IMG/VR virus record: IMGVR_UViG_2562617039_000002
Coordinates: 1,278-65,277 of that record
Length of the DNA: 64,000 nt
DNA from: a virus
Lineage: Duplodnaviria; Caudoviricetes
Direction: 5' to 3' (one strand)
How positions within the stretch are numbered: position 1 is the stretch's first letter; every line of letters begins with the position of its first letter. Position numbers and translations under genes: made by a program. The notes below the pieces were generated by a model. That model was not told where the DNA came from. It was given only the letters and a program-made list of their open reading frames with translations, and did not search any database. Positions 1 to 64,000 of this stretch are shown here, piece by piece.

Positions 1-89
1 TTCTGTCGCGCCCACAAGCAGGAAGGCGAGGATGCGCTGGCTGGACGGCGAAAATAGGAATGCTATTCTCCCCAAACGAGGAGGAGCGC

Positions 90-767
90 ATGTGCAATCT
101 GTACAACATCACAACGACACATGAGGCCATGCGCCGCCTGTTCCCCAAGTTTGGAGATATGACGAACCGCATCGATCCGCAGATGGATATCTTTCCCGAC
201 TATCCAGCCCCAGTTTTGCGGAACCTCAAGGGCGATGAGCCAGAGTTGGCAATGCTCCGCTGGGGCATGCCGACGCCGCCGATGTATGTGAAAGGCGAAG
301 CGGATAGCGGGGTAACGAATATCCGAAACCTCACCTCGCCTCATTGGCGACGCTGGCAAGGCGTTGAAAGCCGGTGCGTCGTTCCTGCAACCTCCTTTTC
401 CGAATATGGGCAGGAACCGGACCCGAAGACCAAGCGCAAGCCGCTGCACTGGTTCGCTCTGAACGAGGAAAAGCCGCTATTTGCTTTCGCCGGAATATGG
501 ACAAGTTGGAAGGGTGTAAGGAAGAAAAAGGAAGGGCCGGTCGAGGTCGATATCTTCGCGTTCCTGACCACCGACCCGAATGCCGTGGTGAAGCCGATCC
601 ACCCAAAGGCAATGCCAGTTATTCTCCGCACCACAGAGGAAATCGACACATGGCTGCGGGCTCCCTGGAACGAAGCCAAGGAAATGCAAAAGCCTCTGGC
701 CGACGCTGATCTTATCGACCTGACGCCGAGTAATGACAACGAGGAAGCGCAGCCGAGTTTGTTCTAG
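90..767 (+). CDS. SOS response-associated peptidase (SRAP/HMCES family, abasic-site protecting)
   Basis: Starts MCNLY (catalytic Cys2) at ATG 90 after GAGGAG; motifs MLRWG, NIRN, RCVVPATSFSE, FAFAGIW, IHPKAMPVIL. Confidence 0.92.
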   Translation: MCNLYNITTTHEAMRRLFPKFGDMTNRIDPQMDIFPDYPAPVLRNLKGDEPELAMLRWGMPTPPMYVKGEADSGVTNIRNLTSPHWRRWQGVESRCVVPATSFSEYGQEPDPKTKRKPLHWFALNEEKPLFAFAGIWTSWKGVRKKKEGPVEVDIFAFLTTDPNAVVKPIHPKAMPVILRTTEEIDTWLRAPWNEAKEMQKPLADADLIDLTPSNDNEEAQPSLF

Positions 768-827
768 GCGCCACTACAAGTTCGCAATCCCCGCCCTACC
801 TTCGTCAAAAAATGAGGAAGGGTGCTT

Positions 828-1040
828 ATGGCGAGTTCAAAGAAAATCTCCGGTCCGAAAAGCGACGGCAAATATCCTGACCGCAATATTGACTGTCAAA
901 CGGCAATCGCGTTCCGCGTCGTTGAACTGATTGAAGAAGCTGAAAACTCCGGCTGGACAGCCATCGAGGCCGCGAAAGCTATCCAAGAAGTGTCACGCGG
1001 ACTATTTGTAGGACACGCCGGCAAGGATCGAAACGAATGA
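828..1040 (+). CDS. Hypothetical protein (70 aa)
   Basis: ORF with GAGGAAGG RBS; no family recognised. Confidence 0.65.
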   Translation: MASSKKISGPKSDGKYPDRNIDCQTAIAFRVVELIEEAENSGWTAIEAAKAIQEVSRGLFVGHAGKDRNE

Positions 1041-1043
1041 TTG

Positions 1044-1068
1044 GGAACAACCTGGACGCTGCCTGGTT
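1044..1068 (+). promoter_or_regulatory. EcfG/RpoE2-type promoter (GGAAC-N17-GTT)
   Basis: GGAAC 1044-1048, GTT 1066-1068, intergenic. Confidence 0.5.
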
Positions 1069-1120
1069 TTAAAAGGTCTCCTTAAACAAATTCGCGTCGT
1101 TGAGAGCCTGCACTGACCCC

Positions 1121-1158
1121 ACCCCGCCATTTCATGAATAGGCGGGGTTCTTTTTTTT
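1121..1158 (+). terminator. Intrinsic terminator
   Basis: ACCCCGCC...GGCGGGGT hairpin followed by TCTTTTTTTT. Confidence 0.85.
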
Positions 1159-1259
1159 CTGCGTCCGGGGTTTTGTGATTTGTATTAAAAGCTTTGGTCG
1201 CCCATTCTTATTGGATTGTTGTGGGGGTTTCTACTAGCGAAAGCTAAAGGGAGACCAAA

Positions 1260-1574
1260 ATGCCGTTTTTTAGCGAAGCGAGCCGCATATATAATCCTAT
1301 TGAAGTGAATTTCATGCGTAGCTGCTTCAGTAATGCAGCAATCATGCTTGAAGAAAGCGACCAGGATTACTCCGCTGCCGACCTGGCATCTTGCATTATC
1401 ATGCTTTACCATAGCGGGCTCAGGGATCACGCTTACCTCAGTGAGCTATCGGCAAGGTTGGCCCACCAACGGTACGAGAGACGCCACAAAATCGAACAAT
1501 GTCCAGCTGCCAACAACAACGGCCCAACGCGGACGGCTCGTGCGCAACCCGTTGAATACGATCCACTCGCCTAG
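1260..1574 (+). CDS. Hypothetical protein (104 aa)
   Basis: ORF with GGGAG RBS; no family recognised. Confidence 0.6.
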   Translation: MPFFSEASRIYNPIEVNFMRSCFSNAAIMLEESDQDYSAADLASCIIMLYHSGLRDHAYLSELSARLAHQRYERRHKIEQCPAANNNGPTRTARAQPVEYDPLA

Positions 1575-1577
1575 GCG

Positions 1578-1602
1578 GGAACAAAAGATCGAAGGTAGAG
1601 TT
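1578..1602 (+). promoter_or_regulatory. EcfG/RpoE2-type promoter upstream of the DUF982 gene
   Basis: GGAAC 1578-1582, N17, GTT 1600-1602. Confidence 0.5.
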
Positions 1603-1725
1603 TCACACGAGGGGGTCTAACCAATTGCCTTGGCGCCAGCACAGCACACCCTGCACCAGAACCGTCGCTGACGCAGCCCTGCCGTCGCTCGTCCCTCGGC
1701 AGGGCAAGTTCTTCGGGAGGGGAAT

Positions 1726-1974
1726 ATGCCTTGGGGAAAACCAGTAGATGTCCAGCTTTACGGTATCGGAAAATACCGCGTGGTACCGGACACGGCGACA
1801 GCCGCTCGATGCCTGCTTGAGGATTGGCCGGAAGACGCTCACGGTAAGGAATATGAGGAGGCGTTGCAGGCTTGCCTGGCCGACCTTGAAGGGCTGCCGA
1901 ACACCGCCAGGAAATCGTTTGTCAAAGCAGCCAAGGCGGCCGGACTGACAATCCGGCCCTGCCAGTGGCACTGA
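1726..1974 (+). CDS. DUF982 domain protein
   Basis: W.KPV.V...G...A.RCLLEDWP...Y.EA..AC...AR.SFV.AA pattern; GGGAGGG RBS. Confidence 0.85.
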   Translation: MPWGKPVDVQLYGIGKYRVVPDTATAARCLLEDWPEDAHGKEYEEALQACLADLEGLPNTARKSFVKAAKAAGLTIRPCQWH

Positions 1975-2110
1975 GATCGTTCAGGCTATCCGAGACGCTC
2001 TGAACGATAGCGCCAGGCTGGGTTAGGCCCCCTGTGCCAAGCGCGGCCCGACAGGTCGGTAGATCTGTCGGGCGTATTTTTGAAATACATATTCCAATAT
2101 CTTTTTGTGC

Positions 2111-2135
2111 GGAACAAAACCGCCACTTTCCTGTT
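2111..2135 (+). promoter_or_regulatory. EcfG/RpoE2-type promoter (GGAAC-N18-TT)
   Basis: GGAAC 2111-2115, TGTT 2132-2135, 27 nt before the NepR-like ATG. Confidence 0.6.
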
Positions 2136-2162
2136 AAGCCGAAACCCAAAAAGGCCTAGGCT

Positions 2163-2357
2163 ATGACAGAACCCAAAAACCATCATAATAATGCACGGCG
2201 AGCATCTCGCGGGATACCAGGAACTCACCAGTCTGCAGAAGCAATCGCCGAATCTTTAAAAGCGCGCTTGATGAAGGCCTTTTCAAATGAGAACGAGGAT
2301 CAGTTTTCTGAGCTACTTGCACGGCTAGAGCAGGCTGAGAAGGGTCGCCACCATTGA
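2163..2357 (+). CDS. NepR-like anti-sigma factor homolog
   Basis: C-terminal IAESLKARLMKAFSNENEDQFSELLARLEQAE resembles the NepR core (IG..LR..Y.....E.VPDRF..LL..L). Confidence 0.55.
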   Translation: MTEPKNHHNNARRASRGIPGTHQSAEAIAESLKARLMKAFSNENEDQFSELLARLEQAEKGRHH

Positions 2358-2423
2358 GCGGCTCTTTACTTTCTCATTTTACCTAATAAAATTTTAGGGC
2401 AGGCATTTAAGACCTTCCCATTT

Positions 2424-2459
2424 ACCCCCGCGCGCTTTTCGCTGCGGGGTTCTTTTTTT
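2424..2459 (+). terminator. Intrinsic terminator between convergent genes
   Basis: CCCCGC...GCGGGG hairpin plus T-run. Confidence 0.8.
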
Positions 2460-2802
2460 AGGCGGCCCGCCTATCCTCCAACGCTTTAAGCCTCTGCGCG
2501 AAGTATATGATCTTGTTAAGGTCATACATTCGACTGGCCGCGTCTTTTTCTCCGAACCGATAGCAAGCCTTGAAGATGTTGCCGAGCGCGAATGACATGC
2601 CTTTGTGCTCGATCAGGTCGTTTAGCTCGGTCGCATGGGGAGGCAGCTCGTAATAGCTCGTGCTGCCGCCGTCGGAGGTGACAGGCGCTGCGGCTGCGCG
2701 TAGCCCCAAGTCGGTTAAGTGAATCGGTTTTGGCATGGGTTGCTTGCTGGAACCCAGTTCGCCACGAGCAATCTCGCGGTCAATTCGTGCGTCTGGAACC
2801 AT
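2458..2802 (-). CDS. DUF3310-like phage protein (T7 gp1.7-related)
   Basis: GGSTSYY...LNDLIEHKGMSFALGNIFKACYRFGEK...YDLNKIIYF pattern. Confidence 0.65.
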   Translation of the reverse strand: MVPDARIDREIARGELGSSKQPMPKPIHLTDLGLRAAAAPVTSDGGSTSYYELPPHATELNDLIEHKGMSFALGNIFKACYRFGEKDAASRMYDLNKIIYFAQRLKALEDRRAA

Positions 2803-3134
2803 TAGACACCCTCCCTCACCTTCCGCTTTGGTTCTTCGAACTTCTCAGTCACCGGCCCGCCCGCAAGCAGACCGCGCAGCGCCGATAGCTTATCGCGAAC
2901 AAGTGGACGAAACCGACGCGCCGCAAACGGCGGGTTGTCGTAACCGAACTGAGGGCAAACCCCTCGATCGACGCCTTTCAGCCGAACGCCGATGAAACTG
3001 CCCTGCGTGTAGTGCTCGAACGGGCCAATCCAGCTTATGGTGTAGACTTCGCCCTCCTTGATCTCCAAGAACTGCTCGAACCCGACCTTGGCATCGATGC
3101 AGACGACCTGCTGTCCTACATGGAAGTTGGTCAT
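2802..3134 (-). CDS. Phage hypothetical protein
   Basis: ATGA-coupled to the upstream gene; FHVGQQVVCID start. Confidence 0.7.
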   Translation of the reverse strand: MTNFHVGQQVVCIDAKVGFEQFLEIKEGEVYTISWIGPFEHYTQGSFIGVRLKGVDRGVCPQFGYDNPPFAARRFRPLVRDKLSALRGLLAGGPVTEKFEEPKRKVREGV

Positions 3135-3634
3135 GCCGCATCCCTCCAAGCCCCTAACCGCCGAAATTCTACCAGCACACCATAGCTACGCGCTCGCGCC
3201 ATTCCTTCCGCCATGCCTCGACTCATACCGAAGTCTTCATAGACAACGCATTTCTCCGCCACGCGATACCATGCAAGGCCGGCCTCGATGCCGAGTTCAC
3301 GTTCATCTGGCCGCATATCATCCAGCACTTGCGTGTGCAGTAGATGACTCGCAATCGGCGCTTCGCTCCGGCGCAAGCTGTCCTGAAGGCAAGCGCGAGC
3401 ATAATTGGTGTTGCGCGCAACGTCGCCACTATAAGGGCTTTCGATGATGACGAGAGGCTTGCGTGCCGGTTGTGAGGCAACGGCCACATTGTCGTTATAA
3501 GGTTTTGGCAGGTGACTTATAACCTTCCCACCTGCCCTAATCTGCCTTCCTTCAACAGCCGCTCGCGCAGCTAGGTCTTCTTCCTGCCATTCGTCGCCTG
3601 GCTGATGTACGCCGTAAAGCTGGTGTAGCTCCAT
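3131..3634 (-). CDS. Nucleoside 2-deoxyribosyltransferase-like / DUF4406-like protein
   Basis: VIIESPYSG...N..YAR...PIASHL...G...S.GM..E-type pattern; AACACGAGGAG RBS. Confidence 0.6.
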   Translation of the reverse strand: MELHQLYGVHQPGDEWQEEDLAARAAVEGRQIRAGGKVISHLPKPYNDNVAVASQPARKPLVIIESPYSGDVARNTNYARACLQDSLRRSEAPIASHLLHTQVLDDMRPDERELGIEAGLAWYRVAEKCVVYEDFGMSRGMAEGMARARSYGVLVEFRRLGAWRDAA

Positions 3635-3687
3635 ATTTCTCTCCTCGTGTTTGTGGTGAAAGCGCCGCTTGGTGGGCGGCGCGGTGG

Positions 3688-4974
3688 TCAGGCTGCCGCA
3701 CGGCTGGGCTTGTTATCATTCGCGGCCACCGGCATACGCGCGGCGCCCATTACCCGGGCGGCCGACAAAATCACTCGCCCGTCTTCGCCATAGTTCTTGT
3801 GGTAAGTGATTACTTTGGCGGAGCGGCCAGAAAGCCAGTTTGAACCATACGCATCTGGAGCGGCTAGTGTCTCGTGCTGTTCGACTTTCATGAGGTCGGT
3901 CGTTCGCAGTTCGTCAGCATGACGGTGGCCGGTGTGAGCGTAACTGTATTTTGTGCGGCCGTAGATCTCGCGGTACTTGCCGACCATGATCGAATCCACG
4001 TTTTTAGTCCCGCGACGATGGCCGTGGTGATAGAATAACGAGACGTTTCCGTGCTCAATGACGGAGTAGGTCCCCGGGTTCGTATCGAAGTTGACGCGGG
4101 GCTCGTCCTCATAAAACGCAGCGAAAGATTCACGAAGCCACACCTCCCCGGCGGGATCGTGATTTGCATCGCACATGATTACGTCCACTTGCTCGTGCTT
4201 TTCGAGCAGCATCCTCACAACGGTGCGGATGATACGGATTGCGGCGCGCACCATCTTTGGATACCGGCTATCGCTGTCCAAAAGGTGGCCGTGTTCCGGC
4301 GTCAGACTCTTGAATGAATCGTAGTGCAGAAAATCGCCTAACTGAGCGAAGACCGCACGCCTGGCGTTAGGAGATTGGGCAATAGCTGCGGCAAACCAGT
4401 CGAGAATTAGTTGTTCCCCGATCCTCAAATCGTAATCGCCCGCCCCGGTTTCTTCATTCCACGCAAGGGCGCCCAAGTGATGATCGGTAATTGTATACTG
4501 GTTCAGCAAGTCATCCGCAGTATGCGTAGGCGGGAGGACGGGCTTTGCTCGCGGGAGTTCATCTTTGAAGCCTTGCAAAGCTGCCGACATCGCTTCGGCG
4601 CGAGCCTTATCGTCAGCCCGCTCCATGATGTGCTGCGTAATCACCCGACCTTCGGCATTAACGAGCGTCGTCTTGCCTTTGACGGCAAGGCCAGCCGTTG
4701 GCTCGTAAGCCGGGCCAGCCTCTTTCGTCTGGCGCATGTAAGTGCCGTTCGGCGTCTCGGTCAGGCTTTTGATCGCATAGCCGGGCAATGTCGGTGACGG
4801 ACCCAACAGCCCAATCTCAGCGGCCCGCTTTATGCTTTCGTGGAACGCCGACTTCTTGATGCCAAGCGCAGCGGCAGCCTTAACCAGCGTACCGTGCTCG
4901 CGGTAAGCCTCGGCACGCCGCAGGAGTTCTTCGTGTGAAAGGCGCGCACCCGCGCCCTGTCTGTCATGGGACAT
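3688..4974 (-). CDS. Calcineurin-like metallophosphoesterase with N-terminal HTH
   Basis: Motifs TDHHLG, GDFLH, ANHD, HHGH, GHRH; start M44 of the track ORF after AACACGAGGAG. Confidence 0.85.
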   Translation of the reverse strand: MSHDRQGAGARLSHEELLRRAEAYREHGTLVKAAAALGIKKSAFHESIKRAAEIGLLGPSPTLPGYAIKSLTETPNGTYMRQTKEAGPAYEPTAGLAVKGKTTLVNAEGRVITQHIMERADDKARAEAMSAALQGFKDELPRAKPVLPPTHTADDLLNQYTITDHHLGALAWNEETGAGDYDLRIGEQLILDWFAAAIAQSPNARRAVFAQLGDFLHYDSFKSLTPEHGHLLDSDSRYPKMVRAAIRIIRTVVRMLLEKHEQVDVIMCDANHDPAGEVWLRESFAAFYEDEPRVNFDTNPGTYSVIEHGNVSLFYHHGHRRGTKNVDSIMVGKYREIYGRTKYSYAHTGHRHADELRTTDLMKVEQHETLAAPDAYGSNWLSGRSAKVITYHKNYGEDGRVILSAARVMGAARMPVAANDNKPSRAAA

Positions 4975-5151
4975 ACAGTCTCCTCGTGTTTGGTTGGTAG
5001 CCGACTCGCGGCGCGGATTGGTCGTCCGATAGTGAAAAGAGAATGAGTCTCGAGATGAGATGTCAAGCGGGAATAAGAAAGACGCCGCGTAACCTTCAGG
5101 CAAGGTTCATCTCCCAGCTTCTGTTTTGAGGATATGGAAGAGGAGTAATCA

Positions 5152-5331
5152 ATGAACGAAGACCGGAGGCGTGAGCGCCGTGGGCGCCCGAGAAACCCGA
5201 TTGAAAAGCTCAGTATTTCCATTCGGTTGGAAGCGGAATTGGTGCGCCGGATCCAAGCAACTGATCCCAACTGGCGTGAGAATATTGCCGATCTGGTCAG
5301 GCGGGAGTTTCAGTTAGAAGATACGAAATGA
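5152..5331 (+). CDS. BrnA-like antitoxin / RHH protein (59 aa, not in ORF track)
   Basis: MNEDRRRERRGRPRNPIEKLSISIRLEAELVRRIQATDPNWRENIADLVRREFQLEDTK; GAGGAG RBS; GRP..K.SISIRL...W BrnA signature. Confidence 0.7.
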   Translation: MNEDRRRERRGRPRNPIEKLSISIRLEAELVRRIQATDPNWRENIADLVRREFQLEDTK

Positions 5332-5431
5332 TCGGCGCCGTACTGGTCCCCATGGTGAGCGGCGCAGAAGGAAGGATGGAATGTCTCGATAAATGTGGTG
5401 TTAATGGAGCGGTGGGAAAAACGATTCCGGG

Positions 5432-6175
5432 GTGGCTAAAGTGCAGGAAATTGATTGGTTCGCGGAAATTTCAAAGTACATCGGGATAGTAGTTGCAGCG
5501 GGTGGCGGCGGAGCTGCAGTTGTATTCGGTGTTTTTCAAGCGTGGGGTAAGGGATGGCTTGATAATCATTTCAACAGGCGGCTTGAAGAGTTTAAGCACG
5601 AACAAACCAAAGAGATCGAAAGGATGAAGCTCAAGGTCAGCACAGTATTCGACAGATCGGTTCGGCTCCACCAGCTTGAATTTGAAGCGCTTCCCACATT
5701 GTGGGAGAAGCTGTTTGAAGCTTACAAGGAGTGCGCGAAATTTATTGCACCATTTCGACAATATGCCGATATAGCAAGGATGAATAACGAAAAACTTACT
5801 TCTTACCTTGTCGAGATCGGATATAGTAAAATCGAAATAGAAATTATAAATGATTCTGATGACAAAGAACAATCATTTGTTCGATTTACGGAAATAAAGA
5901 ACTTTAATAAAGCCTCCGACACGTACAATTCATTCCGTGAATATTTTCAAAAAAAATCTGTCTTCTTAGATAAAGATCTAAAAGATAAAATCGACAGTAT
6001 CTCCGCTTTAACTCGTGCTGCCCTCTATGAGCAACACGATAATCTAATAGAGCGCTATGGAAAGATGGAGCGATCAAATATAAAGGCTTTTCAAGATCGC
6101 GCAAATGGACTGATGGATGAGATCGAAGCTCTCGTTAAGCAGCGACTTTGGGATGCGACCACTGCTCAGGTTTAA
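5432..6175 (+). CDS. AT-rich hypothetical protein with N-terminal transmembrane helix and coiled coil
   Basis: 247-aa ORF, GTG start, hydrophobic residues about 17-37. Confidence 0.75.
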   Translation: MAKVQEIDWFAEISKYIGIVVAAGGGGAAVVFGVFQAWGKGWLDNHFNRRLEEFKHEQTKEIERMKLKVSTVFDRSVRLHQLEFEALPTLWEKLFEAYKECAKFIAPFRQYADIARMNNEKLTSYLVEIGYSKIEIEIINDSDDKEQSFVRFTEIKNFNKASDTYNSFREYFQKKSVFLDKDLKDKIDSISALTRAALYEQHDNLIERYGKMERSNIKAFQDRANGLMDEIEALVKQRLWDATTAQV

Positions 6176-6240
6176 TGACAACCTTGCTTTTTCCTACTTT
6201 CACGCCATCCGGCTGCATCAGTTTGCTAGCTTGCGTCAAC

Positions 6241-6270
6241 AAAAACCCCGCCGAAGCGGGGTTGTTTTTT
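6241..6270. terminator. Bidirectional intrinsic terminator
   Basis: AAAAACCCCGC-CGAA-GCGGGGTTGTTTTTT between convergent genes. Confidence 0.9.
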
Positions 6271-6451
6271 AAGAAGCCTTAAGTTTTGCTAACTCATCTC
6301 GAAGAGTCTTTGAAAAAGCTCTGGTACCTAATCCCACAGTTTTACGAGTTGCTTTTTCTAAAACATCTTTCTGTTCAACGAGAGACGACGAACCGCGCGT
6401 CTTGTCTTTTCGACCGGTAGCAGCTTCCTTTCTTTCAAGCATCGTCAGCAT
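6269..6451 (-). CDS. Small basic hypothetical protein (60 aa)
   Basis: GGAGG RBS before ATG 6451; overlaps the 3' end of the NTN hydrolase gene. Confidence 0.55.
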   Translation of the reverse strand: MLTMLERKEAATGRKDKTRGSSSLVEQKDVLEKATRKTVGLGTRAFSKTLRDELAKLKAS

Positions 6452-7709
6452 GTGGCCCTCCAGCTTGCTTTTGCCCATTATAATCTAAGAAATACGAGTT
6501 TATAAAGCGTAAGTTCCGGTCAGCAGGGAAATAATGTTTCCGCTTCACCCACACGAAGCCATCACCTTTAGAAATCACCGCTACGTCGATAGCTCCACCG
6601 ACCGTCTCAATATCGCGAGAAACTCGCCGTTGCAACGAAGTTAAACTAACAAGCGATTCTGCCAAATTTGCAAGTTCATCTTTTGGCAAGCTGGCCGCCA
6701 TGTCGATGATCGGAGATGCAAAACGTTCCCTTCTATGACGTTCATGTGCCGCCCAATACGCGTCCGATGACGATTTTACTGCAGCTTCAATTGCCGGCAT
6801 TATCGCAGCAAGATTTTCGCCCTCTAGTCCTGCAACTGCTGCTATATCACGCGCATTTCCAAGCAAAAGCTGTTCGAGGCTCTCGTGTAAAAGTGTGGCA
6901 TATTCGGGATCTATTCCTTCCATAAACCGATAGACCATGTCCGATTGTGCAAATGGAAGGATTACGCCTTGGCTGTTTCGCGTTGTATCGTATCTCCGAA
7001 TTTCGATCGATTTGAGCCGACCAGCCAATATGCCATCGATGTTGTAGGCCACTAATGATGGAAGTAATTCCCTGTCGCCAAATCCAGCGATAACAACGCC
7101 AGATGTGGCGGGACTAGATAGGGATTTTCGAATGCCTAGCGATATCAAACGATAAAGTTCGTCCTGAAGTTGAGGAAAATTCTGCATCACTCCAAAAGAA
7201 CTGATTACTCTGAGTTGATTTGCAACTCGCCCTTCCACCAAAACCCACTCGGCTTCATTCAGGAAGTCGTCTGCTCTTTCAAGCTCTGCCAAATAGGTGT
7301 CAATCGACTGTCTTATGCTAACAGCAAGATCTTCCCCGGCGTACGATTGATCAAAGATATGTTGAGCCCAAGCTTGAGCAATCCCGATAGCGGTGCGATC
7401 TTCGTCGTTGATGGTGAAATTGAAAAACGAGGTCAAAAATTCGAGAAAGTCATCCGCTACCAGAAAAACGGTATCACACACGAGATTTGGCCGCTTCCGG
7501 CGATATTCCTTTATGACTGTTTCCCATGGGAAACCAATAAACTCCGCATTTCCATAAATCATAGCTCCGATTGGCTCAGTTTTAGACAATGCGAATAGTT
7601 TGTTTACCGTATCATATGTTTTTTGACGCCCGCCCATGGATAAGGTCACTTTACTGTCAGCCGCCAAGGCGACAGCAGATCGATTAATAATCGCGATTTC
7701 GGCAGTCAT
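6435..7709 (-). CDS. NTN-hydrolase, proteasome-beta/HslV-like protein with large insertion
   Basis: After Met removal T1, D17 (AADS), K36; C-terminal ETVGGAIDVAVISK matches the beta-subunit GG motif. Confidence 0.75.
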   Translation of the reverse strand: MTAEIAIINRSAVALAADSKVTLSMGGRQKTYDTVNKLFALSKTEPIGAMIYGNAEFIGFPWETVIKEYRRKRPNLVCDTVFLVADDFLEFLTSFFNFTINDEDRTAIGIAQAWAQHIFDQSYAGEDLAVSIRQSIDTYLAELERADDFLNEAEWVLVEGRVANQLRVISSFGVMQNFPQLQDELYRLISLGIRKSLSSPATSGVVIAGFGDRELLPSLVAYNIDGILAGRLKSIEIRRYDTTRNSQGVILPFAQSDMVYRFMEGIDPEYATLLHESLEQLLLGNARDIAAVAGLEGENLAAIMPAIEAAVKSSSDAYWAAHERHRRERFASPIIDMAASLPKDELANLAESLVSLTSLQRRVSRDIETVGGAIDVAVISKGDGFVWVKRKHYFPADRNLRFINSYFLDYNGQKQAGGPHADDA

Positions 7710-7900
7710 TCACCCCCCCAAGTCAATGCCCAACATGATTGCAATAAATCGTGATTCGCCATCCTAAGTCGAGGATTTTTGCAAAGGGGATATCACTATC
7801 AAGCCGGACAGCCTTGATGCTCCCTCGGCGCCTTTCTTTATCCCTCCCCTGCGTCCTCCCCACCGCTTGCGGACGCCCTGCCCACCAGCTAAAAGCGCGC

Positions 7901-8092
7901 ATGATTTCAATTTCTTGGTGGGTCGCCGCCCTCGTCTATATGTCAATCTACTGGCCGATTACCGTGATGATAGCGGTGGCTATAGTCATGACGGCGTTCT
8001 TGGGGACGAACAGCGTGGGATGGCGCGCCTTCTGGAGCGGCCTGGCAATCCTGATCGTGGCGCCGGTGATCTGGTTCTACACGCTGGCATAA
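7901..8092 (+). CDS. Small membrane protein (2 TM)
   Basis: Hydrophobic 63-aa ORF; start uncertain. Confidence 0.45.
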   Translation: MISISWWVAALVYMSIYWPITVMIAVAIVMTAFLGTNSVGWRAFWSGLAILIVAPVIWFYTLA

Positions 8093-8218
8093 ATCAGAAC
8101 TCCGGCGTGCAGCCCGCTTCCCTGCCTTCATCCGCTTAAATCATTGAAACGCAGCAAGTCCGTATAGTAAGCTAAGCATATGGGCAGGGCGCAATTCATT
8201 TTGGTAGGAGAATCGCCC

Positions 8219-8431
8219 ATGTCGCCGAAGCTCAAAGCCGCCCTCGTCGGCGCAATCATTGCTGTCGTTGTAGGCTTCGCGGCGTCGCAAGGCTTGATTA
8301 GTCAGCAGACGGCAGAAGAGATCAAAGCGAAGACGAACGAGGTTCTGGCTGAGGAACCAGCCCCCGCCCCTCAACAGCCAGCGCCAACGGAAGCCTCGCA
8401 GCCGCAGCCTGCCGCAACTCAAGGGCAATAG
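8219..8431 (+). CDS. Small membrane-anchored protein with Pro/Gln-rich tail
   Basis: AGGAG RBS; N-terminal hydrophobic helix. Confidence 0.7.
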   Translation: MSPKLKAALVGAIIAVVVGFAASQGLISQQTAEEIKAKTNEVLAEEPAPAPQQPAPTEASQPQPAATQGQ

Positions 8432-8435
8432 TCGG

Positions 8436-8768
8436 TTACGTCCTACTCCTTGTTTTAGGCTGCATCAGATTATCAATTCTCTCGGTGAGCCCGTCGATGC
8501 GATGCGCCACGCTTTCGATGGCCCGCATGATCTGGGAGGTCTGTTCCTGCATGCCAGCCTTCGTGGCGAACGTCTCTGCCGCGCGCAGTTTGTAGTCGGA
8601 AAGCTCCTGCCGCGTCAGGCTGGCAAGAGCGGTTGCAGCGTCTGCTTTCGCCGCGTTGCGGGCCTCGGCTTTAGCGATCTGGCTTTCGACGTACTTCCAA
8701 AGCCCGAACAGAAAGCCCATCAGCATCACGATAAAGCCGACGACGGCCATGATTTCAGCGCCGGTCAT
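8436..8768 (-). CDS. Holin-like lysis-region membrane protein
   Basis: Single N-terminal TM plus coiled coil; last gene of the lysis cassette. Confidence 0.55.
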   Translation of the reverse strand: MTGAEIMAVVGFIVMLMGFLFGLWKYVESQIAKAEARNAAKADAATALASLTRQELSDYKLRAAETFATKAGMQEQTSQIMRAIESVAHRIDGLTERIDNLMQPKTRSRT

Positions 8769-8826
8769 CCAATAATCCCCCTTGCCGCCACACCAAGATA
8801 AAGGCAGGCCAGCCACCATTGCGCGC

Positions 8827-8991
8827 TCACGGCCGCACCCCGCAAAGCTTTTCCAGTTTGGTGTTCTCTACGAGGATCTGGCGCTTCGTACCTTCGGTCA
8901 GGCTATCCTCAACACTCGGGCGGACAGGCCGCGCCACGTCGCAGTAGCTACCGGCGGTCACGCATCCACCGAGACAGAGCAGCGTCAACAT
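8827..8991 (-). CDS. o-spanin (Rz1-like lipoprotein)
   Basis: Lipobox LGGC, further Cys residues, overlaps the i-spanin 3' end. Confidence 0.7.
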   Translation of the reverse strand: MLTLLCLGGCVTAGSYCDVARPVRPSVEDSLTEGTKRQILVENTKLEKLCGVRP

Positions 8992-9184
8992 CACCGCCGC
9001 CAAGCTTGCTGGTTTCATCTTCGATTTTCCTTGCTTTGTTGGCGGCATTAAGCCGGTCGACGGTGGCGCTTGTGGCGTTGTCCGCCCTGCCCTTGAGGTA
9101 AGCGCCTGCCAGAATCGCAAGGGCCGCAGCGATTGCTACGGCCCAGCCTGTGATTTTGGAGCGCAGGGTTAAGAGCCAGGTCAT
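8948..9184 (-). CDS. i-spanin (Rz-like)
   Basis: N-terminal TM (GWAVAIAAALAILAGAYLKG) plus helical periplasmic part. Confidence 0.7.
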   Translation of the reverse strand: MTWLLTLRSKITGWAVAIAAALAILAGAYLKGRADNATSATVDRLNAANKARKIEDETSKLGGGDVDAALSRWMRDRR

Positions 9185-9378
9185 GTAGTGATCCCCGTCA
9201 GCAGCATAGAGACAGTGCCGTCGCGTTCGCGGCGGATCAGATAACCATCTCGTGTCTCTGTGATTCCTTCGGCAAAGGTCAGCTTGGCGTCGCGCCATTC
9301 CTGTGTCTTGCCGCCGTGCTGGACGACGGCAGTTTCAGCGTCGGTGTCGTATTCGATCACCACCGTTATCTTGCTCAC
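9181..9378 (-). CDS. Hypothetical protein in lysis cassette
   Basis: GTG start coupled to the endolysin stop; GAGGGCGG RBS. Confidence 0.55.
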   Translation of the reverse strand: MSKITVVIEYDTDAETAVVQHGGKTQEWRDAKLTFAEGITETRDGYLIRRERDGTVSMLLTGITT

Positions 9379-10238
9379 GTCGCCGCCCTCTTCAGTTCGA
9401 GCCTGCCGCTCTTCCAAAGCCAGAAGCCAGCGCCTGCAGCGACCAGCAGGAGCGCGACAGTTGCGAACGCCCACGGGTTGCTCACCGCACCGATAAGGCC
9501 GGTTACAAGCGTGCCACCCGTGCCTGCGACGATCGTCTGCACCGTCTTGTCCTGCATCAACGGCACATCGTCAGGCTTAGCGTCTTCGGCGACGGCAGGC
9601 TTCATTTCACGGGCGGCCACGAGACTGTCGAGGAAGTTGCGGTAATAGCCAGCGATAAGGCTGGCCTTGTCGCTGCCGTTGACGATAGCGCGAGCACCTA
9701 CGGTATCTTCCTTGCCGCCGCCGAGAAAGTCAGCCAGCCTCTTGCCCGTGAACTTGCCGTTGATCATCCCGTCGAACAGGATGCGGATAGCCGTGGCCAT
9801 CTCCAGCGCGGCGTCGGGGTTATCGCCAAGGCCGTACTTCTTGTAATTGTCTTTGCCAGTGATTTGCGCCAGCCCGCGACCGCGGTATAGCCAGCCGTCG
9901 TTCGCACCGGTATTGCCCATGCGCCCGCCATAGACCTTGTTTGCCAGGGCCTGCGGGTTACGCACATAAGGCTGGGCCGCCTGCACAGAAGAAAACCGCG
10001 ATGGCCAGACCTGTTTGATGTGGGCCGCACTGGAGTAATTGAGGTTTTCCTCGATCGGCTGCATCTTGCCGCCGGTCTCGTGGAAAGCCGTTGCCAGCAC
10101 ATAGGCCAGTTGATTGTCAGGCAGGCCTCGGCGATCAGCTTCAGCCAGAATTGCCGACGTACCGTCGACCTGCGCTTGGCTCAAGCGCCCGCCAAAAGGC
10201 GCGCGCCTCGCATACGCGAAGAACGTTGTTTTGTTCAT
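9375..10238 (-). CDS. Endolysin, glycoside hydrolase family 19, with C-terminal membrane segment
   Basis: LATAFHET, ENLNYS, DGWLYRGRGLAQITGKDNY motifs. Confidence 0.9.
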   Translation of the reverse strand: MNKTTFFAYARRAPFGGRLSQAQVDGTSAILAEADRRGLPDNQLAYVLATAFHETGGKMQPIEENLNYSSAAHIKQVWPSRFSSVQAAQPYVRNPQALANKVYGGRMGNTGANDGWLYRGRGLAQITGKDNYKKYGLGDNPDAALEMATAIRILFDGMINGKFTGKRLADFLGGGKEDTVGARAIVNGSDKASLIAGYYRNFLDSLVAAREMKPAVAEDAKPDDVPLMQDKTVQTIVAGTGGTLVTGLIGAVSNPWAFATVALLLVAAGAGFWLWKSGRLELKRAAT

Positions 10239-10318
10239 GGGGATTTCCTGTAATGGAGTTGACAGCTCAATCAGTGCTTTGCGCGCACGGCTCGTTCTGA
10301 CGCGTAATGCCAATTGAT

Positions 10319-10343
10319 CGAACGGAAGCGCCTCCCGTTCGTT
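10319..10343 (+). promoter_or_regulatory. EcfG-type promoter variant (CGAAC-N16-CGTT)
   Basis: Read directly from the sequence; about 40 nt before ATG 10382. Confidence 0.5.
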
Positions 10344-10381
10344 ATTCCGATGCCGTTAATCTGATCGTCGGAGGAATGGCT

Positions 10382-10582
10382 ATGATTAGAAATGGTTTCG
10401 ACATGCGCCGGGAGAGCGACATGACGTGGTGCGTCTATGATGTATTCAACGGCGAGATTGTCTCTATCGAGGGCCACAAACAGTCCGGCCTCAGCGAGAG
10501 CGATGCCAAGGAGGCTGTCGATTTGCTGAACCGGAAGTATATCGAGCGCCACCAGGAATGCGGGTCTGGTCGGCTGCCTTGA
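10382..10582 (+). CDS. Small hypothetical protein, paralog of 44384-44581
   Basis: GGAGG RBS; FDM....D.TW.V...G.Q.GLSE..A..A..LL.R pattern. Confidence 0.7.
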   Translation: MIRNGFDMRRESDMTWCVYDVFNGEIVSIEGHKQSGLSESDAKEAVDLLNRKYIERHQECGSGRLP

Positions 10583-10710
10583 AGACATCACGCGATCATG
10601 CGCTTTGTTAGCGTAATTGAGCCACAAGCCAGTGTTCACTGGAAACGAGGCGATGTACAACCCCCCCGGTAACTGGCGGGCGATATGAACCACTGGATGT
10701 TGGATATACA

Positions 10711-11019
10711 ATGTACAAATCTGCAGCTTTGGCAGCACTGATAACCGTATTGGCCTCCTATCTTCCTGCTCATGCACAGAGCATAGAAATCGGCCCGAAC
10801 GGCATTCGCTTACTAGAACCTGAAAGTGATCGCCCGCGATATCGCGAAGGTATCAGCGAACGACGTGCAGCACGCATCGCTCAGAGAGAAGGTATGGACG
10901 AAATCGACAGCGTATCACATCGACGCAATGTCTACATCGTCCGCGGAGTTGACCGTTACGATGATGAAATGCGGGTAGTCATCGACCGGTATTCCGGCGA
11001 GGTACTGCAAGTTCGCTGA
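10711..11019 (+). CDS. Secreted PepSY-like protein
   Basis: Signal peptide (LPAHA); IS...A..IA..EG...Y.VRG...V.ID.YSGEVL. Confidence 0.65.
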   Translation: MYKSAALAALITVLASYLPAHAQSIEIGPNGIRLLEPESDRPRYREGISERRAARIAQREGMDEIDSVSHRRNVYIVRGVDRYDDEMRVVIDRYSGEVLQVR

Positions 11020-11025
11020 CAAACA

Positions 11026-11051
11026 GCCCCGGCTAGTCCGGGGTTTTTCTT
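11026..11051 (+). terminator. Intrinsic terminator
   Basis: CCCCGG-CTAGT-CCGGGG-TTTTTCTT. Confidence 0.85.
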
Positions 11052-11327
11052 TCCTCACGTATCGCGTATTGATTGGATCGCACAGGCCAACCTTCTGACG
11101 TGACTGGATGGCCTGTGTAGCCCCGGTGATCGCGACACGGCACCGGGGTTTTCTTTCGGCTGCATACCGATTGTTTACAATCTAACTTCTAAATGTCTAC
11201 TGGGCGCTTATCGTTGCTTTCAGCTAGATTTCCCAAGGCGCCTGCCCCGGTTAATGAAACCTTGCCGGGGCTTTCCATTTGAATGAACATTCTCGCTCCT
11301 CTTGGGTTAGCCCTTAAGGAGGTACCA

Positions 11328-11444
11328 ATGGGCTCATTCATTTACGGTCACATCGAATGGATATTCTGGGCTTTCATGGCGCTAGCTGCTGCCATCGTTA
11401 TAACAGTTTTCTTTTATTATGATGGAAACGGAAACCGGCGTTGA
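11328..11444 (+). CDS. Small single-TM peptide (38 aa, not in ORF track)
   Basis: MGSFIYGHIEWIFWAFMALAAAIVITVFFYYDGNGNRR; AAGGAGGT RBS; TGAAC-N17-GTT at 11284-11308. Confidence 0.65.
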   Translation: MGSFIYGHIEWIFWAFMALAAAIVITVFFYYDGNGNRR

Positions 11445-11490
11445 AAAAACGCCCTGAAGGCGGTGTGGATCGTCAATTTTTCGGTATCGG

Positions 11491-11997
11491 TTAGGCAGGT
11501 GAGAGAAGCTCAGCCGCCCTTTCTTCTCCGAACAGGTCGATAGCCATGCTTTCCAGAAGCGGCCACAGCTCATGATCTGAACGGAAGGTGTTCGCCGTCA
11601 TGAAGATTTGACGGGTGCGGAACGGCTCCGTTGCCATTGCGGCGTCAACCTGTTCCGCCTCCGCTTCGGTCAGACGTTCCCATAATGTGACAGCGGGAAG
11701 GACCGTAACAGGTTCAATCGTTGGCGGCACATATTCTACCACTCGACCATTTTCCCAGCGGCGCAAACCGGCATTGTTAGTCAATTCGGAATATTGCTCC
11801 GGAGTGAGTGCGATTGCTTCGGCCGGAATTTTGCAATCCGGATTGTCTTCATAACCGAGCAATGGCGGAGCAGGATTTGGATTTTCCTCTGTTGGCTCAG
11901 GCACTTCACCATAAACCGGGCGCTTTCTCAGTCCAGAGACACGCTCATCATAAAAGGCCGTCGGAAATCCAGCGGGATCAAAAACAGCATACTGCAT
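11491..11997 (-). CDS. Tail fibre assembly-like protein
   Basis: Follows the tail fibre gene; YAVFD..G...FYD start. Confidence 0.6.
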   Translation of the reverse strand: MQYAVFDPAGFPTAFYDERVSGLRKRPVYGEVPEPTEENPNPAPPLLGYEDNPDCKIPAEAIALTPEQYSELTNNAGLRRWENGRVVEYVPPTIEPVTVLPAVTLWERLTEAEAEQVDAAMATEPFRTRQIFMTANTFRSDHELWPLLESMAIDLFGEERAAELLSPA

Positions 11998-12001
11998 AAT
12001 C

Positions 12002-13078
12002 TTAAGCTCCTATCGCGATCCAATTGACCCGAACGGAAGACGAGGCAACGCCACACGCAAAGGCGATCTGATTGATATTGGAACCAGGTGGATAACCGAC
12101 AAATCCTTGAGGCCGTGCGGCGCTAACACCCCAGTCGCCATTCACCGTCAGGTATGTGTAGAGAGAATTTGGAAATGACACATTGAGTGGAACGACGCCG
12201 AGGTTTGATGTCGAAGTGGAAACAACAGAAGTTCCCCACTGTATGATCAAGCCCGATGGAAGCCTTATCCATCCGCTTGCAACCAGATTACCGCCACCTA
12301 TTTCTGTCCAAGGACCCCATACATTATTCGTCCAATTGCGCGTGAATATTCTAGACCCATCGCGCTGATAGTATATCTGGCGACCGTAACTTGCTGTTTG
12401 ACGCATCATCACGACGAACCCTGACGATGCGAGCGGAATGCTTGTCGAGGTCGAAGACACAAGAAAGGTGCCATTCTCGACAATCGCATTCAGGTCAGTT
12501 TTAGGCGTATCAGGTATCAGTCTGTTGATGCCATCAGGCAATTGTGGATCCGGGATTGCGCCCAGATCGCCATAGATTTGCGCGCCTGTCGTCCGACCAA
12601 GGATCGTGCGGGCCAGCGCAGTCAGAGCGGTAACCCCCATTCCGTTGACGCCGGTAAAATACGGCATTGTATCGGCTGCCCCGGCGAGCGCATCCATGGC
12701 GCCGGCCCCTGTGAAATAGGGCAGCGTCTTCGTAGCGCCGCCGACGCCCGCCAAAGCTTGGAGATTACCATTTCCGAGTAATTCAATGAGTGTCGTCGTC
12801 TGGGCGGTAACACGCGCGCCATCCGGCATGAAGCGCATGCGATATGCAAACGTTCCAGACGGCCCCGGCCAAGGTTCGGTGAAAGTGCCAGCCGTATTAG
12901 AGGCAATACGAGGGTCCGCAGCCGAAGCAGCGGCGATGATCGCTGTGTATCCTTTCAACTGCACGGTGTCGCCCTCGCGGAACTGCGCAGTTCTCCAAAG
13001 AGTATTTGTGCCAGTGAAGTTCACTGAATTTTGGGTAACAGTGATCGTTCCCGACGTGTAGTCGGACAAAACAGCCAT
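12002..13078 (-). CDS. Tail fibre protein
   Basis: Repeated LPYFTG motif, knob-like IFTRNW..WGPW, C-terminal GWIRLPSGLIIQWG. Confidence 0.8.
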   Translation of the reverse strand: MAVLSDYTSGTITVTQNSVNFTGTNTLWRTAQFREGDTVQLKGYTAIIAAASAADPRIASNTAGTFTEPWPGPSGTFAYRMRFMPDGARVTAQTTTLIELLGNGNLQALAGVGGATKTLPYFTGAGAMDALAGAADTMPYFTGVNGMGVTALTALARTILGRTTGAQIYGDLGAIPDPQLPDGINRLIPDTPKTDLNAIVENGTFLVSSTSTSIPLASSGFVVMMRQTASYGRQIYYQRDGSRIFTRNWTNNVWGPWTEIGGGNLVASGWIRLPSGLIIQWGTSVVSTSTSNLGVVPLNVSFPNSLYTYLTVNGDWGVSAARPQGFVGYPPGSNINQIAFACGVASSSVRVNWIAIGA

Positions 13079-13100
13079 AGATGTTCTCCTGAAAAATCAG

Positions 13101-14663
13101 CTATTGAGCGATGCCGAAGATATAGTACCGCACGCCCTGTATGGGGGTGCCATAGTCTACGGTTTTCCAACTGCTTCCATCCGCATAGGCATCTGACCAT
13201 CCGCTGTCAGGCTGACAGAAGAAATCGACGTACGTATCGAAAACATGAGCGCGCATAGCGATATTCGCCATGCCTGCACCTACGCCAAGCTCATATCGTA
13301 GCATCGGCGTGGTCACACAATTTGGAAACACAATCGAATATTTAAGAAACGGCACAAAACCCGCGTTGCTGAAATTCAGTCGATAAGCTTTCGAGCCATA
13401 AGTCGCGCTGTTGGAGAACTCTCCAACAGGGATGTACCCTTGAGCGATTATTTGGAACTGAGGGAAGCGACTATCGAACAGGATATCATTCGGGCGACTG
13501 GCCGGGTCGCTTGTTCCGGGCTTCTTGATCTGCACAAAGTCCTGTGCCCCATCATTGCCACGGAACATCACTTGATTGCCACCCGTTGACGTTCCGAAAT
13601 CATCAACGTTGAAAACTACATAGCGGATATCGATGACGTCTTTATGAGAGTTATAGAAGGTAACGGCGTTATTTGATATTTCATAGCTGACCACAAACTT
13701 CCCGGCCTCCGTCGTATCTGATAGCAGTCCTGGGACGCACCATGTCTGCCCAGAAACCCGAAACATCACATCGGCAACAGCGCGCTGCGAGAGGATTACT
13801 CCGGGGGGTGCCGGTATGGTGACAGAGCCATTCACAGGAATGGAATTGCGCACTCCATTCATGACGCACAGCGCCGGGGAACGGTTACGGCTACTTATGA
13901 TCGTACCAAACTCGTTGGTGGTATTCACGTCAAAGCCAGGACGCGCCAGAATGAATTCGCTGCTATTTGCTCGAAAACCTTCCAAGCCCGCGACGTAGCC
14001 ATATGAACGCATCGGGCTGCTATCTGCTGGCAAGTCCCAAACGTTAGGAAAGAATGCATTGGGATCACGATTATCCTTGTAGACGTTCTTTCTTTCCCAA
14101 ACAAACCATTCGCCGATGGCGACGCGACCGCTGTCAGCGTTAGAAACCTGACCTGCATAAACAGTCGGCATCGTTGTTTCGTTAGAAATATACCCCGTGC
14201 ACCTTCCCATGATTGTATAGAATTGTTGCGCATCGACAATTCTATGGCCGCCATCGGCTACATAGACCTTATTGTAGAAGCTTCCGCACTCAACACGGTT
14301 ATTCAAAAGATTAACCATTCTGAATTCAGACAACGGCACATACCCTAGACTCGGATATGCACTTGCGATCTTGTAGTATGTCGTGACGTTATAAAACGCC
14401 GAGGCCTCACCATAGCGGCCAGTAATCACCGTGTTACCAAGATTATTCGAAATACTGAACGAAGTTGGTAGCGCGGAAATCTCGGCAGCTCGATAATAAA
14501 AGGCGCTTGTCGTAAAGACATATGACAGGTTCTGCGTCTCCGAATTGAAGAAGAACCTGTCATATGCCGTGTTCGCTAGCGTAAGCGGATCGTCAGTGTC
14601 ATATTTCAGGCACTTCAGAACCGGCCCGACGCCCGGTTTGTAGCCGATGAAAGTCTGGGTCAT
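13101..14663 (-). CDS. Minor tail protein
   Basis: 520-aa ORF coupled to the tail tip gene; start MTQTF. Confidence 0.7.
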   Translation of the reverse strand: MTQTFIGYKPGVGPVLKCLKYDTDDPLTLANTAYDRFFFNSETQNLSYVFTTSAFYYRAAEISALPTSFSISNNLGNTVITGRYGEASAFYNVTTYYKIASAYPSLGYVPLSEFRMVNLLNNRVECGSFYNKVYVADGGHRIVDAQQFYTIMGRCTGYISNETTMPTVYAGQVSNADSGRVAIGEWFVWERKNVYKDNRDPNAFFPNVWDLPADSSPMRSYGYVAGLEGFRANSSEFILARPGFDVNTTNEFGTIISSRNRSPALCVMNGVRNSIPVNGSVTIPAPPGVILSQRAVADVMFRVSGQTWCVPGLLSDTTEAGKFVVSYEISNNAVTFYNSHKDVIDIRYVVFNVDDFGTSTGGNQVMFRGNDGAQDFVQIKKPGTSDPASRPNDILFDSRFPQFQIIAQGYIPVGEFSNSATYGSKAYRLNFSNAGFVPFLKYSIVFPNCVTTPMLRYELGVGAGMANIAMRAHVFDTYVDFFCQPDSGWSDAYADGSSWKTVDYGTPIQGVRYYIFGIAQ

Positions 14664-17371
14664 GTGAAAATCCTGAGATCTGCCAGCGAGCCACTGCCGC
14701 GAATAATCAGCTTGCCGTTGTTGGATTGAAGCTGATCGAATTTCAGCGTCCCCAGCCTCATATTTTGGGCATAGACTTCTCCACCCTGCACAACGAACGG
14801 ATAGGTAAAGCTTCCATCGTTGTTGGGATCGGCAATGGCGAACTGATTGGCCAGTACAACAAACTGACTGCCCGTTGGAGTGATGTTCACAAACCAACCG
14901 GCTTGCTTCCAAGTGTCACCGATGCCCAAACGGGCGAATGCCGATATCTTCACCGAACTGCCGCCGCTGCCAGCCTGCGCCGTCATCCGCCAAGCCGCAT
15001 TCGCCACCGTACCGTCAACCGATGCATTCACTTCTGTGAGTGCATTCGACACTGCCGTTATGTCACCTTCTACATCGTCAACACGACTTTGAAGCAGGTC
15101 AACAGTGCTTGCGTCAGCCTTTGTCCCGACGGCTGCGTTAGTTTGAGCAAGCTGTTGAGATAGCGAAGAAATGGAGCCTTCATTGGCCGCGACGCGATTG
15201 GTTACTGCGTTCAATGCGGATGCGGATGCCTTGCCGTCAATCTCCGCCTTTTGCTGATTTAATTGTTGTACAATGGCGCTATTCGGCCCCGTGGCGGCAA
15301 ATATGTCTTCCGTCCACTGAGCCTGCGCCGTGCCGAAGGTGCTGGTCAGTTCACGGCGGATAGCTTGCCGATCAGCGTAGTTGCTGTTGTGGTTGTCCGA
15401 TGTCGTGGTTGCAAGTTCCTGCGCCTGCCGCTTCAACTCGCGTAAGTCATCGGTCATGTAATTGATGAGGTCACGCACATCTTCATCGAGGCGCTCATAA
15501 TCAACTGGACTGTCATCGCCGGTGGCGTTCAGCGTAGTGAATGGCGTTGCTGCCGACCAAGCCACCGACCGGCCATTGTCAACCCGGAGCCGCGTCCGAA
15601 CAAACCAGTCAGTGAGCGAAGTCAGGCCTTCGACCAAGATAACATTCGTCACGTCGGACGTGACAAACCGCGTAAACACCTGCGTCGGGTCATTGGCAGG
15701 CCAATACTCGATGTTCACGCCAATGACCGAGATATCGTCAATGCTGTCCCAGAGCAGACGAGCGCCGGGTAGCTCACCCTGTCCATCCGCAACAACGAGC
15801 GTAGGAATGACAAAGAAGTTCTGCACCTCGGCCAGATACTGTGGCGGCGGCACAACGATGATGTTCGGCGGATTGGTCTCGTAGGCGGTCGGATCGAAGA
15901 CGCCATTGCTGATCTGTTGCAGCGCAATCGAGATGTCGCGGGCGCCGTCGGTATTGATCCCGCCAAGCTGGCGGGTCAGAACCTGAAACGTGCGGTCGCC
16001 ATACTTTGCACTATTCCAGCGAACCCAACGGCCTTCCTTGATCGTGTCGAGGAACCTTGGATGAACGACGATTTCCGCCGACGCCTGATATCGAGCGCCA
16101 CGGATGGCGATGTCTGCCAGCCGGTCCACCTGTCGCACATCGGTGACGGCGGCGTAAGGAATGGCACTGGCAAGGGTTTCCCGATCTTCTGCCAACGCCC
16201 CTTCATCGATACGGGTAGCCGCGTCCTTGGTCTCGTAGAAATCTTCCGGCGAGACATAAGAGGCAGCAACGGTATTGATGAGTTCGGTACGCTTGCGCTT
16301 GGCACTGAACCGCAACGGTGCACCGCGCTTGATATCGTCGTCGGTGATGGTTGCAACGATGGCCTGCGGAGCGCCAGCAATCGGAAATTCGCCGTCTACA
16401 CGCTCCACCCACGAGCCGCACATGGCTTCAAGGATGGGCGTTAGGTTGGCGTCGTGGTTGGCGCCGGGGCCATCCTTGGCAATCGCATGGGCGCGATAGC
16501 GTTTCGAGCCGTCCGACATGATTTCGTCGCAGATGTTCGCAGCCTGGGTGTATTCTGCCAACGGCAGGCGGCTTGCACGAATAGCCTTGCCGACCATGCG
16601 CTGAGTGCCGTTGAAAAAACCGCGCTCCAGATTGTAGATCTGCACGACCGGATTATCGGAATACTCCCACGTGCTCTGATCGTCCCAGCGATGCGCGCCT
16701 GATCCGCCCATCGTGCTGTCCTTGCGCCAGTCGTAAAGCGGCGCACCGACGACTTCGAACAGCAGCTTTGCCGGAGAGGTCAGGCCGTCGCCATTCTTGC
16801 GCAGTTCGGAAAACACGACGGCATAGGCAACGCCTGCGCCGCGATGATTTGCAGTCCAGCGGCCAGCCGGACGGGCATTGTTGATCAGCGTCGGCTCTGC
16901 CTGCTGGTCCATCGTGCCGTAGAAGAACTTGACGCGGACATTATCGTGATCGTCGCCGCTTGTTCCTTCATTCGGCACAAGCCAATAGCCGTTAGCGTCC
17001 TGCTGGCTCAAAATGCGCCATTGGCCATTGTAGCGAACGCGTGGCACCGCTGTGATGCGGAAGCTCGACAGCACGAACACGTCCTGTATCAGACGCCCGC
17101 CCGACCCGTAGCTGTTTCGATAGATGTGATGGCCTTCAGTTGCGCACGTGCCGAGAATAACCGAACGAGGGATATTCGCCCCATACTGGGTTTCCAGTTC
17201 CGAGGCCCGGCTCTGCGTCTTGGGAGGGAACAGCGCGTTGACGGCATATTTGAGTGCAATGCCAAAGGCGGTCTGCGCGATACCGGCGAGGATCGGGCTT
17301 GCAGCAGCCCATGCGGCCACGCTCGACACAAGACCGCCAATCGCGGTGAAGATAGGCGCTAAAAATGGCAT
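14660..17371 (-). CDS. Tail tip / host specificity protein (lambda J-like)
   Basis: YSDNP..IY, central tail domain, fibronectin-like and coiled-coil C-terminal regions. Confidence 0.85.
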   Translation of the reverse strand: MPFLAPIFTAIGGLVSSVAAWAAASPILAGIAQTAFGIALKYAVNALFPPKTQSRASELETQYGANIPRSVILGTCATEGHHIYRNSYGSGGRLIQDVFVLSSFRITAVPRVRYNGQWRILSQQDANGYWLVPNEGTSGDDHDNVRVKFFYGTMDQQAEPTLINNARPAGRWTANHRGAGVAYAVVFSELRKNGDGLTSPAKLLFEVVGAPLYDWRKDSTMGGSGAHRWDDQSTWEYSDNPVVQIYNLERGFFNGTQRMVGKAIRASRLPLAEYTQAANICDEIMSDGSKRYRAHAIAKDGPGANHDANLTPILEAMCGSWVERVDGEFPIAGAPQAIVATITDDDIKRGAPLRFSAKRKRTELINTVAASYVSPEDFYETKDAATRIDEGALAEDRETLASAIPYAAVTDVRQVDRLADIAIRGARYQASAEIVVHPRFLDTIKEGRWVRWNSAKYGDRTFQVLTRQLGGINTDGARDISIALQQISNGVFDPTAYETNPPNIIVVPPPQYLAEVQNFFVIPTLVVADGQGELPGARLLWDSIDDISVIGVNIEYWPANDPTQVFTRFVTSDVTNVILVEGLTSLTDWFVRTRLRVDNGRSVAWSAATPFTTLNATGDDSPVDYERLDEDVRDLINYMTDDLRELKRQAQELATTTSDNHNSNYADRQAIRRELTSTFGTAQAQWTEDIFAATGPNSAIVQQLNQQKAEIDGKASASALNAVTNRVAANEGSISSLSQQLAQTNAAVGTKADASTVDLLQSRVDDVEGDITAVSNALTEVNASVDGTVANAAWRMTAQAGSGGSSVKISAFARLGIGDTWKQAGWFVNITPTGSQFVVLANQFAIADPNNDGSFTYPFVVQGGEVYAQNMRLGTLKFDQLQSNNGKLIIRGSGSLADLRIFT

Positions 17372-17446
17372 GCGACAGCCTCAATCGGGCGCAACAAAAA
17401 AGGCCCGCTGCTGGCGGACCTTCAAAGGCGCAAATTGTCGAAGTGG

Positions 17447-17883
17447 TTACAGGCCGACCTTGTAGGCCTGCTCGATGTCGGTCACGGACAAGAACGCGAG
17501 CCCGTGCGGCTGTTTCACCGCAAAGCCGGAGCCGCAAATGAACCCGGCCACATATTCGTCATTGATGCGGATAACGCCCACATCACCCGGCGGGCAGAGA
17601 GCCGATTGACCGGCTCAAGCTGGAGATAGGTTTCGAATACGTCCTTGACGTTCTCGCAGCCATTGGCGCGCATCTTCCGGGCTGCCCCGGCTTCGGTCTT
17701 GTACTTGCCACGAAACTCAGCAAGCGGGTCTTCGCCGGTTACGGCCTTGATGGCATCGGCGGCAGTCATGAGGCAATCCGAAACGCCCCATTCTGGCGCA
17801 ATCGAAACATGAGCCGTCGCAAGGTCTTCCAACGCCCGATCCCAGCCGGGAACCCTAGCCGAACTTGATTTTGAAGAACTCAT
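17447..17883 (-). pseudogene. NlpC/P60-like tail tip protein (DUF6950-type) with apparent 1-bp frameshift near 17587
   Basis: WGVSDC motif; one extra G in CGGGT restores RRGDVGV...KQPHGL...YKVGL* ending at 17447. Confidence 0.65.
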
Positions 17884-18421
17884 TCTTGATCCTCGCGGCG
17901 TATTCGAAAAGCATGTCACCGGGCGACACAAGCTGCTGGTCCTCATGCGAGGCGTAGCGGTAGCCCTCGCGGAAGTTGTCGACCGCGCCCGTTTCAATGT
18001 GGCCTTCTAACCAGACCTCGTCGCTTTCTTCGCGGTGGTCGATGTAATCGACATAGCCGTACCAGGTCGGCTCGGCATGAAGGAAAGCGTTGTTGCCCGG
18101 GTCGAAATAAAAGTCGTAGAACGTGACAGGTCGATTTTTATAATCTTCTTGCTCGATCAATCCGAGCTTATCCGGCGTCAGGCCGAAGTCGGCGGCAGCG
18201 GGCAGGCGCATGGTGACTGGTTGGGCCGCAGTACCAAGCGCATACATTGGCTCATCAATGTCGATGATGGTGTTACCGTGATAGGTCAGGCCGCCATAAT
18301 CGACGCTGCCCTTGCCTGAGAAAAATCCATAGGTGCCGGTGCCGAACTCGAACTTTACGGCGGATGCGATCTTGCCCCTGCCCTCGTTGAGCAGTTGCTG
18401 TAGACGTGCGGGAAAGGCCAT
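17855..18421 (-). CDS. Minor tail protein (hub/gpL-like position)
   Basis: Position between distal tail and NlpC genes; SHEDQQLVSPGDMLFEY motif. Confidence 0.7.
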   Translation of the reverse strand: MAFPARLQQLLNEGRGKIASAVKFEFGTGTYGFFSGKGSVDYGGLTYHGNTIIDIDEPMYALGTAAQPVTMRLPAAADFGLTPDKLGLIEQEDYKNRPVTFYDFYFDPGNNAFLHAEPTWYGYVDYIDHREESDEVWLEGHIETGAVDNFREGYRYASHEDQQLVSPGDMLFEYAARIKNEFFKIKFG

Positions 18422-18482
18422 GAGTTACCGTCAAACCAATGAAAGGGTGGATTCAACCGCGCCCAACTGATAACTGGCCGGC

Positions 18483-18716
18483 ATGATTAGAAGCGTTTGC
18501 ATGTTGATTGTCGGTTTTGGCGCCTTGATCCAAGGCGTTCTTCGCCTTGGAAACCCTGCCCAGGCAGTAGAAAAAACGGGATGGTTATATCAGCAGTTCG
18601 GAGACCAAGGCGTGGCTATCGGCATGATCGCCATGGGTGCCGTCGCATTGGTCATAGGGGCCATTATGTTCAACAACACCTGGCTTCGCGCTATTCGCGC
18701 ACGGCGACAGCGGTAG
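18483..18716 (+). CDS. Two-TM membrane protein (antisense cargo)
   Basis: Two hydrophobic segments; opposite strand to the tail operon. Confidence 0.6.
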   Translation: MIRSVCMLIVGFGALIQGVLRLGNPAQAVEKTGWLYQQFGDQGVAIGMIAMGAVALVIGAIMFNNTWLRAIRARRQR

Positions 18717-18776
18717 AGCGTCTCGACTTCCGATTGCGACTCGGCTTTGATGTTCGCGTTAACAACGGGAGGCGTG

Positions 18777-19178
18777 ATGATGGATGAGCCAAAAAATATC
18801 GTAGAATTTAAGCAAATGTCGGGTCGGATTCTCGGCTCACTATATGCAGTCCATCCGCGAGCGATTTTTATAGACCCCGAGTCTTTTTTCGATGGCGACA
18901 TTTCGGATGACGAAGACACCCTATTCTATGACACCGTATCCTATCTCTCGGAAAACGGGTATTTGACCAAAACAGATAAAAATTCGCACATCAGACTTAA
19001 TGATCGATCTTACGCTATTTTAGAGAAACCAGACCCGTTGGCGCCTAAAGAGCCGATTGGCAAGACGCTGTCGGTGTGGGCTAAAGAAGCAACATCGGAA
19101 ACCGCTAAGGCAGGTTTAACACAGGCTGCTGGTGCCGCCCTCAGTATGCTCTATACTCTCTTGAAGAGCGGCGGCTGA
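18777..19178 (+). CDS. Hypothetical protein, possible winged helix (antisense cargo)
   Basis: GGGAGG RBS; FYDTVSYLSENGYL pattern. Confidence 0.7.
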   Translation: MMDEPKNIVEFKQMSGRILGSLYAVHPRAIFIDPESFFDGDISDDEDTLFYDTVSYLSENGYLTKTDKNSHIRLNDRSYAILEKPDPLAPKEPIGKTLSVWAKEATSETAKAGLTQAAGAALSMLYTLLKSGG

Positions 19179-19351
19179 CTTCATTTTCATTCCGGCTCTA
19201 CTAAGCGATATGCGGTTGAGAGAAATATAAACGCCGTCGAATCTCGAATGAACAACGCCGAGATATTTACCCCCGATCCATGCCGTTAAGATATCGGACT
19301 GGACCCGTATTTCTATTTCGGCATATTCTGGCTTAGGCATCCGCTTTCCTT

Positions 19352-19963
19352 TCACTTCGGCACCTCAATGAGCTGAAAAGACGCATCAGGAAACTTGCCT
19401 TCGCCAATTTCCCATGTCCGCGGCATGAGCCGCATATTCATAACAGGGTCTTTGAATCGCACCGTCGCGCCGACAGTGATGTAGGACGGCAGAAAAGGCT
19501 CAACTTTCACTTGCACGCTCGTGCTAGCCGCTGTGGCGTCAGCAACGATGCGGGCGATAAAGTTGTAGTCGCCAATCGTGAAGCCCACCAAGTCGCCGTT
19601 CGTCAGCTTCAGCCCCACTGCGACCCCGTTCAATGTAAGTGTATTGCCGTTGATCACACCCAGTGAAGCCGTACCGGCAATCGCCGGGTTGTTCGCGTCG
19701 CCCCAGTAGGCTTGCGGAATGCAAACATGCTTCGGCGTATAATGCACCGTCATCTGACCGCCGCGGCACCGATCGATGAAGGCCTCGAGCCTCTGGCGAT
19801 GCGCGTTCGTCATCGCTTTTATTTTCGCCGTCCACGTCCAGAACGGATCGCCGTTCTCAATCGCGGATATCGCCCTATCCCCGTACTGAGACATGGAAAC
19901 CGGGCGGTTCAGGACCGGGAAAGTCGGCTGATATCGAAGGCCAGTCGGAAGTAGTTCAGCCAT
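19352..19963 (-). CDS. Distal tail protein-like
   Basis: Directly follows the tape measure gene. Confidence 0.7.
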   Translation of the reverse strand: MAELLPTGLRYQPTFPVLNRPVSMSQYGDRAISAIENGDPFWTWTAKIKAMTNAHRQRLEAFIDRCRGGQMTVHYTPKHVCIPQAYWGDANNPAIAGTASLGVINGNTLTLNGVAVGLKLTNGDLVGFTIGDYNFIARIVADATAASTSVQVKVEPFLPSYITVGATVRFKDPVMNMRLMPRTWEIGEGKFPDASFQLIEVPK

Positions 19964-22380
19964 TACTTTGCCAACCCTCTTGAGTTTACCTGCCGCAGAT
20001 CACGCGCGGTCCGGACGGCTCCCGACTTATCGTAGGAAGCCAGCCCCTGCTTGACGTTGCGCTGCGAGATGCGTTCGACTTCGGCCTGCCAGTTTCCGTC
20101 GCGATCCACAAAGACCCGAACGTCGGCAATCCCGGCTTGTGCCTGCTGAGCCGTAGCAGATGTGCGCAGGATCGGCATGGATGGCGCGCGTAAAGGTGAG
20201 CCGCCGTCCTTCAATCCGATAACACGCCCGCTGTTGATGGCTTCCAGCAAAGCACGGTTGCGCTTTGTCGCGGCCGCATTAACGACGAATTCCTCGTCGC
20301 TCAGCATCGCCGGGATTTTGTCGCCACGTGGCCCGCCAGGACCGCGAACAATGCCACCGCCTGCGCGCTTTACCGGACCACCGTTTTTACGGAAGATGCC
20401 ACCCAGTACACCGAATAAATCGAAGCCGCCTTTGTCAGTATCGAAGATATTCGCAAGGCCGATATCGATTAGCTTTTGTGCAATGCGGCCAAGAGCGTTC
20501 GCGAAAATCTCAGCTGACTTTGCGCCGTTTAGAAAGTCATCAGCAATCCCGCCAACTAGATCCTTCTGGAAGGCCGCCATATCTTCAGCGGTTTCCTTGA
20601 TCCGGTTCTGCGCCTCCGCAAGCTTATTAGCCTCTGCGCTAGCTAATGCCCACTGGTCTGCAGTCTGGGCAATCTGCGCCCGCAGTTCGGGCGTTAGCGC
20701 CACGCCCGCCTTTTGCGCCGCATTGAGCAGTTCCTGCTCAGTACGCGCCTTCTCCATGGCATAGCCATAGTCGTTGATCAGCGGGTTGATCTGGCGCTGT
20801 GCTTCGGTCTCTGCGACAAGGGCGGCTGTGCGGTCGGCGATACGTTGAATGTCGCTGTCGAAACGCTCGGCGGGAGTTTTCTTCGTTCGACCCTTTTTCT
20901 TATCGTCTGGTGTCGTTGCGATACCGCCGCCGTAGCCCGATGGGGTTGAGGCGAGGATCTTTTCGGCGCGCTTCTGCTGAACTTCGAGCTTATCGACCGC
21001 ACCAGCTAATGCGATAGCATTGTTGCCAGCGCTTTCAGCGGCATGTTCAAACGGCTCGAATTTCAAGCCCGTCATTCTATAGAATGTTTTGGCTCTTTCG
21101 TCGGCGGCGTCGGCGTCTGCGCTTGCCTGCGTGTACGCCGCCTTGGCTGCTTCAAGCTGCAGACTAATCTGCTTCGTCAGTTCAGTCTGATACTGACGAG
21201 AAGCTGAAGCAGCATTTTCCAGCGCAACCTTGTTTTCGTCGACAGCATCGCTGAATGATTTCGCAGCATGGTCGCCAGACGACATATTGTTATAAAGCAA
21301 ATAGACGGCACCTGCCGCAGCCCCGGCCAAGAGGCCGATTGGCCCAAGCGACGCACTGAAGGCGGCAACTACGCTCGTACCTGTGCGGAGTGCGGTCAGG
21401 AACGAGCCCAACGCAACAACAGCCTGGCCTAGTCCGACCACCACCCCAGCGATTGCCCGCCCAGTGAACGCGGTAATCAGCACTGTCGCAAAGGCTGCGA
21501 CGACGTCGGCTATTTCTTTGAAGTTGTCAGCAACATACTGCAGCGCCTGAACCAGCTGCCTACTCGCGCCAGCTGACTTATCGGCATTGCCGATATAAGC
21601 GGTAAACTCGTTATTAATCTGCGTGAACGCGTCGGCAATGGTCGCGTTCGTTGCCTTGAACTGGGCCTCAATGCCCTTTTGTGCATTCAGGATAGCCTTG
21701 AACACGCGATCAGACGTCAGCTTCCCGTCAGCACCAAGCTGCTTCAAGCCTGCGATCGTGGTCTTAAACTCGTCAGCAATCGCCTTTGCAATAACCGGAG
21801 CGTTTTCACGCAGGGATCGCAGTTCGTCACCTTGCAGCACGCCAGAACCCAAAGCTTGTCCAAGCTGGAGGATGCCGGCGGCTTGTTCCTGCGCAGATGC
21901 TCCACCAGCCTTAAAGGCTTTCGAAACAAGCGACGTTGCCAAAGCAACTTCGTCTTCCGACTTGGCTACGGCGGAGGCCGACCTGATCAGGCGGGCATAC
22001 AGGTCAGTATAGGCTTCAAGACTTGTTCGTGCTTCGTTAGCCCCGTCCTTCAATTCATTCAACGAGCGAGCGCCGACGCCAGCCGCGGTCGCGGACGATC
22101 GAATGAGGTTACCGGCCTGTGTCCAAGCATCCGCATACTGCATCAGCTCGCGCGTACCTAACGCGGCAGTAATGCTGGTCAAAGGGGCCGCGAGGTCTCG
22201 CATCGTGCCTTTGCCAATGTTTCCAAGTGCCGCATTGATGCGCTGTACGCTGACATCTGCGGACTTCTCCATCTGGCGCATCTGACGCGTAAACTGTCCG
22301 CGCTGCCGATTGATGGCGTTTTCCAATCGCTTGAAATCGGCTGAAAATTGAACGACAAGAGATTCAAGGTTGGTTGCCAT
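19963..22380 (-). CDS. Tape measure protein
   Basis: ILQLGQALGSGVLQGDELRSLRENAP tape-measure motif; start MATNLESL. Confidence 0.95.
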   Translation of the reverse strand: MATNLESLVVQFSADFKRLENAINRQRGQFTRQMRQMEKSADVSVQRINAALGNIGKGTMRDLAAPLTSITAALGTRELMQYADAWTQAGNLIRSSATAAGVGARSLNELKDGANEARTSLEAYTDLYARLIRSASAVAKSEDEVALATSLVSKAFKAGGASAQEQAAGILQLGQALGSGVLQGDELRSLRENAPVIAKAIADEFKTTIAGLKQLGADGKLTSDRVFKAILNAQKGIEAQFKATNATIADAFTQINNEFTAYIGNADKSAGASRQLVQALQYVADNFKEIADVVAAFATVLITAFTGRAIAGVVVGLGQAVVALGSFLTALRTGTSVVAAFSASLGPIGLLAGAAAGAVYLLYNNMSSGDHAAKSFSDAVDENKVALENAASASRQYQTELTKQISLQLEAAKAAYTQASADADAADERAKTFYRMTGLKFEPFEHAAESAGNNAIALAGAVDKLEVQQKRAEKILASTPSGYGGGIATTPDDKKKGRTKKTPAERFDSDIQRIADRTAALVAETEAQRQINPLINDYGYAMEKARTEQELLNAAQKAGVALTPELRAQIAQTADQWALASAEANKLAEAQNRIKETAEDMAAFQKDLVGGIADDFLNGAKSAEIFANALGRIAQKLIDIGLANIFDTDKGGFDLFGVLGGIFRKNGGPVKRAGGGIVRGPGGPRGDKIPAMLSDEEFVVNAAATKRNRALLEAINSGRVIGLKDGGSPLRAPSMPILRTSATAQQAQAGIADVRVFVDRDGNWQAEVERISQRNVKQGLASYDKSGAVRTARDLRQVNSRGLAK

Positions 22381-22390
22381 GGGATATCCG

Positions 22391-22987
22391 ATGCGGTGGG
22401 GAATTGTTTTGGTGAGCGGTTTGCTCGCAGCGACAGGAGCGCGGGCAGAAAATGTAGATCCATCGGCATACACGCCGTACACTCAGAAGGCCTACCCAAA
22501 AACATTCAAGACTTGGGGGAAGGCTGGGGTAAGTAAGATTAATAAGTACATGAAGGTTGCCGCATACCGGGCAGCGGAATCGCCAAGATGCGACACAGTC
22601 GAAACCGCGGACCTTTCCGACAACCGTAGCTCGCCGCCGGACAATATTGTAATTTTCGTGGATTGCTCCAACGGTGAACGGTTCTATTTTACCGCGAAAG
22701 AACTAGAGAACAGCGGGTCAGCGCAATCCCTGAAGCAAAAGACCGAGCATGTCGGAGATTCTGCCTACAGTTCTCAATGTGAACATGCGATTCAACAGGA
22801 GCTAAAATTCCCGTCCTCAATGGATAAGAAATGGTTCTCGACCAATGTATACCGCGCGCCGCAGGGAAACGTCGTCGTGACATTTGATTTTGATGCAAAA
22901 AACGGGTTTGGCATCAATTTGCCCCAACGAGCGAGATGTGTGTTTGACGACCGGGGAATGCACCCGGTCGAAATTGTGAACAGATGA
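22391..22987 (+). CDS. Secreted hypothetical protein (antisense cargo)
   Basis: Signal peptide MRWGIVLVSGLLAATGARA; four Cys. Confidence 0.7.
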   Translation: MRWGIVLVSGLLAATGARAENVDPSAYTPYTQKAYPKTFKTWGKAGVSKINKYMKVAAYRAAESPRCDTVETADLSDNRSSPPDNIVIFVDCSNGERFYFTAKELENSGSAQSLKQKTEHVGDSAYSSQCEHAIQQELKFPSSMDKKWFSTNVYRAPQGNVVVTFDFDAKNGFGINLPQRARCVFDDRGMHPVEIVNR

Positions 22988-22996
22988 AGTGAGCGC

Positions 22997-23947
22997 CTAA
23001 GCGCTCACCCGATCACTTCTCCATCTTCGCCAATGCGTAACCGTCTGATAGGTCGCGCCGGTCACTTGCGCTATCTGGCGGTTTGACAGATTGGTTTCGT
23101 CAATGAGCTGCAGGATTTTGTCGCGAAATTTGATTTTCTTCCCACGGTACTGAGGTTCCAGTGCAATTTTCTTCACTGGCTCATGCTCGATTTGAACCGG
23201 CGCTGCATCCTGCACGGTTGATCTTTCAGCGCCGATCACCATGCCGATTACGGCGACCGAGTTGCGTGCGCTGCCACCGAATGGAGATTTAAATCGCTGG
23301 CCCAATGCCGTGCGAGCGCCAAACGGTTTGAAGTTGATAACTTCCGGCTCGACATCTTGGATGCGAACGCGCCCATCATGTTCAATAACGACCGCCCTGC
23401 CCGCTCCATCGTACTTATTGATATCGACCCAGACAGGTTCGCCATCAATAATCATAGCACAAACATTCTGCGGCTTCGGAGCGATCGTGTCGGCAACCGT
23501 TTCGAGTCGGTCGATATTGCGCTTGAGCTTGATAGCGTCATCAACCTTGGTGCTGGTGCGGCGATCATGCGAGCGGACGTGGACTGGCTTTTCAAGCTTA
23601 CCGCGCCGATACTCCATGAAAACATCGATAAGAGCTTTTCGAACGGCGGCGGCTTTCTCCGTGTTCGACCACATACAGATCAGAAGGGCTTGCGGTTCGT
23701 TAAGATAGTAGGCGACGGAAGGGCGCCCGCCCTTTGATGTGGTTTTCACGGCTTGCGTGAAAACCTTTCCGTGCATTGAAATTTCAGCTAAATTTCCCTT
23801 GATTGTCTGTCGCACGTTCAGCGGCTGTCTCATCCCGAGGCTGGTCGCGAGCGTTACATCCAAAATGCGAGGCTCGCCGTCAATTTCTGCATTCAGGTCT
23901 GCAATTGTAAAGGTTCTTCTGGTATCAACCGCGTTAGCTCTGGTCAT
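22997..23947 (-). CDS. Phage antirepressor-like protein with C-terminal HTH
   Basis: RILD..LA..LG...GGRP...YYLNEPQALLICM.S.T.KA..VR..LI.VF; C-terminal LSNRQIAQVTGATYQTV. Confidence 0.75.
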   Translation of the reverse strand: MTRANAVDTRRTFTIADLNAEIDGEPRILDVTLATSLGMRQPLNVRQTIKGNLAEISMHGKVFTQAVKTTSKGGRPSVAYYLNEPQALLICMWSNTEKAAAVRKALIDVFMEYRRGKLEKPVHVRSHDRRTSTKVDDAIKLKRNIDRLETVADTIAPKPQNVCAMIIDGEPVWVDINKYDGAGRAVVIEHDGRVRIQDVEPEVINFKPFGARTALGQRFKSPFGGSARNSVAVIGMVIGAERSTVQDAAPVQIEHEPVKKIALEPQYRGKKIKFRDKILQLIDETNLSNRQIAQVTGATYQTVTHWRRWRSDRVSA

Positions 23948-24002
23948 GGTTCGATCCTTATCTGGAGCTAGGCTGGCTTTCGCGTTGCACCGCGACGCCA
24001 GC

Positions 24003-24025
24003 CACTTGTGCTATTTGCACAAGTG
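24003..24025. promoter_or_regulatory. Inverted repeat, candidate operator
   Basis: CACTTGTGC-TATTT-GCACAAGTG perfect dyad between divergent ant-like and RHH genes. Confidence 0.7.
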
Positions 24026-24100
24026 AACCAAATGCTACAAGAGAACTACCGTTTGTCAAGCCAACTTGTGCAAACGCTACAACTATGCCATTTTGTGACA

Positions 24101-24460
24101 ATGACTGACGAACCAAAAGATGTGCGCCTGCCTTTTATGGTGACGGCGTCAGAAGCTAAAGCAATTGACGAATGGCGGTATAAGAACAAGATACCGTCGC
24201 GCGCGGAAGCTATGCGCTCATTGATACAGCGAGGCATTGCATTCGATTCAATTGCCAAAGATGCGAAGGATATCGCTCGAACGCTATCCAAGATGGAGAT
24301 TGACGAAGAAGACAAGGAGTTGTCTTCGCTACTCCATACATCGCTCCAGCAAATGAAAACTATCCATTCACTTTTATGGGCGGAATTTCAGGATATTGAG
24401 GTTGAAGCAACTACGTTGCGAGAAGTCCTTAAGGAATTATTGGAAAAGAAGTCAGACTAA
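24101..24460 (+). CDS. Ribbon-helix-helix (Arc/CopG-like) regulator
   Basis: RLPFMVTASEAKAIDEWRYKNKIPSRAEAMRSLIQRG. Confidence 0.8.
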   Translation: MTDEPKDVRLPFMVTASEAKAIDEWRYKNKIPSRAEAMRSLIQRGIAFDSIAKDAKDIARTLSKMEIDEEDKELSSLLHTSLQQMKTIHSLLWAEFQDIEVEATTLREVLKELLEKKSD

Positions 24461-24511
24461 GTCGCCCGCCAAAGCGGGAATTAGCTGTTACGCCACGGCT
24501 AATGAGGGCAT

Positions 24512-25333
24512 TCAAGCGGGTTCTGATTTTCTTGGTTTTCTATATCGTTTTAGTGATCGTGAAGAAGCTTCGAACTTCTTTGCATTAACTGACGTATTAA
24601 GCGCATGCCTCCGCTCCAACACACTTCTGTATGAAATATTCTGTATTCTATCTCCGAAGTACTTATCAATCATTTCGTGCTCAGGAAATGCGTCCGGACA
24701 CAAGGAATAGGCGTACATCTTACCAACGATGGTCGCCACCCAATCGGCTGCTTGAATATTCTGGCTAATATGGCTCTCTACTTCAAAAGGAGGGCTTGCC
24801 ATTTTTCGGCACGGTTGATTTCCATACATCGTTTTAACCGAAGTTTCCAACAACTCTTTCCGCGAAGAATGTTGGTCGACGACTACGACAAAATGCTTTT
24901 CCTTCTGTTCGCAGTATTCATTTATGTTCCTCAACGCATGCGAAAAAACGGTTTTATACAAACCTGTAGAGTTGTAGCCAGTGGCATTTCGCCGTTTTTC
25001 TCTGCCATAATAAAAAACGAATCCACCACGCCGCTCCAAGTCATTCAAGATTCTAAAAATTGTTCTTCGAATTTCAGGGTACTTTTCGACGGGTTTCTTG
25101 CGAATAAAAGAAGTACCCTTTTTCTCCCATTTTGCGGCGATTTGCCCACAACTAGCCAGATCGGCCGCGAAAAGAAGTTCTTTTTGCTTTAGAAAAAAGG
25201 ATGCAAAGCCGCGGATCTCCTCCTTTGGAAGAACTATGCCGGCCAATCCAAATACCGGATTTTCCCTATACTTTGAGCCTTCGTCAAAATAGGGGCCGAT
25301 ATGACCAAATTCGTCAAGAAAAGCAAATAGCAT
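24512..25333 (-). CDS. DUF3800 domain protein (RNase H-like fold)
   Basis: FLDEFG start motif, PVFGLAG, VVDQ, SQNIQAADWVA. Confidence 0.85.
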   Translation of the reverse strand: MLFAFLDEFGHIGPYFDEGSKYRENPVFGLAGIVLPKEEIRGFASFFLKQKELLFAADLASCGQIAAKWEKKGTSFIRKKPVEKYPEIRRTIFRILNDLERRGGFVFYYGREKRRNATGYNSTGLYKTVFSHALRNINEYCEQKEKHFVVVVDQHSSRKELLETSVKTMYGNQPCRKMASPPFEVESHISQNIQAADWVATIVGKMYAYSLCPDAFPEHEMIDKYFGDRIQNISYRSVLERRHALNTSVNAKKFEASSRSLKRYRKPRKSEPA

Positions 25334-25400
25334 AAACACAGAAGCCCGCGGAGTACGCGGGCCCTGGAACGAGCGCAGATCAATGACCGGCAACTCTTAT
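25334..25400 (-). ncRNA. Candidate leader/sRNA directly upstream of DUF3800
   Basis: TTGCAA-N17-TAACTA promoter (25433-25405); hairpin GCCCGCG-UACUC-CGCGGGC plus U-rich tail abutting the ATG; no SD. Confidence 0.45.
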
Positions 25401-25571
25401 CGCGTAGTTAGACATATTTTATTCAAGTTGCAATACCGTTAACACAAAAATTTCACAACGGATTCCAATCCCAAAGCCACTAAAATCTTTAAGTGTTTCT
25501 AACCGCATTGCAATCTGTCTTGCAAAAAAATAACGCTCAGCCCAACAGAAAGTTGCATCGGTTCTGCCATC

Positions 25572-25817
25572 CTACCCCTCGCTCACCCACTCCCAAAGCT
25601 CGTCTTTTTCCGCCTGGCTCAAACCACCATCGTCAGTCGAGTTAGCTTTGACGTACCCGTCAACGGCAGCCATGAACTGCCACATGGACATTCGCCTTAC
25701 TTCTTGCGGCGTGAAGCCGAGCGCCGCGCCGTTGCCGTAGACCGCGGCAAATCTGACTTTTCCGTTTGGGAGGCTGTCGAGTTGCTCTCCGTCCGATTTG
25801 CCGCCGCTTGCTCCCCC
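25572..25817 (-). CDS. Tail assembly chaperone extension (gpT-like), reached by probable -1 frameshift
   Basis: Open -1 frame ending ELWEWVSEG; GGGGGAG at 25817-25811. Confidence 0.6.
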   Translation of the reverse strand, partial: GGASGGKSDGEQLDSLPNGKVRFAAVYGNGAALGFTPQEVRRMSMWQFMAAVDGYVKANSTDDGGLSQAEKDELWEWVSEG

Positions 25818-26137
25818 ACCGGCTCTTCCGGCACGCCTTGAATGCCAGCCTGCAGGATGACGGTCGCGAAAACGATATTCTCGGCAGGCGGGCGCTTTTC
25901 GATGTAGGTTCGCACGAGCTTCGTTGCTGCGGTCGGCTCCAAGCCTCCGCCAATCAGCCCCTGCCGGATCACATGAGCGATATCGCCAACACGGCATTGT
26001 TTGGTGAAAAGCCGATCCAGAATGACCCAAGGACCAGCGTCGCAAGCTTCCTGCAACGCTTCTAGCTCGCCCCAACCGAGGCGGAAGGTATGAGTACCAT
26101 CCGCCCAGTCGAGTTCTACTTTTGCATCTCTACTCAT
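25697..26137 (-). CDS. Tail assembly chaperone (GTA-gp10-like, gpG)
   Basis: WADG..TFRLGWGEL..LQE.CDAGP; follows the tail tube gene. Confidence 0.85.
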   Translation of the reverse strand: MSRDAKVELDWADGTHTFRLGWGELEALQEACDAGPWVILDRLFTKQCRVGDIAHVIRQGLIGGGLEPTAATKLVRTYIEKRPPAENIVFATVILQAGIQGVPEEPVGEQAAANRTESNSTASQTEKSDLPRSTATARRSASRRKK

Positions 26138-26586
26138 TACGGAGCAGTCGGTGCCGAGACGCGGACCATTTCGCCATCGGACTGCAGCGAAACGTTGTTC
26201 GTCGCGCGCTCGCCATTGTTGGCGCCAATTTCGAGGCTCTCAACGTGCATCTTGCCGGTATAGGTGTAGGTCTTGGCTGGGAAAACAATCTCAACCTGGA
26301 CTGGGACAGAATCGATGCTTTCCCAAGCATCCAGCCACGTTTCAACGGATTCGGAAGCCAAAACGCCCTCACCGCCGATGCTCATCGAGAGCGAGGCGGC
26401 GTCACGGCCGATCCAGTCGACGGCGTCAGGGTCATCACACCGAGGAATAGAAACTTCGTTCAAATTCTTGGTCAGCGTGATTGATTTCTGCGTAAAGCCG
26501 CATGGCGCAGTATAAACGATCGGCGATGCATCGTCGCCGATCTTGACGCGGACCTTTCCGCCTTTGATCGTAGTGGCAATTGCCAT
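26137..26586 (-). CDS. Tail tube protein
   Basis: APCGFT.KS, SIP.CDDPD, SIGGEGV motifs. Confidence 0.85.
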   Translation of the reverse strand: MAIATTIKGGKVRVKIGDDASPIVYTAPCGFTQKSITLTKNLNEVSIPRCDDPDAVDWIGRDAASLSMSIGGEGVLASESVETWLDAWESIDSVPVQVEIVFPAKTYTYTGKMHVESLEIGANNGERATNNVSLQSDGEMVRVSAPTAP

Positions 26587-26630
26587 GGAAAACTCCATAC
26601 GAAAAAGGCCGCTTAACTGCGGCCTGTTGA

Positions 26631-27473
26631 CTAGATCAGGAAGACGCTTTTCGCGCCCTTGCTGAGATTTTCCTTGCCCCATAAGGGACGCAAGTTTGCT
26701 AACCCCCAACATTCTTTAAATGTGGGGTCGTTTTCATTAGCGTATTCAAACTTGGACTTAGGCCGGATGTGGTCTATATGCCATTCACCCATATTATCCC
26801 ACGACATTCCGGGCTGAAATTGTCTTTCTAGGTGACGCTTAAGGGTAGTAAGTTCATAACCGACAATGGCTTCCCAAGATCGTCCGTCTTTCTTACCTTT
26901 TAGCGCACCAGCAATGGCCGTCTTCATGCGTTGATCGAGTCTACTCTTGGGGAGCGTCCTGTACTCGGCATCCCACTTTTGCATGTAGGATTTGCGCTCG
27001 TCGGTCTTGTTACGCTCGCGAGACTTTCTGTTGATTTCTTCCCGATTGCGCTCGTTGTATTTGGCCGAACTGATCTTTCCAGCGTCGGGATTTTTTTCTC
27101 TGTATTTATCGTTCGCCCTTTTACGTTCTTCGGATGTTCTTATTCGCGGCTTGGTCCTTTTTGCCTCATAACGCGCGTTCGCCGCCTTATGCTGCTCCCG
27201 TTTTGCAAGTTCGGCGCAATTGCCACAATACTTTTGGGACCCACTGTTCTGTTGAACATCTAACCCGCACCTTTCGCAAGGCACGAACCCCAAAACGGAT
27301 AGTCCGCGAGAAATTCTTCGGTCAACCTCGACCGCACAGGAGCAAGTCCTACAAGCCGCTCTAACGCCAATCAGCGTCTTCGATTTCGCAAAATCTGAAA
27401 GAGGCTTTGTTACATGGCATTGCGTGCACGTCTTGAAAGCACCGGCGTCGCCAGCGTAAATAAAATCAGCCAT
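26631..27473 (-). CDS. Free-standing HNH (homing-like) endonuclease
   Basis: N-terminal CxxC pairs; WHIDHIRP...NLRPLW..ENLSKG. Confidence 0.8.
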   Translation of the reverse strand: MADFIYAGDAGAFKTCTQCHVTKPLSDFAKSKTLIGVRAACRTCSCAVEVDRRISRGLSVLGFVPCERCGLDVQQNSGSQKYCGNCAELAKREQHKAANARYEAKRTKPRIRTSEERKRANDKYREKNPDAGKISSAKYNERNREEINRKSRERNKTDERKSYMQKWDAEYRTLPKSRLDQRMKTAIAGALKGKKDGRSWEAIVGYELTTLKRHLERQFQPGMSWDNMGEWHIDHIRPKSKFEYANENDPTFKECWGLANLRPLWGKENLSKGAKSVFLI

Positions 27474-27520
27474 TCTGACCTCATCCGCGGGTTCATTTAC
27501 GTGCTGTAGTGCGCGCCTAA

Positions 27521-27937
27521 TCAAGGCTGCTCGATGATCGCCGTGTAACGGATCGACGCGTGGTTGATCGCGCCGTCCTGGATGTAGTCAGTTCGCCAGT
27601 AGTCGAATGTCACGAGGGCGTTTACGGTCAGAACAGGGACCCATCCTCGTGTGGCGAGGCGCACGGCGTTAGCGACGTCGCGCATCTGCTTTTTGGCTGG
27701 CTCGATCGACCATACATCCAACTGGAAAATGATATCGTCAGCGAAAATGCAGTCGGCGTTTGCCTGTTGAGCACTCGACGCGCCAATGCTGACATATGGG
27801 AAGATCGAGGGCGAAACCTGCCCTTGGTCGTTCGTTGGCGGGTTATCGTAGCTGCGCTGACCAATCAGGGAGACGAGCGCAGGAAAGCTGCGTAGGCGCT
27901 GAATGATTGCGCCCTGAAGTTCTAAAACTGGGTCCAT
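27521..27937 (-). CDS. Tail terminator (DUF3168)
   Basis: ELQGAI..RL, FPYVSIG, QLDVWS. Confidence 0.85.
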   Translation of the reverse strand: MDPVLELQGAIIQRLRSFPALVSLIGQRSYDNPPTNDQGQVSPSIFPYVSIGASSAQQANADCIFADDIIFQLDVWSIEPAKKQMRDVANAVRLATRGWVPVLTVNALVTFDYWRTDYIQDGAINHASIRYTAIIEQP

Positions 27938-28402
27938 TTAGCGGTCCGCCGCGATCTGTTTGGCTGCCTTGGTGATTGCTCTCGATACCCGAGCCCGTGC
28001 GCTGCGCCTCTTTGCCCGCCACGAGACGTAGAAAAACGGTTGTGCCTTGGCACCTGGATTGAATGTCCCAGGGAACATCCCGCCATTTACGTGTGGCGCG
28101 CTGCCGAATTCGACCAGATGCGCGTACCGAACCTTCGAATTGCCTGCGTAAATCGTGATTGTCAGCTTGCCGTCATTCGACTTAACGCTGCCAATGCGCT
28201 GGCTGTATTTGGGCGCTCGGCCCCACGTCCAGCCGATGCTTTCCATCAGTTCGCCATCATCGACGGGAACCAGGTTTTGCATCATATTGACGATTTCCTG
28301 CGCGCCTTGCTCCATAGCGGCTCTGACAAGCTTTTCAGCGACTTCCGGGAAGTTCTTGAGCTTAATTTGCAGGCGGTCAAGACCCTTGATCTTTACCGCC
28401 AT
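27938..28402 (-). CDS. HK97 gp10-like tail completion protein
   Basis: VPVDDGELMESI, YAHLVEFGS, AQPFFY. Confidence 0.9.
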   Translation of the reverse strand: MAVKIKGLDRLQIKLKNFPEVAEKLVRAAMEQGAQEIVNMMQNLVPVDDGELMESIGWTWGRAPKYSQRIGSVKSNDGKLTITIYAGNSKVRYAHLVEFGSAPHVNGGMFPGTFNPGAKAQPFFYVSWRAKRRSARARVSRAITKAAKQIAADR

Positions 28403-28779
28403 CAGGTTTCCTCACCTTCAACAACGAGCATTTCCAAATAGGCATTCCGCTCATCTGGATTGACGACGGTCTTGATTCCGAAAACCCGGTTCGGCTTGTC
28501 CCCAGTCTTCCCCGCCCGAGCATCGTATGCCCGCCACGACGCCGTAATCTGCCTTGCCGCGGTGCTGCCGCGAATGGTCAGATTGTACGGCTGCATGGAC
28601 TGCATTCGCGCCGCCATGACGCTTTCTGCATTGCTGCCGTATCGCGGTTCCAGCCTTCCCGGCACCGTGAACTGATCAATCCACTCACCGCGCGTGCCGC
28701 CCCATTCATCGCTGATCTGCTCGCGGCGCTGGAAAGTCAAACGGCAGTTCAGGCTGCCGGCACCTGCGCGCTTCGCCAT
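28402..28779 (-). CDS. Head-tail adaptor / head closure protein
   Basis: AGSL..RLTFQ, D.WGG..G.W; position in operon. Confidence 0.85.
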   Translation of the reverse strand: MAKRAGAGSLNCRLTFQRREQISDEWGGTRGEWIDQFTVPGRLEPRYGSNAESVMAARMQSMQPYNLTIRGSTAARQITASWRAYDARAGKTGDKPNRVFGIKTVVNPDERNAYLEMLVVEGEET

Positions 28780-28949
28780 GCTTCAGCCTCGTCTTTCGTG
28801 GGAGTTGGAAGTCGCTCGGCCTTGCCAGCAGCAACAGCGCGGTTAGCGCAAGGCGTTGTTACTAGCCCGACGTAGCCAGCCGGATAGCGGATCGTTACAG
28901 CTGGTTTGGGATTGAAGGCGTAGGTGGCTGTGAAGTGGAGCCAGGGCAT
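28749..28949 (-). CDS. Small head-tail region protein
   Basis: MPWLHFTATY...66 aa, overlaps the next gene. Confidence 0.65.
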   Translation of the reverse strand: MPWLHFTATYAFNPKPAVTIRYPAGYVGLVTTPCANRAVAAGKAERLPTPTKDEAEAWRSAQVPAA

Positions 28950-29025
28950 ATGCGTTCCTTTGCTCGACATGGTTGCGAGACTCGGGTTTGATGGCGCTTC
29001 GGGCGTTGGTTTCTTGGGGGAAAAC

Positions 29026-29907
29026 GTGGACAGACATAAAAACAAATATGCGTTAATCGCGCTTGGATTAGCGCTTCTCGCGATCGTCGCCACGGCTTGG
29101 CTCAGTCAGCCAACCAAACAAATGGAAGCAGGCGCAAGCGCCCCAAACGATAACCAACGTCAGCAGGATGATGTCTCTAGGATCGTAAACGCCATTAATC
29201 ATTTTGACCCCTGGAATGATACGTACGCACAATGGGCAGGCATATTGGTGTCCGTAGCCGCTGCTTCGTTCAGTGCTTGGGCTGTTTTCCTCGTCCGCGA
29301 CACGCTCCAAGAAACAAGAAGAGCTGTGAAAGCAGCCAACGATTCGGTCATCACCACGCGTGAGACAGGGCGGGATCAATGCCGAGCGTACGTTCATGTT
29401 GATCGTGCCGAGCTGCGTTGGGGAAACAATCAGGCTGCTAACCCATCTTGTTATCTCTATGCCACGAATACTGGTCAGACACCGGCACAATGGTTTGAAT
29501 ACAGGGCCTCTGTTTTTAGTCGACAACTTGATGAAGACGGCAGAGTTGCGACCACCCTACAGTTCGATGACATAGAACTTTTTGAGCGCGATCACATTCG
29601 CTGGAACGCCTTGGGTCCAGGTGCCGAGCTGTCCTTCGATGCCTCATCTGGATTCGACCGCGTGATGCGGGCTTCTTATGGTAAGCAGGACGTTTCCATA
29701 GAGGTCGCTGGCGTAATACGCTACGCAACCTTTTTCGATGAGATCTTTGAAAGCGAATTTTGGTTTATTCTTCGGCCGCCACCACAGTTCCGATTTGAGA
29801 AAACCGACAGACCGTTAAACGGACTAGCAACCTATGGCGTTCCAGAAAAGCCTCATTTGATGCAGAGAGCTGCAGGGAAATTGAAGGCATATCAGAGAAT
29901 TGCCTGA
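29026..29907 (+). CDS. Membrane-anchored hypothetical protein (antisense cargo)
   Basis: Two hydrophobic segments; AQW...AV.LVRDTL..TR...RAYVHV; GTG start inferred. Confidence 0.7.
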   Translation: MDRHKNKYALIALGLALLAIVATAWLSQPTKQMEAGASAPNDNQRQQDDVSRIVNAINHFDPWNDTYAQWAGILVSVAAASFSAWAVFLVRDTLQETRRAVKAANDSVITTRETGRDQCRAYVHVDRAELRWGNNQAANPSCYLYATNTGQTPAQWFEYRASVFSRQLDEDGRVATTLQFDDIELFERDHIRWNALGPGAELSFDASSGFDRVMRASYGKQDVSIEVAGVIRYATFFDEIFESEFWFILRPPPQFRFEKTDRPLNGLATYGVPEKPHLMQRAAGKLKAYQRIA

Positions 29908-29918
29908 AGACGAATGAT

Positions 29919-30197
29919 CTAAACCCTCAACAGCCGATATGGATCAAGCAGCCAGCGTGCCGATCTGTTCTCGAACAATTCGGCAGTCGATTGTCGCTCG
30001 CGGTTCTCGTAGAGATCTCCCGCTATAAGCAGGACCGCCGCGTCCACTTCGGATTCAGCGCCTGCGGGTACGGCATCGCGGTTCATATAACGCAACGCAG
30101 ACCCTTGAGCGGCGGCCAAATAGCTCTCAAGCTCCGTATCCTCATCATCGAATTCAATTCGAAGATGTCGCTTTAACCGATCAAGATCCACCGCCAC
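29919..30197 (-). CDS. Head-tail connector (gp6/gp15-like)
   Basis: LKRHLRIEFDDED..L..Y..AA, AVLL..GDLYENRE. Confidence 0.9.
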   Translation of the reverse strand: MAVDLDRLKRHLRIEFDDEDTELESYLAAAQGSALRYMNRDAVPAGAESEVDAAVLLIAGDLYENRERQSTAELFENRSARWLLDPYRLLRV

Positions 30198-30357
30198 GGT
30201 CGAAGCCCTTCTTTTTGGCAGGCTCATCTGCGACGCAGCCCAGCGTTCGCGCGACCTCGGCCATGCGACCAGTCACAGTATCGCCAACCTCAAACTGGCG
30301 GGGATAGACCTCGCCTTCAGGCACCGCCTTAAATGCCTTCGCAACACGCACTTCCAT
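30181..30357 (-). CDS. Small protein downstream of capsid (58 aa, not in ORF track)
   Basis: MEVRVAKAFKAVPEGEVYPRQFEVGD...; GGAGG RBS. Confidence 0.7.
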   Translation of the reverse strand: MEVRVAKAFKAVPEGEVYPRQFEVGDTVTGRMAEVARTLGCVADEPAKKKGFDRGGGS

Positions 30358-30401
30358 CAGCGCCTCCTGTAAGAAGGGCGCCCGAAGGCGCCCTTGTAAT
30401 G

Positions 30402-31613
30402 TTAAGCAGCCGCGATCTTGTGGTAACGCAGGGCCGTCGGATCGGTCACGCCGCCGCCAACGCGCTTCGTGGTGTAGAACTGCACGAACGGCTTGTTGGT
30501 GTACGGATCGCGAAGGATGCGAATACCCGTGCGGTCAACCACGAGATAACCGCGCTGGAAATCACCGAAGACAACCGGGATGGCGTCAGCGGCGATGTCC
30601 GGCATTGCAGCAAGCTCGCTGACCGGGAAGCCGAGGATAGTTGCAGGCTGGCCAGAAACCAGACCCGGCTGCCAGATGTAATTGCCCTGACCGTCCTTCA
30701 GTTTACGGATGGCGCCCTGCGTCTTGCGGTTCATAGTAAACCGCGCATTCGGAGTGCGCTCACTTGGCAGGTCGTAAACCAGATCAATGAGGCCGTCGGT
30801 CGTAAGACCGGCTGCGTCACCGCTATTCACCGTTGGGATTGCGCCCCACGGATGCGAAGCCGCAGTCGTGTAGGTCAGCAGCCCCTTCGGCTTGTCGGTG
30901 CCGTTGCCGGAAACGAACGCGATACCTTCCTGATACGCGAACTCAGTCTCGACTTCACCGGCAAGCCAGTTTTCGAGGTTGATTTCCGAATCATCCAGCA
31001 AGCGCTGCGTTGCAGCGGGATTGGCGTAGATCTCGCCGGTGTTGAACTTCACCTCGGCGAACTTTGCAGCCGGGGTTTCAGGACGCGCAGCGGATTCACC
31101 TACCCAGCCCGACGCGGTAGCGCGGTCGTTGTAGAGCTTGGAGAAGCCGTTGCCAGAAATCTGAATGACCGAAGCGATACCGCGCATCGGAGAAACGATC
31201 TTCAGCTTGTCGGTAATGGTGCGGTCCCATTCGGTCGGAGCCGTATAACCGCCGTCTTCAGGAACGGCGACGCTCATCGCGGCCTGTGGGTTGGCCTGAA
31301 TGAAGGCGTCAATGCTTGCCTCATCGCCCTTGCGGAAGAAGCGGTCGAATGCCTTGCTATACTCGGCGTTCTTGATATCGCGAGCCGGGTGGGAGGCACC
31401 AGCGGTCTGGAGAGCTGCAAGCTTCTGCGCTTGTTCATCGAGGGCAGCCTGAAGGTCGCTTACAGTGGCGTTGATGCGATCGACTTTTTCGGTGCGAACG
31501 ACATCTTCCGTGCCCTTCTTTACGTCATTAAGTGCTGCGCTGTGTTCTGCCTTGAACGCTTCAAATGCGCGGCCCTGCGCTTCAATGAGCGCCTTGATTT
31601 CATCGGGTTCCAT
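30402..31613 (-). CDS. Major capsid protein, HK97 family
   Basis: DGGYTAPTEWD, WVGE, FGDF..GY.VVDR, TKRVGG. Confidence 0.95.
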   Translation of the reverse strand: MEPDEIKALIEAQGRAFEAFKAEHSAALNDVKKGTEDVVRTEKVDRINATVSDLQAALDEQAQKLAALQTAGASHPARDIKNAEYSKAFDRFFRKGDEASIDAFIQANPQAAMSVAVPEDGGYTAPTEWDRTITDKLKIVSPMRGIASVIQISGNGFSKLYNDRATASGWVGESAARPETPAAKFAEVKFNTGEIYANPAATQRLLDDSEINLENWLAGEVETEFAYQEGIAFVSGNGTDKPKGLLTYTTAASHPWGAIPTVNSGDAAGLTTDGLIDLVYDLPSERTPNARFTMNRKTQGAIRKLKDGQGNYIWQPGLVSGQPATILGFPVSELAAMPDIAADAIPVVFGDFQRGYLVVDRTGIRILRDPYTNKPFVQFYTTKRVGGGVTDPTALRYHKIAAA

Positions 31614-31617
31614 GTGG

Positions 31618-32499
31618 TTATCCCTTGGAAAGAATATTGGTTGTGCTGACAAGAGCGGCCTTGATGCCGGTCATGTCTTTGGCTCTGGTCTTGCCAGCGT
31701 CGCGCGTGGCGTTCTCGGCGGCATCGCGCTCGCCTCGAATTTCATGGAGAAGTTGAGTGCGCGAACGGCGCGTCTCACCTGCGGCAGCTAGCGCTCGGTC
31801 AATCCGGCGCATTGCTGCGATATGTGCGGGAAGTTCAGCCTTTGCGTCGGGCTTGGAAGTTCCAGCGCCCTTTTCGTCCGCAAAGCCCTTCTCGATGGCC
31901 TCGTCGGCAGACAGCCATGTGCCGTCCGACGCCTTCGATGGCCCGTCCAACAGCGAAAGCACGACATCCTGCGCCAGTCCGGTTCGGGCGGCGTAAATAT
32001 CCGCCATCGAACTATCGAAGGACTGAAACAGCGTTGCAGCATCGGTGAAATCATGCGTGTTACCGACGGCAAGACCCCACGCCCGGTGGATCATCATCAT
32101 CGAGCCGGTTGACATGATCACCCTGTCACCGGCCATAGCGATGATCGATGCCGCAGACGCCGCATAACCCATCACGTTGACAGTGACCTCGCCGGGATGG
32201 CTTGCGAGGAGATTGTAAATCGCAAGCCCTTCGAACATGTCGCCGCCTGGCGAATTCACGTTCACTGTGACAGGGCTTTTCCCGATAGATCGAAGCGCGG
32301 CAGCGGCTCGTTTGGCCGTAAACCCGCCTCCGCTCCAATAATCCTCTCCGATCACGTCAAAGATCGAGATTGTGTTAGGATCGTCAGCTTCCGCCGCTTG
32401 TGGAGCGCTCTCCCACCGCTCCAAGGCGGAGAGAGGCACATCCCACTGATACGACTTCGGTCGCGCAACGGCTGCAACCGGCGTTCTGTTAAGGCTCAT
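31618..32499 (-). CDS. ClpP-like (S14) prohead protease
   Basis: VNSPGGDMFEG, GYAASAASII, MIHRAW. Confidence 0.92.
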   Translation of the reverse strand: MSLNRTPVAAVARPKSYQWDVPLSALERWESAPQAAEADDPNTISIFDVIGEDYWSGGGFTAKRAAAALRSIGKSPVTVNVNSPGGDMFEGLAIYNLLASHPGEVTVNVMGYAASAASIIAMAGDRVIMSTGSMMMIHRAWGLAVGNTHDFTDAATLFQSFDSSMADIYAARTGLAQDVVLSLLDGPSKASDGTWLSADEAIEKGFADEKGAGTSKPDAKAELPAHIAAMRRIDRALAAAGETRRSRTQLLHEIRGERDAAENATRDAGKTRAKDMTGIKAALVSTTNILSKG

Positions 32500-33772
32500 T
32501 GCGTGTTCCTGAAGGAGGGCGGCCAGTTTCTGGCTGCGTCATTGGATTTTTGAGGCTGTCCGCGTCTGGATCGTCGCTCTGGCTCAAGCCCACATAATCG
32601 CGGGCTTCATTCTGGGACATCCACGGTCTGGACCCGCCCGAACCCAAGGCTTTAGCGAGGAATTCGGCCTGATCTTTAATCGAACCGCGCAGCAATTCGC
32701 GCTCATCGAAGTCAGCCTGATACGATCGACGCTCTTCGCGGGTCAGCAGGCACCGCGAAACCGCCTGCTCCCAAGCGATGAACCACGGCGCCAAGCCGTA
32801 ACGAACGAAAAACTGGCCAAGGGTCTCGATGCCGCTACCCCACGACGTGTCATCCATCATCAAAAGCGGCCGCGGCACACCAAAAGCGCGCGCAACCTCC
32901 TCGATCTGATGATTTCTTGTCTCGATCTGCTGGCTGTCTCTTGCTGTCTGCGAGAACGGCTCTGCCTTCATGCCTTCTTCAAGGATCAGCCACTTGTGCG
33001 CGTTTTCCGCGCCGGAGAACTTTTCCTTGAGGCTGGTATCGAGATTTTCAAACTCATCATCACCGAGTTTGCCAGGATGCGTAAGCGCACCGCCCACCAT
33101 CGTACCGTTCTTAAACAGCCGAGCCGCAGCTTTTTCTGTCTGCATGGCAAGGCCGATGGCCTCTTTCGCCTGTTGGACGCGAGAAAGACCGATAACGCCA
33201 TCGTCCGTCATGTCGCGGAGATGAAAAATCTCCGACTGGGGGAGTTCGACATAGCGACCGCCCTTCAACACGACCTTGTAGATGACGGTCAGGTCGTCTT
33301 TCTGCTCCACCGTGACATTGGTCGGGTGCAGAGGCTGCAAAGCCACCACACGCCTGCCGCTTCGCACGATGCGGGCGTAGGCGTTGCCATAGGTCAGCGC
33401 ATGTGACTGCAGCTGCCGACGGAATTCATACGCCGTCTGCCAGTTATTCGGCTGCGTAAGAAGAACATCAAACAGAGAATGATCATCGGCTGGGTGAAGT
33501 CGCCCCTTCCCGTCCTTGTGCATCAGGTAGAAAGGCAGCATTCCGATGCTGCCTGAAATAAGGTCGACACAGCGAAAGACCGTTGTGTTAAACAGAGCAG
33601 CCTTCGGCGTCACTGCCATACCGCTAGCAGTTTCAGAGCCGCCTCCCAAGAAGGCGGCCAGCCTTGGATCATCCAAGCCGTCGAAATATTGCCAGTCAGC
33701 TCGCGGCGCTCGTTTCGGCGCGACCGTAGGCGCTGCCTCCGGTTTGGACCGGAACAGGTCTAAAATACCCAT
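32489..33772 (-). CDS. Portal protein, HK97 family
   Basis: GNAY, IARAFGVP-like VARAFGVP, MSQNEAR. Confidence 0.95.
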   Translation of the reverse strand: MGILDLFRSKPEAAPTVAPKRAPRADWQYFDGLDDPRLAAFLGGGSETASGMAVTPKAALFNTTVFRCVDLISGSIGMLPFYLMHKDGKGRLHPADDHSLFDVLLTQPNNWQTAYEFRRQLQSHALTYGNAYARIVRSGRRVVALQPLHPTNVTVEQKDDLTVIYKVVLKGGRYVELPQSEIFHLRDMTDDGVIGLSRVQQAKEAIGLAMQTEKAAARLFKNGTMVGGALTHPGKLGDDEFENLDTSLKEKFSGAENAHKWLILEEGMKAEPFSQTARDSQQIETRNHQIEEVARAFGVPRPLLMMDDTSWGSGIETLGQFFVRYGLAPWFIAWEQAVSRCLLTREERRSYQADFDERELLRGSIKDQAEFLAKALGSGGSRPWMSQNEARDYVGLSQSDDPDADSLKNPMTQPETGRPPSGTRNEP

Positions 33773-33789
33773 ATCTTTCCTTGTTCCGA

Positions 33790-35640
33790 TTAGCCGGCCA
33801 TTCGGATGCCGCGTTTCTTGTAGACGGACTCTTTCGGCATAACCGCTCCGTCCATCGCCACACCAACCGCCATTGCCAGTGCAACCGCGGCGTCGATGCG
33901 CACCGATGCCTTCGTTTTGACGAACCACCGATTGTCTTGCGGGTCATGGTCAAAGGTGGCGCCCATCAGAGCGGTCATCAGGACGGGATTGCGTCGCATA
34001 CGAATGCGACCATCGATGATCATGTCCTCGAGCGCCAACACTGAGCCCGGCATCCACAAGCCTTGCGGCGGCGGTAAGCCAGCGGCTTTCGCTGCTTCTA
34101 CCTTTGCAGGCTCGGGGCGTGCCCGAACCTTGCCTCCCTGCGGATGTGCGACATGTTCAATGTCCAACCCGAGCGCCTCGACTTCCTCGCGGAACTTGTC
34201 GTAGGCATATCGGTCGTAGGCGATGGCCTTGATATCGAAGGCGTGATCGAGTTGCTGTACCCGCGAGGCAACGAAGTCATATCGAATTCGCTTGCCCGGC
34301 GGGGCATTCAGCCAGCCCTGCTTTACCCAGAGCGCATAGGGCGCCTTGTCGGCCTGTTCTCGCGCCTCCAGAGTATCAGCTGGCGTCCAAGCCTCCACCC
34401 ACGCATCAAACGTCGGCAGATTGACTGTAGATCCGTCTTCCCGCTCCATTTCCTTGAAGCCAGTAGGCACCACGCATGCAAGAACAGTCATGTCCTTGCT
34501 GCCGGATAGGTCGACGCCCATGAAAACCGGCTTGTCTGCGTGTTCGACTTCGGGATCGAAATCGTCCATTACGCTTTCGACTGTCTCGCGTGGCATCCAT
34601 GCCTTGTCGGCATCGGTCCAGCAGCAGAAATGGAGGCGCAAAATGCCGTTCAGCTTGCCTGGCATTTGCTTCGCCTGAGCGACAACACCGGCCAGATATT
34701 CCTGCGTCAGGATAACGCCGAGAAGCGGGTTAGCCTTCTTCCAGCAGGTTTCGTCCTTGAGCGGATCGTCGCCCTTGTCCAGCGCGCAGACATAGGAAAA
34801 CGTCGTGTCGTCGATCACCTCGCCGACATAGGTAAAATCCTCGTCAGGCGTTTGCGTGCCAGCGGCTACCTTGATGGCGTGCTCGTGCTCTTCCCAGCAA
34901 ATACTGTTTCTGTCGCTGCCCGAGTTCGTAATCATCAGCAGCAGAGGCTGACGACGAAATTTGAAGCCGCGCTCCAGCATTTCCATCGTCGAGCGGTCGG
35001 GATGTTCGTGCACCTCGTCACAAAGCGCGAAATGCGGACGCGGACCAGAGCCAGACTTGCCGGAATCCTTCGAGATCGGGCGAAAGAACGATTGGGATTT
35101 GTGATGCGCAATGTTGAACTCGCGCCCGATGCCGCCGCTGAACTTCAACCGTTCGACCAACGCAGGAGCGGCGCGAACCATTTTAACGGCATCCTGGAAG
35201 AGAATTCCCGCCTGCTCCTTCTTGGCAGCCGCAGCATAGATCTGCGCGCCAGCCTCCTTGTCAGCGATCAGCCCGTACAGTCCGACACCGCCAGCAAACG
35301 GTGACTTACCGTTGCCCTTACCTTCCTCGATGTAGGCGCGACGAAAGCGGCGAGAACCGTCGGCCCGTTTCCATCCGAACAGCGAACCCAGCTTGAAAGC
35401 CTGCGAGGAATGCAGCTTGAAAGGCTTGCCTTCGAACTGGCCTTCAGAAAGCTTGAGTCGCCCTTCAAAGAACCGAAACACGCGGTCGGCAGCATCGTCG
35501 TCCCAATATAGCCCGCGCTCGTGCCCATGTTCGAGATCGTCGAAATGGCGGCGGCAGGCATTGCGAACGTGAGGGCCGGCAACTTCTCTGCCATCAATGA
35601 CAGCTTGCGCATAAGCGCTCACACGCTCAAGCGCAGGCAT
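33790..35640 (-). CDS. Terminase large subunit
   Basis: Walker A EEGKGNGKS, DEVHEH, GVDLS, RIDAAVAL. Confidence 0.95.
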   Translation of the reverse strand: MPALERVSAYAQAVIDGREVAGPHVRNACRRHFDDLEHGHERGLYWDDDAADRVFRFFEGRLKLSEGQFEGKPFKLHSSQAFKLGSLFGWKRADGSRRFRRAYIEEGKGNGKSPFAGGVGLYGLIADKEAGAQIYAAAAKKEQAGILFQDAVKMVRAAPALVERLKFSGGIGREFNIAHHKSQSFFRPISKDSGKSGSGPRPHFALCDEVHEHPDRSTMEMLERGFKFRRQPLLLMITNSGSDRNSICWEEHEHAIKVAAGTQTPDEDFTYVGEVIDDTTFSYVCALDKGDDPLKDETCWKKANPLLGVILTQEYLAGVVAQAKQMPGKLNGILRLHFCCWTDADKAWMPRETVESVMDDFDPEVEHADKPVFMGVDLSGSKDMTVLACVVPTGFKEMEREDGSTVNLPTFDAWVEAWTPADTLEAREQADKAPYALWVKQGWLNAPPGKRIRYDFVASRVQQLDHAFDIKAIAYDRYAYDKFREEVEALGLDIEHVAHPQGGKVRARPEPAKVEAAKAAGLPPPQGLWMPGSVLALEDMIIDGRIRMRRNPVLMTALMGATFDHDPQDNRWFVKTKASVRIDAAVALAMAVGVAMDGAVMPKESVYKKRGIRMAG

Positions 35641-35641
35641 A

Positions 35642-36028
35642 TCAGTCAAGCAAATCATCCTTTTCCTCGCCCTCGTCAGGTGTCGCCACCTTGGAGGCAT
35701 CGGCAGGCGTAGCGCCCATCTGGCCAAGCATCTGCCGAAGCAAATTCATCGCCTGCACGCCTACCTCCTGCCCGGCCATAATGCGTCCCTGAATAGTCGA
35801 GGCCATTCCGACCAGTGTTCGATGCGATTCATTCAGCCACGGCAGCTCTTTGGCGAAAAGCTTCCAGGCTGACTTCGCTTTGATCTCAGCGCTGTCCTTC
35901 AACCAAACGGGAGGAGCCCCAAGAGGGCCGTTTGCGGCCGGTTCGGCGCGGTTTTTGTACCGACCGGCATTGATTTTGTCGCGACCCTCGACCTTTGCTT
36001 TGCCGAGGGGATTTCTCGGCTTTGCCAT
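35642..36028 (-). CDS. Terminase small subunit
   Basis: PP.WL...W, LGQMGATPADASKV; position. Confidence 0.85.
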   Translation of the reverse strand: MAKPRNPLGKAKVEGRDKINAGRYKNRAEPAANGPLGAPPVWLKDSAEIKAKSAWKLFAKELPWLNESHRTLVGMASTIQGRIMAGQEVGVQAMNLLRQMLGQMGATPADASKVATPDEGEEKDDLLD

Positions 36029-36138
36029 GGAATGAAATCCTTATGGGGTCATGTTTTGAATTGCAGATGCGTGCGCTGTCGGTCCCCGCTGGTCCTGTGA
36101 CTGCGGACGTGGACACTTTTTGATGCCCCCGGGGTCGA

Positions 36139-36450
36139 TCAACCGACCGGCCATCCATCGGGACCAAACCGAACGACGTCTTGGCCGAGCTCTTCGCGCT
36201 GTTTGATGCGGTCATGGCATGGTGCGCAGAGGCTTTGGAGGTTGTCTGGGTCAAAGAACAGCGCCTCATCGCCTTTATGTGGCCTGACATGGTCACACAC
36301 CGTTGCTGGCGTGACGTCCTCCTGCTGCAAGCAATAGGCGCACAAAGGATGCGCGGCCAGTTGCCGCTCACGTAAGCGTTGCCAGCGTGCTGTCTTGTAA
36401 AGCTTGCGATAAGCAGCAGCCTCAGTGCTGCGCTGATCACGTCTGGTCAT
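36139..36450 (-). CDS. HNH endonuclease (terminase-associated, HK97 gp74-like)
   Basis: W..LR...L..HPLC..C, CDHVRPH, NLQSLC..CH. Confidence 0.9.
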   Translation of the reverse strand: MTRRDQRSTEAAAYRKLYKTARWQRLRERQLAAHPLCAYCLQQEDVTPATVCDHVRPHKGDEALFFDPDNLQSLCAPCHDRIKQREELGQDVVRFGPDGWPVG

Positions 36451-36464
36451 GCTTACCTTCGAAT

Positions 36465-36540
36465 TGGTGCCCTAGCGAGGAATCGAACCCCGGACCATCC
36501 GCTTACAAGGCAGCTGCTCTCCCATCTGAGCTACACGGGC
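36465..36540 (-). tRNA. tRNA-Thr(UGU), two acceptor-stem mismatches
   Basis: Cloverleaf, loop CTTGTAA, GGTTCGATTCC, encoded CCA. Confidence 0.85.
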
Positions 36541-36543
36541 GAT

Positions 36544-36619
36544 TGGTTGCGGGCATCGGGATCGAACCGATCAGATCCGGCTTATGAGACCGGCGAGCAC
36601 ACCAGCGCTCTCGCCCGCT
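36544..36619 (-). tRNA. tRNA-Met(CAU), initiator-like
   Basis: Loop CTCATAA, unpaired 1:72 (A:A), GCCCGCAACCA 3' end. Confidence 0.88.
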
Positions 36620-36629
36620 GAAATTGAAT

Positions 36630-36655
36630 GGAACAATTAATCGATGACGCCCGTT
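36630..36655 (+). promoter_or_regulatory. EcfG-type promoter (GGAAC-N17-CGTT)
   Basis: Full consensus match 29 nt before the DUF883 ATG. Confidence 0.75.
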
Positions 36656-36684
36656 CTCTCCTCGTAATCGAAAAGGAGAATGAA

Positions 36685-36984
36685 ATGGCACAGACCACCG
36701 AAGGCATGCTTTCCGAACAAATCGACGCACTGCGCAAGGAAATCAGCAGCCTATCGTCCCGATTGTCAGATCATCTCGGGAATCTATCCGGCGCAACCGA
36801 CAACGCCCTCGCATCCACGAAGGACGTGGTGAATGTGCTCGCCGAAGGGGCACGTGAACATGGTCAACGTGCTGTGCAATACGCACGCGAAAATCCCGGA
36901 ACCGCATCGGCGTGGGCATCCGTCGGTCTGGTGGCCTTGGTTGCATGCATGCTCATGAAGGGCCGCGGCAGTCGTTACCGGTAG
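36685..36984 (+). CDS. ElaB/YqjD/DUF883-family tail-anchored protein
   Basis: EQIDALRKEI..L, YARENPGTA, C-terminal TM; AAGGAG RBS. Confidence 0.75.
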   Translation: MAQTTEGMLSEQIDALRKEISSLSSRLSDHLGNLSGATDNALASTKDVVNVLAEGAREHGQRAVQYARENPGTASAWASVGLVALVACMLMKGRGSRYR

Positions 36985-37013
36985 ATTCCGTTGAGCCAGC
37001 CAGTTGAAACAGA

Positions 37014-37403
37014 CTATCGCGGACCTGGCCGCCAGTCGGTATCAATCCTTCCTTCCTCAGCTTTATGAAAATACTGGGAGCAGACCAACCAACCTTTAAT
37101 TGGTCTCAACAACAGAACACATGCAATCACGATTATCGACAGGGTCGTGATTGCATGAACCCAGATCGGTGGATCAAAAACTGATTGCAACCAGATACCG
37201 AATAGCAGCGCAGGCACCGCGGCGATCGACATCGAAAAGAATGCGGGGCCGTCAGCGGGATCGGCGAACGAATAGTCCAGACCGCAAACCTCACACTGCT
37301 TGGCTAGTGTTAGATAGCCCTTGAACAGGTGTCCTTGTTGGCACCTCGGGCATAGTCCTCGGACACCGGTACGAAACGGACTGTTCGTTGCGGAATACGT
37401 CAT
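37014..37403 (-). CDS. DUF983 domain membrane protein
   Basis: GLCPRCQQGHLF.GYL....C.VCGLD....DPADGPAFF. Confidence 0.88.
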   Translation of the reverse strand: MTYSATNSPFRTGVRGLCPRCQQGHLFKGYLTLAKQCEVCGLDYSFADPADGPAFFSMSIAAVPALLFGIWLQSVFDPPIWVHAITTLSIIVIACVLLLRPIKGWLVCSQYFHKAEEGRIDTDWRPGPR

Positions 37404-37584
37404 GTCTGGCTCCTCCAACTATCAATTAGGAGGACCCAACAATCAATCAAGCCAATCGTGCCGGCGGGGAGCCTACCGCAATAGGCTCAACCCGCCGAAC
37501 CAGCAGCCGGAGGAGAAACGGCGCTGGAATAGTTACCCCACCGGCAATGCCGACAGGGGCGGCTCTTGTAACCGCACTGAAATG

Positions 37585-37607
37585 AAAAGGCCGCGCATGG
37601 CGGCCTT
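37585..37607 (-). terminator. Terminator in putative late leader (tR'-like)
   Basis: AAGGCCGC-CATGC-GCGGCCTTTT on the minus strand. Confidence 0.7.
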
Positions 37608-37653
37608 GATGTAGTCTTCCCCTCATTGGGGAGCTGAAGGGGATCGGGGTGCA

Positions 37654-38454
37654 CTACGCAGGTTGTGCGATATTCCAGATATTTCGATACGCCAGTGGAT
37701 GAAGCTCCAGATCGTCCATAGCGCCCTGAACCGCAGCTAGCCCGCGGAAAACAAGAGACCTTCCCGCTGCAGTTGCCTGCTTGTGCTTGAAGCCGTCTTT
37801 CTCGCCTATTTCGGCCAGCGTCTGCCCGCCCAGCACCGCATCCTCGAACGGCTCGATGAGCGGCCCAAGCCTTGACCGCAGATAGGCAAGTATCGGTCTT
37901 GTATCAATTTTCTCGAGCAGCAGATCGTCCGTGAATTTCAAACTGAGGCTCGGAGTTTTACCGGTCTTTGGAATTGGCATCGTGCCATCGTCGTTCTCGA
38001 AGTAAGCATCGACTTTGACATTCACCTTGCGCATTGCAGGAAGGGCATAAGCTCCTTTGCTTTTGCGCAGCTTGCCGGAATATTCGATTTCTCCACCTTT
38101 CACGCCGCCTTCCCAGTTTCGTGCGGCAGCGGCCTCTACATCTTCGACGCCCTTTAGGCGTTTGCTTTCTTGAGCAGCGTGCAAGCCTGCATCGTATCCG
38201 TAGTCTTGGCCCTTAAGCGGCTCGGCCTCGGCTATGGCTACAAGGCGCCGGTATCGCATAACTAGCTCGATAAAGCAGTGTAGCTTGTCTCGGCGCAAAA
38301 CCGCCAGCAGTGGGAAATCCTCGTTATCATTCGCAGGAACGGCAGGGTCTCCGATAGACTGGCGCTGTTTGATGCGTCGCAATTGCGTGGCCATTGCCTT
38401 GGTTTCCTGCTTGGCCCGTGCTGCTCGGTCCAGATAAATCACATTTCCCATCAA
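37654..38454 (-). CDS. Putative late transcription regulator (Q-like position, C-terminal HTH)
   Basis: TLAEIG......A..AGR.LV..GL HTH-like segment; last gene before the late operon. Confidence 0.55.
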   Translation of the reverse strand: MMGNVIYLDRAARAKQETKAMATQLRRIKQRQSIGDPAVPANDNEDFPLLAVLRRDKLHCFIELVMRYRRLVAIAEAEPLKGQDYGYDAGLHAAQESKRLKGVEDVEAAAARNWEGGVKGGEIEYSGKLRKSKGAYALPAMRKVNVKVDAYFENDDGTMPIPKTGKTPSLSLKFTDDLLLEKIDTRPILAYLRSRLGPLIEPFEDAVLGGQTLAEIGEKDGFKHKQATAAGRSLVFRGLAAVQGAMDDLELHPLAYRNIWNIAQPA

Positions 38455-38654
38455 GCTGCCTCCTCATTCAGAAGATCCGACAGGTACACGCCGTCGACCG
38501 CATAGAACTCGAATTCTTCCCGGCGCTTAATTGCCGCCGTCTGCCAGCCTCTTAGTTCCAAGTCTCGTGCATATGGAGATGATGAATGCTGGTCTTCATC
38601 GATCGGGCAGTTGTCATTCGCGGCGAAATATTTGTCTTTCAGTTTCTGCTTCAT
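38451..38654 (-). CDS. Hypothetical protein
   Basis: ATGA-coupled on both sides. Confidence 0.65.
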   Translation of the reverse strand: MKQKLKDKYFAANDNCPIDEDQHSSSPYARDLELRGWQTAAIKRREEFEFYAVDGVYLSDLLNEEAA

Positions 38655-39160
38655 GCTGCTTTCCCCTTCTCTTGTGCAAGCCACCCCAGAACCGCCGTAA
38701 CGGCCTGCTCAGCGGCCTCTGTCGTTGTGGTGGCCCGAATGACCAGAACCGTGTAGCCAAGCCGCTGTAGGGCAGCGTGGCGGTCTTTCTGGGCCGGCGA
38801 CAGTCTTCCCTGCCCGACCTTGTTCTCGATCATCAGCAGACGCCCGTATTCGCCATAGATGCGAAGGTCAGGTTCGCCGCTGGTCATTCCTGTTGCGATT
38901 GCCTGAGCTTGGGCTCTTGGCCCGCGCTTGCTGGCGTTCATGTCACCCGCCAGCAGGAACTGGCGTTGGTACTGTGGCAGTCGGCGCAGGCTGGCTACTT
39001 GTGCCGCCTGTAATTCCCATTCGAGCGGCGGGGCTGGCTTGGTCGTCACCTTCCCGGCCTTTGTGGTGACCTTGACGCGAGCGCCGTTGATGCGGACGGT
39101 TTGTGTTTTGGTGGCGGTCGTGGTCGTAGATGAAGGCGCGCGCGTGCGGTTGCGTGCCAT
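38651..39160 (-). CDS. VRR-NUC domain nuclease
   Basis: GEPDL, IENKVGQGRLSPAQK..H..L..LG..V.V. Confidence 0.85.
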   Translation of the reverse strand: MARNRTRAPSSTTTTATKTQTVRINGARVKVTTKAGKVTTKPAPPLEWELQAAQVASLRRLPQYQRQFLLAGDMNASKRGPRAQAQAIATGMTSGEPDLRIYGEYGRLLMIENKVGQGRLSPAQKDRHAALQRLGYTVLVIRATTTTEAAEQAVTAVLGWLAQEKGKAA

Positions 39161-39315
39161 GTGAGCTCCTCGTGCTTATTGCGGTATGCCGTTGGTAGCG
39201 GCGAGAGGAGTGTGGAGTGCCTCAATAAATGTGGTGTTAATGACCGACGTAGCGTGGCGAAAATTTTCCGCCCGCCTCAAATCAGGTTGTATTCTGGAAT
39301 TGGCAAAAATCAGGA

Positions 39316-39470
39316 AAAGTGCGCACTTCTCAAAACTCGAGAACTGCGCGCCGCGCGCTTTGTGCGTAAGTTTCTATATAAGAACACTTACGCACCAAAA
39401 GCAGCGTGCATTTGCGAACTTCTTTTAGGCCTTTTCGAGAAGTGCGCACAAAGAAGTGCGCAGTATCAGA
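39316..39470. repeat. Inverted repeat and AGAAGTGCGCA-type repeats, candidate replication origin
   Basis: GTGCGTAAGT (39362-39371)/ACTTACGCAC (39386-39395) around TTCTATATAAGAA; AGAAGTGCGCA at 39438 and 39452. Confidence 0.6.
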
Positions 39471-39606
39471 AGTTGTATTTTGATTATGACATCGGGTTGT
39501 ATTGGGCGGCTGGCAAGGTACATTTGGCGCCAGCGGTACTTGCCTGAATCTGAGATTCCCGGCTATATCCCCCCGCTTTCAAAATAGCAGAGCGTTAAGT
39601 GGCACT

Positions 39607-39990
39607 GTGACTCGTATTAATTGCGTAGACCCGTCAGAATTAACCGGCCCCCATCTTGTAGCCGAGTATAGGGAATTACCGCGTGTTTTCGCTTTGGTGC
39701 GCTCAGCGATAGAGCGAGGAGAGGCACCCACGGATGCCCGCAACCCATCCGTTTATACCTTGGGTAAGGGGCACGTTCGCTTTTTCTATCCCCGGCTTGG
39801 CTACCTCGCCAAAAGACAGGCAGCGATTATCGACGAAATGCTCGCGCGTGGATATTCCCCGCAGTTTACCAACATCGATCAACTGCTAGACGGCTTCCCC
39901 GATGTATGGTGCAATGATTGGGAGCCGACCGAAGATGCCGTAGCTATCAATCGCGCAAGAATCTCCGAGCGCCTGGCGAAGCGCCCCTGA
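39607..39990 (+). CDS. denV: Pyrimidine-dimer DNA glycosylase, T4 endonuclease V family
   Basis: MTRIN...HL.AEYRELPR with Thr2, Arg22, Glu23, Arg26; LGKGHVRFFY; TTGCCT-N17-CTATAT promoter at 39540-39568. Confidence 0.92.
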   Translation: MTRINCVDPSELTGPHLVAEYRELPRVFALVRSAIERGEAPTDARNPSVYTLGKGHVRFFYPRLGYLAKRQAAIIDEMLARGYSPQFTNIDQLLDGFPDVWCNDWEPTEDAVAINRARISERLAKRP

Positions 39991-40070
39991 CCGTCGAGCC
40001 GAACCGCGTATCGTTCTCTCCAAATTTTTAGTGATAGAGGTTAGCTGATCCGAACCTGATGGAGGAAACA

Positions 40071-40298
40071 ATGGCTAAAATCGGTCGTACCGGCTTCAAC
40101 AAAATTCTAGGTGCGGGCTATACCGTGCTTAACCATGATCCTCTGGTCGGAATTCTCACTCTCAAAACAGATACAGGTACCATCGAATTGGCAATGATCA
40201 AACCTGTAGCCGAAGCATTAATGGGTGAACTAATCGACTTCCTGCAGGAAGGCAAAGGCGACGATGCCCCAAGCTTCGCGGTCGAGCGGAGTCAGTGA
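40071..40298 (+). CDS. Hypothetical protein
   Basis: GGAGG RBS. Confidence 0.65.
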   Translation: MAKIGRTGFNKILGAGYTVLNHDPLVGILTLKTDTGTIELAMIKPVAEALMGELIDFLQEGKGDDAPSFAVERSQ

Positions 40299-40493
40299 AA
40301 CCGCCGTTCGATGGCGGGGCACGTCTAACGCGGCGATAGCATGCTGTAAGTTACTTCCGGCACTAATATCAGCTTTCTCTAATAAGCAATGCGATCCTCT
40401 TCTAATTAACCATCGCGGGCAATTCCAGATGCATGGTTTATAATTTACGAGTATTTCTTCCATTATTATCACGTTAAAGTAACGGAGGGCATA

Positions 40494-40898
40494 ATGTTTA
40501 AATATATCGCCATAGCGTTAGCAGCTGTGTTCTTCTCGGGCTCTGCTTTAGCATCCTCTGAGTGCGATAATGCGCAAGATCAGGCCACAATGAACAAGTG
40601 TGCCGGTCAGGGCTTTCAAAAAGCGGACAAGAAACTGAATTCGCTTTACCAACAGCTTGAAAGGCGTCTTGCTGGCAACGACGCTAAGAAGCTTCTGACC
40701 ATATCACAACGGGCTTGGATTAAATTCCGAGATGCAGAATGTGAATTTTCATCCTCAGGAACAGAGGGCGGCACGGTGCAACCGATGGTATACGCTATGT
40801 GCCGGGAAAGATTAACAGCCGACAGGAGCAAGCAACTTTCCGAACACCTGAAATGCGAAGAAGGCGATCTGTCCTGCCCTCAACTTTCAAGTGATTAA
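40494..40898 (+). CDS. Lysozyme inhibitor LprI family (DUF1311) secreted protein
   Basis: Signal peptide; C..A..Q..MN.CA...AD..LN..Y, SQRAWIKFRDAEC. Confidence 0.88.
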   Translation: MFKYIAIALAAVFFSGSALASSECDNAQDQATMNKCAGQGFQKADKKLNSLYQQLERRLAGNDAKKLLTISQRAWIKFRDAECEFSSSGTEGGTVQPMVYAMCRERLTADRSKQLSEHLKCEEGDLSCPQLSSD

Positions 40899-40935
40899 GA
40901 GAGCGCTCGAATATCGCCTTCGATCTTACCCCACG

Positions 40936-40963
40936 AAAAAAAGCGGAGCCGAAGCCCCGCTTT
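40936..40963. terminator. Terminator between convergent genes
   Basis: AAAAAAAGCGG...CCGCTTT. Confidence 0.75.
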
Positions 40964-40986
40964 CACGATTTAATTTCCGGCCGATA

Positions 40987-42072
40987 TCAAGTTGAGTCAA
41001 ACAAACGCCCCTCTCCCTGGAGCCGCAGCAGCGGTGCGGTAAACTCTGCGCTGAACCCTTCTGGTTTATATTCGGACCTAACTTCCCCCGAACCAAGAAG
41101 CCCCATTCTTATGAGTTTGGAGCCAAAACCTGTCTTTGTCGGCGGGGCTACCGGCGGTCCTCCGATTTCGATCCAATTCATTGAGAAAACCGGCTCAACC
41201 TGCCTTTTGGATATAGCAACGTTCAGTTGCACTTGCCCCGTAGGGTTAGAAAGCGCACCGTACTTAATCGCGTTTGTTGTCAATTCGTGGACCAATAGCG
41301 AAATGGTCGATGCGCCCTTCGGGCCTACCGATACATCTGGCCCTGCCATGTGAACGCGATCGTCAACTGCAAGCGCAGTTGTTACTCCAGATACGATCTG
41401 ACGCAACGAACCTTCCGAGCTTTTGCCGAGCCTCAGTACATCATGCGCGTTCCCCAACGCAGAAAGCCGCTTTATGAATGTATTAATGACCTCTTCATCG
41501 GCATTGTTATTGAATGTCTGGCTCGCAATAGCGGACACCACGCTGAAGGTATTCTTGATGCGGTGAGCGAGTTCGGTATTCAGAATCCGGGCGTGCTTTT
41601 CGGCTTCCACTTTTTGCGTGGTCTCAATGACCGTGTCGATCATCCCGCCGACCCGACCCTGTTCATCAAAGATTGGGCTGTAGCAGAATGTGAAATAGCA
41701 TTGTTCATCATATCCGTGTCGATCGATCACGAGCGGAAAGTCTTCGATAAATGTCGCCTCGCCAGCGTAGGCTTTCTGAACCATGGGCAGCAACTCATCC
41801 CAAGCCTCCGACCAGATATCGCGGAAAGATGCTCCCATGCAGTTCTCTTTTTCCCCGAGAATTGGTCGGAAAGCATCGTTATAAATCGTCGTAAACTCCG
41901 GCCCCCAAATGATTGCTTTGGGAAAATGCGAAGCCAACATCATCTGTACTGCAGTGACCAAGTGCGCCGGCCAACTCGCTGGCCCCCCTATGGGGTTCCG
42001 GCTCCAATCCAACAGCCGAATTTCATCAGCCGACTGACCACGCGCATGCAGGAAGGGCACCGCACTGTCCAT
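40987..42072 (-). CDS. PAS-domain HWE-family sensor histidine kinase
   Basis: ELAHRIKN H-box, HELTTNAIKYGALS, WIEIGGP, GFGS; N-terminal PAS. Confidence 0.92.
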   Translation of the reverse strand: MDSAVPFLHARGQSADEIRLLDWSRNPIGGPASWPAHLVTAVQMMLASHFPKAIIWGPEFTTIYNDAFRPILGEKENCMGASFRDIWSEAWDELLPMVQKAYAGEATFIEDFPLVIDRHGYDEQCYFTFCYSPIFDEQGRVGGMIDTVIETTQKVEAEKHARILNTELAHRIKNTFSVVSAIASQTFNNNADEEVINTFIKRLSALGNAHDVLRLGKSSEGSLRQIVSGVTTALAVDDRVHMAGPDVSVGPKGASTISLLVHELTTNAIKYGALSNPTGQVQLNVAISKRQVEPVFSMNWIEIGGPPVAPPTKTGFGSKLIRMGLLGSGEVRSEYKPEGFSAEFTAPLLRLQGEGRLFDST

Positions 42073-42177
42073 AGTGTATTCCAATTTGATCGAGGAAGAT
42101 TCGTAGGCGGCACCGCCTAATCTTATGAGATAGGGCACGCAAATGCGAGCAGCAAAGTTATACTGGCATCAGTTGAA

Positions 42178-44361
42178 TCAAACCGCCCGCACAAACGATG
42201 TCGTTTTCCGCTGGATCGGATCGCGCTCCTCGACTTTTGCCAGGAAGCCTTCCTTGAACAGCGCCTTGGTAATGAGGTTGGTCCGCTTCTTCTGCACCTC
42301 GTCGTCGACATCCAGCCCCAGCGCATATGCCACGGCGTGCCCAACCCAGTCTTTTGCCTGCGGCGCCTGCTTATACATGCCGCCGTTTACAGCGCCACGG
42401 ATAGCTTCTTTTTGTTCATCGGTCAGCCCTTCTGCCACTTCCTCGCTCGACGGCCAATGCCATTCAGTGACGACCGGCGCATGGTCCTGCGGCTGGGTCA
42501 GCCCACGACCATTGCCCAATGCGACGCTTTCGATATGCCGCCAGTCCAGCCGGTGTGACAGCGGCGTAAGGTTCGACTTGCCGTATGTGATCGAGAAGTA
42601 GCCGAACCGATCCATACCGGGAATGCCCGCCTCATTGGCTTGCGCTTCTGACATACGATTAAGCACGCGCACCGAACGCGCTGCACCGATCAGAGCCACA
42701 GCGCCGCGTGCGTCTTCGACGGTAGCCTCGCGGTCGCTCACCTTGCGCAGGTGGTGCACGATGTCGATGGAGCAGTTCGTATAGTCCGCGATCTGCGCCC
42801 AGAGTTTCGCAACCTTGTCGATAGCACCGTTGTCGTTTTCGTTGACCTGGTGCGTCGACACGAACGGATCGACGATCATCACGTCGATCCCATTGGCAAG
42901 GATGGTTTCGGCAACTGCCTCGACGATCGGCTCCTGGATTTTGACGCCTTTCTTGTCGTCGATGGCAACGACAAGTTCCTGCTCACGGCCACTGTCGAGG
43001 AACAGATGACCGTCTATATCTTCCGGCTTCAGGTTGAAGTGGATGCACGCCGCCATTATGCGTCGCTCAAGCTCGTCGCGCGGATCTTCCACGTTAAAGA
43101 GCCAGACCTTGAGCCGGCGCGGCGGCTTGACGCCGTTTAGAGCCTTGCCAGACGCCATCGCGAGCGCTTCCACGATGCTGTTCGCAGTTTTGCCAAGGCC
43201 GCCCGGTGCAACCGTCACCGAGACGTACTTGCGGATGAAATGCCGACCAAAGGCAAACTCGCGGCGTGGCAGTGTTGACGGATCTTTCCACTGGAAGGGT
43301 GTGGCTGCGAGGATGGGTTGGTCGGCGGGTTCTTCTTCGATGGGCGGCAACTTCTCTGGATCAATCTGGACGGTCGTCACTAGTTCTTCGGGGTTGACCT
43401 CTCCGCCCTCCACCTTCGCCCGCGCGTTATCGAGCATGCGTGTAATGTCCACGAGCTTGGTATTGTCGTTGACGGCTTCTGGTGCCTGACGCGGATGCAT
43501 CTTGCCAGCCTTCAGCCCATTGTCGATCGTTTTGCAGCAACGTGGGAAGTCCCTGCCCCAGCCGCGCGCCACATCTTGCAGCAAGGCCCGCGCTTCGGAT
43601 TCCGACAAAGCCCCGGCGCCGACGAACGTGCCCAGCCGGAACGCCGCGTCGTTCAAGCGATTGTTGCGGTTGCCCATCGGTTCCATGGCTAGGTCGTCGA
43701 GCTCGGACTGCACCGCGCGCTCGACGTATCGGTCATTAATCGTGCCAGACACCGACGGCGCCTGGTACATGGTCGTGCTGTCGTATGACCGTGGCAAGAC
43801 AAGCTCCAGCAGCCAGTCCGGCGCACCGACCGGCTCCATATCGACCAGCCAGCGGTAAGGCTGGCCAATAGCAGGCACGCTGCCAGCCGCGATGACATAG
43901 CCACCGTCGCCACGAACATCGATGCCGGCACCCAATGCGCCACGATTGCGGACGCCAGCCTTGTGTTTGAAAAAGTAATGTCGGCCCCCGCTCGTGGTTT
44001 CAGCGGTAAGCGTCGCGGGCAATGCGCCGTGCTCGGCTTCCAAAGCCGCAAGCGTGTCTGGCCCGCCGTGCTTCGGATCGATATCCAACACCCACGCCCC
44101 GATAGGCGCCCCGGTCGGCACGCCGACCATTGCAGCTGGGTTTCGCCGCCAGAGTTCACGAACAATTCGCTCATTCAGCGTCGCGCCGCGGAACCCGTTT
44201 GAGGTCAGCGGAGTTTTGGTGGCGAGGATTTCGATAAGGCCGTCCTCGTCGACGAATTCCTCATCGGCGGCACGGCATGGAAATACAGGCCAGTTACGCG
44301 CCGTGTAGGACAGAGCGACGTCGAGCATGGGGTCGGTATCCGGTAATACAGATTGCTGCAT
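42178..44361 (-). CDS. Bifunctional primase/polymerase fused to AAA_25 (RepA-like) helicase
   Basis: WPVFPC, VLDID.KHGG, TTSGGRHYFF, Walker A APGGLGKT, IVDPF, IVHH. Confidence 0.92.
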   Translation of the reverse strand: MQQSVLPDTDPMLDVALSYTARNWPVFPCRAADEEFVDEDGLIEILATKTPLTSNGFRGATLNERIVRELWRRNPAAMVGVPTGAPIGAWVLDIDPKHGGPDTLAALEAEHGALPATLTAETTSGGRHYFFKHKAGVRNRGALGAGIDVRGDGGYVIAAGSVPAIGQPYRWLVDMEPVGAPDWLLELVLPRSYDSTTMYQAPSVSGTINDRYVERAVQSELDDLAMEPMGNRNNRLNDAAFRLGTFVGAGALSESEARALLQDVARGWGRDFPRCCKTIDNGLKAGKMHPRQAPEAVNDNTKLVDITRMLDNARAKVEGGEVNPEELVTTVQIDPEKLPPIEEEPADQPILAATPFQWKDPSTLPRREFAFGRHFIRKYVSVTVAPGGLGKTANSIVEALAMASGKALNGVKPPRRLKVWLFNVEDPRDELERRIMAACIHFNLKPEDIDGHLFLDSGREQELVVAIDDKKGVKIQEPIVEAVAETILANGIDVMIVDPFVSTHQVNENDNGAIDKVAKLWAQIADYTNCSIDIVHHLRKVSDREATVEDARGAVALIGAARSVRVLNRMSEAQANEAGIPGMDRFGYFSITYGKSNLTPLSHRLDWRHIESVALGNGRGLTQPQDHAPVVTEWHWPSSEEVAEGLTDEQKEAIRGAVNGGMYKQAPQAKDWVGHAVAYALGLDVDDEVQKKRTNLITKALFKEGFLAKVEERDPIQRKTTSFVRAV

Positions 44362-44383
44362 GATTACCTCGGGAGGGAAAGAG

Positions 44384-44581
44384 ATGTGTAAAGACTACGA
44401 TATGCTTCAGAGCGGTGATGGCACGTGGTCCATTGTGGCTAAGTCCACGCGGCGGCCGATAACATTCAAAGGCCGACTCCAAATCGCGTTGACGGAAGAC
44501 GTTGCCCAGCAAGCTTTTGCGATCCTCGATCGCGTCGAACATGAGCGCGAACAACAGTTGCGAGACGGACGACTGATGTAG
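44384..44581 (+). CDS. Small hypothetical protein, paralog of 10382-10582
   Basis: GGGAGGG RBS; YDM....DGTW.IV...G.LQ..LTE..A..A..L.R. Confidence 0.65.
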   Translation: MCKDYDMLQSGDGTWSIVAKSTRRPITFKGRLQIALTEDVAQQAFAILDRVEHEREQQLRDGRLM

Positions 44582-44671
44582 GGATGACCGTCTAAGCTCC
44601 TGCGATTTAAACTGGAAAACCGCTGGTTGTTTTTGTAGTGCTTAACCCTGACTTTAAACGGGGGGGTAAGC

Positions 44672-45487
44672 ATGACTTGGGGCTTTGTCGTAGGCAGACA
44701 CTATAACAGGCGAAACGACATTCATGGTCAGTTTGCTGGCCAGCAACAGGGTGGCATCGTTACTCCGTCCAACCATAACGTTGTAATTATCATCACCGGC
44801 AAGGCTGGCAGTCATTACGGCTATGAAGACCAACACCTGCCCGATGGACGTTTTGACTATTATGGTGAAGGTCAAGTCGGCGACATGGAAATGGTCCGCG
44901 GCAATAAAGCAATTCGCGACCATGCTATGTTGGGCAAGGATCTACTCCTTTTTGAAAGCCTCGGGAAAGGCAAGGATCTTAACTTCCTGGGCAGCTTTAT
45001 CTGCGAGAGTTGGCGATGGGGACAGTCGCCTGATCGCAACGATGATATGCGCAAAGCCATTATCTTCGAACTTAGAAACCTCGAGAACATTGTTGAAGCC
45101 GTCGACGATGAACAGCCCGTTCCCGCTGTCGATTTAGCAGCTATGCGAGATCTTGCTCGTCAAGCAGCGGGAGGCCGCGAGGGCAAAGCGTCAACTCGTA
45201 CCATCTATGAGCGAAGCCGACACGTTAGAGATTACGTGCTTGCTCGGGCTAACGGTTATTGCGAGGGTTGCGGCTGCCAAGCGCCTTTTCTGCGAGTCAA
45301 CGGCCAACCTTACCTGGAACCTCATCACATCCGTCGAGTGAGCGACGGCGGCCCTGATGATCCCGCATTCGTGATTGCGTTATGCCCTACTTGCCATCGC
45401 AAAGTTCATCACGGCCAAGGTGGCTCCACATACAACGATACGTTACTCAAGAAGATGCCATCTATCGAACCGCCGAACGGAACTTAA
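44672..45487 (+). CDS. SRA-HNH fusion, probable type IV (modification-dependent) restriction endonuclease
   Basis: YNRR.DIH..F.GQ.QGGI.TP, Y.D...G.FDYYGEGQ.GDM, CEGCG...LEPHH...ALCP.CHR. Confidence 0.8.
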   Translation: MTWGFVVGRHYNRRNDIHGQFAGQQQGGIVTPSNHNVVIIITGKAGSHYGYEDQHLPDGRFDYYGEGQVGDMEMVRGNKAIRDHAMLGKDLLLFESLGKGKDLNFLGSFICESWRWGQSPDRNDDMRKAIIFELRNLENIVEAVDDEQPVPAVDLAAMRDLARQAAGGREGKASTRTIYERSRHVRDYVLARANGYCEGCGCQAPFLRVNGQPYLEPHHIRRVSDGGPDDPAFVIALCPTCHRKVHHGQGGSTYNDTLLKKMPSIEPPNGT

Positions 45488-45804
45488 AACGGCGCCTCCT
45501 TCAACGCTTCCCGCATCCCTCGCCCGCACCCTTCCCATGCGGCTTTGACCAGCATGCGCGCTTCCAGTTCGTCCATTTCCTTAAGGTCGGTTTTCTGTAT
45601 GGCCTGCAAGTATTCCCCAACCGACTCGACGCCGGTATCAAGGGCGCGCAGTTCGTAAGGATCTAGCCGACGCCGATGCCGAATATGCTCGGCGATGTCG
45701 GCGCATTCCTTGCACAGCCAGCGGATTGGCTCGCGGTCTACCTGCACGCCGAGGCCGGCGGCGTGGCGGGCGCAGACGTGGCAGATGTCGGCGTCAGGCT
45801 GCAT
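45484..45804 (-). CDS. Hypothetical Zn-finger protein (DUF6511-like)
   Basis: C.VCAR...WLC..C, ends EAPF. Confidence 0.65.
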   Translation of the reverse strand: MQPDADICHVCARHAAGLGVQVDREPIRWLCKECADIAEHIRHRRRLDPYELRALDTGVESVGEYLQAIQKTDLKEMDELEARMLVKAAWEGCGRGMREALKEAPF

Positions 45805-46831
45805 TTGCAGTCTCCGCGCAGTTGTCGTTGGCCACGTCGAAGATGTTGTCTTGCCTGTTATCAAGCGCCGCAATGTTCCGCCCAGCCTGCAAAAAGTAGG
45901 ACGGCTTTAGCTCGAACCCGATACCCTTACGCCCGGCAGCAACCGCGCCGTATACCTCACTACCGATTCCGAGAAATGGCGTCAGCACGACGTCGCCGGG
46001 ATTGCTCCACAACTCGATGCAACGCTCAATAACGTCCAACTGCAAAGGCGAAATGTGCTGCTCGTCCTTCTCGTCGCGTGCCGACCGATACTGCAGGGTG
46101 CGTGTCTGGTTGATGTCCATCCAGACTGGCGATGCATAACGCTGCCAGACTTCAATCGAGAACCATTTCTCGGCCCGTGCCCGATCTTCACCAGATGCCA
46201 ACCTGTCAGCTAATGCCGTCGGTTCGTTGCCATAGCCGACATAACGATCGAACATGCCATCAACCGGGTCAGGATTATCGCCCGGCTTACGGAACATCAG
46301 CATATAGTCAGCAAGTCCCTGCCCGCTGATCGTGCTATCCTTGGTGATCTGCTTATGCAGAAGACGGATGGATTTCGTGCGCTGCTGCGCGACAACTGGA
46401 TCTTTCCAGATGCAAACTTCACTGTGGAAGATCCAACCTGCATCTTCGTATGCGCGCACCACTTCACCGCGGAAGTCGCGCATGCCGATATGGCCATGTC
46501 TGATCTTGCTGGTTGGCAACTGCATGCAATGCACTGCGTGGATTCTGCCCGGCATGGTCACGCGTAGCAATTCTTGGATCAGGTAGGCGTAGTGCTCCCA
46601 AAATCCATCGCCGTCGTTGTTGCTAATGTCGCGATCGGAATTGCTGAACCGATAAAGCCCCTCGAAAGGCGGGCTATGGATGCCAAAATGCACCGTTCCA
46701 GTCGGTACGCCGCGAATAAGTTCGCATGCGTCACCTTCATAGATGGCGTAATTGTCGGTGATGACTTGATTGATGGCTTTCACCGCCGCAATTTTAGTTT
46801 CGATAGATTGGTCGGTAATTCTCTTGCTCAT
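45794..46831 (-). CDS. DNA methyltransferase, N4-C/N6-A beta class
   Basis: Motif IV SPPF before motif I LTPFLGIGSE; HISPLQLDVIERC. Confidence 0.9.
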   Translation of the reverse strand: MSKRITDQSIETKIAAVKAINQVITDNYAIYEGDACELIRGVPTGTVHFGIHSPPFEGLYRFSNSDRDISNNDGDGFWEHYAYLIQELLRVTMPGRIHAVHCMQLPTSKIRHGHIGMRDFRGEVVRAYEDAGWIFHSEVCIWKDPVVAQQRTKSIRLLHKQITKDSTISGQGLADYMLMFRKPGDNPDPVDGMFDRYVGYGNEPTALADRLASGEDRARAEKWFSIEVWQRYASPVWMDINQTRTLQYRSARDEKDEQHISPLQLDVIERCIELWSNPGDVVLTPFLGIGSEVYGAVAAGRKGIGFELKPSYFLQAGRNIAALDNRQDNIFDVANDNCAETANAA

Positions 46832-46850
46832 GAAATTCTCCTCGTGTCGG

Positions 46851-48257
46851 TCATTGGGCTACGGCGTTGGTGGTGAGCCACGCCGGTATTTGCATAGACT
46901 GTTGCGGGTTGTAGTTCGGCTTGTCGCGCACAGCGCCACGAACCGCCTCGCTGGATAGATCGGCCATATGCATGACCATGGCCGCCGCCATACGTTCGGC
47001 ATCGGCTTCCTTGCGCCGGAGGTTGGCGACAACCGCACCTTCCGTTTCGGCCGCAATGAAATGGACATTTACGGGCTGGGTCTGACCAAACCGCCAGAAG
47101 CGACGAACGGCTTGGAATATCTGCTCGAAGCTGTCATTCAGGCCAACAAAGCCCGTATCGGCGCAATGCTGCCAGTTCATCCCGAAACCGGCGATTGACG
47201 GCTTGGTGATCAGAACGCGGATCTTGCCATTCGAGAAATCGACCAACTTTCGGCGCTTATCATCGTCCTTGTCAGATCCAGACAGATTGACGGCGCCGTC
47301 GATTGCCTTGGTGAGCGCGTCGGCCTCGCTGTTGAGATTGCACCACCAGACGAACGGCTTGTCATTAGGCGTCAGGCTGGCAGCAAGTGCGACACGTTCT
47401 TCCACGCTGTCTTTCCGTGCCGAGATGCGTTCCTGCATCGTGCGGGCTTCCATGGGGAACAAAAGACCGGTCTCAAGGCTCGGCGCATATTCGACTTTCA
47501 CCGTGTGCTGATAGTAGGCCAGTGGCGGCAGGTCGTAACCTTCGTTGTCATATCCAAGGTCGGACGGCTTGCGCAGCATGACCGACCAAGACGCCATCCA
47601 TTTCCAGAATTCGGTTTCAGCATGGCCCTTGAGGCGCCATTTCTGTGTCTCGCCGCCGTCATGGGTGAAGAACGTCGCCAGCATGTCGGTGTAGGACATC
47701 ACGCCGAGAAATTCGGCATGGTTGCCGAGCTCCATGAAATCATTCGGTGCCGGCGTTGCTGTGGCGGCTAGACGGAAAGGAATGGTCGAGCATTCCTCGA
47801 TCAAACGATTGCGATATTTGCCGTCTGTGCTTTTCAGGATGCTGCTTTCGTCAAGAACGCAGCCGCCGAACTTGGACAAATCGAAGTGATCCATCTTCTG
47901 GTAGTTGGAGACATTCACGCCCCAGCCCTCATCCGGGTGAAAACTCACCAGGTTAGCCGCGATACCGAACTTGTCGGCCTCCATGATGTGCTGCTCGGCA
48001 ACGGCCAGCGGCGCGAAGATCAGCGTGGGCTTGCCGGTGAACTCGCTCACCTTCTCGCCCCACGTCAGTTCCATAAGCGTCTTACCGAGGCCTGTGCCCG
48101 CGAAAATAGCAGCACGCCCACGTCGCAAAGCCCACCGCACGATATCACGCTGATGTGGCTTTAGCGTGTGGCTTAGTTCTGGAATGTCAGTCATTCCCGT
48201 CACGGGATCGGCAATGACCTTCCCTTGCAGGAAACGCGCGTAGGCGTCCATCCTCAT
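46851..48257 (-). CDS. SNF2-like SF2 helicase
   Basis: LKPHQ, GTGLGKT, LDESS, TATPAPN, QAVRRFWRFGQ. Confidence 0.9.
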   Translation of the reverse strand: MRMDAYARFLQGKVIADPVTGMTDIPELSHTLKPHQRDIVRWALRRGRAAIFAGTGLGKTLMELTWGEKVSEFTGKPTLIFAPLAVAEQHIMEADKFGIAANLVSFHPDEGWGVNVSNYQKMDHFDLSKFGGCVLDESSILKSTDGKYRNRLIEECSTIPFRLAATATPAPNDFMELGNHAEFLGVMSYTDMLATFFTHDGGETQKWRLKGHAETEFWKWMASWSVMLRKPSDLGYDNEGYDLPPLAYYQHTVKVEYAPSLETGLLFPMEARTMQERISARKDSVEERVALAASLTPNDKPFVWWCNLNSEADALTKAIDGAVNLSGSDKDDDKRRKLVDFSNGKIRVLITKPSIAGFGMNWQHCADTGFVGLNDSFEQIFQAVRRFWRFGQTQPVNVHFIAAETEGAVVANLRRKEADAERMAAAMVMHMADLSSEAVRGAVRDKPNYNPQQSMQIPAWLTTNAVAQ

Positions 48258-48310
48258 CTCCTCGTGTTTCGTGGTGGTAACCCGCCAGTTGGTGGCTGGC
48301 GGGGTGTTGG

Positions 48311-48493
48311 TTATAGGCTGGATGCGCCGCCTTGCTGCTCGGCAGCAATCGGGCGGGTTAGGTCGGGAAACCAGTCGTCGTAGGTGGCGACGTCAATCAT
48401 TGCGTCTGCCAGCGAATCCGTTTCTTGCCAATAGGCGTAATAGTCTGGCTCGTCGTCAGGGCCCAGCATAGCCATCCACGGTGCGTAATTCAC
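48311..48493 (-). CDS. Small acidic hypothetical protein
   Basis: GTGA-coupled to the Gp157 stop. Confidence 0.5.
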   Translation of the reverse strand: MNYAPWMAMLGPDDEPDYYAYWQETDSLADAMIDVATYDDWFPDLTRPIAAEQQGGASSL

Positions 48494-49023
48494 GCCGCCC
48501 TCACCGTAAGCGTGGGCTGGCCTTCGCGCAGGACGGCTCCCTTGACGATCTTCCCAGCATCCAGCGCCTCTTTGATAAGTGTCTTGTCAGGCGATTTCAC
48601 AACCTTCAAAAAACGCGCAGGCACAGCGGATTCGTCCACTATCTCAACCCCGGCGCGCCCTTTACCGACCGACACAGTCGCTTCCGGCAGGCTAACTTTG
48701 TTCAGGTCAGCGGCCTTCAACAGGCGCAGCAACAAGGCCCGCATGGCGTCCTTGCGTCTGGTGTATCGATCTTTGCGCGCGGCCAATTCCTTGGCGCGTT
48801 CGCCGATGGCCAGTACCATGCTGTTTGCATCGCGCTCGATGGCCACGATCTTACCGAGCACGCGGTATGCGTCCGTCTCGCCTTCGATTGTGTCGGCGCG
48901 CAGTTCCTCATCTTCGGCCAATTCTGGGTATGCCGCAACCAAGTCGGCGAATTCCCGTTCCAGAACGGTGACATCATAGGCCAGATAGTTCTGTGCTTTC
49001 GTGTTGTCGGCTTTGTTTTGCAT
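48490..49023 (-). CDS. Siphovirus Gp157 family protein
   Basis: DTIEGETD, SPDKTLIKEAL.AG..V.GA.L. Confidence 0.85.
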   Translation of the reverse strand: MQNKADNTKAQNYLAYDVTVLEREFADLVAAYPELAEDEELRADTIEGETDAYRVLGKIVAIERDANSMVLAIGERAKELAARKDRYTRRKDAMRALLLRLLKAADLNKVSLPEATVSVGKGRAGVEIVDESAVPARFLKVVKSPDKTLIKEALDAGKIVKGAVLREGQPTLTVRAA

Positions 49024-49195
49024 TGTTGCTCCTCGTGTTTCGGTGGTTGGTTGGTTAGTCCGGTAGGTAAGTTAACATGCCTCGCGGCGCATCCCGTTAA
49101 TGGATTGGTTTATTTTGATAAACTTAATCCTACTGTTTTAGTGTAATTAATACTTGGATTTAACTGTTGCGCGCTTTGATTGTTTATGTATATTC

Positions 49196-49265
49196 GCGCC
49201 ACTCTTGGGAGGGAGTTAAACCGCCCAGGCGCGCGCCGTCCGCTGCCGGGCGGTTTTTATTTTTT
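49196..49265 (+). ncRNA. Candidate short sRNA carrying UUGGGAGGGAG
   Basis: AT-rich promoter-like region, no start codon after GGGAGG, terminator AAACCGCCC...GGGCGGTTTTTATTTTTT. Confidence 0.4.
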
Positions 49266-49293
49266 CCTGCATATCTGCTATGCGAATTCGCCC

Positions 49294-49322
49294 CTTGCAA
49301 CGCGTGAGTGGGCCGCCTATTT
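49294..49322 (+). promoter_or_regulatory. Sigma70 promoter of the cuckoo sRNA
   Basis: CTTGCA-N17-CTATTT, close to the rhizobial CTTGAC-N17-CTATAT consensus. Confidence 0.75.
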
Positions 49323-49329
49323 ACGCCTC

Positions 49330-49450
49330 GTCCGGTTTTACTCCTCCTCCCAGAAACCGGACCCTAAGCGCGGTACTCCTCCTCCCAACCGCGCTTTTCA
49401 GATCGGCCCGCTTCGCTCCTCCTCCCAATCGCGAAGCGGGCTTTTCTATT
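49330..49450 (+). ncRNA. Cuckoo / alpha-r14 family sRNA (three CCUCCUCCC hairpins)
   Basis: Stems TCCGGTTT/AAACCGGA, AAGCGCGGT/ACCGCGCTT, GCCCGCTTCGC/GCGAAGCGGGC, each with a CTCCTCCC-containing loop; U-tail. Confidence 0.88.
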
Positions 49451-49604
49451 TCATGCAGTTGCGGTGCCTGTTGTTGGCAACCGTTACATTCTGTTATTTC
49501 ACCATTCGCTAATATGCCCATATTCTGGTGCCGCAAACCTTCTCTGGAATGCATCCGCATCGCATGAACCAGAGCCCCCGCCCCAACATGCGATGCGGAA
49601 CTCC

Positions 49605-51329
49605 CTAGAACGGAATATCGTCATCCAATACGTCAGCCAGCCCGGCAGATACTCGACCGTAATTTGATGCCGGCGCATTGTCGTTGCTAGCCTCTGGCAC
49701 GTTGTCATTCGCAACACCCGCAATGGCGTCAACAACTTCCCAGTATTTGCCGTTCGGCTTGACCACGATCTCGGCGGTCGGCAGCAGCTCGTTCTGGCGC
49801 TCCATGAATTCCAGCACGGTTTTCGGGAACGGTGCCTGACCGCCATGCTTTCGCCACCACCTGTCAGACTTTGACTTAAAGAAGCCGGTATGGGCTGGGC
49901 CGAGCCATTCGTTGATTGGCGACATACCAACCCAATAAGACACCTTCACGCTGTCCTGCTTGCCGCCCTTGCCTTCGTGGTATGCAAATGTGCGGCGCTC
50001 CACCTGGCGGGTGCTGGCGTTGTCCTTCGACAGCATCGGCACGTCTTCCGCCTGCGCAGATATCTTCGGCGTTTCATCGACTGGGAATTCATATCCGCAA
50101 TCCGGACAGGTGTGGAGCGAGGCGTGGATCAGTGAGCCGCAGCCTACTAGACCACGATCGTCAGGCTCTTGCGGACATTGCTTCACTGGCGCTTCCCCGT
50201 CACCCTTTTTCATTCCGGGTGGCGTAACCGCATCGATTGGCCCATGCTTGCGAACAACGCCCGCGAAGTCCAGAAACAGGCAGTTCTCCTTGCCGGGATA
50301 AAGGCGCAGGCCACGACCCGCCATCTGGACATAAAGGCCCGCTGATAAAGTCGGGCGACAAAATGCGACCAGATCGATAATCGGTAGGTTCGTGCCGGTT
50401 GTCAGCACCGAGTTGTTCGTCAGCGCCCGGATCTTGCCGGCCTTGAAATCAGCCAGAATCCGGTCCCGCTCTCCGGTCGGGGTATCTCCAGTCACAGTCT
50501 CACAGCTAAATCCCCGGCCCCGAATCTCGTCCCGCATATGCCGGGCATGCTCAACGCCGCTGCAAAAACAAAGCCAAGCCTTTCGCTCAGCACCCGACGC
50601 CGTGCCATATGTGACGATCTCATCCACTACCGAAGCAGTGATGTCGTCCTTGTCGATGGCTGCCTGCAACGCGTTCTGTTTGTAATCGCCGCCCTGCTTC
50701 CCGACGCCTGACAGATCGAAGGCTGTTGCCATGCCCTTTGAAATCGGCCGACAAAGATAGCCTTCCTCGATCATTTCGCCGATCGGCTTTTCAAAGCAGA
50801 TGTCGTCGAAAAGTGCGCCGTCACCTTCAGTCAAAAGCCCCTCGCCCAAGCGATAAGGCGTGGCCGTGAGACCGACCAGCTTCAGGTCTGGATTGATGGC
50901 GCGCAGGCCATCGATCAGCTTGCCGTACTGCGTTTCCGAATTCCGTGGCATTAGGTGTGCCTCATCGACCAAAACGACGTCGATGTGGCCGATCTGCTCC
51001 GCCTTATTTGCGATGGTCTGCACGCCGCCGAATACGATCTGCGCCTTCGCATCACGCCGTCCTACACCAGCCGAGAATATTCCCGCCGGAGCGAAGGGCC
51101 AGATGTTCAGCAGCTCTTGGTAATTTGACAGGATCAGCTCGCGTACATGAGTGCAAACCAATACGCGCATGTCTGGCCAGCCTTCGATAAGTTCTTTGCA
51201 AATCGTACCCAGCACGAGGCTCTTGCCGCCGCCCGTAGGAAGCACGATAAGAGGCGAGCCGGGTTGTTCGCGCCAGTAGTCGTAAAGGCCGTCAACCGCG
51301 GCGCGTTGATAGTCTCTTAGATGGAGCAT
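49605..51329 (-). CDS. DEAD/DEAH SF2 helicase (RadD/YejH-like) with Zn finger
   Basis: LRDYQ, PTGGGKS, DEAH, GLTATPYR, QMAGRGLR; ends DDDIPF. Confidence 0.92.
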   Translation of the reverse strand: MLHLRDYQRAAVDGLYDYWREQPGSPLIVLPTGGGKSLVLGTICKELIEGWPDMRVLVCTHVRELILSNYQELLNIWPFAPAGIFSAGVGRRDAKAQIVFGGVQTIANKAEQIGHIDVVLVDEAHLMPRNSETQYGKLIDGLRAINPDLKLVGLTATPYRLGEGLLTEGDGALFDDICFEKPIGEMIEEGYLCRPISKGMATAFDLSGVGKQGGDYKQNALQAAIDKDDITASVVDEIVTYGTASGAERKAWLCFCSGVEHARHMRDEIRGRGFSCETVTGDTPTGERDRILADFKAGKIRALTNNSVLTTGTNLPIIDLVAFCRPTLSAGLYVQMAGRGLRLYPGKENCLFLDFAGVVRKHGPIDAVTPPGMKKGDGEAPVKQCPQEPDDRGLVGCGSLIHASLHTCPDCGYEFPVDETPKISAQAEDVPMLSKDNASTRQVERRTFAYHEGKGGKQDSVKVSYWVGMSPINEWLGPAHTGFFKSKSDRWWRKHGGQAPFPKTVLEFMERQNELLPTAEIVVKPNGKYWEVVDAIAGVANDNVPEASNDNAPASNYGRVSAGLADVLDDDIPF

Positions 51330-51887
51330 AAATTGATCCCTGAACTTCAAATAAGTGAATGGATTGCTCTTGTGTCTGCCACGGGTGCGATCATCGCTGC
51401 TTCATTTGCGTGGTGGGCTGCGAAACAGGCCAAGCGACAGGCTGATGCGGTCCTCGGCGATGTTCCGCCCTCATTCGGGGCCTATCAACTACCGGACAAC
51501 AAGAAAGACTATAGAAATAGGCTGGCGATTGAGATCGTAAACCATAATAGACTACCCCTATTCCTCCACTCTTTAAGATTAGAGTACCCACGCGGCGCTG
51601 TTATTCATCGCGACACTGACAACACTCGAGACCTGTTACACGCACTCTATGATTCGATCGTCTTAGATAAGACTGAATACTCTTTCGATGTTCCGCTGCG
51701 TTTATCTGGCCGGTTCAATTCCGAATTACCATCCGTTTCGACATCAATATTTAACGTCAGTTATGCATCAAATCAGGACCCATTCGGGTTCGTCGTTGGC
51801 GTAAGAATTCAGTACAAACTTGACGGCGAGAGACATCTTCATACCGCGAATGTCTCTGCCCAATTCGAACCCATCGATCCGGATTAA
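51321..51887 (+). CDS. Membrane-anchored hypothetical protein (antisense cargo)
   Basis: N-terminal TM WIALVSATGAIIAASFAWWAA; lower GC than flanks. Confidence 0.7.
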   Translation: MEHKLIPELQISEWIALVSATGAIIAASFAWWAAKQAKRQADAVLGDVPPSFGAYQLPDNKKDYRNRLAIEIVNHNRLPLFLHSLRLEYPRGAVIHRDTDNTRDLLHALYDSIVLDKTEYSFDVPLRLSGRFNSELPSVSTSIFNVSYASNQDPFGFVVGVRIQYKLDGERHLHTANVSAQFEPIDPD

Positions 51888-52813
51888 TCTCCCCTCACCC
51901 CATCCACCCATATCTCACCCGTCGCCAAACGATAGGTAACCGTCTCCGCGACCTCATCGGCATCGATCTGCTCGCCATTTATCAGCCCACAAAGGTAGAG
52001 ATGCGCCGGGCACCCGTCGCGTTGCTCGTCGATCGACAAAGGCTTGTTCCAGCGCGCACATGACATGTGGCAGTCGCCGCCATGCTCTGGCTGGACGTGC
52101 AGGCAGGTGCGGCAGTTGACGCGCGGCTGCACGCCTTCGTGGCAAACGCCCCGGTGTTTGCAGAACATGCAGCCGAAGAACTCCGGATCTTCGCTGATAC
52201 GGCTGGGCGGCTCGTCCGAAAACACGATGCGTTCGCAGCGTGCCAGCAGCCGAAGGCAGAATTCGACGTCGTATTCAATGCGCTCGGCATAAAGCGTATC
52301 GGTGTTCTTGCACGACGCCAGATACAAGCAGCGCGTCAGTCCAAAAGCCTGCATTCCAAGCTGGCACTGGGCGTAGTGAAGTGGCTTAGCCTTCTGGCAG
52401 CCGCGCTTCTGAAGTTCCTTGATGCCCTTCTCGTTGCTCGATTTGAATTCCAGCAGGTGTTCAGTCTTCGGCGCTTCTGGCACACCCATTGCTTTGCCGT
52501 CGCACTTGCCGCGCACAAAACCCGACACCAGCCTGATTTTGTCCTGCTGTCCGTAGACGTCGACGCCGATGCGTTCGAGGTCGGCGACCAATCGATCTTC
52601 CTCGATATTGCCAGTGGCAAAAAGGCGAAGCTGGCGGCCCGAATGAACCTCGTGCGCCGACACCCAGCGGAAGCCATACCACAGGGCTCTATCACATTCC
52701 GTGCCCGCCTCGCCCACGCTGATGCCCCACGAGTCCCAGGACTTAACCTGGGCCTCGTAAGCAGCGTAGATGGCGCGGACGGTACTGGATTCGGCTTTTG
52801 GGAGGGGAGCCAT
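51884..52813 (-). CDS. Cas4-like PD-(D/E)XK exonuclease
   Basis: G..CDR.LWY.FRW, GKCDG, LEFKS, HYAQCQ, C.FC...VC, CRTC. Confidence 0.85.
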   Translation of the reverse strand: MAPLPKAESSTVRAIYAAYEAQVKSWDSWGISVGEAGTECDRALWYGFRWVSAHEVHSGRQLRLFATGNIEEDRLVADLERIGVDVYGQQDKIRLVSGFVRGKCDGKAMGVPEAPKTEHLLEFKSSNEKGIKELQKRGCQKAKPLHYAQCQLGMQAFGLTRCLYLASCKNTDTLYAERIEYDVEFCLRLLARCERIVFSDEPPSRISEDPEFFGCMFCKHRGVCHEGVQPRVNCRTCLHVQPEHGGDCHMSCARWNKPLSIDEQRDGCPAHLYLCGLINGEQIDADEVAETVTYRLATGEIWVDGVRGD

Positions 52814-52992
52814 TATGTTGCGCTCCCTTCCTGCAAATGCTCCACCCACTGTTGCGCCGCTTCCTGCGTGCTAAACGCACCAGATACGATACGTGAACGC
52901 ATTCCCTCCGAAGTTGGGTATGTCTCGATGACGCGATATGGACGCGCCGTGTCTGGCGATACCTGCTTCATGACCATGAAGATGCTATTCAT
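52813..52992 (-). CDS. Small hypothetical protein (59 aa, not in ORF track)
   Basis: MNSIFMVMKQVSPDTARPYRVIETYP...; coupled on both sides. Confidence 0.6.
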   Translation of the reverse strand: MNSIFMVMKQVSPDTARPYRVIETYPTSEGMRSRIVSGAFSTQEAAQQWVEHLQEGSAT

Positions 52993-53204
52993 ACCGGGTA
53001 GTCCTCCACGGTATGGCCGAGGTGCTCCAAAATGTGCCGGTAAACGTCATCTTCTTGGTAAGACACACCATCGTAACAATGGGCGCTTGGCTGCACATCC
53101 AGCACAAGCAGTCCGTCGATATAGACGCGCGCGCCTTCAGCCCATGACGGGCCGCAGGTTTCGCAATCGTGGGTGTCGCCAAGCCACTCAATGCTGATTT
53201 TCAC
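52989..53204 (-). CDS. Hypothetical protein
   Basis: GTGA coupling; HDCETCG motif. Confidence 0.6.
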   Translation of the reverse strand: MKISIEWLGDTHDCETCGPSWAEGARVYIDGLLVLDVQPSAHCYDGVSYQEDDVYRHILEHLGHTVEDYPV

Positions 53205-53380
53205 GTAATCACCTCCAACTCGCGCAACAGACATTTGACGAACGGCATCAGGTTGGACGCCTCGTGGATTTCGACTTCGTATTCGCCATCTTCTGAAAAC
53301 GCGATTTCGGTCACACCTTCATGGCGCAGCGCATATTCAATGGCGTTGAAGATTGCGGTTTCGGGGATTGTCGCTGCCAT
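53201..53380 (-). CDS. Hypothetical protein
   Basis: Follows dnaN with GAGGG RBS. Confidence 0.55.
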   Translation of the reverse strand: MAATIPETAIFNAIEYALRHEGVTEIAFSEDGEYEVEIHEASNLMPFVKCLLRELEVIT

Positions 53381-53382
53381 GC

Positions 53383-54423
53383 TTAGACCCTCATCGGCAT
53401 AAGCACGCCCGTCCACTCGCCCTCGCCCTTGACGACGGCAGGCGAGCCTGCATCGCCGAGAGCAAAGCGCACGTTTGCTTCATCCAACGCGCCAAGCATG
53501 TCGTTGACGTACCGGGCGTTAAAGCCGATTTCCAAAGGCTCGCCCTCGAATTCAATCGAAACTTCATCGCTAGCCTTGTCAGCCAGCATCAGTCGCAGCA
53601 CATCGCCGACCGCGAATTTCACGGCTCGCGATTTGTCATCCGCAACCGCGGCGACACGCTCGACGGCCTTCATGAGCGCCTGCCGGTCGACGCTAAGCAC
53701 GTTCGCATTGCCGGTTGGAATGACGCGCACATAGTCAGGGAACGTGCCGTCGATCAGCTTGGAAGTGATAACCGTTGAGCCAGACGTGACGCGCACCTTG
53801 TTCTGCGACAGTTCAACGGTAACCGCGCCCTTCGGTAGTAACCCGACCATCTTACGCGGCAGGATCACACCGTAGTCCAAGTCGCCGGTGGGGCCGACAT
53901 TGCGCATCAGCCGGTGCCCGTCAGTTGCGACAGCAACCAAGCGGCCGTCAACGGCATGCAGATAAACGCCATTGAGGTAATAGCGGGTTTCTTCGGTCGA
54001 AATGCAGTGCACACAAGGCGCAACAAGCGCAGCCAGATCCAGCTCAAGGGTTGTGTCGAACTTCCCTGCACTGAAGGACGGAAAGTCCTCAACGGGCAAA
54101 ACGTCGAGCTTGTAACGGCTGCGACCAGACGCGACGGTAAGGCGGCCGTCATCTAAGGCAAGCGATATGTCGCCCGTCACGCGCTTGGCGATATCCGCAA
54201 GCATCTTGCCGGGAACGGTCACGCTACCGGGCTGGCAGTCGAGCACCGGCAGACTGGTCGTTATCTCCACGTCCAGATCAGTGCCTGTCAGGCGCAACTG
54301 GCCGTCCTCGACCGCCAAGAGCACGTTGGCGAGAATGGGGATTGTGTTTCGGCTTTCGATAGCACGGTTGACGGTTGCCAAGGCGTGCGCGAGCTGTGAG
54401 CGGTCAATGCTGACTCTCATCAA
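53383..54423 (-). CDS. dnaN: DNA polymerase III beta sliding clamp, phage-encoded
   Basis: TIPILANVL, TGTDL, ETRYYLNGV, VATDGHRL, LIDGTFPDY.RVIP, IGFNARY, VLMPMRV. Confidence 0.95.
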   Translation of the reverse strand: MMRVSIDRSQLAHALATVNRAIESRNTIPILANVLLAVEDGQLRLTGTDLDVEITTSLPVLDCQPGSVTVPGKMLADIAKRVTGDISLALDDGRLTVASGRSRYKLDVLPVEDFPSFSAGKFDTTLELDLAALVAPCVHCISTEETRYYLNGVYLHAVDGRLVAVATDGHRLMRNVGPTGDLDYGVILPRKMVGLLPKGAVTVELSQNKVRVTSGSTVITSKLIDGTFPDYVRVIPTGNANVLSVDRQALMKAVERVAAVADDKSRAVKFAVGDVLRLMLADKASDEVSIEFEGEPLEIGFNARYVNDMLGALDEANVRFALGDAGSPAVVKGEGEWTGVLMPMRV

Positions 54424-54480
54424 AGTCTCCTCGTGTTCGGTGGTAGAAGGCGCGGTTGGTAACCGCGCCTGTTGTTAAGC

Positions 54481-55032
54481 TTAGCCCCAAGGTCGCTTCT
54501 TGCCTGCCGCAGCAGCCGCTGGCGCTGGCTTGTTGCTGTTAGCCGCAGCCGGTCGGTTGTCATTGGCCGGGCGGGCCTGCGCTACGGGCTGGTTGGCGTC
54601 GATCGAAGGCTGGGGGACGTTGCCCTCATCGGGGAAGTAGTACTTCTTGATCTCGGCGCGAGCCGGGTATTGGCCGTCCTTGGAAGGCTTTCCGAGACCA
54701 ATCTTTGCCGTAAACGCCTTGAAGTGCAGTTCTTCGGAATCCTCGACTTCCGAGACGCCGATCGCTCGGCAAAGGCTCGCGAACTGACGCTGGCCGATCT
54801 CTTGCGCCTGCGCGTTCTTGTGTTCCAGATTGTAGAAATTGAAGACCTTGCGGCCCTTGTATTCCTCAGGGCGAAGAACCGTCATCGTTGTCTTGAGGCC
54901 GGTACCGTTTGCGCCTTCCTTGACCTCCGACGCCTCGATTTCCAGTTCATAGTCGCCGTTCGGCAGCTCTTCGTAGTCCCGCTGCTCCGTATCGTGAGCA
55001 GTCGCATCAAATCTGCTGGCTAGTTTTGCCAT
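54481..55032 (-). CDS. DUF669-family single-stranded DNA-binding protein
   Basis: LPNGDYELEI, GRKVF..YNL, EIGQRQFASLCRAIG. Confidence 0.8.
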   Translation of the reverse strand: MAKLASRFDATAHDTEQRDYEELPNGDYELEIEASEVKEGANGTGLKTTMTVLRPEEYKGRKVFNFYNLEHKNAQAQEIGQRQFASLCRAIGVSEVEDSEELHFKAFTAKIGLGKPSKDGQYPARAEIKKYYFPDEGNVPQPSIDANQPVAQARPANDNRPAAANSNKPAPAAAAAGKKRPWG

Positions 55033-55075
55033 CTGTCATTTCCTCGTGTTGTTGGTGGTGTGGTAGCGGCGAGAC

Positions 55076-55318
55076 TTAAGCCTTCGCCCGATGAATAGCC
55101 GGGCGGAAGAACCCACCGATGAAACCAAGCGAAGCGCCGATCTGCCACATCGCAAGGCCCGCCGCGTTGATGCCAACGGCGGCAAGGAACGCATGGATCG
55201 TTTCTGCGAAAAACAGGCCCACGACCCAGCCGACGAACGCGCCACCGAGAACGCCGATGAGCGGTGCGAAGAAGAGGATGGCCGCGATTGCGACAAGGCC
55301 AGCTAGAGCTTTTTCCAT
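55076..55318 (-). CDS. Small membrane protein
   Basis: Highly hydrophobic, GG.F.GW.VG, GA.LGFIGGFF. Confidence 0.75.
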   Translation of the reverse strand: MEKALAGLVAIAAILFFAPLIGVLGGAFVGWVVGLFFAETIHAFLAAVGINAAGLAMWQIGASLGFIGGFFRPAIHRAKA

Positions 55319-56127
55319 TAGGCGGCCTCCCTCTGGTCATTGTCGTTGGCAACGTCGAGGTATTTTGAAAGCTCCTCGAAGCCATGCCCCTGCCGATAAG
55401 GAATGGTGGCCGGTGCACCTTTCAACCGGTTCTTCGCCAAGAACCCGGCCCGCTCATCTGTATGGATGACGCGTTCTGCGCCAGACATCCCCTCTGGCTT
55501 ATTCTTCTTTTCGCCGCCGAAGCCTTCCTTCACTTGCTTTACGGACGTGCGGCGGTTGAGAAATAGAAGCGCCTTACAGTTTTCGATGACGAGATCGAGA
55601 GCCCTCTTCTGCAATTTCGGGCGATATCGATCATACGAATCCACAAGAGGATCATTGAACGACTTAGCTTCACTGTGCAGGATCTGAATTACAAACAGTC
55701 CTGCCCGGTTTAGCGCAGCGATAGCCTCGTGGTATTCTTTCCATTCGACGTCCGCGGCGAGGTAACCCTTGCCAAAAGCTGTCGGGGAGCCCTTGTCGTT
55801 GCTATCGATGGAATCCCATCCGTTTCGCGCGCAGGTCGCAGCCCAAACCATCGGCTCGATCTTATCGACCGAATCCAGAATGACAGTCTGAAATTCGTGT
55901 TCTTCGGTCAGAATTTCTCCGAAAGTATCCAGAAGGTCGCTGAACGAAGTGATTTCAGCACTTGGTAGGTCGATGCCGTCTGGCGGCTCCTCGCCTTCAA
56001 CATAAAGATAGATCGGCTTTGGGAACTCAGCAGCAAGACTGGTTTTTCCGACGCCGGGCGTGCCGTAAATGGCAATCGACGGTGGCGTCTTGCGTTTACT
56101 GGACTTCAATCTGTCAAAAACAGACAT
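55318..56127 (-). CDS. AAA_24 / Sak4-like ATPase (recombination)
   Basis: IYGTPGVGKTSLA, TVILDSVD, FLAKNR. Confidence 0.88.
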   Translation of the reverse strand: MSVFDRLKSSKRKTPPSIAIYGTPGVGKTSLAAEFPKPIYLYVEGEEPPDGIDLPSAEITSFSDLLDTFGEILTEEHEFQTVILDSVDKIEPMVWAATCARNGWDSIDSNDKGSPTAFGKGYLAADVEWKEYHEAIAALNRAGLFVIQILHSEAKSFNDPLVDSYDRYRPKLQKRALDLVIENCKALLFLNRRTSVKQVKEGFGGEKKNKPEGMSGAERVIHTDERAGFLAKNRLKGAPATIPYRQGHGFEELSKYLDVANDNDQREAA

Positions 56128-56267
56128 GTCGTCTCCTCGTGTTCAGTAGGTGTGGTGGGTAACGGCGATCGCGGCGATGACAGCCGAAAGTATGAGCCAG
56201 CCGACAAGCCACGCCGGAGGGCTTGTGAGGGCTGCTGCGCAGTTGTCGCGTGGAGGTCTGCTGGACA

Positions 56268-56393
56268 TTAGTGCGCACCCCACAGATAAAGCAGCCCATA
56301 GAACGGCAGCAGCAGGTTCCAGAACAGGAACGCTGCAATTGTCGTGGCGATTGCCAGCGCGAACGCTGCAAGCGCCAAGGATTGCCCGATCAT
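56268..56393 (-). CDS. Small membrane peptide
   Basis: 41 aa hydrophobic, ATGA-coupled. Confidence 0.55.
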   Translation of the reverse strand: MIGQSLALAAFALAIATTIAAFLFWNLLLPFYGLLYLWGAH

Positions 56394-56566
56394 GCCAGCA
56401 CCCATGCGTAGAAGCCGACCGTCAAGGCGAGTGCAGCAACAACTGCCAAGCCCCATAGAAAGCGGTCACCAAGGCCGAGCGTGGTTTCCGGCTCGTAGAA
56501 CGTGTCTCCGTCGGCGTAGTCTTTGGGCGCATAGTTGCGCGTGTGGCTGTACGTGGTGGAGGTCAT
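56390..56566 (-). CDS. Small protein with C-terminal TM (58 aa, not in ORF track)
   Basis: MTSTTYSHTRNY...; GAGGGGAG RBS. Confidence 0.6.
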   Translation of the reverse strand: MTSTTYSHTRNYAPKDYADGDTFYEPETTLGLGDRFLWGLAVVAALALTVGFYAWVLA

Positions 56567-56868
56567 CACGCTACTCCCCTCGTCTTGGTGTTTTTCGTAA
56601 GCTTCACCTTCTTGGTGAAATCGACCGGAATGACGTTGTCCTCTTCGGGCTTGTCAGCCTCGACACCGCCGCCGTCCTCTTCAAAATCTGGCTCGACTTC
56701 GAAGCGCGAGACCTCAAGTTGCACAAGGCCCGTGCCGGGAATCATGAAACGCACAGTCAGCCAGCGAAAGCTGTCGCGCTCCTCGACGATGATGCCCTTC
56801 CACTTCCAAAGCCGGTGGACGACGATTTCGCCGGGCAAATCCCAGCATTCACCGCATTCGCAGGTCAT
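56566..56868 (-). CDS. Hypothetical protein
   Basis: ATGA-coupled; CECGEC start. Confidence 0.7.
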   Translation of the reverse strand: MTCECGECWDLPGEIVVHRLWKWKGIIVEERDSFRWLTVRFMIPGTGLVQLEVSRFEVEPDFEEDGGGVEADKPEEDNVIPVDFTKKVKLTKNTKTRGVA

Positions 56869-57035
56869 GCGGCACCTCTTTTCGGTGCGCGGTGGTAGGT
56901 GACTGGCGCGCTGGAAACGTAGCGCCCGTCAATAAGGCGAGCCGAAGCACGCGCCTCTGCTTTTTGCGCGGTCGTCCGGTAAGGCTTGCGGTTTGTCATG
57001 TCCCGCTCGCCAGTTCGCGTGTATTTTGTTTTCAA
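56865..57035 (-). CDS. Small basic protein (56 aa, TTG start)
   Basis: GAGGAGG RBS; ends RGAA. Confidence 0.5.
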   Translation of the reverse strand: MKTKYTRTGERDMTNRKPYRTTAQKAEARASARLIDGRYVSSAPVTYHRAPKRGAA

Positions 57036-57102
57036 GATTGCCTCCTCATAGGGAGGTTAGTCGTCGGCCCCGTCATCCTCGCGGTCGGCCTGCCTCAAAG
57101 GG

Positions 57103-57387
57103 CTAGTGGACCGTGCCCGTAAATGGACCGTCCAAAATGGTTATGCGGGGCAACGAGACATAAATGTCCATGCATCCTCCCGAATATCCGCCGTTGTAGG
57201 TTGTGCGGCGCACAACGGTGCTTGGGGTAGGCTCTGGCGCCGATAGCGTGGGCGATCTTTCCGAAAGCAGCGACCAGGCGTGGCCTCTGGTAATGCCCAT
57301 CAATTCCGCAATCTTCCCGAACGACGCGCCATTTTTACGGTGCGCGGCGGCAGTTGCCTGCAGTTCGTGCCTTGATGAATGCTGCAT
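57103..57387 (-). CDS. Small HTH protein
   Basis: GASFGKIAELMGITRGHAWSLL; CACACGAGGAG RBS. Confidence 0.7.
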   Translation of the reverse strand: MQHSSRHELQATAAAHRKNGASFGKIAELMGITRGHAWSLLSERSPTLSAPEPTPSTVVRRTTYNGGYSGGCMDIYVSLPRITILDGPFTGTVH

Positions 57388-57413
57388 GTCTCCTCGTGTG
57401 TGGTTGGTGACTG

Positions 57414-57442
57414 TTGACAAGTGCCGTGTCTAACGGCATCTG
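57414..57442 (+). promoter_or_regulatory. Antisense sigma70-type promoter
   Basis: TTGACA-N17-CATCTG (weak -10). Confidence 0.55.
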
Positions 57443-57446
57443 TCTG

Positions 57447-57572
57447 GTCGCGCGGGGTGGTACCTGCGAAGGAAATCGCGGCGTAGAAGCGGCTTCGGCC
57501 CTCCTCGTGTTAACCGCGACGTACGGGCAGGCTGGGGTAACGGGTGGTGCCGACCCATAACAGCCTGCTTTT
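57447..57572 (+). ncRNA. Candidate antisense sRNA with CUCCUCGUGUU seed
   Basis: Closing stem GTCGCG/CGCGAC, GGC-UUCG-GCC hairpin, seed 57501-57511, terminator GCAGGCTG...CAGCCTGC-TTTT. Confidence 0.6.
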
Positions 57573-58422
57573 AATTGGCCGTCTTATACTGCGACCAGAT
57601 AATCGCGGCGAATTTCTGCCGATCAGTTTCGTCTAGCGCGGCCCATGCATCCCAGAACGCTTGACGCTTTCTGTCTTTGTTTGATGCCACTGCTTTTGCG
57701 GCGCCCTCGGCAATAATCTCAAGTGCCTTATCGGCGGTTATTGGCTTGGGCTCCGGCGCTGGGCGTGCGCTGACCTTTTCGCCCCGCTCTGCTCGGCTGA
57801 TAAGGTTTTCGCGTTCTTCGTCAGGCAGGCCAATGAGCGCATCCATTTCGACGCCCTTGTCTAGGCTAGTGCCGACGATCCGGTTGATGTCGGAGCCGAG
57901 TACCCTTCCTCTCGCCGCGGCCATCCTGATCGCACGGTCAGTTTTGCCAGAGGCCGAGGCTGTTTCTTGGACGAATGATGCCTTATCCGTGTGGAAAAAT
58001 TTGCCAGACGGTGATTGATTCCCACCGTGTTTTGTCTCCGGGTGAATCTTCTCATAAATAGCCTTCCGCCGAGCAATGTGCGATGCCTCTTCGGCTGGCG
58101 ACAGTTCCGAACGGGCCAGATTCTCGTCGATTTCCATGAGCTCAGCATGAAGATCGTCAACGTCATGAACGACGCATTCTACATATTCCTCGCCGTTCAA
58201 TTTAAGTGCCGCCAAGCGGTGGCGGCCATAAATCAAAACCGCCACCCCATCGCATAACTCTCCGTCATCCATGACGATTTCGTCACGGATGCAGACCGCC
58301 GGCGGGTTCATTAGTCCGACTTCGGCAATGCTCTTCGCAATCTCTGCAACTTTGGCGCCATCGGCATTACGATGGCGATTGCCGATAAAAATGTCATCAA
58401 TGAACAGCCGCCGACGTTCCAT
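57571..58422 (-). CDS. ParB/Sulfiredoxin N-terminal domain protein
   Basis: IA.SI..VGLMNPP.V, YGRHRLAA, EIDENL.R.ELSPAE. Confidence 0.88.
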   Translation of the reverse strand: MERRRLFIDDIFIGNRHRNADGAKVAEIAKSIAEVGLMNPPAVCIRDEIVMDDGELCDGVAVLIYGRHRLAALKLNGEEYVECVVHDVDDLHAELMEIDENLARSELSPAEEASHIARRKAIYEKIHPETKHGGNQSPSGKFFHTDKASFVQETASASGKTDRAIRMAAARGRVLGSDINRIVGTSLDKGVEMDALIGLPDEERENLISRAERGEKVSARPAPEPKPITADKALEIIAEGAAKAVASNKDRKRQAFWDAWAALDETDRQKFAAIIWSQYKTAN

Positions 58423-58424
58423 AG

Positions 58425-59528
58425 TTAGATCACCTCCGGCAAAGATGCAGGGGAAGTAGCAACGGCGAGCGACCGCCCAGCGCGCCAGATCAGGAAGTGA
58501 TGAACAATTCCGCGAACCCACTGCTGGCGCGTCCACTTGACTGTCTTTTCGCGCAAAGCCTCGCGAAGCGTATAAATTGGGTTACGACGCTTTAGCATCT
58601 CACCAGTGCGGAAGGCGGTGAAGAAATGACGGATATCATCTTCATTAGAGCCCAAGGAAAGAAGGTGGAGCGCGGCGACACCTGGTGCAGCAGACCCAAG
58701 TCCCTTCTGTGGATTTCCGATAAGGGAATTGGCAAGAACGATGTGCTCTTGGTTCTCGAAATAATAGTCCTGCGCTTCTGCAGGTGTAGCCGCGCGACCA
58801 TTGTACATCTCGAACGCAAGGTTTGAGATAGCTGACATATGCACAGCGTTAGGAATGCTTGCGATATTCAACCGATCAACGCCGGTGCGCTTGCGACCGA
58901 TATTAACGGTGCGCATCGATTCCTTGGTGACGCCGTACGAGACGACCGATTCAATTGGCTGGCCAGTCAGCAAGACGCCGAAAGTGCGATGCTGACCATC
59001 GTTCACCGTGCCGTCCTGACATACAACGATTGACTCGCCGTTTAGATCAAAGCGATGGGTTGCGATATCTCGCATAATAGCGGCAAGGTTGGCGGCATTA
59101 ACGCGGCGGTTGCCGATGTTGTGCATGAGTAGGATCTGTGCTCGTTCTGGCGAAATGATATGCACATTGGCGCGAGCATCGCCATCGCGAACAAGGCGCT
59201 GATGCCATTCCGATGCCTTGGTGAATTCTGGCGATTTGCCATAGATGAAGAAACCAGTTACCTGCCCCACGTTGATCAGGCGAGCAGCAAGGCGGGCAGC
59301 GTCTTCAAACTTTCCTTCACGTACCAGGCGGAACACCTTGTCGTGTTCGGTTTCTTCAACCGCAACGAGACGTGTTGCAGCTACCTTAGCCGCATCTTCA
59401 AGAATACGCGGTTTGGCAACCGCTGCAGGTTTATGAAACAGCGCTTCCGCACGAGCCCGTTCTGGCGTGTATCTCTTGCTGCGGGTCGTTACAGGGATTT
59501 CTCGGCCTCTGGCCTGTACAATCTGCAT
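58425..59528 (-). CDS. ParB-like DGQHR-motif protein
   Basis: ISPERA..LL..N..NR, NGESI...DG...DGQHR. Confidence 0.75.
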   Translation of the reverse strand: MQIVQARGREIPVTTRSKRYTPERARAEALFHKPAAVAKPRILEDAAKVAATRLVAVEETEHDKVFRLVREGKFEDAARLAARLINVGQVTGFFIYGKSPEFTKASEWHQRLVRDGDARANVHIISPERAQILLMHNIGNRRVNAANLAAIMRDIATHRFDLNGESIVVCQDGTVNDGQHRTFGVLLTGQPIESVVSYGVTKESMRTVNIGRKRTGVDRLNIASIPNAVHMSAISNLAFEMYNGRAATPAEAQDYYFENQEHIVLANSLIGNPQKGLGSAAPGVAALHLLSLGSNEDDIRHFFTAFRTGEMLKRRNPIYTLREALREKTVKWTRQQWVRGIVHHFLIWRAGRSLAVATSPASLPEVI

Positions 59529-59697
59529 GTCATTCTCCTCATGGTTGTGTTTCAATTTTCAGCATGCTTATGTGTAGACGTCGGTGGGGAGCAAATAGCC
59601 ACTCTGCAGCTTCGGCTGTTCTCATGTAGGGCAAGCGGCGCGTTACTGCGTTCGCTGAGAGGCGGCTTTAACCGTCAGAGCGTGGAGGTATTGGCTT

Positions 59698-59814
59698 ATG
59701 CTGAAACCTAAGTTGGTCGCAGTTCGTGCTTATGTGCGTCTGCGATTTGGCCGTCTTGAGCATGTGTGTGCTCATTGGCGGTCGTGGCCGGGACAACTGG
59801 CCTTCGATTTCTAG
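59698..59814 (+). CDS. 38-aa peptide ending in clamp-binding-like QLAFDF (not in ORF track)
   Basis: MLKPKLVAVRAYVRLRFGRLEHVCAHWRSWPGQLAFDF; GGAGGT RBS. Confidence 0.7.
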   Translation: MLKPKLVAVRAYVRLRFGRLEHVCAHWRSWPGQLAFDF

Positions 59815-59911
59815 GCTGGCATTACAAACCAGCTCAATCCCCACCGACGCCTGCTAATAAGCATGCGTCGCGCGCCACTAGCCATCTCAGGCTAGCAGCG
59901 TCCCTATTGTC

Positions 59912-59959
59912 CTACGGCGGTCGGTTGTCATTGTCTGCGGGTCTGGGGGCCATCTTCAT
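59912..59959 (-). CDS. 15-aa leader peptide MKMAPRPADNDNRPP
   Basis: First ORF with a well-spaced RBS after PL; full AACACGAGGAG motif. Confidence 0.5.
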   Translation of the reverse strand: MKMAPRPADNDNRPP

Positions 59960-60091
59960 CTCCTCGTGTTTTCTGGTCGGTCAGCCTTGGGTTGGTACTA
60001 TCTGTCCGGTCGCGGAAGCTCCGGCTTCTCTTTGTGCAACTCATTCTCCTTTTCTGTGCTCCGGTCTTCTTTGGGCCGGTTGATGACAAAG

Positions 60092-60143
60092 GTTATATAC
60101 GCGATTCGTATTTTCGTCAACTCCTTACATACGTTTTTCGTAT
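60092..60143 (-). promoter_or_regulatory. Leftward lytic promoter with two operators (OL-like)
   Basis: TTGACG-N17-TATAAC (60120-60092); ATACG-N5-CGTAT at 60097-60111 and 60129-60143. Confidence 0.88.
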
Positions 60144-60159
60144 TTCCTACTGTGATTAC

Positions 60160-60186
60160 AAAAAAAGGCCGCTATAGCGACCCTTT
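60160..60186 (-). terminator. Terminator of cI
   Basis: AGGGTCGC-TATA-GCGGCCTT-TTTTT on the minus strand. Confidence 0.8.
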
Positions 60187-60206
60187 ACTACTATCCGATT
60201 AGCGTA

Positions 60207-60794
60207 TTAAAGCTGGCGCCAGAATTCCCGCGAAATGCGTATCACCAGCTTGCGAGCCCAAACGATCCGGACATCTTCTATGTCTGGTGCATTCGTACTA
60301 GATAACGTGAATAGCCCAGGCTCCGATCCGCGGCGGATCGTTTTGATTAGCATCCTGTCGTCCTCAAGGCGAACCATGCACGTCTGGCCAAGCGCATCGT
60401 CCGCCGTCAACTCCTTGCCCGAATAGGCAACTAGGTCGCCATCCTCGAATATCGGATACATGCTGTCGCCCCGTACGATAGCGCCGACCGTACCCTGCGG
60501 CAGCGCCGCCGCTACCGAAACCTCATATAACGGATCACCATCATCGATTGGATATACAGCCGCACCCGCCCCGACATAGCCTAGCACTGGAATCACAGAT
60601 TTGCGATCCGGCATAGGCAGCCCGCTCAATCGGCTCATGACGACCATTTCATGAGCTTTAAGCTGACGCTTGCCTTTGAGTATTTCGCTAATGGTAGGCT
60701 GACGACCGAGACCGAGCTCTTTCGCTACTTGCTCTTGGGTGAGCCCGCTGGCTTCTAAGGCCTCCGCAAACCACTTGATTACTTCGCTATCCAT
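60207..60794 (-). CDS. CI-like repressor (XRE HTH plus S24 peptidase), probably leaderless
   Basis: GLTQEQVAKELGLG.QPTISEI..GKR; VRGDSMYP Ser and LIKT Lys. Confidence 0.92.
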   Translation of the reverse strand: MDSEVIKWFAEALEASGLTQEQVAKELGLGRQPTISEILKGKRQLKAHEMVVMSRLSGLPMPDRKSVIPVLGYVGAGAAVYPIDDGDPLYEVSVAAALPQGTVGAIVRGDSMYPIFEDGDLVAYSGKELTADDALGQTCMVRLEDDRMLIKTIRRGSEPGLFTLSSTNAPDIEDVRIVWARKLVIRISREFWRQL

Positions 60795-60800
60795 AAAAGC

Positions 60801-60880
60801 GTTATCGCATAATCGTATATTTATGTCATATACGCTTTTCGTATTTCCGGCTTGACCTTTTAATACGTTTATCGTATACA
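60801..60880. promoter_or_regulatory. Divergent PRM/PR region with operators (OR-like)
   Basis: PR TTGACC-N17-TATACA (60852-60880); PRM ATGACA-N17-GATAAC on minus; ATACG-N5-CGTAT at 60830-60844 and 60863-60877, degenerate copy 60804-60818. Confidence 0.85.
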
Positions 60881-60954
60881 ACTCCCCAACAGCACGAAGA
60901 AGCGACCGACGCCGATCTGCTGACCACCCACCAAAACACGAGGAGACTGCAATT

Positions 60955-61218
60955 ATGGAACCCACCAAGAGAAGAAGAAGCCCCAAGCCTCGCCCGAATG
61001 AAATCATCGGCGGCGGATTCTTTGTATTCCGCCGCGGTAAGAAGACTGGCCGGGTTGGAGTCTTCACCACCATGCCATACGAACACGGCTCGTTTGAGCA
61101 AGCTTTGGCCGAGGCGACGCGCCTCGCTGCCCTGTGCCCTGGCGAGACGTTCGAAGTTTTCCAGACGAGCGGCGCCGTAGCTTGCTGCACGCCGGTAGTG
61201 CTGGCGGAGGCTGCTTAA
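60955..61218 (+). CDS. Hypothetical early protein
   Basis: AACACGAGGAG RBS; no HTH. Confidence 0.8.
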   Translation: MEPTKRRRSPKPRPNEIIGGGFFVFRRGKKTGRVGVFTTMPYEHGSFEQALAEATRLAALCPGETFEVFQTSGAVACCTPVVLAEAA

Positions 61219-61219
61219 A

Positions 61220-61564
61220 ATGGAGCGGAACCCCACCACCGAGCTCGAAGCCGCGCCTCTCCCACGCGGACAGAAAAACATCGTCGACGCGCTGGCAGCG
61301 ATTTATCCGCGCCGCATTTACATCAACGACCTCGTCGACAACGTCTATGCTTTCGATCCGAACGGCGGTCCTGATGGCGCCCAAAACGTTGTGCGAGTGC
61401 AAATCAGTCGCCTCCGCAAGCTCCTGCCCTCGTTTGGCTGGACCATCCCGATGAACCATCGGGGCGCGGGCAATCACGGGTTTTATCGCCTCGAGCCAGT
61501 AGCCGCGAACGACAACGTACCGGCGGCGGAGCGGGCCGCAACAAACCGGAGGGCAGCAGCATGA
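61220..61564 (+). CDS. Stand-alone OmpR/PhoB-type winged-helix protein
   Basis: L...VY...P......NVVRVQISRLRKLL...GW.I......Y.L. Confidence 0.75.
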   Translation: MERNPTTELEAAPLPRGQKNIVDALAAIYPRRIYINDLVDNVYAFDPNGGPDGAQNVVRVQISRLRKLLPSFGWTIPMNHRGAGNHGFYRLEPVAANDNVPAAERAATNRRAAA

Positions 61565-61788
61565 ACCGCGCGCTCCTGGAAATGCTTGCCGACGACGAGT
61601 TCGAAACGGAAACCGACACACCAAAGGCCGGTAATGTCGAGCCTATGCGCCGCCCTGACTACAAGGCGAGGAAACATGGTCGCCCACAGCCGTGGCTGCG
61701 CTATGCGGCACGCGAAGCGGTCGAGATGACCGTCGTTGTAGCGTTTTGCATTGCTGTGTGCGGCGTTGGGTTGGGGTTATCCGCATGA
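61561..61788 (+). CDS. Small protein with C-terminal TM
   Basis: ATGA-coupled. Confidence 0.65.
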   Translation: MNRALLEMLADDEFETETDTPKAGNVEPMRRPDYKARKHGRPQPWLRYAAREAVEMTVVVAFCIAVCGVGLGLSA

Positions 61789-61896
61789 GGCACGAAAGAT
61801 AGCGACGGGGCGCTAAAGCCCCCGAACCTCCAAGAACAACGGCCTTTGCGCAATTGGCGCCACGGCTTTTTGCCCCCACCAACACGAGGAGACCCC

Positions 61897-62157
61897 ATGT
61901 CCAGATCCATCACGCACGCCGTTATGGCACCCATCCTGACCGCCGCCGAATTTCAGCAACAAGGCACGACCGCCGCGCAGGTCTTATCGATTTCGAAGGC
62001 AGTGCGCGCTCTTGGTTATCACTCCGAGGCTGAGACGCTGCGCGACACCGCTTTCGAACTGGCGCGCATTACCGGCGTTCGGTTCCGCTACGGCGCTGCG
62101 CGCCAGCGTCGCAGCCCGGCCAACGACAATCGCCGCCGGATGCGGAGGGCGGTGTGA
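61897..62157 (+). CDS. Hypothetical protein
   Basis: AACACGAGGAG RBS before ATG 61897. Confidence 0.75.
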   Translation: MSRSITHAVMAPILTAAEFQQQGTTAAQVLSISKAVRALGYHSEAETLRDTAFELARITGVRFRYGAARQRRSPANDNRRRMRRAV

Positions 62158-62263
62158 TGGTGGTGGGTGAACACGCCGTGAAGGCGGCGCAGAAAGCGTA
62201 TAGAGAATGCGATGGTGTTAGCACGGAAAGCCACCGCGCCGCACTGCGGGAAAGGGAGTGAGG

Positions 62264-62485
62264 ATGTCAGCGCGAGACTACAAGCGGGTATTTATCGTCA
62301 TCGCGGCGCTCGTAGCCATATACCTCGCCTACCAGCAGATTCCGCACATTCACATCGGAGAGCGTGCGCAAGGCAGCTACGAGGGCGGCACCGCATCTGA
62401 CGAGGATGTTTCGAAATCGGTTCGAGAGGCGCAGGAAGCCGCGGATAAGGCAAGCCGTGCCGGCCCGGCAGAAAGCAGCAAGTAA
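62264..62485 (+). CDS. Small membrane-anchored protein
   Basis: N-terminal TM; GGGAG RBS. Confidence 0.65.
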   Translation: MSARDYKRVFIVIAALVAIYLAYQQIPHIHIGERAQGSYEGGTASDEDVSKSVREAQEAADKASRAGPAESSK

Positions 62486-62676
62486 TGGCGTCATACACCT
62501 TTGCTGACACCGAACGATGGTTGGACGCCATAGCCGGTGTCATTGCCTGCTTTCCGGAAACAGAACAGAATCTCCTGCCACTTTATGAGCGCGTGGAACG
62601 AATGCAGCGCAGTCTGACTGCAAACGATAATATTCGCGATCGTATTAAATCACGGCTACGTCGAACGGCAGCGTGA
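62485..62676 (+). CDS. Hypothetical protein convergent with integrase (excisionase position)
   Basis: TAATG coupling; overlaps the integrase 3' end; no Xis motif recognised. Confidence 0.65.
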   Translation: MASYTFADTERWLDAIAGVIACFPETEQNLLPLYERVERMQRSLTANDNIRDRIKSRLRRTAA

Positions 62677-64000
62677 ACTTTTCCATTTGCTCTTTTCGCC
62701 ATTCCAAAGAACCGCCCGTACCATATCGTGGGCGGTCAACTGTATGCCCCATCAACATTCGGCGCAGTTCATCGTCCAGGCCCGCCTCTTTCATGCGGTC
62801 CTCGAATGAATGGCGAAGCGAATAAACGGTATAGCCCGCGCCTTTTGGGAACAGCTCGTTGTCCTTGAAATATTTATTCAGCGTCGCCGACAGCGTGTCT
62901 TCCTTGTTTTTGTAACGAGGAAAGCCATTCCTATGCTTCCTAAAAACCTCATGCGCTATGCCGACCAACGGCAGCTTGCGAACAGACGAAGCGGTTTTAA
63001 TCTCACGCGGATCTGCAGCGTCTTTTCGAGGCGCAATCAGGATATGCGGAACCCTGTCGGCCAAGAATATGTGCTCGGCCGTAATGTTGCAAAGTTCACT
63101 TGGTCGACAGCCCGTTTCAATCATCGCTAGGACGATGCCGCGAGCTTCATCATTTAGACTGGCGAGTGGTCCATAGGTTAGGAACTTCTCCCGGATTATT
63201 GTGGTCGGGATCGGGGGCCTCGACTTTTCGACCTTCTCTGCAAAGCTCAAATCGCGGAAAGGGTTTGGCCGATCCCTATCTCCCATGTGCTTGAAATACT
63301 CAGCAAAAAGAACTCGCATCCCGCCCATCATGCGGTTGCCCATGCTGGCCGATATCGGCTGCTTCCCTTTGGCTGGCTTCGTTATCATTTGTAGCCAGAC
63401 CTTATAGAATTTCTGCGCGTCCTCGCGCGTAATCTCCGCAATAGCCTTATCTGAAACGATCTTCACAAAATGGTCGATCGCCCGCTGCTTGTGTGCGCGC
63501 CACCGCTTTTTCTGAATTTCGCTCTTACCCGTCAATTCGTCGGGAGTGATTTCATCAAAGTAGATTTTCAGGGCTTGCGTCACAGACACTGACGGGATAC
63601 TCGCGGCGCCCACTGCGGCTGCGTCTTCTACTGGATTGCCAGTTACTAGGTTTAGTCGGGCCGCTAGAGCGTCATCTGGCATTGCAAGCAGCCTATCGGC
63701 TGGCACATATGAAATGCCGATAGCGTCGGCTCGCTTGATTGCGGCATCATAAAGTGCGCGAGCCTTATCGCCATCCGCTCCAGCATTTAGCATTGACCAA
63801 AGTGCATCGTCAGCAGATTCGTACTCGTTGCGCTTCGTCATCGCCCGAGCGAGATCGGTGGTTTTTAGGCTTATGCGGACGATAGGAGCGCGACTATCCT
63901 TGTCTGCCACAGACTTGGGAACACGGCGAACGTACTGATAAACGCCGTCGCGATCTTTCAAATAACGATGAGGGTCTGATTTAATGCGATAGCCAGCCAT
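62645..64000 (-). CDS. int: Tyrosine recombinase/integrase with N-terminal DUF6538-like domain
   Basis: TGCRPSE (R), EIKT (K), YSLRHSF, LMGH, RYG (Y). Confidence 0.95.
   Translation of the reverse strand: MAGYRIKSDPHRYLKDRDGVYQYVRRVPKSVADKDSRAPIVRISLKTTDLARAMTKRNEYESADDALWSMLNAGADGDKARALYDAAIKRADAIGISYVPADRLLAMPDDALAARLNLVTGNPVEDAAAVGAASIPSVSVTQALKIYFDEITPDELTGKSEIQKKRWRAHKQRAIDHFVKIVSDKAIAEITREDAQKFYKVWLQMITKPAKGKQPISASMGNRMMGGMRVLFAEYFKHMGDRDRPNPFRDLSFAEKVEKSRPPIPTTIIREKFLTYGPLASLNDEARGIVLAMIETGCRPSELCNITAEHIFLADRVPHILIAPRKDAADPREIKTASSVRKLPLVGIAHEVFRKHRNGFPRYKNKEDTLSATLNKYFKDNELFPKGAGYTVYSLRHSFEDRMKEAGLDDELRRMLMGHTVDRPRYGTGGSLEWRKEQMEKFTLPFDVAVI

Follow-up and report, generated by a model that had tools for sequence, protein, structure and literature searches.

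The window, as we call the whole 64,000-nucleotide stretch of DNA analysed here, from a temperate phage of Ochrobactrum/Brucella-family bacteria, raises the question of why one tetrapeptide, ANDN, recurs in so many of its proteins. The answer that we favour, with a probability of roughly 60%, is that the phage encodes a mimic of the ssrA tag that would be read by host SspB and ClpXP; we infer SspB binding, ClpXP degradation and a biological purpose. No published description of phage-wide ANDN or ssrA-tag mimicry was found in the literature.

Over-representation of ANDN in the phage proteome

A six-frame translation of the window contains 10 ANDN sites, each of them in frame within a predicted gene, as compared with an expectation of 0.17–0.35 (from composition, residue shuffles or dinucleotide shuffles). 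The DNA pattern GCNAAYGAYAAY retrieves the identical 10 sites, whereas dinucleotide shuffles give a mean of 0.35 and a largest value of 2. For the set of 101 ORFs, composition predicts 0.165 occurrences against the 10 observed (Poisson P = 4e-15), and residue shuffles within proteins (n = 5000) averaged 0.18 and reached 3 at most. ANDN is the most over-represented 4-mer of the phage proteome (the runner-up has P = 1.5e-5), and in-frame NDN is found 16 times in the window against 1.6 expected. Coding scores are positive for every gene carrying one of the 10 sites, and the ANDN codons differ at third positions only. Since the codon variation is purely synonymous and all copies are in frame, selection acts on the peptide: ANDN is under selection at the peptide level.

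All 10 ANDN-bearing proteins are non-virion proteins, unrelated to one another, and the virion/lysis block (6.2–36.1 kb) has no ANDN at all (P = 0.0014 by chance). Wherever a Pfam domain or a structural model exists, ANDN falls outside it, in a tail or a linker. An earlier note on this DNA had listed ten in-frame sites with synonymous codon variation pointing to selection on the peptide, none in virion proteins, together with near variants in four places (SRAP, the NDT-like protein, the primase and a second helicase site) and several tag-like protein ends. All coordinates matched and no further ANDN appeared in six frames; the four near variants are real, the quoted ends are correct on re-reading, and the shuffled proteomes that the note had proposed as a control give the mean of 0.18 reported above.

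Proteins carrying the motif

Three enzymes, all encoded on the minus strand, carry what looks like a full tag mimic. The exonuclease (phrog_704; 3688..4974) has ANDN at 3712–3723 and ends PVAANDNKPSRAAA, the A of ANDN being 11 residues from the C-terminus; AANDN, in other codons, and an RRVA end are retained in the orthologs from 16-3, NV1.1.1, TM3_3_14B and F. ovis, and the ortholog in RHph_X2_26 (31% identity) is without ANDN. The DNA methyltransferase (N6_N4_Mtase; 45794..46831) has ANDN at 45821–45832, 12 residues from the end, and ends DVANDNCAETANAA; its Pfam domain stops at residue 316 of 345. The AAA_24/Sak4-like ATPase (55318..56127) has ANDN at 55339–55350, 10 residues from the end, and ends DVANDNDQREAA. 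The one AlphaFold model made of this ATPase has a mean pLDDT of 84.6, and residues 261–269 form a low-confidence tail (pLDDT below 50).

Three small proteins are encoded on the plus strand. A 114-aa protein with a weak winged-helix match (61220..61564) has ANDN at 61505–61516, 19 residues from the end, and ends AANDNVPAAERAATNRRAAA. A 63-aa protein with a weak HTH match (62485..62676) has ANDN at 62620–62631, 18 residues from the end, and ends TANDNIRDRIKSRLRRTAA; its gene is convergent with the integrase gene and possibly encodes an excisionase-type regulator, and with a low coding score (6.4) it is the least certain gene call among the ANDN bearers. An 86-aa protein (61897..62157), whose homolog in the F. 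ovis prophage is 48% identical, has ANDN at 62119–62130, 12 residues from the end, and ends SPANDNRRRMRRAV (RRAV, no AA).

The remaining bearers, all on the minus strand, have the motif head in other arrangements. The SF2 helicase (ResIII + Helicase_C; 49605..51329) is head-only, with ANDN (49701–49712) and SNDN (49677–49688) in a tail whose tip, DDDIPF, is SSB-like; its orthologs retain one or two (A/S)NDN and the acidic tip. Also head-only is the DUF669 SSB-like protein (54481..55032), with ANDN at 54556–54567, 28 residues from the end, in an Ala/Pro-rich tail that ends KKRPWG; the Pfam domain stops at residue 123 of 183, and the orthologs have one or two ANDN each. A 67-aa protein (38451..38654) carries ANDN near its N-terminus (38610–38621) and has a C-terminal EEAA. 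A 265-aa protein of unknown function (37654..38451) has ANDN at residue 40 (38323–38334) and no terminal AA, and in its F. ovis prophage homolog AANDN precedes the conserved part.

As for the near variants, the SRAP protein (60–767, plus strand) has SNDN in its tail (729..740) and ends with the clamp-binding-like QPSLF; the DUF7768/NDT-like protein (3131–3634, minus strand) has YNDN ahead of DUF7768 (3488..3499) and an AA end; and the primase (42178–44361, minus strand) has VNDN in the linker between Prim-Pol and AAA_25 (43462..43473). A leader peptide of 15 residues, with DNDN but lacking AA, follows the strong early ribosome-binding site.

Similarity to the tmRNA tags of the hosts

The hosts are Brucellaceae, whose tmRNA tags, as predicted by ARAGORN, read ANDN(K/N)A(Q/K)GYALAA. 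The tags ANDNKAQGYALAA, ANDNNAKGYALAA and ANDNYAEARLAA begin with ANDN and end with AA, as the earlier note had expected, and ANDN corresponds to the first four tmRNA-encoded residues. In five phages, Ala precedes ANDN in 42 of 73 instances, which supports the view that this Ala mimics the one that tmRNA donates. Pro is found two positions after the head in 28 of the 73, where native tags have Ala; the motif consensus is (A/P)-A-N-D-N-x-P. The hosts encode SspB, by a gene near ssrA, and this protein is homologous to the Caulobacter SspB of solved structure (PDB 2QAS/2QAZ; E = 5e-34); the phage window has neither an SspB nor a tmRNA gene.

The native alphaproteobacterial tag (ANDNKAQGYALAA, ANDNNAKGYALAA; Caulobacter AANDNFAEEFAVAA) and the phage copies thus have the same (A)ANDN head and terminal Ala-Ala, a similar length (10–13 residues in complete phage copies) and a free disordered C-terminus. 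They differ in that the native tag is added co-translationally, by trans-translation on stalled ribosomes, whereas the phage ANDN is encoded in frame in the genes themselves, does not copy the middle of the tag, is frequently followed by the Pro mentioned above, and in many copies is head-only, N-terminal or internal.

Host proteins show no comparable enrichment. In a Falsochrobactrum genome (3.3 Mb) the pattern is found 24 times: 11 on a 65-kb prophage contig, one in ssrA and 12 elsewhere, while the reversed pattern, used as a control, is found 25 times. At most four or five of the 12 sites outside the prophage and ssrA are in long open frames, none of them tail-like; the comparison with a host proteome, also proposed in that note, thus puts ANDN outside the prophage at chance level.

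Binding of the tag to SspB raises the affinity for ClpX (PMC3985003), and AANDENY is the SspB-binding part retained in engineered DAS+4 tags (PMC9382460). By analogy with this E. coli case, the head would be the adaptor site in alphaproteobacteria as well. No counterpart turned up for the E. coli-type tag (AANDENY has only eight matches across IMG/VR), so the expected covariation with host tag type did not emerge, a point against the mimic.

C-terminal Ala-Ala and tag length

The second feature of a tag, the Ala-Ala end, is also in excess: 14 genes in the window end in AA against 1.2 expected (P = 3e-11), one of them the gene for the capsid protein, which ends AAA. AA ends are found in six of 10 ANDN bearers as compared with six of 45 other non-virion proteins (P = 0.004). 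The four bearers without one are the helicase, the DUF669 protein, the 265-aa protein and the 86-aa protein, so pre-tagging for turnover is not the whole story.

From ANDN to the end there are 10, 11 and 12 residues in the enzyme tails, 12 in the protein with the RRAV end and 18–19 in two small proteins; the native tag has 12–13. In the five phages, 19 of 73 ANDN lie 10–14 residues from the end and none lies at 4–9, and the phages G005 and G007 provide two cases of ANDN seven residues from the end. Among Sak4-like orthologs (n = 120), whose tails are hypervariable, 86 nevertheless end in AA; a tail ANDN is found in 29, of which 28 end in AA, at a distance of 10–17 residues, mostly 11–13.

The earlier note had considered that the coupling of stop and start codons might fully explain the AA ends, and this holds in part. 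Nine of 12 non-virion AA ends in the window are at translationally coupled GGAGG-GCN-GCN-stop/start junctions, which leaves some room for a nucleotide-level constraint on these ends. Against coupling as the full explanation, none of nine coupled late genes ends in AA, the third position of the Ala-Ala codons varies freely, and AA ends are not in excess in ANDN-free phages whose genes are tightly packed.

Distribution among phages

In the 14 phage genomes or fragments that we compared, neither the ANDN excess nor the AA-end excess is seen without the other. Like the window, F. ovis C14, 16-3, NV1.1.1, TM3_3_14B, L118, G005 and G007 show both, and G008 does so in weak form; RHph_X2_26, L119 and L120 show neither, while L122 has no ANDN and AA ends near chance (2 vs 0.4). 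G005 and G007 are complete and have only a 25%-identical helicase in common with the window phage, yet they show both features; the reader of the motif is therefore most simply a host factor. The genomes compared show a motif that is tied to the host, independently of phage lineage. Two observations are less easily accommodated: some relatives with hosts of the same families have no motif at all (RHph_X2_26), which counts against a mimic, and over half of the ANDN instances are head-only, N-terminal or internal.

Proposed mechanism and alternatives

If the phage encodes an ssrA-tag mimic, the head of the motif, which early proteins of replication, recombination, DNA modification and regulation carry in their tails and linkers, would copy the part of the tag read by the adaptor SspB. 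Where a C-terminal Ala-Ala (or Val-Ala) follows the head ∼6–9 residues on, the tail makes an entire tag as long as the native one. The SspB of the host would tether a protein with such a tail to ClpX, for unfolding and degradation by ClpXP. Early proteins would thus have short lifetimes, both in lysogens whose expression is leaky and once the early phase of infection is over. Head-only proteins (the helicase, the SSB-like protein and those with N-terminal sites) would not be direct C-terminal substrates but may still bind SspB, and could be delivered via other degrons or partner subunits, or compete for the adaptor.

It is unlikely that ANDN is instead a docking motif for some other, non-proteolytic hub of host or phage, which would gather the bearers at one site (e.g. 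a replication or recombination factory), its identity with the tag head being a coincidence. Most bearers are DNA-transaction proteins with further hub motifs in their tails (DDDIPF in the helicase, QPSLF in SRAP, RPWG in the DUF669 protein), most instances are head-only, and the Pro at +2 is not tag-like. But such a coincidence would have to produce an exact four-residue match to the tag plus the preceding Ala (the prior is ∼1 in 160 000 per given 4-mer) and the co-occurrence of ANDN with AA ends at native spacing, genome by genome; ANDN is also borne by small regulators and by proteins without a known function, and, since phages with almost no common proteins have it, no phage-encoded partner can be common to all of them.

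We also doubt that the motifs bind SspB mainly as decoys, saturating or diverting the adaptor and ClpXP, in which case other ClpXP substrates would be stabilised or host quality control blunted, rather than phage proteins timed. The many head-only copies and the tandem copies in abundant proteins such as the SSB-like protein would suit a decoy, as would the early leader peptide; however, complete tags with AA at native spacing, needless for a pure decoy, are common and conserved, and the leader peptide has the variant DNDN rather than ANDN. An improbable extension of the mimic is a stress sensor built into temperate phages of alphaproteobacteria by linking their early proteome to the host's trans-translation quality control: phage early proteins would compete with true ssrA-tagged chains for SspB/ClpXP, and their lifetimes would report the ribosome-stalling load and inform the choice among lysogeny, induction and lytic growth, with head-only copies and graded C-terminal endings setting the place of each protein in the queue.

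It is very improbable that ANDN docks clients on the phage sliding clamp DnaN (53383–54420), like the terminal peptides of T4 gp45 clients. The first phages sampled were five rich and two poor in ANDN, and of the window genes just two, those for DnaN and a 110-aa protein, were present in all of the former and in neither of the latter; every ANDN-rich locus related to the window phage also has dnaN. We rejected this candidate since the distributions of ANDN and DnaN fail to coincide in both directions: the relatives L119, L120 and L122 have DnaN and no ANDN, and the complete ANDN-rich phages G005, G007 and G008 are without DnaN (the window served as positive control). In addition, canonical clamp motifs (QPSLF and QGSLF) are in use in these phages, and the clamp of L118 itself bears ANDN. 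Nor is the signal at all likely to be a DNA site, an RNA motif or a by-product of gene junctions, as the AA ends at GGAGG-GCN-GCN-stop/start junctions might suggest, given the in-frame, synonymously varying copies and the lack of AA excess in coupled late genes and packed ANDN-free phages described above, and a distance from ANDN to the next start that ranges from 17 to >500 nt.

Comparison with known systems

Several phage proteins are ClpXP substrates (lambda O, MuA and Mu repressor), and in these cases host ClpX(P) governs the lifetime or remodelling of replication, transposition and regulatory proteins. Each of them has its own idiosyncratic signal, and to our knowledge none has been described with an SspB-binding head or a proteome-wide common motif. 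C-motif 1, reportedly described by Flynn et al. in 2003, is an ssrA-like C-terminal ClpX degron. Genome-encoded ssrA-like degrons are also found in anti-sigma factors of M. tuberculosis (bioRxiv 10.1101/491043), and potent ssrA-like tags are found in E. coli (PMC10862746). Like the phage proteins, these are natural proteins with an Ala-Ala-type end; they copy the ClpX-binding end only, whereas the phage set also copies the adaptor head, and does so in a whole set of proteins. The engineered DAS and DAS+4 tags (PMC9382460, PMC3064785) consist of the same modules (an SspB-binding head, a spacer and a tunable ClpX signal), and the phage ends AA, VA, KA and NA resemble such a graded series, but the DAS tags are synthetic and E. 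coli-based, the phage design natural and alphaproteobacterial. The SSB tip (DDDIPF) and the beta-clamp motif (QL[SD]LF) are likewise short linear motifs in disordered tails of DNA-handling proteins, and motifs of both types occur in the window phage; they differ from ANDN in sequence and presumably in partner, and ANDN also marks regulators and small proteins.

Implications

If SspB and ClpXP do read these tails, one host adaptor–protease pair would control how stable from a tenth to a third of the non-structural proteins are in a whole class of temperate phages, to which Rhizobium phage 16-3, a subject of long study, and prophages of the Ochrobactrum/Brucella family belong. Such control would add a simple and new layer to phage gene regulation, would be a natural modular degron design akin to the engineered DAS tags, and would provide ready-made, species-matched degradation tags for alphaproteobacterial genetics. 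It bears on the role of SspB in alphaproteobacteria beyond quality control, and on how prophages limit the build-up of dangerous nucleases, helicases and methylases in lysogens.

Phage and gene content

The window covers most of a 65-kb provirus record and encodes an integrase (62645-64000, minus strand), an HK97-type capsid protein and a large terminase, together with a replication/recombination block: a Prim-Pol/AAA_25 primase, two SF2 helicases, a phage DnaN (sliding clamp), a DUF669 SSB-like protein, an AAA_24/Sak4-like ATPase, an exonuclease, a methyltransferase, a VRR-NUC protein and SRAP. Two adjacent tRNA genes, tRNA-Thr(TGT) and tRNA-Met(CAT), separate the terminase block from the early region (36465-36619, minus strand). 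Ochrobactrum, Brucella and Falsochrobactrum genomes hold close relatives of this phage, and Tianweitania a more distant one; a near-identity search of the phage collection gave no match, and the closest isolates by terminase (62-72%) are Rhizobium and Sinorhizobium phages. The record (G000) and the prophage contig of Falsochrobactrum ovis (G001:C14, or L108) are both 65277 bases long, with helicases 87% and DnaN proteins 78-79% identical, and their motif positions are unlike.

An excess of ANDN that belongs to the phage

ANDN, the first four residues (the head) of the host tmRNA (ssrA) tag, is found at just 10 positions when the window is translated in six frames, and these are the ten sites that an earlier note had located by reading the sequence; the near variants it listed are also present. 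Searching the DNA for the pattern GCNAAYGAYAAY recovers these 10 sites and no others, where dinucleotide shuffles predict 0.35. The expectation in the window proteome is 0.17, and ANDN exceeds every other tetrapeptide in over-representation by ten orders of magnitude; NDN overall is ten-fold enriched (16 versus 1.6 expected). Every copy is in the coding frame of a gene with a positive coding score, and codon variation is confined to third positions, which speaks for peptide-level selection rather than for a DNA or RNA element.

The excess is not a property of the host proteome. In a 3.3-Mb Falsochrobactrum genome the pattern is found 24 times: 11 copies are on the 65-kb prophage contig, one is in ssrA and 12 are elsewhere, against 25 for the reversed pattern. 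Of these 12, no more than four or five fall within long open frames and none within a tail. The pattern is likewise clustered in prophage in a second host genome. Because the copies cluster in prophage and the rest of the host genome looks like chance, the excess is the phage's own.

Host tmRNA tags predicted by ARAGORN in four genomes are ANDNKAQGYALAA (two genomes), ANDNNAKGYALAA and ANDNYAEARLAA, and SspB is encoded in all four, a few kilobases away from ssrA; the Falsochrobactrum protein has homologs of solved structure in Caulobacter and Agrobacterium. Recognition of the tag by alphaproteobacterial SspB-alpha is reported in Lessner 2007 and in Chien 2007 (PNAS and Structure). A search of the window phage for an SspB or tmRNA of its own found neither.

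Position of the motif in the proteins

The motif is beyond the last Pfam domain in all five enzymes with such domains. In an alignment-based AlphaFold model of the AAA_24 protein (mean pLDDT 84.6) the last helix stops at residue 256, and residues 261-269 (the last three motif residues and the tail) have pLDDT below 50. Complete tag look-alikes, 10-12 residues long, terminate three enzymes; two small proteins carry the head 18-19 residues ahead of a terminal Ala-Ala, a third small one ends in RRAV, the helicase and the SSB-like protein hold the head within long tails with other tips (DDDIPF and KKRPWG), and in two proteins the head is near the N-terminus. Tail peptides include VAANDNKPSRAAA and DVANDNDQREAA, and the endings RRVA, TKA and TNA also occur; the helicase tail is head-only.

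Several other terminal peptides are found in these proteins. The SF2 helicase ends in ...LADVLDDDIPF (49605-49640, minus strand), which copies the acidic tip at the C-terminus of bacterial SSB; it is kept as an acidic-hydrophobic tip in the helicase orthologs (DDEIAF, LEDVPF, DDEVPF) and may bring SSB-interacting host proteins to the helicase. The KKRPWG tip of the DUF669 protein (54481-54500, minus strand) is conserved in orthologs from 16-3-like and Brucellaceae phages (KKARPWG, KKRPWG), and RHph_X2_26 keeps part of it (RKPWGKNRS); it looks like a further, separate tail motif. SRAP, of the abasic-site peptidase family (60-767, plus strand), ends in a canonical beta-clamp-binding motif, EAQPSLF, preceded by the variant SNDN, and the same phage encodes DnaN (53383-54420). 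A 15-codon ORF, MKMAPRPADNDNRPP (about 59915-59962, minus strand), is located behind a strong ribosome-binding site, AACACGAGGAG; it contains DNDN, has no terminal Ala-Ala and might serve as a leader peptide or as a decoy.

C-terminal Ala-Ala

14 of the 94 predicted window proteins end in Ala-Ala (1.2 expected), 12 of them outside the virion block, and proteins with ANDN are enriched among them. Start/stop coupling, raised in the earlier note as a possible full explanation, may account for part of this pattern: nine of the 12 non-virion ends are at coupled junctions of the form GGAGG-GCN-GCN-stop/start. But none of nine coupled late genes has such an end, all four bases occur in the third position of the Ala codons, and densely packed phages without ANDN have no excess (2/84 proteins in RHph_X2_26, 2/23 and 1/27 in the clamp-bearing relatives L119 and L120), which together argue that the constraint acts on the peptide. 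Among 120 orthologs of the Sak4-like protein (48-99% identity), in which the tail past a conserved ...ELSKYF is hypervariable in length and sequence, 86 end in Ala-Ala and 29 have ANDN; 28 of these 29 have both, with a head-to-end distance of 10-17 (mostly 11-13).

The earlier note saw no ANDN in virion proteins, and indeed none of the 10 copies is within the virion/lysis block. Of the clear virion proteins, just the HK97-type major capsid protein (30402-31613, minus strand; ...HKIAAA) ends in Ala-Ala. Virion proteins are not exempt in every phage: in Rhizobium phages 16-3 and RHph_TM3_3_14B a complete ANDN...AA tag terminates the product of the gene that follows the terminase gene.

Recurrence across phages

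In five phages (the window phage, the Falsochrobactrum prophage, 16-3, Sinorhizobium phage NV1.1.1 and RHph_TM3_3_14B) ANDN is the top tetrapeptide and Ala-Ala ends are 12-18-fold in excess. Over their 73 instances, the preceding residue is Ala in 42 and Pro in 18, and Pro is found two residues past the motif in 28. The distance to the C-terminus is 10-14 residues in 19 instances and 4-9 in none; Ala is the last residue in 18 of the 19 (AA in 10, VA in six). RHph_X2_26, which infects a Sinorhizobium, has the same helicase, DUF669, AAA_24 and exonuclease module as the window phage, but an integrase match, ANDN and the Ala-Ala excess are all absent from it; the head and the Ala-Ala ends are thus an optional add-on, gained or lost together. 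Four rhizobial phages with an integrase have 2-20 copies and one without an integrase match has none, which is only suggestive (n = 5) of a tie to the temperate lifestyle.

In a presence/absence profile over seven phages, no proteins other than the phage DnaN and one of 110 aa followed the distribution of the motif, as would be expected if ANDN were a docking motif for the phage clamp. This explanation fails in both directions: three clamp-bearing relatives have no ANDN, and three complete phages from an AANDNxPA scan of viral contigs (at least 120 matches) are rich in ANDN (13 pattern copies in G005, nine in G007 and six in G008; 0-1 in controls) yet have no DnaN gene, in a search where the window served as positive control. 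ANDN is also the top tetrapeptide in G005 and G007, and 11 and eight of their proteins end in Ala-Ala (1.0 expected), although they share just one protein, a 25%-identical helicase, with the window phage. Since the motif recurs in phages all but without shared proteins, its reader would most simply be a host factor; we know of no reader of the tag head other than SspB. The 110-aa protein (2802-3134, minus strand) adjoins the exonuclease; in this small sample all five ANDN-rich relatives have it, and RHph_X2_26 and RHph_Y3_1 lack it.

Covariation of the motif with host tag type was not borne out: the E. coli-type head AANDENY (a pattern with 14 fixed bases) has just eight matches in the whole of IMG/VR, a chance-level count that includes several giant-virus bins, though the required Glu at position 5 limits the power of this search. 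ANDN is found at most once in gammaproteobacterial phages whose terminase is related (of Klebsiella, Serratia and Stenotrophomonas) and in Paracoccus phage Shpa; these counts of 0-1 are consistent with host specificity, in a small sample.

Probable genome-encoded mimics of the ssrA tag

Judged from sequence, the tails are probably genome-encoded mimics of the ssrA tag, a reading to which we give a probability of about 0.6; three features hold it there, namely the Pro that follows the motif, the large number of copies with the head alone, and the lack of an E. coli-type counterpart. A literature search found no published account of ANDN tails in phages. In the tag itself, the head is read by SspB and the terminal Ala-Ala by ClpX (PMC3985003, PMC9382460). 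Complete copies would accordingly be read as SspB-enhanced ClpXP degrons, and head-only copies as adaptor tethers or competitors. The proteins that carry the motif are nucleases, helicases, a methylase, an annealing ATPase and small regulators adjoining the integrase, functions that fit tag mimicry; a temperate phage would gain from early enzymes and regulators with a short life.

Follow-up and report, generated by a model that had tools for sequence, protein, structure and literature searches.

A conserved small-RNA family predicted in Brucellaceae prophages carries an invariant complement of a ribosome-binding motif shared by early phage genes

In a provirus recorded in IMG/VR we find, on the plus strand of the 64,000-nucleotide stretch analysed here (hereafter the window), a predicted small RNA of about 124 nt (57449-57572; 5' end inferred from the position of the -10 element, 3' end from the T-run) that contains the exact complement of a motif shared by the ribosome-binding sites of 13 phage genes. 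The comparative data argue strongly for a plus-strand gene with its own promoter and terminator whose product displays the 9-nt segment CUCCUCGUG, and we hold it to be very probably a real and hitherto undescribed family of phage small RNAs. The preliminary description of this DNA went further and proposed that the RNA acts on the shared ribosome-binding site. Here the support is indirect; judging from sequence, we lean slightly towards the view that the early genes are targeted by the small RNA at their standard ribosome-binding region.

The motif, AACACGAGGAG, is present in the whole window in ten exact and four one-mismatch copies, just as first counted and placed, against 0.90 expected from shuffles of the window; the most copies seen in any shuffle was four, and none of 100 shuffles reached 14. 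An ATG lies 5-9 nt past 13 of the 14 copies, each preceded, in the orientation of the motif, by a C/A-rich tract, which bears out their reading as the ribosome-binding sites of 13 genes. The genes concerned serve mostly DNA metabolism. On the minus strand, exact copies precede genes for a nucleoside 2-deoxyribosyltransferase-like protein (motif 3641-3651, gene 3134-3634), a DNA repair exonuclease (4980-4990, 3691-4974), a helicase (48258-48268, 46854-48251), a Mu Gam-like protein (49029-49039, 48493-49023), a sliding clamp (54427-54437, 53386-54420) and a Sak4-like annealing protein (56133-56143, 55321-56127), and one-mismatch copies precede those for an endonuclease/resolvase-like protein (39166-39176, 38654-39160), a DNA methyltransferase (46838-46848, 45797-46831) and an SSB-like protein (55040-55050, 54484-55032). 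The remaining sites belong to a small HTH-like gene (57103-57387, minus strand; one-mismatch copy at 57390-57400) that directly follows the small-RNA gene in the direction of the mRNA and for which no PHROG family was found; to the first short ORF, of 13 aa, after the early promoter (59960-59970, minus strand); and to two small plus-strand genes, one of 87 aa in a divergent operon (motif 60935-60945, gene 60955-61215) and one of 86 aa (61881-61891, 61897-62154). No copy stands at the terminase, portal, major head, tape measure or tail fibre genes (6-36 kb), in line with the earlier remark that the motif marks early, replication or nucleotide-metabolism genes and was seen before no head or tail gene.

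The ribosome does not account for the whole motif. The host 16S 3' end, of which GGATCACCTCCTT was confirmed in host genome G003 and whose bases beyond CCTCCTT we take to be those generally known, does not pair further into the AACAC part, so that something other than the ribosome must constrain those bases. Two further copies of ACGAGGAG lie elsewhere in the window: one at 76-83 (plus strand), 6 nt before an ATG and possibly an extra target, and one at 36658-36665 (minus strand), directly upstream of a tRNA-Met/tRNA-Thr pair and with no start codon. In addition, a GC hairpin precedes several of the minus-strand motif start sites (about 48281-48303, 54449-54469 and 3662-3682); its loop reads CCACCAA or TTACCAA on the mRNA strand and no U-run follows. 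Such loops could make kissing contacts with GGUGG loops of the small RNA, or could be processing or stability elements.

The fourteenth copy, at 57501-57511, has no ATG, GTG or TTG at Shine-Dalgarno distance on the minus strand, as the preliminary description had noted. A minus-strand ORF behind it was rejected, since the start codon is missing and no conserved ORF follows the orphan copy in relatives; the TTG found near it in one subgroup is 3 nt from GGAG and is not conserved. Read on the plus strand, the copy falls inside the predicted small RNA. The putative promoter of the latter (57414-57442, plus strand) consists of a -35 hexamer TTGACA (57414-57419), a 17-nt spacer and a -10-like CATCTG (57437-57442); like this promoter, the cUUCGg hairpin (GGC-UUCG-GCC) and the terminator-like arms GCAGGCTG/CAGCCTGC followed by TTTT are all present as first described. 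All 62 distinct extended sequences contain TTGACA-N17-CA(T)NTG with fixed spacing and at a constant distance from the first hairpin (CATCTG in 53, CATATG in 6, CATTTG in 3). These hexamers and a covarying hairpin with a T-rich tail would speak for an independent unit. On the other side of the balance, the -10 is atypical in that the usual final T is missing (the phage early promoter, for comparison, reads TTGACG-N17-TATAAC), the U-tail is poor in some variants (UAUAAA, AUAUAU, UUCA), and consensus scans called neither the promoter nor the terminator.

Between the -35 and the -10, within the spacer, lies a palindrome, TGCCGT-GTCTA-ACGGCA (57422-57438), whose arms change in concert among relatives. 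Its G.U-type cells number 104 on the minus (mRNA) strand versus 16 on the plus strand, and it shows no correlation with the type of the downstream HTH-like gene. It occurs only once in the window, and a role as a repeated operator was therefore rejected; it may bind a protein that controls access to the promoter, or fold in the mRNA as a hairpin in front of the HTH-like start site.

The strongest evidence for a gene comes from its relatives. A stretch of 170 nt after the stop codon of the ParB-like gene upstream (on the mRNA strand) is kept in all relatives of that protein, down to 52% identity, and a pattern built from this stretch and used to search viral and genome contigs finds the module at 78 loci (61 viral and 17 genome contigs), all of them in prophages or Brucellaceae genomes. 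The 17 genome contigs all come from Brucellaceae, namely Falsochrobactrum, species transferred from Ochrobactrum to Brucella, and two Rhizobiales. Sixty distinct sequences were obtained from these loci. The upstream flank is one of several unrelated sequences, the upstream gene not being ParB-like in many loci, and at least six different genes follow downstream. The conserved block starts exactly at the TTGACA and stops at the tail of the last hairpin, which, together with the differing flanks, is the footprint of a self-contained transcription unit. The search for homologues in related prophages that had been suggested at the outset thus returned 78 loci with a covarying structure and an invariant seed. 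A search of a phage-isolate database with 57100-58000 gave no match; Rfam holds no family matching the small RNA at gathering score, and none in 57350-57650 at E<=10; and among the titles and abstracts returned by full-text searches on prophage anti-SD small RNAs and on Ochrobactrum temperate phages, none describes it.

A covariance model, R1, built on the plus-strand structure proposed here, finds one match per locus, with 54 matches at E<=2.5e-16. In its alignment 90.9% of cells are paired, versus 38-46% when the partners are slid by 1-3 columns; both sides have changed in 26 of 31 pairs, and none of 500 shuffles reached any of the observed measures. The same compensations are already visible in the 5' and 3' hairpins of a plain MAFFT alignment. 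The conserved secondary structure with compensatory changes that is expected of a trans-acting base-pairing small RNA is therefore present.

The fold (all on the plus strand) begins with a 5' hairpin, CGCGGG/CCUGCG (57451-57468; arms 57451-57456 and 57463-57468), in which GGGUGGUAC, including the loop GUGGUA, is invariant, 98.9% of cells are paired and four of six pairs show double changes. It is followed by a single-stranded AAGGAA linker (57469-57474), whose columns are invariant or nearly so among 45 distinct sequences and which reads AAGAAA in one variant found later; Hfq might bind this linker as an ARN site, or the seed might pair with it within the molecule. Helix P2 (57476-57519), formed by UCGCGG (57476-57481) and CCGCGA (57514-57519), encloses hairpin P3 (GGC-UUCG-GCC, 57491-57500; 3 bp with a tetraloop) and, on its 3' side, the seed. 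The P2 arms co-vary (CCCCGG/CCGGGG, CCAGCG/CGCUGG, GGAGAG/CUCUCC, AGAAGGG/CCCUUCU, GCCAAGG/CCUUGGC); the model aligns them poorly, with 68.5% of cells paired, and RNAalifold on the plain MAFFT alignment missed the helix. Beyond a GUACG linker stands a long terminator-like hairpin (57527-57572) with outer (57527-57534/57561-57568), middle (57535-57538/57553-57556) and inner (57541-57543/57550-57552) helices, an invariant apical GGGUGGUG (loop GUGGUG) and UUUU at 57569-57572; double changes affect eight of eight outer and five of seven inner pairs. The closing stem first proposed, GTCGCG at 57447 with CGCGAC at 57517, is present in the letters of the window; we reject it because it is not maintained in relatives, where TCGCGG/CCGCGA, that is P2, covaries instead. 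An invariant UCGUG/UACGG pairing, returned by RNAalifold on the plain MAFFT alignment, was likewise set aside, as it shows no covariation.

A divergent type of the small RNA is found at other loci (L039, L107, L096, L030 and G001:C2:196417-196540), with P2 arms GGAGAG/CUCUCC, a GAAA loop and the -10 CATATG. It occupies a different gene neighbourhood, in L039 with a tyrosine-integrase-like ORF nearby, and has no motif start sites within 8-10 kb (L030 group); in a complete genome, four such sites lie 24-28 kb away. Perhaps a different mobile element carries the same RNA here.

The columns that never change between the variable stems, GGGTGGTAC, A.G.AA, CTCCTCGTG, TAC and GGTGGT, correspond to the two hairpin loops, the linkers and the seed. 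Three segments are both invariant and largely single-stranded: CUCCUCGUG and the two GGGUGGU loops. The seed, CUCCUCGUGUU (57501-57511, plus strand), is the exact complement of AACACGAGGAG, and its core, CUCCUCGUG, is identical in 45 of 45 distinct small-RNA sequences. A search of IMG/VR that required only the loops and AAGGAA returned, at its stringency, no homologue without the seed; this seed-free pattern recovered the known homologues and, besides them, unrelated coding DNA only. The seed had been described as apparently unpaired. This stands for its 3' part, GUGUUAA, which is open in predicted folds, and only in part for the core, which is partly paired with GAAG; the mean probability of being unpaired across the 9-nt core is 0.34 in the window variant and 0.24-0.65 across variants. 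What is present is a conserved, partially accessible seed that matches 12 start sites here and many in relatives.

The location of the gene offers another account of its function, and this is the main rival to action in trans. The small-RNA gene is antisense within the minus-strand early operon, opposite the junction of the ParB-like and HTH-like genes; its terminal hairpin abuts the stop codon of the upstream gene, and it does not overlap the ribosome-binding site of the downstream gene. Like the cis-antisense RNAs of the OOP and Sar type, it thus overlaps an opposite mRNA. The plus-strand RNA might be real and act only in cis, as a convergent antisense RNA at this junction, through cleavage, downstream decoupling or transcriptional interference, and the likeness to a ribosome-binding site could stem from a former start site on the sense strand, which indeed resembles the other intercistronic units of the phage (a hairpin with an ACCA-type loop, a C/A tract, then the motif). 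Full complementarity to the overlapping mRNA would, however, hold whatever the sequence, so that three invariant unpaired blocks amid varying stems are left unexplained, as is the retention of the seed by the divergent type in a different gene context. We therefore consider a purely cis-acting RNA unlikely.

Action in trans, which we prefer, draws on the match between these invariant blocks and the start sites. The complement of the seed core, CACGAGGAG, is found at 12 start sites in the window and at 4-9 per locus of about 10 kb in relatives; among 297 distinct GAGGAG-N4-10-ATG contexts in the family, AACAC precedes 131 and CACAC 44. Both GGGUGGU loops complement ACCACC tracts ahead of the motif. 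Of 28 ACCACC copies in the window, seven fall within the 40-nt stretches ahead of the 13 motif sites (13 x 40 nt), versus 0.11 expected (about 60-fold), and family-wide CCACC lies upstream of 55% of motif start sites versus 5% of other GGAG..ATG sites. The C/A tract stands 5' of the motif on the target, which fits the position of the seed 5' of the terminator loop in the RNA, and AACAC of the motif complements GUGUUAA, the very part of the seed that is open in predicted folds.

The flanks of the match were compared as well. At loci whose small RNA reads ...GUGUU, AA precedes CACGAGGAG in 72 of 77 start sites, and at ...GUGUA loci the sites are split between AA (36) and CA (35); single changes within ACAC of the motif comprise eight transitions, which keep a wobble pair, versus two transversions. 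Since the loci are related, both signals, read from sequence comparison, are weak, and shared ancestry may account for the co-occurrence and the association at the flank. In UA-type and GC-type loci the complementarity of seed and motif extends over just 10 and 9 nt. Since seed and motif are both invariant, there is no true compensatory change between seed and target, and the search for co-variation suggested in the preliminary description yielded no compensatory pair. Duplex energies of seed and loops did not separate targets from control start sites in this GC-rich DNA.

Could the RNA mainly target host mRNAs instead, through its anti-SD-like CUCCUC and the G/U-rich loops, with the phage match being secondary? 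It is generally known that ar14/cuckoo and AbcR RNAs of the same bacterial order act with anti-SD seeds on many host mRNAs. The distribution of the motif nevertheless makes this quite improbable: outside prophages, the 10-mer complement is at background in host genomes (1-4 copies versus 0-3 for the reversed control), motif clusters within host genomes occur in prophages only, and the invariant extension CGUG of the seed matches the phage-specific part of the motif. Phage-type clusters are present in only two of 151 family genomes (G003 and G110), both of which carry the small RNA, and G110 has two clusters with one small-RNA copy in each. Eight motif copies in a further genome (G055) proved to be a tandem coding repeat and not start sites. 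Contig fragments with a motif cluster and without the small RNA (L147, L171 and others) are uninformative on its absence, because they are 15-40% complete.

Which strand, then, is the functional one? Folding of the single sequence favours the minus strand, with z -3.4 versus an unremarkable -0.69 for the plus strand. The functional molecule could accordingly be the mRNA itself, as a structured intercistronic mimic of a start site without a start codon, serving ribosomes, a RegA-like translational repressor or an anti-SD small RNA as decoy or standby site; one such RNA, the phage's own ar14 with CUCCUCCUCCC loops, is encoded 8 kb away. In the mRNA, the pairing of AGGAG with CUUCU includes a G.U that 52 of 60 sequences retain, and the palindrome has its G.U bias on the same strand. 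However, the 5' hairpin contains 38 G.U cells on the plus strand that would be A.C mismatches on the minus strand, and none the other way round. Across 45 variants, the P3 loop on the plus strand is UUCG in 15, GCAA in 14, GAAA in 7 and GUAA in 1, so that 37 of 45 are UUCG or GNRA loops, whereas the minus-strand counterparts (CGAA, UUGC, UUUC) include no canonical or stable tetraloop. A T/A-rich tail follows the last hairpin on the plus strand only, the minus strand lacking a U-run, and a minus-strand element would have no use for the conserved TTGACA-N17-CATNTG. Covariation and G.U asymmetry outweigh the misleading single-sequence folding, and from G.U asymmetry, tetraloops, promoter and tail we conclude that the functional strand predicted by the sequence is the plus strand; a functional element confined to the mRNA is very improbable. 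The sense RNA probably folds as well, given the conserved G.U in AGGAG/CUUCU and the bias of the palindrome. This is expected for a region transcribed within an operon, and it would mask a Shine-Dalgarno sequence without start codon on the mRNA.

Least credible of all is an element acting as DNA (a single-strand origin, or a centromere for the ParB-like proteins encoded next to it) or a relic without function: the module does adjoin two ParB-fold genes in the window phage, and hairpins in single-stranded DNA tolerate G.T too, but the upstream gene is not ParB-like in many loci, the UUCG/GNRA loops and the promoter/terminator layout point to RNA, and a relic is excluded by conservation with covariation across phages whose ParB-like proteins are only 52% identical.

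We would like to place the small RNA into the context of known regulators. The alpha-r14/cuckoo RNAs (RF02344, e.g. NfeR1) are trans-acting small RNAs of Rhizobiales whose unpaired C/U-rich anti-SD motifs occlude many ribosome-binding sites. The new RNA resembles them in being alphaproteobacterial and in having an anti-SD segment complementary to ribosome-binding sites. It differs in that its CUCCUC lies in an internal loop and not in hairpin loops, which are G/U-rich, and in that the extension CGUG(U) matches the phage-specific motif. In place of the two or three hairpins with CCUCCUCCC in their loops that characterise ar14, it has the loops GUGGUA, UUCG and GUGGUG, and the RF02344 model finds no match in 57350-57650 even at E<=10. 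A true ar14 is encoded in the same prophage at 49326-49446 (plus strand, 81.2 bits), also antisense to the early operon and with three hairpins bearing CUCCUCCUCCC loops, so the phage carries two different anti-SD-type RNAs; the ar14 loops could pair with GAGGAG of the motif too.

Among phage RNAs, c4 of P1 and P7 and CI of P4 silence lytic functions of the prophage through short exposed segments near ribosome-binding sites, and both are processed from the same transcript that bears their one or two target sites. The present RNA shares with them its prophage origin and its short segments complementary to ribosome-binding sites. Unlike them, it has a convergent promoter-like element of its own and 13 candidate sites, lies on the strand opposite to 11 of the 13 motif genes and shows no sequence or model similarity, the C4 family giving no Rfam match at gathering score or at E<=10. 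Because the model searches are negative, we place it outside both the ar14/cuckoo and the c4 families. Lambda OOP and P22 Sar are short RNAs with their own promoter and terminator that are directed against an early or immunity operon and overlap an intercistronic junction, a layout that recurs here; those RNAs act on the overlapping mRNA only, whereas the invariant blocks of the new RNA match distant start sites. In T4, RegB cuts GGAG and RegA binds early initiation regions, so that a whole early gene set is controlled through a shared ribosome-binding sequence, as proposed here; these are proteins, and the proposed reader of the shared site in the present phage would be an RNA. GcvB pairs through a G/U-rich single-stranded region with C/A-rich enhancers upstream of many ribosome-binding sites; it belongs to the host core genome, folds differently and lacks an anti-SD segment, and the resemblance is functional only. 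To our knowledge, the phage regulatory RNAs described so far (c4, CI, Sar, OOP) are directed at one or two sites apiece, and regulon-wide control of phage early genes at the ribosome-binding site is exerted by proteins (RegA, RegB). By analogy, the new RNA would combine features of an anti-SD small RNA (ar14, AbcR), a phage immunity RNA (c4, CI) and a convergent antisense RNA (OOP, Sar), with a regulon logic that would otherwise be known only from RegA and RegB.

From the conservation, covariation, strand bias and complementarities described above, we infer a model of transcription, pairing, repression and titration, in which a small RNA with its own promoter occludes the Shine-Dalgarno sequences of DNA-metabolism genes and is titrated by early mRNA; taken as a whole, we judge this model marginally favoured. 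In the lysogen, a CI/LexA-like repressor (about 60207-60830, minus strand) would keep the early promoter off, and a separate promoter, convergent to the early lytic operon, would supply the small RNA. Early mRNA that leaks through or comes from an incoming phage would be intercepted at the initiation cassette, composed of ACCA(C/A)C, (A/C)ACACGAGGAG, 5-9 nt and the ATG, with which CUCCUCGUG(U) and the GGGUGGU loops would pair. The open GUGUUAA would pair first with the non-SD AACAC, and contacts between loops and C/A tract could also start pairing, which would then spread over the Shine-Dalgarno sequence, block 30S binding and repress translation of the DNA-metabolism gene set. On induction, the early operon would be strongly transcribed towards the small-RNA gene. 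Because that gene lies antisense in the operon, the abundant early mRNA would contain all 124 nt of the complement, pair with the RNA and titrate it, and so lift repression. The outcome would be a threshold-type second layer of lysogeny maintenance, or the exclusion of related phages. As for the arrangement of the region, the end of the CI/LexA-like repressor gene at 60207 is followed by a hairpin with a T-run and then by the early promoter (60090-60207, minus strand); repressor and early operon thus share a strand, something unusual in an immunity region.

More speculatively, the small RNA might be a translation-level immunity factor across the phage family, silencing superinfecting relatives while the resident phage escapes by titration. 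Relatives share the ACCACC tract and the ACACGAGGAG cassette, so one prophage RNA could silence any relative, whatever its repressor specificity, and the divergent copies with different gene neighbours would have been acquired by other elements, which use the same RNA to fight this family. We regard this extension as doubtful.

Whatever the mechanism, with the covariance model the prophages of Brucellaceae gain a well-supported family of small RNAs. If the proposed action is true, the phage would possess an RNA-based master switch for its lytic programme, in which three segments of one small RNA are set against a cassette on about a dozen genes, and this would explain why an 11-nt ribosome-binding motif is kept up although its first five bases add nothing to the pairing with the 16S rRNA.
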